The notes: generated by a model from the letters alone, not told the origin. A stretch of 64,000 bases of DNA from Octopus sinensis (GCF_006345805.1 NC_043012.1:33232001-33296000), one strand, 5' to 3'; shown: positions 1 to 64,000, counted from the stretch's first letter. Numbers and translations are program-made.

Positions 1-187
1 CCTCGGTACATCTATTTAAAAAAAAAACAATGTTTTAGAGAAGCAGAGAGTCGGCGGGCACCTTCTGCCTTCTCCCATCTTTATCATGTTTGATCATAAT
101 CATCTGCCTCATTAATGTATATGTCTAGCCCGCAAGCTACTCTTTGTAATACCTTTATGGCAAATCTTTATGAAATAAAGTAGCTTG

Positions 188-1810
188 ATTACCGTTGCGC
201 ATGAGCGAGACAGAGTTGTGTTTGACACTGAAGATGTAAGACGTGTTTTTGAAGCCGTCTTAAACTGAAGATTTTTGAAACTCAGCCGTAAGGTAAGAAT
301 TTTTGGGGGTCTAGTGGAGACCTGTTGTCTGTCGCAATTATTTTTCTTACAAACAAGAAGTCCTTACTGGATTCTAGTCTACCTGAGGTTGAGTGAAAAT
401 TGTTTTTCCATTTAATTGGGAAAATTATTGGTTTGGTGGATGTATTCTGCCGCAAAATTTTGTTTGAAAATAGTGTTTCAACAATATTGTTCCTGTCAAG
501 GAGTACCAAGAAGAAAATTGGAATGATTTTTTTAACTGTTTTACAATTGTGTTAAAATTTTGGCCTGGAGTACCGAATGGCCTTTGCTGTGATTTGAACT
601 GTTGCTCTCTCTTCATCTATCTTTTATTAAAAAAAAACTCTTTATTGAACTGTTAATTTTTTCTCTCCTTCCTTTTATTGGACTTTTTCCTTTTCCTTAA
701 TTATTTTATATTTTAAGAACTGTATTTTTGGACTTAAAAAAACATGGCAAATAACAATGAAAAGTTGGTGGAGTGGGAAATTACAACACCCAAAAATTGG
801 TTAAAAGAACTTGAAAGTAAGACGGTGGTTTTGAGGACCTACTCTAGGACCATCGACGCCATTGACGTTTTCAGAAAGGATAAAATCGAAAGAGAGCTGG
901 CAGAATTTAAGCCAGCGATTAAGTTTATCACTCGGGGGGTCAAATACTCAACCGTGTGGTTGCTGTTTGACTCCCCAGAAGTGGCTCTTGGAGGGCAATG
1001 AAATTTTGTTTCTTCCCACATATTGTGGGAAGAAGTTGACGAGGGCTTGGGTTTGCGGCTTGCCATCCGGAGTTGAGCCCGAGTGGATAGGAGATACTCT
1101 CCGCCGGGATCTGGGTGGCAGTAGCACCAAGCTCCTCAACGTAAATATTCTGCCTGCGGCTGACTGGGAGGAGTCAAAAGCTGTTTTGACCCGTGGACCC
1201 AGTCAGCCGAAAGTCTGGTATTTCCAGACTTTTTGAGAATGGCCGGGTCTAGGTATCCGGTGATGCTTGAGGGACGCCCCTCCCCCAAGTGTCATCGGTG
1301 CTTGAGGCCTGGCTATATAAAAAAGAACTGTTCTCAAGGGCAAAGCAAAGTCCTGGAGCGGTTGACGGTGACCTCTGTAGAGGAGGGAATGAAGGCGGCA
1401 CAAAAGGAAGAAGGTAAGCAATAATGGGTGCTCACCGAAGGATCCTGGGGATGAGGGAGGGGAGACGAATCTCCAGGTCATGGAGGAGACGCACCCTCCC
1501 CCAACCTTGATTTTAAAGGAAGCATGGGCTATGGTGGAGTACACGGACACAAGCGATGATGTGGTGGAAAAATGACAAGTAGTTGTAAATGGACTAGTGT
1601 TGATTCTATATTGAATATTTTTTGTATGTTATTGCATGTTTTTATATGTAATGGACTATTAAGTCCAATAATTGTAAAAACTGTCGTAGAAAAGAACAAT
1701 GTTTTAGAGAAGCAGAAAATCCTTGTTTCATCATTCACCTCATCAATGTATATGTCTAGCCCGCAAGCTACTCTTTGTAATACCTTTATGGCAAATCTTA
1801 ATGAAATAAA
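188..1810 (+). mobile_element. Tx1/L1-type non-LTR element, ORF1-only (internally deleted), ORF1 frameshifted
   Basis: ORF1-like pieces at 744-1001, 862-1236 and 1233-1424 in successive frames. They end in a degenerate zinc knuckle, CHRCLRPGYIKKNC. The 3' tail (1738-1810, ending AATGAAATAAA) is also present at 107-180. Flanked by AAGTAGCTTG at 178-187 and 1809-1818. Confidence 0.7.
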
Positions 1811-1949
1811 GTAGCTTGCTTACCAACCACATGGTTCTGGGTTCAGTCCCACTGCGTGGCACCTTGGACAACTGTCTTCTACTATAGCCTCGGGCTGACC
1901 AAAGCCTTTTGAGTGGATTTTGTAGACGGAAACTGAAAGAAGCCCGACG

Positions 1950-2005
<56 letters not shown>

Positions 2006-2218
2006 TGTGTCTGTGTTTGTACCCCCAACATCGCTTGACAACCGTTGCTGGTGTGTTTTTGTCCCCGAAACTTAGCGGTTCGGCAAAAGAGAGCGATAGA
2101 ATAAGTACTAGGCTTACAAAGAATAAGTCCTGGGGGTCAATTTGTTCGTCTAAAGGCGGTGCTCCAGCATGGCCTCAGTCACATGACTGAAACGAATAGA
2201 AGAATAAAAGAATAAAAG
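1811..2218 (+). mobile_element. tRNA-derived SINE, family 1 (5' head cut by the Tx1-like insertion)
   Basis: B-box-like GGGTTCAGTCCC, central (TA)/(TG)n and an (AATAAAAG)n-like tail. Matches the fuller copy at 55378-55547 plus 56646-56905. Confidence 0.8.
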
Positions 2219-2264
2219 AATCCTAATTCAACACACGATTTCACATCAGGAATATTGCAAACTA

Positions 2265-2302
<38 letters not shown>

Positions 2303-2479
2303 GTTTCTTTAAGCGTTTATTACTGTTATTTTATTATTTTAACGCCTGTCCATATATATTGGTTCTTTTATATTTCTTTTTCTCAAATTTAAGATAAACA
2401 GTTAATTCTAAATCTAAAATATACTCCCCTTCATTTTCTACAATGCTCTTCCATCTATCTGGTCGACTTGCAAGGCTCC

Positions 2480-3515
2480 TCTTCTAGAATTCACTTGTTC
2501 GTCACAAAAAATACTTCTCCAGTACTGTTCTGACCTCGTCTACAGAATTCATATTTTTCCGTCCAAACGATTTTGAAGACTGCGGAATAAATGATGATCA
2601 GATGCGGCAATGTCCGGTGAATATGGTGGGTGGGACATCGTTTCCAGTTTAAGTTGCTCTAGTCTTTGGAATATCATCCTCGCTGTATGTGGCCGAGCAT
2701 TATCCTGATGGAAGAACACCTTGAAACCAAAAATGGTCATTTTTCTTCTTGCGCCGACTTAAGCCGCCCAAACTGCTCACAGTAGATCACCTTTGTTATC
2801 GTTTAGTTTGGATTTAAAAGTTCAAAGTGGACTAGATCTTTCATATCCCACTAAACACATAACAACACCTTACGTGGGTGAATACCTTCTTTAGCCTGGG
2901 GTGCTGGTGTTCCTTTCCCTACCCACTGTCTTCGGCGCTTGACGTTTTTATAGAGAACCCATTCCTCGTCACCAGTCACTATTCTGTGAGAAGCGACAAC
3001 AAAGAACATATTCGCTCTCTGCGCTCGATTAGATTTGGGAAAGTTTGTGAGGAACCCATTGACCCAATTTGTTGACTTTTCCGATGGCACGCAGATGTCG
3101 ATGAGTGGTTGAATGACCAAATCCAAGCTTCTCTGCTAGTTCCTCAACAGTTACGATGAGATTTGGCGGTACCAGGTTTTGCAGGATGTCCTTATCGAGC
3201 TCTATAGATCTTCCAGGATGAGGCTTGTCTTCTAGGCTCCGAATTTGTGGGTTACGCTTATTGTCCGATCCTCAAACACTGCATTAGTATTCCTCGCACT
3301 TTCCGTTGCGTTGTTGCCTTTATTGAACTCATAAAGCAAAATACGTCCAATATGCTCCTTTGTCACTTCCATTGTAGATTTGAAAAAATAACTGCTAACA
3401 TAGAACTGCACAGCCTTTCCTCACTTAAAAAAATCTTCTTGCACAGGCATTGCATGATAACAACATTGATTAAGCTTCGTGCAATGGCCATTCTCGGTAA
3501 CGAGGGGGCAGCCAC
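2480..3515 (-). mobile_element. Mariner (DD34D) transposase remnant
   Basis: Minus-strand fragments IVTGDEEWVLY, HQDNARPHTA and HPPYSPDIAASDHHLFRSLQN. Frameshifted; boundaries approximate. Confidence 0.9.
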
Positions 3516-3519
3516 CATG

Positions 3520-3671
3520 TATATATTTATACGTATATATGTAAATATTCATATCTTTGTATACATATATATGTATGTATGTATATGTATATATATATAT
3601 GTATATATGTGTGTATATATGTGTGTTTATACATATATATATATGTATGCATATGTATATATATATATATA

Positions 3672-3718
<47 letters not shown>

Positions 3719-3736
3719 ATGTATACATATGTATGC

Positions 3737-3772
<36 letters not shown>

Positions 3773-3948
3773 ATGTATGTATATATGTATATTGATGCAT
3801 GTATATTTTATATTTGTGTACATATATATGTCTTCTACTATAGCCATGGCCGCCGACCAAAGCCATGTCAGTAGATTTGTTTGACAGAACTGAAAGAAGT
3901 ATGTGCTACATATGTATATATATCTATGTATATATATATACATATATA

Positions 3949-4018
<70 letters not shown>

Positions 4019-4230
4019 TATATTAATAATATATGCATATATGTATATATGTATATATATGCATATATTGTATATATATATATTATATATATATATATAT
4101 GTATATAAAGTATTGTAATATACATTATATATACATCATATATATTATATCTATATATATATATATATTATATATATATATATATCTATATATATATATA
4201 TATTATATATATATATATATATATAATATT
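3520..4230. repeat. (TA)n/(TATG)n/(CA)n compound microsatellite
   Basis: Direct reading. Includes a short SINE1 fragment at about 3829-3900. Confidence 0.95.
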
Positions 4231-4455
4231 AGGGAGTATAATTCCAAACTTACAAGGAAAAATTCAATTGAGTATTAAATCAAATTTCACAATATAAATA
4301 TATAATATATATAAATTAGAGAAAAACCACTATTATGCAATTCAAACAATGATAAACATAAACCAAATAACAAAGAAAAAATGTAATATATTATAAAATA
4401 TATTACTAGATCACAAAAGTACAAAAAGGAATAAACAATATATAATAAGTTAAAA

Positions 4456-4534
4456 GACTACGTACGTTTCATGGCTATAATTTAAATTCGAATTGAAAAC
4501 AATTCAATTTAAAAGTATAGTTACTCCTCAGGTC
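4456..4534 (-). ncRNA. Degenerate type I hammerhead ribozyme motif in an AT-rich Penelope-like terminus
   Basis: Minus strand reads GAC-CUGAGGA, long stem II, GAAA-CGUAC-GUA, then GUC. Confidence 0.55.
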
Positions 4535-5132
4535 AACAGTAATAACAATAATAGTTAAATAAATTATCAAATAGAATTAAACAATATTTCTTAAAGAAAT
4601 AAAATCATGATTGTTCTTATAGAAGAAACTCCATTAACTAAATTTGAAACTTAAACAGTAGGACCAGGTGCCTATAATACATTTATCATGTTAAAAACCT
4701 ATGGTAAAAATAGAGTTAATAGATAGAAAAATGTATTTATCTGTGATGATATAATTTAGCTTTAAGGATAACATTAACAAACTATAGAATATCTTTTCAT
4801 TAGCTATGCTCTAATATTTTACTTTACAAACTATTTTACAAAACAATCACACTTAATACTTTTAGATTTTAGTTCACATATAATAATTATAAAATAATAA
4901 AATTATAAATTAAATAAAAGTACGTATCTAAATTATAATTAACAAATAAAAAAAATTAGATATCCATATTTTTTTCAATCAATAAACATATAATTAAATA
5001 AATAAATAAATTACTCCATTATTTCTTAAATAAATATTATACATATCATTCCGAAAATATTTATGAAATAAAAAATAAAAAATTCCAAAACTAAAAACGT
5101 AACGTTTATAAAATTATTTGCGAAAAAAGTAC

Positions 5133-5165
<33 letters not shown>

Positions 5166-5718
5166 TATTATTATTATATTATTATTATTATTACATTCAA
5201 TAGTACTAAATATAATAAAAATTTTACCTATACTAAAAAAATTTTACAATCAAATTCACAAAGTAACCAAACTAATATTTTTTGATTTAAGTTCACATAT
5301 AATAATTATCAAATAGGAATAATTAAATAAATGTACGTATCTAAATAATCATTAACAAATAAAAAAAAATTAGAAATTCATATTTATCAATCAATACTCA
5401 TATAGATTACATTATCATTTCTTAAATAAATTGTATACTTATCACTCCAAAGGTATATTATGAACTAAAAAATTTCAAAACGAAAAACGTATTACTTAGC
5501 GTTTATAAATTTACTCGCGAAGACGTGGCTGAAAGAAATAAAACAAACAGATAGAAATATGCATTTTATCAATGAAAACTACAAATATATTTTAGCTTTA
5601 ATAAAAAGATAATAAATCACCCAAAAAAAAGAGAATAAAATCACTAAAACTGTAAGATATCATTCGCTAGAAACTTCAAAAATCTAAAATTACTGCGAAA
5701 AAACGTAAACAGAAATAT

Positions 5719-5807
<89 letters not shown>

Positions 5808-5820
5808 TATATATATATAC

Positions 5821-5883
<63 letters not shown>

Positions 5884-6029
5884 ATATCTATATAAACGTA
5901 TTTGTTCTTGCGTGTTTCTATGTCTGTAATATGACCATTTAATATATTGACACATAGATATATTCATAACGCAGTAAAAGTTTAGTTCTGATGATATGAT
6001 GAGAATAAAACACATATGTTAGACGCATA

Positions 6030-6122
6030 AATCTAAATTTACCATAATTTTTTTCCATCTTGTATACTCTCTAAAATTGCTTTATATTTTTCCTACAAAC
6101 CGAGCAACCCGGCGATCTGCAG
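6030..6122 (+). mobile_element. Degenerate 3' end of a non-autonomous Helitron
   Basis: ACAAACCGAGCAACCCGGCGATCTGCAGT resembles the intact end at 15324-15356. Confidence 0.55.
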
Positions 6123-6145
6123 TATATATATATATATCCCTATAT

Positions 6146-6214
<69 letters not shown>

Positions 6215-7560
6215 TATATATATATATAGATGGATACACCATATCCCTATATATATATACATACATACATTACACTTGTATACACACAACTTACATTCAT
6301 ACACACACACACCTACACACAGCCATACCTCTCACTCAGACACACACATCTACCTACAACACACACAAACACACACGGACACACACATATACATACATAC
6401 ATCTACACACACACGCTACACACATACATACACACATACATAAACACACACACATACACATATACACACATACGCACACAACGATACTTATACACATGCA
6501 CACACACACAATACACATACACCATATACATACCCCCATATACACAACACATACCCACATACTCCTATACGCACATACATACACACAGACATACACACAT
6601 ACACACTCACACAAACATACACAAACACATACTTACACACACATCACCTGCACGCGCACACACATGCATGACAACACCCATACACTCACTCATATACGCA
6701 CACACACAACCAACATACACACGCACACGCACACGCACACCCACCTACACTCCACACACATACACACGCACCTACATACACACACGCACGCATACACACG
6801 CATACACACATACATTACACACGTACACACCACCTACATACACATGCATACACACACACACAAAACATGCACGGACACACACACCATACATACACACATA
6901 CACCTATATACACACGCCCACACACCTACATACACACACATACACACGCCCACACACCTACATACACACACATACATACACACACATACGCGGACACACC
7001 CATACATACTTACATACATACACCTATACACACACGCCTACACACCTACATACACACACATGCATACACACACACCACATGTACGCACATCACACACATA
7101 TACGCCACATACATATATACCCACACACATGCACACACACACACACATACGCACATGCATGCATGCATGCATGCACACGCGCGCACACCTACACGCATAC
7201 ACACACACACACGCACGGTACACATACATACATACACACACATCCATACAACCCATACACATACTGCATCCTACACACACATACATACACACTCACACAT
7301 ACATACACACACACAAACTCACTCACACACCTGTATGTACGCGCACACACATGCACATACACACACTTCCCCACACCCACACGTACATACACACACTCAC
7401 ACACATACACACACACACACACACACGGACATACATCTATGCACACACATACATACATACATACACATACTCACATACATTCATCGGACACACTGCCACC
7501 CGGACATACACACAGACACACTCACACATCCCACACACATACATACTTACGCACATACTC
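6120..7560. repeat. (TA)n then degenerate (CA)/(TACA)n microsatellite field
   Basis: Direct reading. It explains the H/T/Y-rich pseudo-ORFs. Confidence 0.95.
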
Positions 7561-9325
7561 GCAGGCGCGCGCACGCACGCGCTTGCGCCGGTTCGCGCAC
7601 GCATACGCGCCGCAGGCACCTCGCTCTTGGACCTGACAAGACCTCCCGCCCGTTCCTTGGACCGTCGCGTGTCATTGGGTTTTCCCACGCCCGTCTCCGC
7701 GGGACCACTCTTCCATCTTCCCCTCAGCTGGAGTCCTTTTTCCTTAACCCCCCCCCCCCCCTTTTTCGTTACACACACACGCGCACACATACACACACAT
7801 TGCTTAAATATATACATTACTCTTACACACATTCAATCTACTCGCCATTAATACCACCACGACACTGGACACACACACACACTACTACTCACACAACGCT
7901 GGCACGCTACATACGCCCCCACCCCTTCCCCTCCCTCCCTTCCTTCCTCCTTCCTTCTTTTTCTTACTACTTACCTTGTCTGCTAAGCTGACCACTAGTC
8001 TCGCCCTACCTCACCACGCCTACACACAGACGCACCCACTAACACACACATATATATTTTTGTGTTTTTTCATCTCGCCTCACACACACACATACACACA
8101 CGCACACGCACACACTCACACATACACACACATCTGTTGCGTTACCAACCTTATCTCCACTCTTTTGCCTTTAAAACCCACTTTGCTCTGTTTTCGTAAA
8201 CATCCGCCTTTCACCATGTGCAACTCGTAAACACCAGTCGTCTTTTTTCTCTTTCCCTGTTGCCCCGCTCTGGGATCTTTCTTTCCTCTCTCTTCCTTCT
8301 TTATGTTTCCGAAAGAGCTCTCGCTCGAACGTCATATCTCCCTGCTTCCATTTCCTGAGCGCCTATTAATAATAATACTGTAATTGTTCCATTGTTGTTG
8401 TTTTTTTGTTTCCCGTTTGATTAAAATTATATGATATATATATATATATATAGGGATATTTTCTGTTTGGCTTACACTTTTCAGTTCTTTCAATTTTGTT
8501 CCATTTGATTTGGAATTTGGTGTATTGATGTGGTTGTGTATGCTAATTACGGAAATGAAATTCATTTTAATACTCAAAAAGTTTATAGCTCTCAAAGTTT
8601 TCAAATTTTAGGTCATTTTATTCAATCAAGAACCGCAGACATATTGGTCCTGTTTCCATTGTAATACGCCAAGGTGTTGTGTTGTCTGCTTACCTCTATG
8701 AGGAGAAAATATTGAAAAATATCATTACATATCTGAGTAACAGAGAAACGAGGAATGTGGTCGTGGGATGTACTAGAAACAACAACCAAATCTCCCTTAA
8801 ATCACTTTTCATAAAAAGATGCCCACTTTACCATTTCGAAGGCTGTGGTAAAAAACGAAAAGAAAAATCATTTTATTAAAACTTTGTTGAATGTTTTGTC
8901 GTCGTTATGTTGTCAGTCATCATAATGTCATCACGCACAAAATGCCATCTTCGAAAGCCTGTTTTCTGATTGGGTAAAAATTATCAAACTCTATCAAAAA
9001 TTATCAAATTTTTCTGGAACAAGTGAACAGCATCCGATTCAGCGTGAAAAATTACATCAATGTACCAAACAGAAAAGATCTGTTTCTTTTCGATCCTTTC
9101 AATTCCTTTCCCAGTAGCCCATTATCGCGCATATTGTTTTCTATGCACACATACCAACACAACCCTTTTCTTTCCTCTTTTCCCAGATATTCTCCTTCCT
9201 TTTTCTCTCTACCCTCTCCCTCTCTTTCATATCTCTCTTTCTCCCCCTCTCGCTACCCACTTCCTTCTTTCGCTCCATACATATTCCTCCTCCTAACTTA
9301 GTAGCCAACTTCTACTGTCCTGACC

Positions 9326-9364
<39 letters not shown>

Positions 9365-9365
9365 A

Positions 9366-9500
9366 TACTAGCAGCTGAACCCGGTTTCACCCAGTCGGTT
9401 TGGATGATGAGGCTGTAAAACCTGCTCTGTGTAAGCATTCGACTTGTTTGGGCACGTTTACGTTAAAAAACAATTTTAGAATGACGTTTTCTGTCAAAAC
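9366..9500 (-). mobile_element. Helitron-like 3' terminus
   Basis: Minus strand ends CTGGGTGAAACCGGGTTCAGCTGCTAGT: a GC-rich hairpin followed by CTAG-T. Confidence 0.5.
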
Positions 9501-10035
9501 GCTAAAAATATCTGACCAAAAAAAAAACCCAACCAAGATTCAACCAAATCAAAAAATAAACCCAAATACTAAGCGAACAAAGATGAACCATCCTTCTTCC
9601 ATTGCACGCGCACACGCACACACACACACAAGCACACACACACACACGCACACACACATTCATATACCCCCTTTTACATACACACACATATATTCAAACA
9701 GAGTTGAAACGCGGTTCGATATATTCTTTCAGCGTACAATTTTCATCATCCCACTACCAAATATGACATCACCCCTTCCTTGCACATTCATAAACACAAG
9801 AGTATTATTATAGTAGATTATCTCTATAACCATGGGAGCTATGAAAATGCAAAACCCGGATCACCACCGGATCATTCTACACATCTGTTTAATTTTTCGA
9901 GCAATTCCACCCAGCCGTTTGACCGTAAATCCCAAGATAAGAAAGAATCATCCATATATATGTATATATATGTATTTATATATGTATACATATATGTACA
10001 TATATATGTATATATATATGTATATATATGTATGT

Positions 10036-10100
<65 letters not shown>

Positions 10101-10360
10101 TATATATACGCGAAAGTGAAATACTTATTCATACCCATGGGTATGAGTAAGTATTTCACTTATATCTCGCGTATTTGCCGCTGAAGAGGGGAAAATTTCT
10201 TATGAATTAACCCCGAAGTTGGACCAATACGGTAATAACGAAGTTTTTAGAAATTTCTATCGGTTTGTTTCGAGATGCATAAATTATAATGGTTATTGAC
10301 AATTTTTGTCTTTTTTTCGGCATATTTGGCATTAGAATTTTTCTGTTGCCCTTATCTTGT

Positions 10361-10400
<40 letters not shown>

Positions 10401-10739
10401 CATACAGAATAAATTCAAATAGTCTATATTTTGAAATGTATTAAGTGAGGAAAGCCTTGCTTAAGGGAAGTATTTCCTATTATATATTATACGATAATCT
10501 GAAACGTGTGTTTTGAATACCTTCGACATATCATTATTTGGTTTGACTTCATTATTATGATTTATACGCCTTGATGCCAGTACAAACTAACCGGTCTGGA
10601 CTCCATTTACAGGATATGTTAAAAATTTGGAGTAGTCTTTTCCATTCCACTGGAATCGGGAAATTTTGGTATTGTGCACCGCTTCTATATATATTATATA
10701 TATATATATACACACACGCACACACATATATATATACAT

Positions 10740-10877
<138 letters not shown>

Positions 10878-10924
10878 TCACACACACACACACATATATA
10901 TATACATATATATATATATTTATA

Positions 10925-11042
<118 letters not shown>

Positions 11043-11154
11043 AAACTATACGAAAATAAACAAAAGACGAAGACAGGTGGTGTACAAAACAAACAGATGT
11101 ATTAGTACAGCACTCAGGAATAGAAAGTCTTTTACTTTTCGAGCTTGCGCTCTT

Positions 11155-11319
<165 letters not shown>

Positions 11320-11658
11320 ATACACACATATTTACATCCAATTTAATCTACGAATGCATGTGTACGTGAGGGAGTACCAATACATTTGTACATATTTGTG
11401 TAGGTGTGAATAATTTAGTACCAATGTATATGTATATTTGTTTAAGTGTCCGGTGCTGTGTACGCGTGCCCGCCCGCCTACGCTTATAAGTGTAGGTCTG
11501 TATATGGACAGCCGTATATTTTGTGCGCGCTTGTGTGTGTGTTTATGTATGTTCAAGTGTATACTTGTGTTTTTTGTATAAATCTTCTGTATACATGCAA
11601 TATGGAATGCACAGTGATTCGCTGATATTCTGGAAACTATAAAACGTTCTTGTATTCG

Positions 11659-12160
11659 TTTTGCAAGATTTTTGATGTGAAATCGTGTGTTGTATTTAGG
11701 AATGGTCAATTTGCCAGTTTAGCCAATAAAAAACACACACACTATATATTTGGTGTTAATTTGCTTCAGCTTTATTTATTTTTTACATTAATCTTATTTC
11801 GGCCAGAGTTCTTTCGTCACACTTCTGTGACCTCATCAGTGGTCCTTTGCTTTCTTCTTTCTTATTTGTGTGTCTCTCCTTACTAACGGTCAGCCATTTT
11901 GTATTTTGTATTCCTATTGTATGTGTCTTCATTTGCGCATGCGTATACCTCTATGTGTGTCTATGTTTAGTTAAATAGAAAGAAGAAAGCAAAGGACCAC
12001 TGATGAGGTCACAGAAGTGTGACGAAAGAACTCTGGCCGAAATAAGATTAAGATTAATGTAAAAAATAAATAATGTTGAAGCAAAGTAACACCAAATATA
12101 TAGTGCGTGTGTTTTTATTGGCTAAACTGGCAAAATGACCATTCCTAAATACAACAATAA
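11659..12160. mobile_element. Fold-back element (inverted Penelope-like termini) with 13-bp target-site duplication
   Basis: Arms 11688-11867 and 11973-12156 are near-perfect reverse complements. GTTCTTGTATTCG is repeated at 11646-11658 and 12161-12173. Confidence 0.85.
11994..12038 (+). ncRNA. Minimal type I hammerhead ribozyme motif (mirror copy on minus strand at 11801-11845)
   Basis: CUGAUGA (12000-12006), stem II GUCAC/GUGAC, GAAA (12024-12027), 2-bp stem III, CUC cleavage triplet (12031-12033), stem I GG(A)CCA/UGGCC. One extra G precedes stem II. Confidence 0.7.
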
Positions 12161-12181
12161 GTTCTTGTATTCGATCACATG

Positions 12182-12545
12182 AAACTAAAATATTTTTTTA
12201 TCTTAAAATATTCACAGTAATCTCTGAAAGGATTTCTACAAACACTCGGCACAGCCTTCTTCAATATTTGCAATGAATATTCAAAAGATATTAACCATGC
12301 ATACTTAATGATATTAATATCACTCCAAGGATGAAAATAATTTAATATCAAACTAATGTTTTGTACCAAGTCCTGAAGCCAATGTCGATAGGATTCGTAA
12401 AGGAAAGCAAGTAATCCTGTATGTAAATGGAGCATTTTAGGTGGTTAAGATCAATTGGTTAAAAGGTGAACTGCGCAAGTAATATTAAATTTAGATTACA
12501 TTATATAGGATTGCAAGATACAAACATCGGATATTTCACAAAGAG
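12182..12545 (+). promoter_or_regulatory. Conserved upstream block of ORF1, with CCAAT, ATTGG and TATATA elements
   Basis: Aligns with 25540-25915 over its length, and in part with 33045-33200 and 45511-45665. CCAAT 12379-12383, ATTGG 12454-12458, TATATA 12502-12507. Confidence 0.55.
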
Positions 12546-12705
12546 CATCAATGAAATCAGAGCTGTTTTTGAACATTGGGACTGTATAGAGAGGAAAATT
12601 TGCAGTGTGTATGTGTGTGTATGTGTGAGTATGTGTGTGTGTATGTATAATATAAATATATAAAAATCTGTAGAGTTTTCTTCTGATCTAAAAGGATTAC
12701 TCGAA

Positions 12706-14310
12706 ATGGCGGGCGCATCCTCACGTAGAATTGGCAAGAAGTTAATTGAGCGTTCCAAAACAGTTAGTAATAGTCCATATGCAAGAGGCTTAACTGTCAA
12801 GTCATTCCCCAAAGCATCTCCTAAACATTTAGGAGAAATTATAATGGGAAATCTCACAGAAAGCGAGTTAGAAGAAAAGGAAGCAGCAGCAGCAGCAGCA
12901 GCAGCAGAGGAAGACGACGGAGTAGAATTTGTAATTCCAGTACGAGGTTGGTCATTTGGAGAAGTGCATGAAATACCGAAGCGTATAGCCGGTAAGCAAA
13001 CAGAAATAATCCCATCAACGAGAGGAGAATTAACCAGAAAATTAGTAGAAGTCCCGCATGAAGATCTAGAAAGAAGGATGGAGGAAGAAGCTTATGGTTT
13101 TGTAAGGATGCGAAAAATTGGTGGGATAGCACGCAAACTCCCACCATTGGCGGAAGACCCCGAAGAAGAAGTGGTTCCGGTGTCTCTTGTAGTTCAACCT
13201 GAGATAGGCAGCCATTTGCACAGGCCTAAAACAATCTATCCTCCACAGTTGTATTCAGATATACAAAGTGACAGTTTCGAACCTATAATAGTAGACAGAT
13301 TTCCAGTAGAGGAGGTAGTAACTAACGAAATCCCAGAAGAGGAAGAGTTGCCCGATATGTGGAATGCAACTGTTGGAGAACGTTCTGGCTTGCTTGGAAC
13401 TGAGGGAGCAGCGGTAGGCGAAGCTCCCGATACAGTCTCTCCTTATGCAAATGTATTTTACCGTTTCGAAGATGATGAATCAGGAAGAGCATGGGGTGAG
13501 GTTTATCCGGATCAGAAAATATTTGAACCTCAGTTCGCAGACGAAGAAGAAATGTCACGCGTTATAGAACATGTCCCAGATTATCCAAACGTAACTTCTA
13601 GAAGTAGTTTGAGGACTACAAGAGATGAAAGAGCAGCTAACGCAGATGCAGAAGCAGCCCAGAAAGCACAAAAGAGTATAAGACACCGACAACAGCCCCT
13701 ATTCTGCATGAAATATGGTAAACATAGGGATGTACATGGAACTCCATGTTCAGCAAGGATAGAACAAACAAGCGATGCAGGAGGAGCTCTCATTGCAGTC
13801 AGGGCTGCAAGTAGGCCCGAAAGCTTTCTTTACGTAACTGCTAGAAGTCAAGATAGAGTTAACAGAATGAAACAAGGACTTCTGGAAGCACATGCTATGC
13901 ATGAAGCGATAGGAGATGAAGTGGTTACAAGAGGAGTAAGTACTAGATGTGAAGAGACCCCTTCTAGAACAGGAAGACGCCAAACTACTAGAAGTGAAAA
14001 GGTGGTTACAAGACAAGTAAGTACAGGACGTGGAGAGATCACTTCTAGAACAGGAAGACGCTCAGCTACTAGAAGTGAAGAGGAGGTTACAAAACAAGTA
14101 AGTTCTAAACGTGGAGTGAGCGAATCGAGGATGGGAAGTCGTGCAGCACCTGAAAGACAAATAAGTACTAGACGTGAAGCGGTGGTTTCGAAGACTGAAG
14201 GACGAACAACATCGAGAGGAAAAGTGACTACAAAACAACTAAGTACTACCCATGGAGAAGGGACTTTGAGACACTTAAATGTTAAAACTCGCAAGCCACC
14301 ATGGCGCTAG
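12706..14310 (+). CDS. ORF1: uncharacterised 534-aa protein, acidic N-half, Arg/Thr/Ser-rich ~27-aa repeats at the C-terminus
   Basis: 1.6-kb uninterrupted ORF that is not microsatellite. AATAAA at 14465-14470 and 14496-14501. No recognisable domain. Confidence 0.75.
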   Translation: MAGASSRRIGKKLIERSKTVSNSPYARGLTVKSFPKASPKHLGEIIMGNLTESELEEKEAAAAAAAAEEDDGVEFVIPVRGWSFGEVHEIPKRIAGKQTEIIPSTRGELTRKLVEVPHEDLERRMEEEAYGFVRMRKIGGIARKLPPLAEDPEEEVVPVSLVVQPEIGSHLHRPKTIYPPQLYSDIQSDSFEPIIVDRFPVEEVVTNEIPEEEELPDMWNATVGERSGLLGTEGAAVGEAPDTVSPYANVFYRFEDDESGRAWGEVYPDQKIFEPQFADEEEMSRVIEHVPDYPNVTSRSSLRTTRDERAANADAEAAQKAQKSIRHRQQPLFCMKYGKHRDVHGTPCSARIEQTSDAGGALIAVRAASRPESFLYVTARSQDRVNRMKQGLLEAHAMHEAIGDEVVTRGVSTRCEETPSRTGRRQTTRSEKVVTRQVSTGRGEITSRTGRRSATRSEEEVTKQVSSKRGVSESRMGSRAAPERQISTRREAVVSKTEGRTTSRGKVTTKQLSTTHGEGTLRHLNVKTRKPPWR

Positions 14311-14399
14311 TGATATTTAGAAATAACAGGGTGCATTCAGATATATTTCAATATCAACGAGTCAGAAGGAAAAAAAAAGATGAAATCTCGTAATTACAA

Positions 14400-16645
14400 T
14401 TATTCGAATTATTTGACAAATGCATCGACTTAACGGTGGTCGATCAGATATCGATAACCACTATAATAAATCACGTTCAATAATAATTCAGATTCAATAA
14501 ATTGAAAGTATAAATTATCCCTATTGATTTATTTATATATCTATATAACAGAATGTTGTGTGACAGGTCTATATCAGAGTATTAATGATACAATAAGAGA
14601 AGACTGAATTGACCATGTAATGGTGTTCAGCAGTCTTTTTCAAACAAATCTATGATGAAAACACCGTTCCGACTATGACCTCCCAGGCTTTTCTCTTTTC
14701 TCTTTTTTGATATCAGAGGCTACATTGTCTCAACTAATTTTAAGACGGTAAGGTACGATGAGAGGGAGATTTCGTTGGTATTTCTAGGAAAGAGGTGCAA
14801 TTAATTGTTGAATCTGAAGTCGTTCACTTGGGCTTTAGTGAAGGTATCATCTGAAGGAATGGTCGGCAGTCTGAAGGGTTATAAGGGATATGAACGTTTC
14901 TCTTAAATACTTGGATTTATTAGGGTTAAGCACAAAGAACTGAGTGTCTATTTCTCTTTTCATATGAAAATAAGTTTCATCATTTACATTTCTGAAAATC
15001 TTTGCAAATCGTTAACCTTATAAATTCAGTGTATCTTTCATTTTACCCAATTTGAATATCTTTATATATAAAAGTGAAGTTGTGTGTCTGTCTCCTACGA
15101 TTTAGATTACTAACTACTCCCACATTTTGCGGTGCAGTTTAATCAAAAGCGGGTATCTTATAGTCGTGATTCATATCGAGCCCTTCTGGGTATTAGCGCG
15201 CGTCTACAATGAGTCTACGATTTAAAAAAAATTTACCATCTTTTTTTCCCATTTTTAATGCATTTTTTGCTATTATATAAGGGAAGTAACTCTCTAAAAA
15301 TGCTTATATAGTTATTTCCCTTACAAACCCGAGCAACGCCGGGCGATACTGCTAGTATACAATAAATAGAGTAACAAACGCCCATTCATTGTTCACATAA
15401 CCATTGTTTATATAACCACCTTGGAAATGTCAGCCTATTCTGCATGTGATCAATGAAACTATTTTGTAAGGCAGCACGTTCATTTTTGTTTTGTAATTCC
15501 ACAATTTTAGCCGAAATAATTTTGTGTGTAACTGAACGTTGAGTAAAAAACTTCAATATGTTAGGTTAAGCAGATTTACCACTACTGCCACCAACACCGA
15601 CACCTCCCCCTTGTTGTCAGCGTCGTCGGCATCGATGTCGTGGCACTCCTCCTCCTCCTTCTTGTCGTCCTCCTCCTTCTTGTCGTCCTCCTCCTTGTTG
15701 TTCACCTCCTCCTCCTTGTTGTCCACCTCCTCCTTGTTGTCCACCTCCTCCTTGTTGTCCGCCTCCTCCTCCTTCTTGTTCTCCTCTTCCTTCTTGCCCC
15801 CATCTCCTCCTTCTTTCCCTCCTCCTCCTCCTCCTCCTTCTTTCCCCCACCTCCTCCGTATCCCCCTTCTTGCCCTCCTCCTCCTCATTCTCCCTCTTTC
15901 CCTCCTCCTCCTCTTCCTCCTCCTTCTTCTTCCCCTCCTTCTCCTCCTCTAGTAGCGCTAGAATACCACGACAATGCGGGGTCATTCCGAAAAGCTCTAC
16001 CTGCCACGATTTCATCTCAATCGAAGGAGGGGAGCTTTCTCCGTCCGGGTTGCGGATCCGTGGAACAAGCTGCCAGACGAGATGGTGAAGATGCCGACGA
16101 CCGCTTTGTTCAAAGCCTCCCTGGACCTCAAGTGGCCTGAACTCTTTACATGAACACCACCCTGTACTTAACTCCATGTCCCCCTACATGGCCTTGCTAT
16201 TTGCTTTTGAGCCAAATTAACTAACTAACTAACTAACTAACAATGTATATTTTTTTTTACCATTGTGTCGTTAATTTATCAGAAATAGTATTCAATTCTC
16301 CCGCAAAGTCCACCAGACAAATTAAAATAAAGAATACATTTGATAGATAGTTCTAGATGAATTACATCCATTGCAAAAGACGAAATGGTCACGGCTAGAG
16401 CGCCGATGATCACAGGCTTACTGAATCACGGCTAATCTGGTGCTAAACAAGAAGTTTTATGTTTGTAGTATAATTGGTGAGTCAACTGAAGAAATACCAA
16501 TACAGCGAATGGTGATGTGGTTATGCTGAGATAGAAATATTATTCAATACGAACGAAGGTCCAAAAAAAAAGTAACGAAAGACTATTTGTGAAAGACTAT
16601 TTGTTTCCTTATATTTCTAGTCACATAAAAGCATCTTTAAATTAT
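14400..16645 (+). repeat. Duplicated 3' flank block, copy 1 (paralogue 29098-30513)
   Basis: 14400-14788 is nearly identical to 29098-29487. 15630-16645 matches 29488-30513 with internal indels. Confidence 0.9.
15059..15355 (+). mobile_element. Short non-autonomous Helitron
   Basis: Starts TC after an A, ends with hairpin CCCGAGCAACGCCGGG (15328-15343) and CTAG before a T. Confidence 0.8.
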
Positions 16646-16661
16646 TCAGTATCTTTAAATT

Positions 16662-17041
16662 AGAGGCGCAATGGCCCAGTGGTTAGGGCAGCGGACTCGC
16701 GGTCGTAGGATCGCGGTTTCGATTCCCAGACCGGGCGTTGTGAGTGTTTATTGAGCGAAAACACCTAAAGCTCCACGAGGCTCCGGCAGGGATGGCGGTG
16801 ATCCCTGCTGTACTCTTTCACCACAACTTTCTCTCACTCTTACTTCCTGTTTCTGTTGTACCTGTATTTCAAAGGGCCGGCCTTGTCACTCTCTGTGTCA
16901 CGCTGAATATCCCCGAGAACTACGTTAAGGGTACACGTGTCTGTGGAGTGCTCAGCCACTTACACGTTAATTTCACGAGCAGGCTGTTCCGTTGATCGGA
17001 TCAACCGGAACCCTCGTCGTCGTAATCGACGGAGTGCTTCC
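16662..17041 (+). mobile_element. tRNA-derived SINE, family 3
   Basis: A box TGGCCCAGTGG, B box GGTTTCGATTCC. TSD ATCTTTAAATT at 16651-16661 and 17042-17052. Confidence 0.85.
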
Positions 17042-18191
17042 ATCTTTAAATTGGTTTTGGTTGATATTTCTGTTGGTTCAGGGTGGATATAGCTGAGTGA
17101 TAAACCTACTGATGCGAATGCTGTTCAATTTGAATATTTGTAATTAAGTAAGAAAGGTATTTGCGCTTGGCCTTTAAAGTTCGTCTGTGTTAGTGAGAGT
17201 GGTGTGGTTGATGTCCCTCTTAATCCTCAGTAGGGTAATGTTGCACGGAAGCCTACGTATTTACATTAGTGGATTTGGCTATTTGCGCGTGTCTCTACAT
17301 GTATGTGTGTGCACGCGCGCATGGTGTGTGTATATATAAATAAGGGACCAGGGAGATCCGAGTGACTACTCGCAACTTCTCAATATACTAGTTGAATAGT
17401 GTGTGTGTGTGTGTGTGTGCACGTGTGTATATGCATACACGTGACTGAGTCATTTCTATGGAATATGGTGGATAAGTTAAGGTTTGGTTCTTAGTTGATC
17501 CAATTCATTCCACTTATCCCTTCACTTATCCCTTGTACATTGTATTCAGTAATGTCTGACGATAGGTAATAGCAGGTAACAGAAGGCGAGGAAGTACCTG
17601 CATCTTCCTGCGATGACCTAAAACTTGTGCGTGCATCGATGAGCGTGCATAAATGTGTGTGCTTCAGTATGTATGTGCGATTATGTTACTTTATGAATAT
17701 GTGTGTATGTGTGCACCTTATATTTATGTTGGTTGAGTGCCGACCTCAAATGGTCGACTTCGTTTTTTATTCTATGAATTCGATGTTAATCGACTAAGCC
17801 TCTCCCTCCAAATTTTAGGCCTTGTGTTTATATTAGAAATAATATTCATCTGTATTACTCATGGAATATATAGAATCTGGCGAATTCCTAAGACGAGGAG
17901 GCGAAGTGCAACCTGACGTTTCGTTCAGCAACGTTACATTATATTCCCGCCATTTTATAAATTTATCTAAATTGATCAATCTCACAATATGTTTTGCTAG
18001 CGCAGACCACCATCATTTCCATTTTACTTTTGTTTTTCTTCTTTACTGCTGTTTAATATTCCTGATATTTATCAGAGATTCTTTTCTTAGTTCATATCCT
18101 GCCCTGATCAACTTTACCTTTCATTCCCCGCGGAATCGATAGAAACAAAGTACTCGACAATCTCACTCCTTGTGTTTTAATTAGAAACAGC

Positions 18192-18410
18192 TGGCGAGCT
18201 GGTAGAATCGTTAGCGCACCGGACAAAATGCTTAGCGGCATTTGATCCGTCTCTACTTTCTGAGTTCAAATTCCGCCGAGATCGACTTTGCTTTTTATCT
18301 TTTCGGGGTCGATGAAATAAGTACAAATTGAACAGTGGGGGTCAATGTAGTCGACTAGTTCTCTCCCTCCGAATTTCAGTTCTTGTGTTTATATTAGAAA
18401 GGATTATTAT
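18192..18410 (+). mobile_element. tRNA-derived SINE, family 2 (variant tail)
   Basis: GGCGAGCTGG...GAGTTCAAATTCCGCCGAG...CTTTCGGGGTCGAT, shared with the other family-2 copies. Confidence 0.8.
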
Positions 18411-18414
18411 TATT

Positions 18415-18892
18415 ATTGAGGGAGAGAGCAGTGCATGCCATGAAAGTGACACTGGGATAAAATATACGAAGCCCAGTATACCCATCATGACTACCCGTCT
18501 GATAAGAGTACACTAGGCACATGCATCACAACCATATGTGCGCGATATGGTGATCTCATATCAAGATAAACAGCACATGACCTTGCAGGTGGGACCCAGT
18601 TAGAATTTTCTTCTGGTCGAGTAACACATCCCGCTCAAAAGGTCCCTGAATAAGGGTTGTTTAAGGATGTTGAACGAACTACCCATGTTTCCAAAGGTGA
18701 ATTATTCAAACCCCAAAGAATCCCTCTCAACACATGACTATGATGCTCCCCACCTACTTCTGCTCGTGATAAGAAATGCACATATCGTTAGCCACTAAGG
18801 GACATGCTCAATTGGTTAAGATCAAACAACTGACAAGCAAATCTGTGGTATTGAGCAGAATATTTGCAGTAGCCCATCTTTTATACCAAGAC

Positions 18893-18893
<1 letters not shown>
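18415..18893 (-). repeat. Unclassified ~500-bp non-coding retroposon with (AAT)n tail; other copies 19060-19600 (-), 47838-48066 (+), 62659-62722 (+)
   Basis: Copies align by eye. The three longer copies end in (AAT)n-type repeats; the short 62659 copy ends in (AAC)n then (AAT)n. Confidence 0.7.
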
Positions 18894-18943
<50 letters not shown>

Positions 18944-18957
18944 TATTATTATTATTA

Positions 18958-19041
<84 letters not shown>

Positions 19042-19614
19042 TTATTATTATTATTATTGAGGGAGAGAGCAGCGCATGCCATCAAAGTGACACTGGGGTA
19101 CAAATATATGAAGCCAAATATACCTATCATGGCCACCTGTCTGATAAGGTTACATCAGGCACATGCATCACAACCATATGTGCGCAACATGGTGATTTCA
19201 TGTAGAAATATTCAGCGCATGACCTTGCAGGTGGGGCCCACTTAGAATTTTCTTCTGGTCGAGTTGCTCATTACACTCAAAGGGTCCTTGAATAAGGGTT
19301 GTTTAAGGATGATGAATGAAACACCACATTTCCAGAGGTGAATTAGTCAAACCCTAAAGAATCCCTCTCAACACATGACTATGATATTATCCAACAACTC
19401 CTGCTCAAGATCAGAGGTGCACATATCGTCATCCACCAAGGGACACGCTCATCTAGTTAAGGTCAGGCAATTGGCAAGCAAATCTGCGGTATTGAGCAGA
19501 ATAGTTACTGTAGCCCAGCTTTTACACCAAGACAGAACATGTACATAACACTTCCAATCAGTTAATATCAGAAGCCACGAGAGTCACTGCCTCGTATTGC
19601 ATCAGGCACGTACT

Positions 19615-20725
19615 ATTATTATTTCTTGTAAAACTTTCAGCTTATTTTACTGGGTATCAGAGAAAGTATCAGCTACCCACAGCCAGCAGACTAAGGGGAT
19701 AGAACCCTACTGAGAACTCTAGCAGTTTCCAAGTAATGGTGATTTCCCTTTGCACCTATCTCTTTCTAGCCACATTGGTAGTTGAGTGCTTATACTTCCA
19801 AGCGCACCAGTCACTATCGGTACCACGACCACTCTCTTCATTACCCACAACCTGCATATTCCCCACTTCAGTTCATCATAGACGATCATTTTTATTTCTT
19901 TGACCCTGTTGTTACCAGGTCATGCTTTGTCGATTATCAGGCATGTTTTTTTCTTTTCTGTTTACCACAACGTCAGGTTTCTGATATCTAATCTGACAGT
20001 CACAACCTGTCAGTCACATTGAATCACACAGGATTTTGAACCACACAGGATTTTGAACCAGACAGGATTTTGCAGTCCTCATTCTCAGTAACTCCTTCTG
20101 GGATTTGGTTACACCACGTCTTTGATCTTTTTAGGCCATAATTTCTACACAGCCCGCAATGGATCATTCTTGCTCATTGTCATGTTGTCTTTTGTATTCT
20201 CATTGTGTTACACTGTTTCTCCCCTCTCTACACATTCTGTATTTGTCTCTCTCAGTTGTGATATCAATTCTGCACTTCACATAGTTTGTCCTCAAAACTT
20301 GTTCTTGTGCTGCGCATTTATAAGTGCCTCTATTTCTATCTTCAAGTCACTCTGCATCCATAATCAACGGTAACTGTTTTTGTGCTCGTATCTCTTACAA
20401 ACTCATCAGACATTTTCCCTTTCAGTGCCATTTCTCTTTTCGTGTTCTTTTACTCGTTAAATTTCTCCTCCTTAACACAATTATCAATTTTGGTGATTCT
20501 AGTCATCTTCACAGGTATCAACAATTGCTCCACAACATTTTTTTTTATATACCATCCTAAACTGTTTCCCTCTGACTCAACACAATCCTGAAAACTGATC
20601 AGACTTCCCCCACTCTTTCTTCTGGATAAATACAACCTACCAGTATCACTTTGGGATGGAATGCTCCGTGCATTGTTAATAATTTCCGTGTCTTCGTATT
20701 CATACTCATCACTTTCTTTCCGGTT
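19615..20725 (-). mobile_element. R4/Dong-type non-LTR 3' fragment
   Basis: LYLSRRKSGGSLISFQDCVESE and AAQEQVLRTN-like segments plus decayed RLE-domain sequence. Similar to 49735-51030. Confidence 0.65.
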
Positions 20726-20734
20726 TATGATAGC

Positions 20735-20751
20735 TGATTAAATTATTATTA

Positions 20752-20803
<52 letters not shown>

Positions 20804-20844
20804 CCTCTCCCTCCTCCTCCTCCTCCTCCTCCTCTTCATCATCA

Positions 20845-20896
<52 letters not shown>

Positions 20897-20937
20897 CCTC
20901 TCCCTCCTCCTCCTCCTCCTCTTCATCATCATCATCA

Positions 20938-20998
<61 letters not shown>

Positions 20999-21051
20999 CC
21001 TCTCCCTCCTCCTCCTCCTCCTCCTCCTCTTCATCATCATCATCATTATTA

Positions 21052-21108
<57 letters not shown>

Positions 21109-21155
21109 CCTCTCCCTCCTCCTCCTCCTCCTCCTCCTCTTCATCATCATCATCA

Positions 21156-21191
<36 letters not shown>

Positions 21192-21280
21192 TATTATTAT
21201 TATTATTATTATCCTCTCCCTCCTCCTCCTCCTCCTCATCATCATCATCATCATCATTATTATTATTATTATTATTATTC
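20735..21280. repeat. Higher-order (TAT)n-(CCT)n-(CAT)n compound repeat
   Basis: A unit of roughly 80 bp recurs about five times. Confidence 0.9.
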
Positions 21281-21281
21281 A

Positions 21282-22370
21282 GTAGTTTTATTTTTATAAC
21301 GTACTTTCACTTCACTACCGAGCGCAGCTCTGTGTGCCTTAGGTATGTGCTGTGATTTGTTGTGATGCTCTGATGGTTATTGTATGGAAAGTGTTCTGCG
21401 TTGGATGTGTGCAGTGCCTAGTAGTGCAATTTTCTGTATGTTATATGTGTTTGTAAGTCCTGGTGTTTTTGTTATGTATTTGTCTGAATATCTTTTTATC
21501 ATGCCTAATGCACCTACTATGATAGGAATAGTTTTTTGATTACTTTACTTTTTATATTATCATAATCATTAGGCTCCCTTTCGTTGTTTCCAGGTTTTAG
21601 CTTTGTGTCGCTTTCCTTCTTATTTATATGTTTGTTTGCCGTGTTTTGGCTTGCTGTTTGTCGTGTTTTACCGTTTCAGTGTTTATAATATTGGGCATTG
21701 TTGTGTGGCTTCTATCTACATTTTCCTGGTGTATTTTTTCTTTTAGATGTTCTATTTCTATTTCTGATATTTTTTTTTCGTTGAGAATGTATCTTCGTAC
21801 GTTAGCTAATTTATTAGGGTTCATTGCTGTATCCAAGTCTATATTTATGTTATTTTCCTTCCATATTTTATATGTATGTGTTGTTGTGTTTTCATTTTTT
21901 GGGTAGAGCACTGCTGTGAAGTATACTGTGTGTAGGATAGAAATGTATTCCTCACGTGTCCATTTATGTCTTTTGGGTTTTATTTGCGGGACATGAGGAA
22001 CAACGTCCGGCCCATTATTTTGACGGTCGTCATTTTCGTAGGGTACCGGTCCGTTCATTTCTGTTGTCACATTATTTCGCACGTGTAGTTTTTCGTACAT
22101 TTTGTGTTGTAAGTTTAAAGTACGTACCTCCCGATTGTTATTCTTGGGTTGAATAATATCGGTGGTATTTAATTTCTTCGTAGTTTCTTTGTACATGGTG
22201 TTTGGGGTCGGGGATGAACTGGTGTTGATGGATCGTAATGTTTCACGCATGTTTACATGTGTTGTGTTAGAGGTGGAGATGATATCGAGTCAATACATCA
22301 TTTCGTTTCGAAAATAGTAATAAATTTCAATGAGTATTACTTACTCGGATACAGTCCAATCCGTTGTTAG
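21282..22370 (-). mobile_element. R4/Dong-type element, internally deleted (N-terminal ORF joined to RLE end and 3' UTR)
   Basis: ORF 21624-22250 (KRHKWTREEY...NKLANVRRYIL) resembles R4-clade N-termini. 21282-21500 matches the 3' end at 22593-22830. (AAT)n on both sides. Confidence 0.7.
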
Positions 22371-22473
22371 TAAATCTTTGGCTCCATACGATGTCCTTGT
22401 TTTCGATGTTTGTGGATTATTATTATAATTATTATTATTATTATCCTTATTATTATTATTATTATTATTATTA

Positions 22474-22506
<33 letters not shown>

Positions 22507-22538
22507 CCTCCTCCTCCTCCTCCTCCTCCTCCTCATCA

Positions 22539-22592
<54 letters not shown>

Positions 22593-22593
<1 letters not shown>

Positions 22594-24420
22594 TTAGTTT
22601 TATTTTTATAACGTACTTTCACTTCACTACCGAGCGCAGCTCTGTGTGCCTTGGGTATGTGCTGTGATGCTCTGATGGTTACTGTATTGAAAGTGTTTTG
22701 CGTAGGATGTGTGCAGTGCCTAGCAGTGCAATTTTCTGTATGTTATATGTGTTTGTAAGTCCTGGTGTTTTTGTTATGTATTTGTCTGAATATTTTTTTA
22801 TCGTACACAATGCGCCTGCTATGATAGGAATTGTTTCTGTTTTTAGATTCCACATTCGGGTTACCTCTATTTCTTGCTCATTCGGGTTACCTCTATTTCT
22901 TCTTCTTCTTCTTCTTCTTCTTCTTCTTCTTCTTCTTCTTCTTCTTCTTCTTCTTCTACTCATCCCCCCTCCTCCGCCACCTTCTTCTTCTTCTTCTTCT
23001 TCTTCTTCTTCTACTCCTCCCCCTCCTCCCCCTCCTTCGCCCCTTCTTCTTCTTCTTCTTCTTCTTCTACTCACCCCCTCCTCCCCCTATTCCGCCACCT
23101 TCTTCTTTTTCTTCTTCTTCTTTTTTCTTTTTCTGATTCTTCTTCTTCTTCTTCCTCTTCTTATTCTTCCTCTTCTTCTACTCCTCCCCCTCCCCCTCCC
23201 CCTCTCCCCCTCCCTCCACTCCCCTCCTCCCCCTCCTCGCCCCTTCTTCTTCTTCTTCTTCTTCTTCTTCTTCTTCTTCTTTATCATATTTGTTAGGCAG
23301 CATGATTTCCTGTTTGTATTTGTCAGCTTCCTTAAATACTGAGAACAGTTTTTTTGTTATGCTCGTGTTTTGCGGTTATTTGTATCAGGTATTTTTGCAG
23401 TCCTATGGTGGTTATTTTATAATAGTTTTCCAGCTGTATAAGGCCTCTACTACCTTCTATACGTTGTATATATAGCCTTTCTATGTCAGATTTTGGGTGA
23501 TGCATCCTAAATCCTGTCATTATTTTTCTTGTTTTCCTGTCTATTTTGGTTAGTTCATTTAGTGTCCAATTAAGGATATTATAGCTGTAACTTATAACTG
23601 GGACGGCTAAAGTGTTAATACCTATTATCTTGTTTTTAGCATTGAGCTCCGTTTTTAGTATTGATCTAACTCGTCTATAGTATTCTTTCTTTATTTTCTC
23701 TTTCATTTGTGTGTGTTGTATCATATCTAGTTCATGGATTCCTAAATATTTGTATGTCTGGATTTGGTCTAATTCTCTTATTTCATTGGTTTTATCTAGT
23801 GTGATGTTGCTACTCTTAACTAGTTTCCTTCTTTTCAGGGCTACTTTGGCAAATTTTTCTAATCCAAATTTCATATCTATTTCTTTGGTAAATCTATGTA
23901 CTGTCTGTAGTAGTGTTTCCAGCTGTTTGCCATTTGTAGCGCATAGGTTTAGGTCATCCATATATAAAAGGTGACTGATCGTTTTGCCGTAACATTTGTA
24001 TCCGCATCCAGTTCTATTTAGCATATCAGATAGAGGTGTCAGTGCCAAGCAGAAAAGGAGTGGAGAGAGCGTGTCTCCCTGGAATATTCCTCTTTTAAAG
24101 GGGATGGTTTGGTTTTCACGAGTCCCACTTGTTTGGAGCTGTAGCACTGTCTGCCATTTATTCATGGAGTGTCTTATGAATTTTATAATTATTGTTGCTA
24201 CCTTGTTAATGGTTAGCGTTTCGAGGATCCACGTGTGGAGAATGCTATCAAAAGCCTTTCGGTAGTCGATCCAGGCCATACTGAGGCCTTTCTTCTTTCT
24301 GCGGCTGTCTTCAGTTATGGCTTTATTGATCATTAGTTGATCTTTACAGCCATATGAGACCTTGCAGCATCCTTTCTGCTCTTCTGGGAACATCAATTCT
24401 GTTAGCAGCATTTAATTCTG
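22593..24420 (-). mobile_element. R4/Dong-type non-LTR element: RT plus RLE C-terminus
   Basis: WIDYRKAFDS, RGIFQGDTLSPLLF, HLLYMDDL, YKYLG, ERLYIQR, and the C-terminus QKIALLGTAHILRKTL. 3' UTR followed by (AAT)n. Interrupted by (CTT)n/(CCT)n. Confidence 0.9.
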
Positions 24421-25260
24421 AGTTTAAGACCATTCTTAACCTTCGATAGCTTTGCTTGCGGATTTTCTCTTTCATTTTAGAGTGCTGGATACCATCACCT
24501 TCATTGGTTTCTCTGATATTTAGCAGTGGTAGTATCAAGTTCTATGTTTTCTGCCTTTATGAAAGTAGCTTTGAAAGTAGCCTTTGCAAATTTATCAAGT
24601 TCAAATTCTTGACCTGTATCAGAGCTGACTTCTTTGACAATATTCAGAAACTCCTCTAATTCTTTGTCGTTTTTGGTAAACATTTTAGATCATCCATATA
24701 GAGTAGATGATTAATTTTCTGGTCAAAGATCTTATGCCCTCTCTTGGCATTATTTAGTTGCGTGGATAATGGGAACATAGCGAGGCAGAATAGTAATGGT
24801 GATAATGAGTCACCTTGAGAGATACCACAGGTGGTATTGATGTCTGGTGAGGTGGTGTGTCCTTGTGTATGGTTTAAAATGAGGTTGGTTTTCCACGAAT
24901 TCATGATTAATTTTTAAAAGTTCACAATTGTTGGAGCTATCTTGTAAATTTCCAGGGCCTTGTTGATCCATGCACAGGGAACACTGTCAAAAGCCTTCTT
25001 GTAATCTATCCAAGCGGTGCTAAGGTTTCTGTGTTTGGATTTACAATTTTCAGTGACCATTTTATCAATCAACAATTGGTCCTTACATCTAAATGAACAC
25101 TTTTTACATCCTTTTTATTCCACTGGAAATATCTTCCTGTTGTCCATGAATTCATATGCTCTATTCGCTATTATAGATGTTAATAATGTATATATGGTGG
25201 TGAGGCATGTTATGGGGCGATATTTTGGCGGGGTTAGTAGTTTCTTCTGTTTTTGGTAAA
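24420..25260 (-). mobile_element. Second R4/Dong-type RT fragment
   Basis: GISQGDSLSPLLFCLAM, HLLYMDDLK, ELNAANRI. Confidence 0.85.
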
Positions 25261-25539
25261 AGATATGTAATCCTTTCTGTAAGCCACTTTGGGTATTAGA
25301 TATTATTATTAAGACGACGAGCTCGCAGGATCGTTATGTGCGCATGTGCGTATATGTGCATGTATGGGTGGGTGAGTGTCTGCAGCTGGTATTTTATGTG
25401 CGCCTGCATGTGTGTTTATGGAAGTGCATGCATATTTGTTACATAAAACCGCTGTATGTATAACATTCCGAACGCATAGTAATTGTTTGTTATGTTGTTG
25501 ATGTATGGCAGCTATAAAACATTCTTATATTTGATCATA

Positions 25540-25915
25540 TTAAACTAAAATATATTTTTATCTTAAAATATTCACAATATGCTTTCAGAGGACTTCTGCA
25601 AACGCTCAATGCAAAATCAACTGCCATAAGTGTGGTGAACATTCATAAAATACATTAACTGTGATTACTCATTGATATAAATTTTACTCCAAGGATGAAA
25701 GCAATTTAATATCAAACTAATTAAGTTTCGTACCAAGTCTTGAAGCCAATGTCAATAGGATTCGTAAATGAAAGCAAGTATCCCTGTGTGTGTAACGGGA
25801 ACATTTTAGGTGGCTTAGATCAATTGGTTAAAAGGTGAACCGCACAAGTAATATTAAATTAAGATTACATTATATAGGATTTCACTATTCAAATATCGGA
25901 TATTTCACAAAGAGA
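25540..25915 (+). promoter_or_regulatory. Conserved upstream block of ORF2
   Basis: Homologous to 12182-12545. CCAAT 25746-25750, ATTGG 25823-25827, TATATA 25871-25876. Confidence 0.55.
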
Positions 25916-25982
25916 TAAATTCACTGAATAAACAATAAAAAAAAGTCAACTTCTGATTTGGTTTTGTGTTAGATATATATAT

Positions 25983-26036
<54 letters not shown>

Positions 26037-26038
<2 letters not shown>

Positions 26039-29000
26039 GCTTGCCTTAAAGTCTTCAAATGCTTACAAATTCTGGGAAAGACTCGAGATATATTGCGAAA
26101 CAACCTCTGAAGAGCTTCTTTCTGATCAAAGCGGATGGTGCAAATTTGAAAAAAGCAATGAAGTAATTTTTGAAGAGTTTCTAATTGAAGTAATCATCTC
26201 AAGATTGGTTGACAAAACCTTTCATAGAAGTTCGAAAGGCCCCGAACAGCCACAGAAACAACTCAGCTGGTCTGAAGCTACTGACAATAAAGTCGATGAA
26301 GAGTTTTCAGAAGAGGAGAGAAAATGCTTTAAAATAATCGAGGAATCTCAAGCGGAAGTTTATGAAGATTTGGCGGAAGACGAAAAAACAGCAAGACTTT
26401 TACAATCCCATTTGCATCACCAACTTCCTTGTACACCGCTCCAAATTAGAATGCCACAAATTTTCATTAGTGGTGGACAGTATAAATCAAAGTCTTCATA
26501 TGAAATACCTCGACCTCAAACGAGGACTGACAGAAATCCCCGTAGCTATCAAAGACATCCAACAACACCAATGACATCATTTACAGAAGAGGAAAAATTT
26601 TACAAGTTTCCATCTGCAAGAGAAGGATGGAGTTGTTTGATCTTACCTAGAGCGCAGCAAAGAAGCACAATAAAAGTTCCAAGCACTGGTCAAGAAGATA
26701 TATCAAGTTACTCTACAAGTTGGTCAGAACCACGAAGTCCAGTCCATTATATGAGAATGGATGAACTTTGGGCTAATCTAGAAAAGGATAAAGCAGACGG
26801 AGCAGAAAGCGTAGCATTCACTGTTGTACCACCCACCTATCCGGAATTGAAGGCATATCCTGCAGGTCAAACGATGCTTAAACGTTCAAGACTACCCGTA
26901 AGAATAAAAAACCTTCCCTTTAACCGTCACACGACGTCTTCACGAATACCCGTAGATACGATGCCTTCAAGAATACCCAGAAGAACAGAACGCCTGCTTA
27001 AAAGCCGTGCGATGCCTCCAAAAATACCCGCTAGAATAGAACGCTTACGCAAAAGAGGTGCTATGTCTTCAAGAATACCCCTGAGAACAGAATACTTACC
27101 TAAAAGATATACGATGCCTTCAAGTGTACCTCTAAGAAAAGAATACTTGCCTAAAAGCTATACGATGCCTTCACGAATACCCATAAGAACAAAACGCTTA
27201 CTTAAAAGAGGTGTGTTACTCTCAACAAAACCCGCTCGAACAGGACGCTTATTTGGTGCTATGCCTTCAAGAATACCCGTAAGAAAAGAACTCTTACCTC
27301 GTAGACGTCGTGTGAAGACTGTAACTTTTGCAGAGCTTCCTCATCGAATATATAAAGCATCACCTGTCACGAAAGCAATGCGAAGCGGTATGCAAACAAG
27401 AAGATGGAATACTTTACAAGAGCCATACCAACTTCCAAGACCTAGTAAAGAATATGATTTAAGACAGGCGGCACAAAGACAAGCTGTCAAAAGTATGAGA
27501 GATTTAGCAATCGAAAAACACCGTGCGAAGGTTTCTGGCAAGAGAACAATACCAAGCGCTAGGGAGGCACAAATGGCAGCTCTGGAAAAGATAAGGGCTG
27601 CAGAGGCAGTAAAAAGACAAGCCGAGAAAAGAATGAGGGATTTAGAAATCGAAAACCAACGTGCGAAGGCCTCAGCCAAGGAAACAGTACTAAGCCCTGA
27701 GGAAGCACAAAGAGCAGCTCTCGAAAGGATAAGGTCTGCAGGAATCGATAAAGTCTTTGAGATAGTCTATGGCAGAAAACCATCGGTAACTATAGATATA
27801 GTACCAAGCAGCCTACAGGCAGACATAGAACCACTACCAAGCAGTCCACAGGATTCAGGCAAGAAAATACCAAGCCCTACCAAAATAATACAGGATGAAA
27901 TACAACAGCGACATCAATGTTTGATGGATCGTATTGATGAATATAATGACAGAGTAGATACACTAGACCATTATATGGAAAGGATAAAGGATTCACAAGA
28001 GCCATACGTAGTTCCAGAACGTTTTGATGAACTTGCTATCAGAGAGGCGGCAGCTTCCAGAGAATTGGAAGCTGTCAGAGAGGCGGCAAATAGACAACTT
28101 CAAGATCTGATGGAAATGCGTTCTAGATCACGGAGAACTTACCCGCGAGTTTCAGTTCCAGATCTTAATAGAGAAGCTCCCAGAGAATTTGAAGCTGTCA
28201 GAGAGGCGGCAAATAAACAACTTCAAGATCTGATGGAAATACGTTCTAGATCACAGAGAACTTATCCGCGAGTTTCAATTCCAGATCTTAATAGATTATC
28301 TTCCAGTGAATTGGAAGCTATCAGAGAGGCGGCAAATAGACAACTTCAAGATCTGATGGAAATGCGTTCTAGATCACAGAGAACTTACCCGCGAATTTCA
28401 GTTCCAGATCTTAATAGAGAAGCTCCCAGAGAATTTGAAGTTGTCAGAGAGGCGGCAAATAGACAACTTCAAGATCTGATGGAAATACGTTCTAGATCAC
28501 AGAGAACTTATCCGCGAGTTTCAATTCCAGATCTTAATAGATTATCTTCCAGAGAATTGGAAGCTATCAGAGAGGCGGCAAATAGACAACTTCAAGATCT
28601 GATGGAAATGCGTTCTAGATCAGAGAGAACTTACCCGCGAGTTTCAATTCCAGATCTTAATAGAGTAGCATCAACCGCAGCTCCACTTTACAATGTGGCG
28701 GAACTTAGTAATAGAGGAGAAAAAAGGACTGGGAAACTTCATTCAGATCGTCTTTATTCTTCACGTTTGAATTATGAAGCAAGACCGAAGCTATCTGCAG
28801 CAGAGCGCCGTACATGGAACGAGGCACGACCAGTGGGGTCTAAAATCAGATATATCAGTCATCTTAGCCAAGGTACTGAGCCAAGGTTATCATTCAAGGC
28901 TCCTCGAGGTACAGTGAGTTCAAGAACTTCCTTAGAAGGTACACGTCACGCATGCCCAATTCATAGTATGAGACTTCCAAGACCACAAGGAACTCGTCGT

Positions 29001-29054
29001 TCGAGAACGTTGAGTATAGAAAAGTTTCCTAGAGACTTCCAAGAATATTATTAA
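26037..29054 (+). CDS. ORF2: uncharacterised 1005-aa repeat protein (17-aa SRIP repeats, 2 x 46-aa and 5 x 41-aa helical repeats)
   Basis: 3-kb uninterrupted ORF. AATAAA at 29164-29169 and 29195-29200 in the shared 3' block. Confidence 0.8.
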
Positions 29055-29097
29055 AACTAAAAAAAAAGCAAAATAAGTGAAATACACAAACATAAAG

Positions 29098-30513
29098 TTA
29101 TTCGAATTATTTTACAAATATATTGAAATTAACGGTGGTCGATCAGATATCGATAACCACTACAATAAATCACGTTCAATAATAATTCAGATTCAATAAA
29201 TTGAAAGTATAAATTATCCCTATTGATTTATTTATATATCTATATAACAGAATGTTGTGTGACAGGTCTATATCAGAGTATTAATGATACAATAAGAGAA
29301 GACTGAATTGACCATGTAATGGTGTTCAGCAGTCTTCTTCAAACAAATCTATGATGAAAACACCGTTCCGACTATGACCTCCCAGGCTTTTCTCTTTTCT
29401 CTTTTTTGATATCAGAGGCTACATTGTCTGAACTAATTTTAAGACGGTAAGGTACGATGAGAGGGAGATTTCGTTGGTATTTCTAGGCATCGATGTCGTG
29501 GCACTCCACCTCCTCCTTCTTGTCCTCCTTCTCCTTCTTGTCGTCCTTCTCCTTCTTGTCGTCCTCCTCCTTCTTGTCGCCCTCCTCCTTCTTGTCCTCC
29601 TTCTCCTTCTTGTCGTCCTCCTCCTTCTTGTCGTCCTTCTCCTTCTTGTCCCCCCTCCTCCTCCTCCTTCCTCCTTTCTTCTTCTTCTTCTTCTTCTTCT
29701 TCTTCTCCTTCTTCTTCTTCTTCTCCCCCTCCTCCTCCTCCTCCTTCTTCTTCTTTTTCTTCTTCTTCTTCTTCTTCTTCTTCTTCTTCTTCTTCTTCTT
29801 CTTCTTCTTCTCCATCATGTTTGTTAGGCAGCATGATTTCTCCTCCTCTAGTAGCGCTAGAATACCACGACAATGTATATTTTTTTTTTACCAATGTGCA
29901 GTTAATTTATCAGAAATAATATTCAAATCTTCCGCAAAGTCCACCAGACAAATTAAAACAAAGAATACATTTGACAGATAGTTCTAGGTGAATTACACCC
30001 ATAACAAAAGACGAGATGGTCACGGCTAGAGTGCCGATGATCATAAGATTACTGACTCACGGCTAATCTAGTGCTAAACAAGACGTTTTGTTTGTAGTAT
30101 AATTGGTGAGTCAACTGATGAAATACCTATTTCTTTACTACCCACAAGGGGCTAAACACAGAGGGGACAAACAAGGACAGACAAACGGATTAAGTCGATT
30201 ACATCGACCCCAGTGCGTAACTGGTACTTAATTTATCGACCCCGAAAGGATGAAAGGCAAAGTCGACCTCGGCGGAATTTGAACTCAGAACAACGACAGA
30301 CGAAATACGGCTACGCATTTCGCCCGTCGTGCTAACGTTTCTGCCAGCTCGCCGCCTTCAACTGATGAAATACCAATACAGCGAATGGTGATGTGGTTAT
30401 GCTGAGATAGAAATATTATTCAATAGGAAGGAAAGTTTAAAAAACACCCAACACAACGAAATATTTTCTAATCACATAAACGATGTGTAAAATTTAGGCA
30501 TCTTTAAATTATT
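29098..30513 (+). repeat. Duplicated 3' flank block, copy 2
   Basis: See copy 1. Lacks the equivalent of 14789-15629 and carries an extra SINE. Confidence 0.9.
30128..30357 (-). mobile_element. tRNA-derived SINE, family 2
   Basis: 17-bp TSD TCAACTGATGAAATACC at 30111-30127 and 30358-30374. The empty site is at 16482-16498. Confidence 0.9.
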
Positions 30514-31509
30514 TGACACGTAGTAAGCTTCTGTTGGAAGATCTGTTTCATCTTGGTTAAATCGTAACCTGGCAGCGCAGTGACGGGTTATGACTAGTTT
30601 ATCTTAAAAGACGTCACCTGGGTGTCCTAGCATACTCTGATTTTTTGAATGTTTAGTGTCTTTACTTTCTAAGGATTGTACAAAAAGTTGTTATGGTCTC
30701 ATAAGGGTTCTAGTTTCCGCAAAATTATAACTAAGAACATTTTGGTATATTGTGTACTAGATATTGGTATATTGCATACTAAGTTTTCTCCATATCCAAT
30801 TCTACAAATATACAGAGAGATTTGTCCATTATAGGACCTCACCAGGGTTACTGTCTGTACTCAATAGTCAGTAATATAAGTTCACACACGCGCGCACGCA
30901 AACATACACACACAAACACAAATACACACACACACACACATTAGATGAACTTATAGAAGTATTTATGTCTTCGGAACAAGTCGCAAGAACGATCTCTTTG
31001 GAATTTTTTTTTTCTCAAAGGATAATCTTGAATAAAACCATTTCGAATGTATCGACATCTCTTAATATAATAATGAGCGTAGTGTTTTTATACATTTGTC
31101 CAAAATCACGCAGTAGGAGGGAGTGAAAGAAAGATGTAGTATAAGTGAAGGGAGAGGAAAGAAAATAGTAATTCAGTGAAGGAGAAGTAGTGAGAGTAAT
31201 AGCTATGACTGACAGGGTGTGAGAGAAAGCAATAGCAATGAGATAGAGGAAGTGGTAGGAGAGCGTCGCATTCACCACACGTCATTGCGGTAAAGTGAGT
31301 GTAAATTGCTGCGATACAAATGTAGTTCGTGAGTGTGTTTATATTTTTGTCATTGTATACATATATTTATATTTATATATGTATGTATGTATGCATGTAT
31401 GTATGTATGTATGTATGTATGTATGTATGTATGTATGTATGTATGTATGTATGTATGTATGTATGTATGTATGTATGTATGTATGCATGTATGTATGTAT
31501 GTATGCATG

Positions 31510-31554
<45 letters not shown>

Positions 31555-31760
31555 GACCGCGTGTGTGCCATTGGCGATTTTTTTCCTCCGTCTTCCCTTT
31601 CTTGGATCTTTCCTTTTCCTATGTTTTTGACGAAGAGCTCCGCTCGAAACATTAAATTCTCCTTCTTTCCTTCTTTCCTGAGCGTCCAATAACACTATAC
31701 TTGTTCCACGTCCTCACGTTGTGTTTTCTCTTTGTTTTCATGTTTGGATTAACTATATAT

Positions 31761-31857
<97 letters not shown>

Positions 31858-32254
31858 TGTGTATGTATATGTTGTAATGAAGGAAATATAACAAAGTTAA
31901 CAATCAAATATGTATTCTTTATTCCAAATAAGACAAATGGGAAAAGTCTCTTCTTGAAATAAATAATAACATTGTTAGATCATCATTAGTAAGAAACTGT
32001 TGATACTACCATATCCGGCACATCCCACTACATTATATATGCCCGCAGAGGCATCCCTATGAAATAGGCTTAGAGGAACACTGACAAGAATAAATTCAAA
32101 GGGGAACTATTTTGTTTACATTCTACGAAAATCATTTGCTCTAATATTTCGGTTCCATTGTGTGTGTGTGTGTATGTGTGTGCATGTGTGTGCGTGCGTG
32201 TGTGTGTTTACAGTATTTACAGTGCTTGTTATCATTTCACTTACAATTTTAGTT

Positions 32255-32722
32255 GAACCCAATCAATGGTTTATTCAATGGGACCCGGATCTTAGTGCTG
32301 TCCATCAATGATTTTTTTCATTCATGGAAAAATACTCAACGGGAGTAATAAAGGAGAGAAGGCCTTTATTCTGTGCATCAATTTCCCTTTAGCATGAGTA
32401 GACGACAGTTTCCTGTTATCCCAGCATTTGCAATGACTATAAACAAATCAGGAGGACGGAGCTTTAATGATGTTGGTACCATCTTACCGTTACCAGTATT
32501 CAGCCATGGACAACTTTATGTCGCATTGAGTAGAAGTAGAAACAGGAATATTAAAATCTTAATAAAAGACCATCCAAAACAAGGCGAACTCATTGGTGGT
32601 AGGGTCTTCACTAGAAACGCGTTGTCGAAGCAATTGCTAAGATAAAGGTTGTAATCTTTCAATTTTATTTTTATTTTCCGTATCATTTCATTCCGTCATT
32701 TCTGACGGCAAGGATACTCCAG
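32255..32722 (+). mobile_element. Helitron 3' end with Pif1-like helicase C-terminal fragment
   Basis: [25 protein letters not shown] and [13 protein letters not shown]. Hairpin CCGTCA-TTTC-TGACGG (32693-32708), then CCAG-T. Confidence 0.85.
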
Positions 32723-33194
32723 TGAGTGAGATGAAAAATGTGAGATCACCAGACTAAGTTCCTTTCTGTATTGCGTGTCTATCTAAGTGTATATATGTGG
32801 GATCGAGTGTCCTCATGCATGTATGTGTGCTTTCATGCACATGTATATGTGTGCAGGTGTGTGTGTGTGTCTACAGTATATGTGTGGATATGCGTATGGC
32901 GTCCGTATTCTGCTTATGTGTTTGTGTATGTGTCTAAGTATAAACGTGTTAGTTACATCAATCTACTATATGTATGAAATACCGAACGCATAGTGATGAG
33001 TTGATATGTTGTATGACAACTATAAAACATTTTATATCCAGTCATATTAAACTAAAATATATTTTTATCTTAACATATTCACAATAGGCTTTGAGAGGAC
33101 ATCTACAAACGCTCAATACAAAATCAACTGTGTGGTGAACATTCATAAAACATATTAACCGTGCATCCTCATTGATATTAATGTTACTCAAAGA

Positions 33195-36100
33195 ATGAAC
33201 TTAAGTCGGGTAGGTTTTAATGATGACAGTATTCTAGATGAAAGACAGTTATATGAAGGACAGTTATTGCCTTTAGCATCGTCTACGCCCCAAAAAAGTA
33301 GAAAGAGAACTGAGAGCTTGTCACAACTTCATCCACATCTAACTTATGATGAAGCAAAACGGCCCGAATTTGAGGATGATAGGCAAAGAAATCTCCAACA
33401 GGGTGACGCAAGAATATCATCTCTATCAAGGTCTGGAGTAACTCCACCAGGAGCTACAGCGAGTGACAGAGTGTCATCAGTTAAGCGTGATGAAAATATT
33501 TCAGATGAAAGAACTTTATGGCCTTCCCACGCGATAGATACGCCCACAAAATATAGAGAGAGACTTGCACGTTTATCTTCACGTCCTCAACGTGTAACAA
33601 ACGGTGCAGCAAAATGGCCCGAAGTTGCGGACACTACGGCTTTGTCTCAAATAGAATTTCCACAGGAAAAGGAAATCGACGAATTGATTGAAACACACCC
33701 TGATAGAATTTCGAAACAAAAACCATTAACTCCCGTTGGCCCTATACCCTGGGAAAATATTCTGCGAAAGCAGGACTCATCTTACAAGTTTCCCTCCGTT
33801 GACCTAAGTTGGTCCCAGATGCTTCTTAGTGATGATGAAATTCCCAGTGGGCGACGAAAGAGGAGGCGTTCACATGAACCCAGTATAGTCCATGATTCTT
33901 TAACACCTCGTAGACTATCAGATATTTCATATGTTTACCAAGAACCTCACCTAGACTTAATAAATGTATCTCCTGCAATTGACGAATTATTTCGAGACGT
34001 AACTCCTTCAAGGCCTGGAGAACCTCCACCAGGAGATACAGCTAGCCTCTCACCAGTTAAGTATGATGAAAACGAAAGCGTTATTGAAGAAGAGATAGAT
34101 AGACTTGATGAAATGAGGAGCGTTATTGAAAAAGAGATCGATATACTGGATGAAAAAAGGAGTGTTACTGAAGAAGAGATTGATAGATTGGATGAAATGA
34201 GGAGTGCTGCTGAAGAAGAGATCGATAGACTGGATGAAATTAGGAACGCTACTGAAGAAGAGATCGATAAACTGGATGAAATTAGGAGCGCCATTGGGAA
34301 AGAAACCTACAGATTGGATGAAATGAGGGGTGCTACTGAAGAAGAGATCGAAAGAGCGGATGAAAAAAGAAGCGTTACTGAAGAAGTGATCGATGGACTG
34401 GATGAAATGAGAAGCGTTACTGAAGAGATCGATGGACTGGATGAAAAGAGGAGCGTTACTGAAGAAGAGATCGATAGACTGGATGAAATTAGGAACGCTA
34501 TTGGAACAGAAATTGAAAGACTGGATGAAATTAGGGGTTTTACTGAAGAAGAACTCGAAAGACTGGATGGAATGAGAAGCGTTACTGAAGAAGAGATCGA
34601 TAGACTGGATGAAATGAGGAGCGTTATTGAAACACAAACTGAAAAGACAGACGATAGAATTTCGCCACAAAGGCATCACAAATATCTGTCCGAAACATTA
34701 CCAGCACTACAACGCAGTCCTTTACGCATAACCCCTGATTATCCTCTTTCTCGCACATTACCAATCGTTAAAATATCAGAGTTTTCAGACCCTTACCGTC
34801 CTGCCACTCGTGCTAGCATCCCCCCCAAATCTCAAATGTCACCACGTTACCGACAGCCACAAGAAATATTATTACGCACTTCCACTGATGCTAGTGTATC
34901 ACCAGTCAGTTCCGAGGAACCCAGTTTGTTATCAGATGACCTTATAGATCAGTCACTATCACCTTTCAGCAAAATATCTGACATTTCTTTAATTTTGTCA
35001 GAACCTAGTGTAAACGTACCATACGAAGATTCTGAAAGTATAGTTCCTGGGGTGTTCCCAGAGAATATTCCAAATATTTTAGAAGCATACGAAGAAAAAG
35101 ATTCTGAAAGCGTTTTGCGTGATATTTTTGCTCTACCACCTATTTCAGATGAATTTCAAGAAGAGGATGCTAAAGATGAAGGTTCGAGCCATTATGAGAG
35201 TTGGGAAGAGTTTCCAGAGGAGGAATATATTACAAGCATTCCGGAAGAATCTAAGCAAAATACCGAAAGGGTATTACAAGCAATTGCAGATCTATCATCG
35301 ATTGAGGGAGATTCTGAAAACGCAGTGTTTGCATCTCAAATAACAAAACCAAGTCCTTTAGATTTAGGTGTGAAACAACTGTTTAGCAAGTTACGTTCAT
35401 TTATTGCCTATAAATTATCGATTGGGGAAGATCCAAATGCAGAGCTTCCTGAAGAAGAAGATACCCGTGGAATTTACTTAGCTGTAAAGAATCTGCATGA
35501 AAGGATGCATGCGGAAGATCGCCTTCAATCGAACTTAGCTAAGCCGGAAGTTGGAGAAAAAGAGACTTCACCGGTTAGAGTACGAAAGCCTAGAGTGACA
35601 AAGCCAAAAGTACCAAAGACTAAAGGGCCAGAACCTACAACGGCTAGAGTACGAAAGCCGAGAGTACCAAAGCCTAGAGTTCCAAAGTCTTCACCGGTTA
35701 GAGTACCAGAGCTATCACCAGTTAGAGAACCAGAACCTACAACGGCCAGAGTACGAAAGCCGAGAGTACCAAAGCCTAGAGTTCCAAAGCCTTCACCGGT
35801 TAGAGTACCAGAGTTATCACCAGTTAGAGAACCAGAACCTACAACGGCTAGAGTACGAAAGCCGAGAGTACCAAAGCCTAGAGTTCCAAAGCCTTCACCA
35901 GTTAGAGAACCAGAGCCATCACCAGTTAGAGGACCAGAGCCTGCACCGGTAAGAGTACGAAAGCCAAGAGTAACAAAGCCTAGAGTACCAAAGTCTAGAG
36001 TACGCGAGGTTTCACCGGCTAGAGAACCAGAGCTTTCACCAGTTAGAGAACTGGAACCTTCACCAGTTAGAAAACCAGAGCCTGCACCGGTTAGAGTACG

Positions 36101-37235
36101 AAAGCCAAGAGTAACAAAGCCGAGAGTACCAAAGTCTAGAGTACGCGAGGTTTCACCGGTTAGAGAACCAGAGCTTTCACCAGTTAGAGAACCGGAACTT
36201 TCACTAGTTAGAGAAGCAGAACCTGCACCGGTTCGAGTACGAATGCCAAGAGTAACAAGGCCGAGAGTACCAAAGCCGAAAGTAGGAAGGCCGAGAATAC
36301 GCAGCGTTTCACCAGATACATTACATTTGCTTTTACAACTTGGATCCCCAGAGTCTAGAGTACACGAGGTTTCACCAGCTAGAGAACCAGAGCTTTTACT
36401 AGATAGACCCCCAGAGCTTTCACTAGTTAGAGCACCAGAGCCTACAACGGCTAGAGTACGAAAAATCAGAGTACCAAGGCCGAGAGTACCGAAGCCTTCA
36501 CCATTTAGAGAACCAGGGATTTCACCAGTTATTTTACCAGAGTCTTCACTGGATATAGTACCAATGCCTAGAGTACGAAAGCCGAGAGTTTCGAGGCCTA
36601 GAGTACCGAAGCCTTCACCAGTTAGAGAACCAGGGATTTCACCAGTTATTTTACCAGAGTCTTCACCGGATATAGTACCAATGCCTAGAGTACGAAAGCC
36701 GAGAGTTTCGAGGCCTAGAGTACCGAAGCCTTCACCAGTTAGAGAACCAGGGATTTCACCAGTTATTTTACCAGAGCCTTCACCGGATATAGTATTAATG
36801 TCTAGAGTACGAAAGCCGAGAGTTTCGAGGCCTAGAGTGCCAAAGCCTTCACCAGTTAGGGAAGCAGAGCTTTCACCAGTTATTTTACCAGAGCCTTCAC
36901 CGGATATAGTACCAATGCCCAGAGTACGAAAGCCGAGAGTTTCGAGGCCTAGAGTGCCAAAGCCTTCAACAGTTAGAGAACCAGAGCCTTCTTCAGGCAG
37001 TGATCCGTCTCTACCGGTTAGAGTTCGAAAGCCTAGAGTTCGACGGCTTACTGTGCAAAATCCTAGAATACCAAGACCTTCACCAATTAGAGCACAAATG
37101 CCTCCACTAGAGTATGAATCAACTTTGAGATGGACTCGTCCTAGTAGAAAAAGCCTGGCAACGATTTTTGCAAGCGAATCTGACAGCTCTCCACCATCAC
37201 CAGATCTTCGAATTCGGCCAGGTGAAAATGAATAA
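33195..37235 (+). CDS. ORF3: uncharacterised 1346-aa protein with 13 x 14-aa acidic repeats and a Pro/Arg/Val/Lys-rich SPVR repeat tail
   Basis: 4-kb uninterrupted ORF. The upstream 33045-33200 matches the shared block. The true start codon is uncertain. Confidence 0.8.
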   Translation: MNLSRVGFNDDSILDERQLYEGQLLPLASSTPQKSRKRTESLSQLHPHLTYDEAKRPEFEDDRQRNLQQGDARISSLSRSGVTPPGATASDRVSSVKRDENISDERTLWPSHAIDTPTKYRERLARLSSRPQRVTNGAAKWPEVADTTALSQIEFPQEKEIDELIETHPDRISKQKPLTPVGPIPWENILRKQDSSYKFPSVDLSWSQMLLSDDEIPSGRRKRRRSHEPSIVHDSLTPRRLSDISYVYQEPHLDLINVSPAIDELFRDVTPSRPGEPPPGDTASLSPVKYDENESVIEEEIDRLDEMRSVIEKEIDILDEKRSVTEEEIDRLDEMRSAAEEEIDRLDEIRNATEEEIDKLDEIRSAIGKETYRLDEMRGATEEEIERADEKRSVTEEVIDGLDEMRSVTEEIDGLDEKRSVTEEEIDRLDEIRNAIGTEIERLDEIRGFTEEELERLDGMRSVTEEEIDRLDEMRSVIETQTEKTDDRISPQRHHKYLSETLPALQRSPLRITPDYPLSRTLPIVKISEFSDPYRPATRASIPPKSQMSPRYRQPQEILLRTSTDASVSPVSSEEPSLLSDDLIDQSLSPFSKISDISLILSEPSVNVPYEDSESIVPGVFPENIPNILEAYEEKDSESVLRDIFALPPISDEFQEEDAKDEGSSHYESWEEFPEEEYITSIPEESKQNTERVLQAIADLSSIEGDSENAVFASQITKPSPLDLGVKQLFSKLRSFIAYKLSIGEDPNAELPEEEDTRGIYLAVKNLHERMHAEDRLQSNLAKPEVGEKETSPVRVRKPRVTKPKVPKTKGPEPTTARVRKPRVPKPRVPKSSPVRVPELSPVREPEPTTARVRKPRVPKPRVPKPSPVRVPELSPVREPEPTTARVRKPRVPKPRVPKPSPVREPEPSPVRGPEPAPVRVRKPRVTKPRVPKSRVREVSPAREPELSPVRELEPSPVRKPEPAPVRVRKPRVTKPRVPKSRVREVSPVREPELSPVREPELSLVREAEPAPVRVRMPRVTRPRVPKPKVGRPRIRSVSPDTLHLLLQLGSPESRVHEVSPAREPELLLDRPPELSLVRAPEPTTARVRKIRVPRPRVPKPSPFREPGISPVILPESSLDIVPMPRVRKPRVSRPRVPKPSPVREPGISPVILPESSPDIVPMPRVRKPRVSRPRVPKPSPVREPGISPVILPEPSPDIVLMSRVRKPRVSRPRVPKPSPVREAELSPVILPEPSPDIVPMPRVRKPRVSRPRVPKPSTVREPEPSSGSDPSLPVRVRKPRVRRLTVQNPRIPRPSPIRAQMPPLEYESTLRWTRPSRKSLATIFASESDSSPPSPDLRIRPGENE

Positions 37236-38469
37236 TTGTTGCAGTTAAGCCACTAGTGTGCCATCCAATGTACTGGGAATGTCTATAATCTTGTGTGGAT
37301 ATGTGGTTGTAATAGTGGTAGCAGCAACAGCAGCTGTAGAAGCAGCAGGACATATTGTTTAAATCGTTGTTATTGTTATTTAAACTTACGCCTACTCTGA
37401 TAGATCAGACCTACGATGAAAGGTATTCCAGCCACGATCTTCTAAATATTTATTTTTATCTTCACATTCTCAGCGTTTCTCTATAATGGCGTGTTATCAA
37501 CATTTTCGAAATGACTCTCTGTTGGACTATCACAACTTGAAATTACCGAGAACCTAAAAGCATCGCACGAACCTTTTAATAGTCAAATGTGGATTGCAAA
37601 AATGTTCTAAAATATTACAGACATAACTGTGAGCAGTCTTAAAGAGGAATGAAAGGGTGTTGCATAATTTTCTATACATATTTCGTACATGTCAGGAAAG
37701 TACCAGAAGAATGCTCTAAAATAAATGGTTTTCTTAGTAAGCCTAAAATTGAAAAGAAGAATCGAAGAATCTATTCATTTGTCTGAAGAAAGGGAAAATA
37801 AAAGAAGAAAACCAAGCGTTAAAGATGGAAATGAATTTCGAACAAAGATATATACTTGAAGTATAAGCGGTATCAAATTCTACTTCCGGTATTACGTTTT
37901 CTTTGAGTTTTTCTTTTTTTAACATTCAACACTAAACTGTATTAGTCAGAGAAGAGAAATAAAGTGTTAAAAGTATAATGGAATCAAGATCTTCAACATC
38001 TTCTTAGAGAATTCAATTATAATATTTCTTCATTATCGTTCTTCAGTTAAATACAGATATTTTATTTCACTTGTCTCACTTTGTTTTTCACAATTGATTA
38101 GACGTTAACACTTAATTAGTCCATCATGATGAAATAGTGGTTCTACATATCATCTCATTACACTGCCTATATCAATTACTCTATATACAACTCGACATAT
38201 TACTTTAAATTCTATCAGTTCACACCGACGGAATATTGCTCTACCATCATCTAAAGTGCAGTCTCGGAGATTAACGAATGTTTCACGATAATTCATCTAA
38301 TAATCAATTTTCATTCGAGAGGTTCACGTTCTGTCTACTACCTATAAAAGATGTTATATATTACATTTGACCCTAGATTGTTTATTATTACCATCATAAT
38401 ACGGGCTGGCTAATTCCTTTACTTCAATAATCTTAGCTATGTTATTTGTGGCTGAGTTTGTAAATTTAA

Positions 38470-40905
38470 CATATATACTAAAAATAAAGGTACATATATA
38501 CTGAAAATGAAATTAAATATATACTAGAAATAAAGGTACATATATACTGAAAATTAAATTAAATATATACTAAAAATAAAGGTACATATATACTGAAAAT
38601 GAAATTAAATATATACTAGAAATAAAGGTACATATATACTGAAAATGAAATTAAATATATACTAAAAATAAAGGTACATATATACTGAAAATGAAATTAA
38701 ATATATACTAGAAATAAAGGTACATATATACTGAAAATGAAATTAAATATATACTAAAAATAAAGGTACATATATACTGAAAATGAAATTAATATATACT
38801 AGAAATAAAGGTACATATATACTGAAAATGAAATTAAATATATACTAAAAATAAAGGTACATATATACTGACAATGAAATTAAATATATACTAGAATAAA
38901 GGTACATATATACTGAAAATGAAATTAAATATATACTAAAAATAAAGGTACATATATACTGAAAATGAAATTAAATATATACTAGAAATAAAGGTACATA
39001 TATACTGAAAATGAAATTAAATATATACTAAAAATAAAGGTACATATATACTGAAAATGAAATTAAATATATACTAAAAATAAAGGTACATATATACTGA
39101 AAATGAAATTAAATATATACTAAAAAAAAGGTACATATATACTGACAATGAAATTAAATATATACTAGAAATAAAGGTACATATATACTGAAAATGAAAT
39201 TAAATATATACTAAAAATAAAGGTACATATATACTGAAAATGAAATTAAATATATACTAGAAATAAAGGTACATATATACTGAAAATGAAATTAAATATA
39301 TACTAAAAATAAAGGTACATATATACTGAAAATGAAATTAAATATATACTAGAAATAAAGGTACATATATACTGAAAATGAAATTAAATATATACTAAAA
39401 ATAAAGGTACATATATACTGAAAATGAAATTAAATATATACTAGAAATAAAGGTACATATATACTGAAAATGAAATTAAATATATACTAAAAATAAAGGT
39501 ACATATATACTGAAAATGAAATTAATATATACTAGAAATAAAGGTACATATATACTGAAAATGAAATTAAATATATACTAAAAATAAAGGTACATATATA
39601 CTGACAATGAAATTAAATATATACTAGAATAAAGGTACATATATACTGAAAATGAAATTAAATATATACTAAAAATAAAGGTACATATATACTGAAAATG
39701 AAATTAAATATATACTAGAAATAAAGGTACATATATACTGAAAATGAAATTAAATATATACTAAAAATAAAGGTACATATATACTGAAAATGAAATTAAA
39801 TATATACTAGAAATAAAGGTACATATATACTGAAAATGAAATTAAATATATACTAAAAATAAAGGTACATATATACTGACAATGAAATTAAATATATACT
39901 AGAAATAAAGGTACATATATACTGAAAATGAAATTAAATATATACTAGAAATAAAGGTACATATATACTGAAAATGAAATTAAATATATACTAGAAATAA
40001 AGGTACATATATACTGAAAATGAAATTAAATATATACTAAAAATAAAGGTACATATATACTGAAAATGAAATTAAATATATACTAAAAATAAAGGTGCAT
40101 ATATACTGAAAATGAAATTAAATATATACTAAAAATAAAGTACATATATACTGAAAATGAAATTAAATATATACTAAAAATAAAGGTACAATATACTGAA
40201 AATGAAATAAATATATACTAGAAATAAAGGTACATATATACTGAAAATGAAATTAAATATATACTAGAAATAAAGGTACATATATACTGAAAATGAAATT
40301 AAATATATACTAAAAATAAAGGTACATATATACTGAAAATGAAATTAAATATATACTAAAAATAAAGGTACATATATACTGAAAATGAAATTAAATATAC
40401 TAAAAATAAAGGTACATATATACTGAAAATGAAATTAAATATATACTAAAAATAAAGGTGCATATATACTGAAAATGAAATTAAATATATACTAAAAATA
40501 AAGGTACATATATACTGAAAATGAAATTAAATATATACTAAAAATAAAGGTACATATATACTGAAAATGAAATTAAATATATACTAGAAATAAAGGTACA
40601 TATATACTGAAAATGAAATTAAATATATACTAGAAATAAAGGTACATATATACTGAAAATGAAATTAAATATATACTAAAAATAAAGGTACATATATACT
40701 GAAAATGAAATTAAATATATACTAAAAATAAAGGTACATATATACTGAAAATGAAATTAAATATATACTAAAAATAAAGGTGCATATATACTGAAAATGA
40801 AATTAAATATATACTAAAAATAAAGGTACATATATACTGAAAATGAAATTAAATATATACTAAAAATAAAGGTACATATATACTGAAAATGAAATAAATA
40901 TATAT
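38470..40905. repeat. 46-bp minisatellite, about 53 units, made of two related 23-bp halves
   Basis: Unit CATATATACTGAAAATGAAATTA-AATATATACTA(A/G)AAATAAAGGTA. Confidence 0.95.
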
Positions 40906-40909
40906 AGGG

Positions 40910-41455
40910 AAGGGGAAGCACCACATATCGAGCAGAGGTCAGCAATGCCTGTGCGCAGTTTCAGGTCCAATAAAGCTTGCACGACACCTCATATACCTTC
41001 TCCACTGTATTGACATTATCCAGAGACAAGCCAGAGTGAGATGTCTGGTGCCAATATGTGTCGCAGGCTCAGGGATGTGGGAGCGCCATGATCTCAAGCA
41101 CAAACCAAAGATCCCTAAAATGTCCAATGCCATTCCCTGCATATCTAGTTTTATATCAGAGTGGCCTTCTCCTAGAGACATGCTTCAACAGAAACTGAGG
41201 GGTGCCTCACTCCCAGTGATCTTTCAGCACGCCGGACACCATCTCGGAATTTCTGCGTACCCGTGCTATTGCTGGGCAGCCGTTGAGCCTGCACTAGGGT
41301 CATCCGACCTTTCAACAGGTCTTGATTTTAATCTACCAGGGTAGCCTGTTGGGAGTGCCAGTTTAGTCGTCGACAACCCGACCATGCAACAGGTTGTACT
41401 GGATTCCATCTTACCAGTAGCTCTTATTAGAACCTCATAAGAGACCTGACAAGAA
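40910..41455 (-). mobile_element. Probable decayed LINE 5' region (family uncertain)
   Basis: GC-richer patch next to (CATA)n, with no clean ORF. The assignment is by general resemblance only. Confidence 0.25.
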
Positions 41456-42449
41456 CATACATACATACATACATACATACATACATACATACATACATAC
41501 ATACATACTTGCATACATACACACATACATACACACACATACACGCACATATTGTATATATATATTGCCTTTCTTTTATAGTGCTTGTGCATGCATATAC
41601 AGCTGCGTGCGCACATACACGCGAGTGCTGTCCAAATCTTCCGACCAATCACATACAGCTAGCTGGCATTCAATTGGTGTATCAAGTTTCGGGCATTTTG
41701 ATTGGGTTTTGGATAGAAAATTCACAAAAAAGTCACTTCTATTGATTTTTTTAATGGCTTTGCGGGGTGACTGGGGAAATGTAAAGATGTGCACGACCAC
41801 CCTTGGACGGTTTTGAATGACCATAGAAAGAGCCCTCTAACTGAAAAATTGTGGATTTGTATAAAGGATACACACACAGACATTTTGCCGTTTATATATA
41901 TAGAGAGAGATTATTAAATGCAAATAAATTTTCAAGTAAAAAAAAGCAAAAAAAAAACTGACAGAGTAATATAAACAATGTGTTTGGGATTATTATATAC
42001 AGTATTTCCGTGATTAGAATTCAACTAATTAGCCAGCAAATGGGAGCTCTATTTCTATTGCAACATCACGTCTCCTTCTTGCATATCGATATATATTTAC
42101 CGTGCGCATGCTTAATAAGATATTGACTTAGCGCCTTTATTATTGGTTAAAAGGTGGAAGTTAAGCCAATTATAAGTATTTTATACTTATAATTTTATAA
42201 AAATTAATATTCTGTATAAATCTATAAATCTATAAATATATGAATTCATTTGAATGTTTAGATATTATTTGCAGTCAGTCGTCGCGATTATGGCTGTCTA
42301 TAGTTTTGGCATGGCTCAATAAGCTTTCTCCATATTGGTTGGTTTTTCGCTTGGGCTTGCCATTTATTATGGTCAATTACTGTCACTTCATATTCCTTTT
42401 TGTAGTAACTTTGAATCCCAGTCTAGATCTTCCATGATTTCTTTTTCCC

Positions 42450-44340
42450 TTGCATAAGTTGGGCGTAAAAGCTTTGTTGTCCATCCTGCGTGCGTTACCC
42501 AACCAAAGTAAATTTCTATCAATGAGAATTCCTATTATGGGAGGCAGACCAGCACACCGTAGAATCCCTTCCTGATCTTGTCAAAGGGAATAGTATTCGT
42601 AATTCGTCGTAGCTGTCTCATCATACATGCATGCAACTTGTCTACTTGAGCTTTATAGATTGTTCAGGTTTCTGCTCCATTCCACAGGAGCGAACGCACT
42701 ATAGCTTGGTGCACCTTACATTTGACATACAAAGAAATGCCTGTTTTCCTTCAGCCCTTCCGGCTGCTTGCCAAATGAAGTACAAGCTTTACTCCTTCTG
42801 TATGTGATTTCCTAGTCCAGTCGTGCAATGAGGTGGTGCTGCCTAAGTATTTGAAAGGCGGCGAGCTGACAGGAACGTTAGCACGCCGGACGAAATGCGG
42901 AGCCGTATTTCGCCTGCCGTTACGTTCTGAGTTCAAATTCCGCCGAGGTCGACTTTGCCTTTCATCCTTTCGGGGTCAATAAATTAAGTACCAGTTACGC
43001 ACTGGGTTCGATGTAATCGACTAAATCCGTTTGTCAGTCCTTGTTTGTCCCCTCTGTGTTTAGTCCCTTGTGGGTAGTAAAGAAATAGGTATTTGAATGC
43101 TTTGTACTGGGCCACTTTCATGTCTAATAATGATGTTTTCTTCTGCTACAGGGGCATTTAGGTTCTTCACGGGTCGGTTTAGGCATTCGGTTTTTTTCTG
43201 ACGTTAATCACTAGGCTGAACTGTTGTGCAGCTCTGGCAAAGTTATCTATCAGTTTCTGCATATCTTCAGCGTTGTGAGCAACCAGTGCACTATCATCAG
43301 CAAACAGCATCTCGCGTATTATAGCCTTCGTAACACGCCTCATTGCTTTATATTGTGCAGTATTGGACAGATCAGCATCATGATGCGTCTGGATGTAAAT
43401 CTCCTCCTTCCAACTCCTTCAGAGGCAACTTTCAACACTGCTGTGAGATAAAAGGAGAACAATGCTGGAGCAAGTACGCACCCTTGTCTAACTTCATTTG
43501 TCACCATAAACTCGCTCGAGGTATTGCTATCTTGTACTACAACTGCCTTCATTCGTTCGTGCAGAGACCTGGCCAAATTGATGAGCCTTCGCGGACATTC
43601 ATGTTTCGTAAGAACCACCCAAAGTCCATCACTGGCTACTGTGTCGAAAGCCTTTGCGAAGTGTATGGACACTGCATAGGCATGTTTTGCTCAATGCATT
43701 TTCCCTGAATTTGGCGAAGATAGAATATCATGTCCACAGTGCTTCTACCGCAACGGAAGTCCCACTGAGTCTCAGGTAAGACATTTGAATAGATATACTC
43801 AGTCTGTTTTACAGAATACGAGTCTCGATCTTCCCAGCTATTGATAGAAGAGCTTTTCCTCGGTAATTTCCACAGTCCCCTCTCCAAACTGTTTGAAGAT
43901 AGGAATGATACCTGCGTCTGTCCAATCTTCTGGAATCGTTTCTGCCCACCAAATCTGGAGCACAATGCTATACAAGTTTTCAAATGAGCTTCGTACCTCC
44001 ATGCTTCCAGATTTCAGCGAGTATGCCACATCATTTGTTTGACTGCATCATTGAATTCCTTGAATATAGGAATGTCATCTAAACATTGATGGTTAGCTAT
44101 TGTGTAGCCTTCCCGAGAGCGGTATAGGTCACAGCCTTTGAGATATTAAGCAGGCTGTCAAAGTGATTGGCAAATCTATCAAGGATCTCCGATTTTTCTT
44201 AGAGTACTGTTTTGCCGTCCATAGATATGAGTCTTGTTGGGCCCCTTCTCTGTGACCCGTATACCTCTCGAAGTCCTGAGTATAAAGCTTTCATGTCGTT
44301 TTTGTCTGCCTAATGCTGTAGGTCTTCAGCTTTGGCTTCC
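42450..44340 (-). mobile_element. RTE-clade LINE reverse transcriptase remnant
   Basis: GFRCGRSTVDMIF-like segment, AKAFDTVASDGLW, VRQGCVLAPALFS, FKYLGS. Many frameshifts. Confidence 0.85.
42856..43088 (+). mobile_element. tRNA-derived SINE, family 2, nested in the RTE
   Basis: TSD GTATTTGAA at 42847-42855 and 43089-43097. Confidence 0.9.
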
Positions 44341-44700
44341 CACCGCGAACGAGAAGCAGTTAAGTGAGAGGACAAGTTCGGCCAGACGAAGGAGTGTGGA
44401 TGTGTCTGGTTGGGTGTTGAGTCGAGGAAATGTTGGAGTGCATGCAGCCCCTCGTGATGAGGGATCACCGTGTATAGACTCTTGGTGTCAAGAGTGAAGA
44501 AGTTTAGAGGGGCCAGGAGGGAAGGAGAAGGAGTTGAACAAACGAAGACTATGGTTGGTGTCATGGATGTGAGAGGGGAGGGAAGCAAGTACACGGTTAA
44601 GATAGCTGGAGATGAGTTCGATGGAGCAGTTACAGGCGGAGACGATGGGGCGGCCAGGATAAAATCGTTAAAGATTTTATCAGTGGCCAGCATATAAAGT
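44340..44700 (-). mobile_element. Penelope-like RT fragment
   Basis: FFTLDTKSLYTVIPHHEGLHALQHFLD, then TLLRLAELVLSLNCFSF in another frame. Confidence 0.75.
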
Positions 44701-44803
44701 AGACCTATAAATAGAGAGATTTATAATAGTATAAAATAGTTATAAGGGCATAGAAGAGACCAGGCCTATACTGAAAATAGATGCTAAATCGTCAAACCAC
44801 TTG

Positions 44804-44836
<33 letters not shown>

Positions 44837-45005
44837 TAATTAAGGACTAAAGAGGGTTATTCTAAAGCCAATACACTGATTTATATATATATGGACGCCT
44901 ATTACATAGATTATTCTATGAAAAATATACCTATACCATCAAGGGAACTATATTCTAAGAAACTTTTAGAGGAGTCTTTTTTCATAGCGTTTTTCAGATG
45001 GCCAA

Positions 45006-45064
45006 ATAACTGAAGAGATGGTGGTGTGGATTTCCTCCTCGGCATCCGAAACTCAGAGTTTTAT
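45006..45064 (+). ncRNA. Type I hammerhead ribozyme motif (slightly degenerate)
   Basis: AUAA-CUGAAGA-GAUG...CAUC-C-GAAA-CUC-A-GAGUU, then UUAU. Confidence 0.55.
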
Positions 45065-45115
45065 CATTTTGAAGTGGTGACAAACATTAGTTCTCACTAT
45101 AGTTACTACTTTTAC

Positions 45116-45168
<53 letters not shown>

Positions 45169-45395
45169 CATACATATATACATACATATATATACATATA
45201 CATACATATATATATATATATACATATATACATACATATATATGCATATATATATACATATATACATACATATATATATATATACATATATACATACATA
45301 TATATACATACATACATATATATGCATATATATATATATATGTGCATATATATGTATATATGTATATATATATATATATATAATATATATATATA

Positions 45396-45447
<52 letters not shown>

Positions 45448-45510
45448 ATATATATGTATGTATGTACCATATAGAAGTTGAAATTGTACATTTTCGTTGA
45501 CATAATATTG

Positions 45511-45816
45511 TCTTAAAGTAAAAAATATTTTTGTCTTAAAATTTTCCCATCAGGCTTTGAAAAGACTGCTACACATACGTGACCCATAATCTTCCTCCAC
45601 AAGTGTAGTGAATTTTTGAAAGAATTATCCCTTGTGCATGAGCATGAATGCAGGAAGCAATTTCTTTTATAACTTCTGATCGACCGTTTCGAATCGATTT
45701 TGGAAAACGATTTTTAAATCTGATTGGCTGAAAATTTCTCATTCATCATATCCTCTTAGAAAATCTCAAGTTTCGACCAATGATTAGAATCTCAAGCGCA
45801 CTTCTTATTTATAAAA
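45511..45816 (+). promoter_or_regulatory. Shared upstream block plus NF-Y-like CCAAT pair and TATA of ORF4
   Basis: 45511-45665 aligns with the block upstream of ORF1-3. TGATTGGCTG 45721-45730, CCAAT 45777-45781, TATAAAA 45810-45816. Confidence 0.5.
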
Positions 45817-45842
45817 CCTAAAAGAAAGCAGGAACAGCTAGT

Positions 45843-46649
45843 ATGTTTCGATCGTTTGTGGGAAATGCTGCAACAGATAGTGTTGATGATTCATATTCAG
45901 AAGATCTGAGCTCTATTGATCCTGAAATGTATTTATGGAGAGGTGTCCTGAAGAAGACACCTGAAGAAGAGACATATGGTATAGTGAATGAACCAGTGGT
46001 ATTTACGGAAAGAGAGATTCCAAATATTGATATAGAGTTTGTTCCTGGATCTTTACCACCATCTGAGGAAGATATAATAATAGAAAGACCTGGAGTGGTA
46101 TTTACAGATGAAGCGGTTCCATATATTGATATAGAATTTGTTCCAGAATCTTTACCATTATCTGAGGAAGATATAGTAATGGAAAGACCTGGAGTGATAT
46201 TTATAGATGAGGCGGTTCCATCTATTGATGTGGAATTTGTTCCTGGATCTTTACCATTATCTGAGGCAGATACAGTAATAGAAAAACCTGGAGTGATATT
46301 TACAGATGAAGCGGTTCCATCTATTGATGTGGAATTTGTTCCTGGATCTTTACCATTACCTGAGGAAGAAATGCTAATAGAAAGACCTGGAGTGGTATTA
46401 ACAGATGAGGTATTTCCTGGATATTTACCATCACCAGTACAATTTCCAGTGAGGTCGATTCCTAAAGAACTTGTGTATGCTAGATTGTCTCCAGATATTG
46501 GAGATCAACCAACTGAAATTGAAGGCATTACACCCTTGGTCATACCTAGAAGTAGATTCCCTAAAATGTTATTTTCACCCCTTGCTGAGCTTTCGTCATC
46601 TGGAGAAGACACTGAAAAAGATATTCCCGAATATGAAACTTTGGCCTAA
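45843..46649 (+). CDS. ORF4: uncharacterised acidic 268-aa protein with about 4.5 x 33-aa repeats; possibly a truncated gene
   Basis: Repeat unit ERPGVVFTDEAVPYIDIEFVPESLPLSEEDIVM. Broken coding-like sequence follows to 46993. Confidence 0.65.
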   Translation: MFRSFVGNAATDSVDDSYSEDLSSIDPEMYLWRGVLKKTPEEETYGIVNEPVVFTEREIPNIDIEFVPGSLPPSEEDIIIERPGVVFTDEAVPYIDIEFVPESLPLSEEDIVMERPGVIFIDEAVPSIDVEFVPGSLPLSEADTVIEKPGVIFTDEAVPSIDVEFVPGSLPLPEEEMLIERPGVVLTDEVFPGYLPSPVQFPVRSIPKELVYARLSPDIGDQPTEIEGITPLVIPRSRFPKMLFSPLAELSSSGEDTEKDIPEYETLA

Positions 46650-46993
46650 TTAAGACACGGAAAAAGATATTTCCGAAGATGACAGTTTGATCGAATTTTG
46701 TGAGTCAATCAATGGAGAAGCATCTGAAAGAGATTGAAAGAGAGGCTGTTTATGTATTACCCGAAGAAGAAAAATGCTTTGGAACATATGAACTACTGAC
46801 TGAACCTCTTATATCTTGGTTCACATCTAACGATTTGTATCCACGTCTTGTCGAGGCTTCACTACCTGAAGACTAAGACATCTCACCATTGCGTACATCT
46901 GAAAGACCTCTTGCTAAAAGGTTTCCACCTTTTGCAGAACTATCCTCATCTGTGGAAGAAACTGATGAGAATTCTGAAAGTATGGCATATTGA
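46650..46993 (+). pseudogene. Disrupted coding-like extension of ORF4
   Basis: DTEKDISEDDSL and RFPPFAELSSSVEETDE echo ORF4 DTEKDIPEYETL and LFSPLAELSSSGEDTE. Contains frameshifts and TAA stops. Confidence 0.55.
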
Positions 46994-47681
46994 ATGAACT
47001 GTTTCTAACCAGAAATCTCGAGAAGTCTGCAAAAATATTAGTTGCTGAACTTTAAACAGAACAGAAGGTCTACTCGAACATATTTCCTTATCAAAACCAA
47101 AAACCTCCCCCACCCTGAATCTACAATAAAAGTGTTCAAATTATTAACATGCATCAAAATTCACTGAGGTCAATCAGGTATCAATAACAAATGTAACAGA
47201 TTCAGTTCAATAATATAGATTGAATAAAATGAAAGCATTCTCGATTCCTATTAGTTTATTTTATTATTTAATTGTTCTCTGAAAAAAAGACTTCTTAGTC
47301 TTCTTCAGTGTAGAATGACAGAAAAAGGTAAATGGTAGCATTCATTATGCTGTTGCTGAAATTTAGATCAGACATGATCCACTGTATCTGGTATCATAAA
47401 GTATTTCCAGTTATGAACATTCAATATTTTTTGTGACACGTACAAGAACTACAGAGGATCATCTTTACGTCTCTGATATAAAATAATAATAATCCTTTCT
47501 ACTAAAGGTACAAGGCCTGGAAATTTTTTTGTTGGAGGAGACTAGCCGATTACATCGACCCCACTATTTCACTGGTACTTAACTTATCCACCCCAAAAGG
47601 ACGAAAGACAAAGTCGACCTCATTGGAATTAGAACTTAGAACGTGGTGACAAACGAAATACCGTAAAACATTTCGTCTGGC

Positions 47682-47837
47682 GTGCTGGAGATGTCGCAGC
47701 CTCAGCGCATGTCTACGCATCATTAGCCACAGCATGCCCAGTCCTCCAGTCAGTAGCTGCTGGCAGCAAATGAATCGTCTGACTAGCGGAACACGTCGCT
47801 TCCCCGGAAAACGGAAGAGCAAGCGCTCCAGTTTCAT
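47682..47837 (-). mobile_element. Tx1/L1-type ORF2 fragment
   Basis: LLFRFPGKRRVPLVRRFICCQQLLTGGLGMLWL...LRLRHLQ. Abuts a family-2 SINE at about 47505-47681. Confidence 0.6.
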
Positions 47838-48087
47838 CCCTTATTCAGGGACCTTTTGAGCGGGATGGGCTACTCACCTGAAGAAAATTCTAACTGGGCC
47901 CCGCTTGTAAAGTCATGCGCTGTTTATCTTGATATGAAATCACCACATATGGTTGTGATGCATGTGCCTGGTGTACCTTTTATCAGACAGGTGGCCTTGA
48001 TGGGTGTACTGGACTTCATATATTTGTACCCCAGTGTCACTTTAATGACGTGCACTGCTCTCTCACATAATAATAGTAATGATGATG

Positions 48088-48165
<78 letters not shown>

Positions 48166-48186
48166 GTAATAATAATAATAATAGTA

Positions 48187-48539
48187 ATGTGGAATCTTAA
48201 AGTAAAAACTGTTCCTGTCATTGTTTATGCCCTGGGTGTGATACAAAAGGGATGACAAACATCTAGACAACATCCCAGGAGAACTGTGTCTCAAGGAAAT
48301 CCAAAAGGTTATGGCTGACAAGTACTGGCCACATCCTTAGAAAAACCTTATTAATTTAAATGTTTGTGTTACATTATATGGAGGTATTTTTTCTACTGCC
48401 CTCGCCACTTCCTCCTCGTCAAGCTTTCAATTATATTTCAACATCTCTTAACCTTCACTTGTCCCAGGGCGCTGGGTGTGTCCGGCAAGTGATTGCTTCA
48501 AACATGCAGATTAAATGTAAAACAACAGTGCTGCTGCTG

Positions 48540-48614
<75 letters not shown>

Positions 48615-49670
48615 ATAACAACAATCCTTTCTACAAGGCCTGAAAATTTTGGATAGGGGACCAATCGATTTGAGCGACCACTGTAAACAACTGATACTTA
48701 ATTTATCGACCTCGAAAGGGAATTTGAACTCAGAACGTAGCGACGGGCGAAATACCGCTAAGCATTTTGTCCAGCGTGCTAACGATCCAATAACAACAAC
48801 AACAACAACAATAATAATAATAATTATTATTATTAATATATCCCAAAACTAAAACGTAGAAGCTATATACCACACTATTCAGAAAATAGTTCTACTAGGA
48901 ACAGCTCACATCCTACGCAAGACACTATCAATTCAATAATACAACCTAAACAAAATAACCCACAAACACAAATCACATTCTATACAGCATTTACCCAATG
49001 AAATAAAATTCCACCAGCAAGCAAATGAACAATGCATTACACACACTCAACACACAATACAAGCAGTAATACAACAAAAGACTGCACCACACCTCAACAG
49101 AAAAAAAACTGATGCAATACAATACCGATAAGAGTTTGCACACTCCCAACAACAGAAAAGAACACACAATTCTGCACACACTCCAGCAACACGGCGGTGC
49201 AGCAGGTGATGCAGTAGAAATTTTCTAAAACTACCAAATGTTGACAACAACAACAGCAACAACAGTTATAATAATAAATGCCCTGTAAATGAATTTGACA
49301 AATTAAGTAAATATAAGGACCTGGAAATTGAAGCACAAAAGATGTGGTATCTTAAAGCAAGAACTGTCCTTGTTATTGTAGGTGCCCTAGGTATGAGAAG
49401 AAAGGTATGTTAGAAATATGTACACAACATCCCAGGACAACCATGTCTCAGAGAAATACCAAATATTATGCTGACAAGTACTGCACACATCCTTAGAAAA
49501 ACTCTATCAATTTAAATGTCTGTGCTGTATTACATAAGATATCTCACTACTGCCCCTGTCACTTCTCCTTTCCAAGTTTTCAGTCATACTGTAGCATCTC
49601 TTATCCTTCACTTGCTCTAGGACGCTGGGTGTGTCTCGGCGAGTGATTGTAACAAATGTGCACATTAAAC
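48187..49670 (+). mobile_element. Stack of R4/Dong-type 3' ends separated by (AAT)n/(CTA)n/(AAC)n repeats, with a family-2 SINE at about 48640-48790
   Basis: Three RLE C-terminal fragments (MWNLKVKTVPV; QKIVLLGTAHILRKTLSIQ; MLTSTAHILRKTLSI), each with a 3' UTR. Confidence 0.75.
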
Positions 49671-49734
49671 AACAGCAACAAGAAAAACGACGACGACGAC
49701 GACAACAACAACAGCAGCAGCAGTAGCAGCAGCC

Positions 49735-64000: not shown

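What the first reader, a model, noticed from the sequence alone, without database searches (positions are those of the whole stretch)
12182..47265. Tandem family of four large intronless repeat-protein genes with conserved flanks but barely alignable coding regions
Seen: four same-strand ORFs (12706-14310, 26037-29054, 33195-37235, 45843-46649) stay open over 0.8-4 kb in a stop-rich landscape. All four follow a homologous non-coding block, and ORF1, ORF2 and ORF4 are followed by a homologous AATAAA block. Their proteins share almost nothing beyond acidic/basic segregation and a different tandem repeat in each (about 27; 17/46/41; 14 and SPVR; 33 aa). This is the reverse of normal paralogue evolution. 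No transposase, RT or viral hallmark is present. Inference: a lineage-specific cassette that swaps or rapidly regrows disordered cargo under one regulatory programme. Intronless, fast-evolving, Arg/Ser/Pro-rich clusters of this kind are typical of germ-line, sperm or secreted structural proteins, but the tissue cannot be read from DNA.
Basis: partly seen in the sequence, partly recalled or inferred. Interest (0 to 1): 0.85.

Follow-up and report, generated by a model that had tools for sequence, protein, structure and literature searches.

The report
Octopus repeat-protein genes sharing conserved flanks
Four neighbouring octopus genes keep nearly the same short non-coding DNA before and after them, while the long, repeat-filled proteins they encode have changed beyond recognition; this reversed pattern is known from mammalian semen-clot genes but is new for cephalopods.

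Summary
Four same-strand ORFs (534, 1005, 1346 and 268 aa) lie in an Octopus chromosome window. The first three far exceed the longest chance ORF (242 aa). Each follows a non-coding block whose 35-nt core occurs exactly four times in the 2.72-Gb genome. ORF1, ORF2 and ORF4 are followed by a block carrying AATAAA signals that occurs exactly three times. BLASTP, profile comparison, tblastx and nhmmer find no similarity between the four coding regions.

ORF1-3 have syntenic orthologues in O. vulgaris and O. bimaculoides, annotated as uncharacterised proteins. ORF1 and ORF2 are single-exon coding sequences in both species. Against O. bimaculoides, the upstream blocks evolve 2-15 times slower than intergenic DNA. 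The coding regions evolve 1.4-3 times faster, with dN/dS about 1.2-1.3. The frames still stay open and all 24 coding indels are multiples of three. The 3' blocks show gene conversion.

Best reading: an Octopus-restricted tandem family of charged, largely disordered repeat proteins. Repeat turnover erased coding homology while selection kept a shared 5' control module. The closest analogue is the mammalian REST (semenogelin/SVS) family. Tissue and function remain unknown.

The parts
12162..12552 (+). Upstream block of ORF1. The 35-nt core motif is at 12182-12216. The distal part was displaced to 11571-11658 by an insertion of about 500 bp.
   Evidence: The orthologous block in O. bimaculoides differs by K=0.035, against 0.074-0.097 for intergenic DNA.
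12706..14310 (+). ORF1, 534 aa. The N-terminal half is acidic. The C-terminal half is basic and Arg/Ser/Thr-rich, with 27-aa repeats.
   Evidence: Orthologues: P0008 (O. vulgaris), P0009 and P0045 (O. bimaculoides), P0010 (Logan). dN/dS 1.3; all indels in frame.
14381..14798 (+). Downstream block of ORF1: putative 3' UTR with AATAAA at 14465 and 14496. Paralogous homology continues at 16259-16560.
25430..25923 (+). Upstream block of ORF2. The core motif is at 25542-25576. A (TA)n microsatellite follows and abuts the ATG.
   Evidence: 100% identical to O. vulgaris over the aligned columns and 96% to O. bimaculoides.
26037..29054 (+). ORF2, 1005 aa. A conserved N-terminal region of about 135 aa is followed by basic 17-aa repeats, then 46-aa and 41-aa charged repeats that look helical by eye.
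   Evidence: Codons 1-135 have dN/dS 0.54; the rest 1.3-1.6.
29081..29499 (+). Downstream block of ORF2, with AATAAA at 29164 and 29195. Paralogous homology continues at 29890-30436 and is interrupted by a SINE-like insertion at 30121-30358.
32945..33209 (+). Upstream block of ORF3. The core motif is at 33049-33083. The block ends at the ORF3 start codon, which aligns with a conserved ATG inside the blocks of ORF1 and ORF2.
   Evidence: The core is 99.4% identical to O. bimaculoides.
33195..37235 (+). ORF3, 1346 aa. It has acidic 14-aa repeats, an acidic middle, and a basic Pro/Arg-rich C-terminal half with 25 [ST]P.[KR] sites.
   Evidence: A 1359-codon open orthologue exists in O. vulgaris. 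The 5' half has an orthologue in O. bimaculoides, P0012.
45513..45627 (+). Upstream block of ORF4, diverged. The core motif is at 45515-45549.
   Evidence: nhmmer E 4.6e-15; alignment; motif hit.
45843..46649 (+). ORF4, 268 aa, acidic, with 33-aa repeats. This is the weakest member and may be decaying.
   Evidence: It is single copy. No orthologue could be examined.
47103..47327 (+). Downstream block of ORF4, with AATAAA at 47223. It lies 454 nt after the stop codon, against 27-71 nt for ORF1 and ORF2.
   Evidence: It is conserved in O. bimaculoides.

Best explanation
This is an Octopus-restricted tandem family of four separate gene units.

Anatomy (shown). Each unit has a conserved 5' non-coding module of about 115-390 bp, one long uninterrupted coding exon, and, in three of the four, a conserved 3' module with tandem AATAAA signals.

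Role of the flanks (inferred). The 5' module is probably the promoter-proximal region plus 5' leader. The 3' module is probably the 3' UTR and poly(A) site.

Proteins (shown from sequence). They are highly charged, low-complexity and repeat-built, with no hydrophobic signal-peptide-like N-terminus. ORF2 and ORF3 fall on the disordered side of the charge-hydropathy boundary, ORF1 is borderline, and ORF4 falls on the folded side. ORF1-3 have segregated acidic and basic blocks.

Origin (inferred). The family arose by tandem duplication before the O. vulgaris / O. bimaculoides split. The coding exons have since evolved at or above the neutral rate through substitutions and in-frame birth, expansion and loss of tandem repeats. 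This erased homology between paralogues.

Selection (shown). Selection still keeps each frame open. It also holds the 5' module 2-15 times more constant than intergenic DNA. The 3' modules of ORF1 and ORF2 are homogenised by gene conversion.

Function (inferred by analogy only). A shared 5' module implies co-regulation in one cell type. The function depends on bulk properties such as length, charge blocks and phosphorylatable S/T-P motifs rather than exact sequence. This is typical of fast-evolving structural or reproductive proteins. The tissue is unknown.
For: Real coding genes:
- ORF1-3 are 2-5 times longer than any shuffled ORF, and only one frame is open.
- The orthologous frames are open in O. 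vulgaris (535, 1005 and 1359 codons for ORF1-3) and in O. bimaculoides (638, 747 and at least 582 aa).
- In neutral simulations an open frame survives with P=0.002 (ORF1) and never in 5000 trials (ORF2).
- All 24 coding indels against O. bimaculoides are multiples of three; only about a third of the flank indels are.

Fast cargo:
- dN/dS is 1.32 (bootstrap 0.92-2.0) for ORF1 and 1.20 (1.00-1.48) for ORF2.
- K is 0.129 for ORF1 and 0.234 for the ORF2 body, against 0.074-0.097 for intergenic DNA.
- Repeat arrays differ between species.

Constrained 5' module:
- K is 0.035, 0.037 and 0.006 for the three blocks that could be compared.
- The core motif occurs 4 times in the genome, always before an ORF.

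3' module:
- AATAAA pairs lie 110-186 nt after the ORF1 and ORF2 stops.
- The two Logan contigs end 141 and 169 nt after their stop codons, which matches.
- The ORF1 and ORF2 blocks are 94-98% identical within the window species but 87-89% identical to their O. bimaculoides orthologues.

Other points:
- No residual coding homology.
- No further cassette or long non-repeat ORF within 60 kb on either side.
- Each of the two ORFs tested is single copy.
Against: - No transcript data could be read, so the start site, UTR introns and co-expression are all inferred.
- The putative leaders of ORF1 and ORF2 hold 8-14 upstream ATGs, which is odd for an unspliced leader.
- NCBI files the O. bimaculoides ORF1 and ORF2 products as isoforms of one locus, LOC106878220. 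This hints at linked transcripts rather than independent units.
- dN/dS confidence intervals include 1, so positive selection is not shown.
- ORF4 is barely longer than chance, its repeat units differ equally at all three codon positions, and its stop codon lies 454 nt before the 3' block.
- ORF3 lacks the 3' block.
- Common ancestry of the four coding regions is assumed. Only one weak shared motif (YKFPSxxxxWSxxLL, E 0.038) supports it.
Confidence: 0.6

Rival explanations
1. The cluster is one complex locus. A shared promoter and leader exon upstream of ORF1 would be spliced to alternative terminal cassettes, each with its own stop codon and poly(A) site. The conserved upstream block would then be a branch point, polypyrimidine tract and acceptor plus leader, not a promoter.
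For: - NCBI groups the ORF1 and ORF2 orthologues of O. bimaculoides as isoforms X1-X4 of LOC106878220 in two annotation versions.
- The invariant core reads like a branch point (ACTAAAA), then a T-rich tract, then an AG in all four copies (by eye).
- The many upstream ATGs would be removed by splicing.
Against: - ORF1, the first cassette, has the same block, so the shared exon would have to lie further upstream. No conserved candidate was found there.
- The ORF3 start codon lies inside the block, and its N-terminus MNLS is conserved in O. bimaculoides.
- The ORF3 orthologue is a separate NCBI locus, LOC128249525.
- The isoform grouping could come from read-through, or from reads that map to both of the near-identical flanks.
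Confidence: 0.15
2. The cargo is not homologous by descent. Only the regulatory shell (5' and 3' modules) was duplicated. New ORFs then arose independently inside each already transcribed and polyadenylated unit, by expansion of short in-frame repeats. The shell would act as a nursery for new genes.
For: - The most sensitive methods find no similarity between the ORFs.
- Homology between the ORF1 and ORF2 units stops about 120-150 nt before the ATG and resumes 38-85 nt after the stop. The replaced segment is therefore larger than the coding sequence.
- Each ORF is largely built from its own repeat units.
- In ORF1 and ORF2 the conserved ATG of the block opens only a 4-codon ORF.
Against: - The measured coding rate (K up to 0.23 against O. 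bimaculoides), together with repeat turnover, could plausibly erase homology of an old duplicate.
- ORF1-3 share an architecture of an acidic block followed by a basic block, and ORF2 and ORF3 share a motif at similar positions.
- ORF2 has a non-repetitive, conserved N-terminal region.
- ORF1 and ORF2 were already distinct in the most distant species found.
Confidence: 0.15
3. The ORFs are accidental. Tandem repeats and T-poor composition would keep frames open in non-functional DNA, and the flanks would be leftovers of a segmental duplication or a low-copy mobile element.
For: - ORF4 is marginal, with neutral repeat units and a nearly open antisense frame.
- Microsatellite pseudo-ORFs of about 550 aa exist elsewhere in the window.
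- dN/dS is about 1.
Against: - The frames stay open across three species despite 12-23% divergence (P=0.002 or less under neutrality).
- All 24 coding indels are in frame.
- Only the sense frame is open.
- The 5' blocks evolve more slowly than intergenic DNA.
- The flanks have 3-4 copies in the genome, not many.
- The ORF2 N-terminal region shows purifying selection.
Confidence: 0.04

Closest known systems
Mammalian REST genes (rapidly evolving seminal-vesicle-transcribed genes: semenogelins, rodent Svs2-6, guinea-pig Svp genes), related to PI3/elafin
   Same: - A tandem cluster of paralogues.
- The promoter, first exon and 3' non-translated exon are conserved, while the main coding exon is not alignable.
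- The difference is attributed to duplication and slippage of tandem repeats.
- Repeat content differs between close species.
- Some paralogues are about 95% identical within a species but about 80% identical between species (PMC7556508). Here the 3' blocks behave the same way.
   Different: - There is no sequence relationship; this is an analogy, not family membership.
- REST genes have three exons and a signal-peptide exon, and their products are secreted transglutaminase substrates.
- The octopus coding regions of ORF1 and ORF2 are single-exon and none of the four has a signal-peptide-like N-terminus.
- The conserved 5' part here is entirely non-coding.
Epidermal differentiation complex genes (loricrin, involucrin, SPRR, LCE), recalled from general knowledge
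   Same: Clustered genes whose whole coding sequence sits in one exon. The proteins are low-complexity and built from tandem repeats that vary quickly in number and sequence. Expression is co-regulated in one cell type.
   Different: These are vertebrate skin genes with conserved terminal peptide motifs. No such motifs, homology or tissue link was found here.
Clustered protocadherin and UGT1 loci, recalled from general knowledge
   Same: Tandem large single exons, each preceded by its own copy of a conserved upstream element.
   Different: Those variable exons are homologous to each other and splice to shared constant exons. Here each ORF ends in a stop codon, followed in three of four by poly(A) signals, and the ORFs are not homologous.
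Reflectins (cephalopod-specific, clustered genes), recalled from general knowledge
   Same: A cephalopod-restricted tandem gene cluster encoding repeat-built, disordered proteins.
   Different: Reflectin paralogues share recognisable repeated motifs. Here there is no Pfam hit and no similarity between paralogues.

Membership tests
REST (semenogelin/SVS) gene family | Conserved non-coding or terminal gene parts combined with an unalignable, repeat-built main coding exon among tandem paralogues | tested here: met
   This is a shared evolutionary pattern only.
REST (semenogelin/SVS) gene family | Three-exon structure with a signal-peptide-coding first exon and a secreted product | tested here: not met
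   The ORF1 and ORF2 coding sequences are single-exon in the O. vulgaris and O. bimaculoides annotations. None of the four has a hydrophobic N-terminus; the longest hydrophobic run is 4-8 residues.
REST (semenogelin/SVS) gene family | Sequence homology to SEMG/PI3 exons 1 and 3 or to a WFDC domain | tested here: not met
   No Pfam family reached its cut-off, and ORF1, ORF2 and ORF4 have no PDB relatives. A direct DNA comparison with SEMG/PI3 was not run. The host is a mollusc.
Transposable-element or MITE-derived flanks | Many dispersed copies in the genome, not tied to particular genes | tested here: not met
   The upstream blocks have 3 BLAST hits and the core motif 4 hits. The downstream block has 2 full-length BLAST hits (five further hits match only about 50 nt) and its motif 3 hits. 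All of these lie in this cluster. The SINE control gave more than 1600 candidates.
Clustered protocadherin / UGT1-type variable-exon locus | Variable exons end in a splice donor and join shared constant exons | tested here: not met
   Each ORF ends in a stop codon. AATAAA pairs lie 110-186 nt after the ORF1 and ORF2 stops, and AATAAA signals lie 476 and 574 nt after the ORF4 stop. No constant exons were seen within 60 kb.
Reflectins | Repeated reflectin motifs shared among paralogues | tested here: not met
   No Pfam hit. No similarity between paralogues.
Sperm nuclear basic proteins with SPKK-type motifs | Dense S/T-P-x-K/R motifs in a strongly basic protein | tested here: inconclusive
   The ORF3 C-terminal half has 25 [ST]P.[KR] sites and a net positive charge. 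ORF1, ORF2 and ORF4 have 0-1 such sites.
Sperm nuclear basic proteins with SPKK-type motifs | Expression in the male germ line | not testable with these tools
   No transcript or proteome data could be reached. The DNA of the two Logan contigs was not available.

The most novel reading that the evidence does not exclude
The duplicated 5' and 3' modules form a reusable expression shell. Unrelated long ORFs would be born and rebuilt inside it by in-frame repeat expansion. The four proteins would then share regulation but not ancestry, making this a natural nursery for new coding sequence. Alternatively the four may be alternative cargoes of one transcription unit.
Probability: 0.15. Interest if true: 0.8.

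Novelty: new variant of a known kind. Interest (0 to 1): 0.45.

Why it matters
In this family the non-coding control module is the most constrained part of each gene, and the protein sequence is less constrained than intergenic DNA. Even so, the reading frames are kept open. This gives a clean invertebrate parallel to the mammalian semen-clot genes.

It also offers a tractable case for two questions. How does selection act on the bulk properties of disordered repeat proteins? How does repeat turnover make paralogues look unrelated, or make a family look like orphan genes?

There are practical consequences for annotation. The O. bimaculoides ORF3 model is chimeric across an assembly gap. The O. 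vulgaris ORF3 model is truncated. The 35-nt core motif is a ready-made candidate cis-element for a cell-type-specific programme in octopus.

Tried and rejected
Searches that found nothing useful:
- Pfam on the four proteins: nothing above cut-off. The only near hit was ERM_helical on the acidic repeats of ORF3, which looks compositional.
- PDB sequence search on ORF1, ORF2 and ORF4.
- Rfam over the whole window.
- Consensus folding of the upstream block: covariation term -0.04, one compensatory pair. A conserved RNA structure is not supported.
- Profile-profile comparison, tblastx and nhmmer between the ORFs.
- A conserved small upstream ORF in the block. By inspection the short ORFs differ between the ORF1 and ORF2 copies.
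- Literature searches by locus names, accessions and run numbers.

A TATA-like CTATAAAAC sits at the block edge. In the window species and O. vulgaris an insertion has separated it from the ORF1 core, so it is unlikely to be essential.

- The DNA of the two Logan contigs was unavailable.
An IUPAC pattern was used instead.

ORF4 orthologues could not be reached. The O. vulgaris loci stop at about window position 43949, and O. bimaculoides has an assembly gap there.


Full report
**Where the window lies.** The window is contig C16, bases 33,232,001-33,296,000, of a 2.72-Gb assembly with 13,516 contigs. Its ORFs are 98-99.7% identical at the nucleotide level to O. vulgaris GCA_951406725.2, and the two regions are collinear. 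O. bimaculoides GCA_001194135.2 is also collinear, at about 91-93% identity in intergenic DNA. The host is therefore an Octopus very close to O. vulgaris, but not that assembly, because exact protein look-ups failed.

**The observation.** The four ORFs are real.
- The longest ATG-ORF in 100 block-shuffles was 242 aa. ORF1 to ORF3 (534, 1005 and 1346 aa) exceed that several-fold.
- Only the sense frame is free of stops; the other five frames hold 11-149 stops each.
- ORF4 (268 aa) is marginal, and one antisense frame has a single stop.
All are multiples of three.
- Charge blocks are confirmed for ORF1-3.
- BLASTP, blastn, hhalign on orthologue alignments, tblastx and nhmmer find nothing significant between the four coding regions. 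The only trace is a weak motif, YKFPSxxxxWSxxLL, at similar positions in ORF2 and ORF3 (E 0.038). Its tryptophan is not kept in the O. bimaculoides ORF3.

**The flanks.**
- Self-comparison gives an upstream block shared by ORF1 and ORF2 (82% over 393 bp) and by ORF2 and ORF3 (81% over 265 bp).
- A profile of these blocks also finds a diverged copy at 45513-45627, before ORF4 (E 4.6e-15).
- The block of ORF3 ends at its start codon. That codon aligns with a conserved ATG in the ORF1 and ORF2 blocks, which there opens only a 4-codon ORF.
- The downstream block of ORF1 and ORF2 is 97.7% identical over 390 bp. Homology continues for about 2 kb and is interrupted by a SINE-like insertion. ORF4 has a copy that is 71% identical. 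ORF3 has none.
- The blocks are cluster-specific. BLAST of the genome finds only the local copies.
- The 35-nt core, allowing up to 2 mismatches, has exactly four hits in 2.72 Gb. All are on the + strand, 146-524 nt before each ATG.
- A motif around the second AATAAA has exactly three hits.
- As a control, the 238-bp SINE-like element gave more than 1600 candidates at 95-98% identity.
- No further cassette or long non-repeat ORF exists within 60 kb on either side. ORF2 and ORF4 are single copy.

**Are they genes?** ORF1 and ORF2 are annotated as single-exon coding sequences in O. vulgaris (hypothetical proteins) and O. bimaculoides (LOC106878220).
- ORF3 is open for 1359 codons in O. vulgaris, although the annotation stops at 704 aa.
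- Its 5' half is present in O. bimaculoides as LOC128249525. That model is chimeric: a 100-N gap joins it to the 3' flank of ORF4.
- Two Logan assembly proteins (46-64% identical) show that ORF1 and ORF2 were already distinct in a more distant, unnamed species.
- Under neutral substitution at 12% divergence, ORF1 stays open in 0.2% of simulations and ORF2 in none of 5000.
- All 24 indels in the ORF1 and ORF2 coding alignments against O. bimaculoides are multiples of three. Only about a third of the indels in four flanking alignments are.

**Rates against O. bimaculoides.**
- Intergenic DNA: K = 0.074-0.097.
- Upstream blocks: K = 0.035, 0.037 and 0.006.
- ORF1 coding: K = 0.129.
- ORF2, first 400 nt: K = 0.049.
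- ORF2 body: K = 0.234.
- dN/dS is 1.32 (bootstrap 0.92-2.0) for ORF1 and 1.20 (1.00-1.48) for ORF2. The first 135 codons of ORF2 give 0.54 and the rest 1.3-1.6.
- Differences between repeat units show little or no third-position bias.
- The non-coding 5' block is therefore the most constrained part of each unit. The protein body is the least constrained and changes faster than neighbouring intergenic DNA.
- Species differ by whole repeat blocks. O. bimaculoides has extra NEIPEEEI units and extra 27-aa repeats in ORF1, lacks the 41-aa array of ORF2, and has its own duplications in the ORF3 N-terminus.

**The 3' blocks.** The ORF1 and ORF2 copies are 94-98% identical within the window species. 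They are only 87-89% identical to either O. bimaculoides copy, and those two copies are 89% identical to each other. This is the signature of gene conversion. In contrast, the upstream blocks group by orthology. AATAAA pairs lie 155/186 nt after the ORF1 stop and 110/141 nt after the ORF2 stop. The Logan contigs end 169 and 141 nt after their stops and begin 663 and 757 nt before their starts. If they are transcripts, which could not be checked, the 3' block contains the poly(A) site and most of the 5' block is leader.

**Protein properties.** There are no Pfam, PDB or Rfam matches. Charged residues make up 27-34% of each protein. ORF2 and ORF3 lie on the disordered side of the charge-hydropathy boundary, ORF1 is borderline, and ORF4 lies on the folded side. 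None has a hydrophobic N-terminus. ORF3 carries 25 [ST]P.[KR] sites.

**Interpretation.** The best-supported reading is a tandem, Octopus-restricted family of separate gene units.
- Their coding exons evolve by near-neutral or faster substitution and by in-frame repeat turnover.
- Selection keeps the frames open and keeps a common 5' control module.
- Gene conversion homogenises the 3' modules.
- Function probably depends on bulk properties of the proteins. The tissue is unknown, and a reproductive role is only an analogy.

**Two rivals remain open.**
- The single-locus reading: NCBI files ORF1 and ORF2 of O. bimaculoides as isoforms of one locus, and the invariant core could be read as a splice acceptor region.
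- The non-homologous cargo reading: paralogous homology stops outside the coding sequence on both sides.

**Comparison with known systems.** The reversal of normal paralogue evolution is documented for the mammalian REST genes. There the promoter, signal-peptide exon and 3' non-translated exon are conserved. The main coding exon is unalignable because of repeat duplication and slippage. Some paralogues are more alike within species than between species (PMC7556508). The octopus cluster shares the pattern. It does not share the sequence, the three-exon structure or the signal peptide, so it is an analogue and not a member. It also fails the tests for transposon-derived flanks, protocadherin-type variable exons and reflectins.

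**Verdict.** This is a new, non-homologous instance of a known evolutionary pattern, of moderate interest, and public RNA-seq data could settle the open questions.

Noticed in passing
window 23332-24411 (-): A 359-aa ORF with a reverse-transcriptase domain (PF00078, E 1.7e-21). It is a retroelement fragment between ORF1 and ORF2.
   Followed up: partly
window 30121-30358; also 42855-43095, 53020-53246, 62811-62982, 18193-18356, 47544-47686: A SINE-like element of about 238 bp. The genome search gave more than 1600 candidates, and the scored copies are 95-98% identical. One copy interrupts the 3' flank of ORF2 relative to that of ORF1.
   Followed up: partly
window 38466-40904: A 46-bp AT-rich satellite with 53 copies at 97% identity, between ORF3 and ORF4. 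It is also present in O. vulgaris.
   Followed up: no
window 6208-7991 (+), 57671-59402 (both strands): ORFs of about 550 aa made purely of microsatellite-like low-complexity sequence (HTHTYIH-type and poly-Met/Ile). They have no Pfam hit and no cassette flanks, and are most likely not genes.
   Followed up: partly
L049:11914-12013 (O. bimaculoides CM046615.1): A 100-N assembly gap joins the 5' half of the ORF3 orthologue directly to the 3' flank of ORF4. The NCBI model LOC128249525 (XP_052829356.1, 582 aa) is therefore chimeric, and ORF4 is unassembled there.
   Followed up: yes
L022:17346-21422 / L050:10001-14077 (O. vulgaris OX597828.1): The ORF3 orthologue is open for 1359 codons, but the annotated model (CAI9734162.1) has 704 aa. 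A 571-aa minus-strand model overlaps the remainder.
   Followed up: partly
window 11571-11658 (+) and 11682-11767 (-): The distal part of the ORF1 upstream block sits about 500 bp upstream of the core, next to an inverted copy. An insertion or rearrangement shared with O. vulgaris, but absent from O. bimaculoides, separated it from the core. Weak matches to the same element of about 90 bp lie about 13 kb beyond the window's 3' end and about 26 kb before its 5' end.
   Followed up: partly
window 15646-15949 and 29505-29813: CT-rich 18-bp repeat arrays of the TCCTCCTTC type lie at matching positions downstream of ORF1 and ORF2. They are part of the duplicated 3' flank and create spurious ORFs on both strands.
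   Followed up: no
window 1809-2221 versus 55400-55540 and 56712-56909: Direct repeats at 86-92% identity, about 54 kb apart, bracket the cluster region. Their nature was not determined.
   Followed up: no
P0046 versus P0045 (O. bimaculoides ORF1 isoforms): The isoforms differ by a 20-aa block inside the NEIPEEEI repeats. This suggests either length variation in the repeats or an alignment-driven pseudo-intron in the NCBI models.
   Followed up: no
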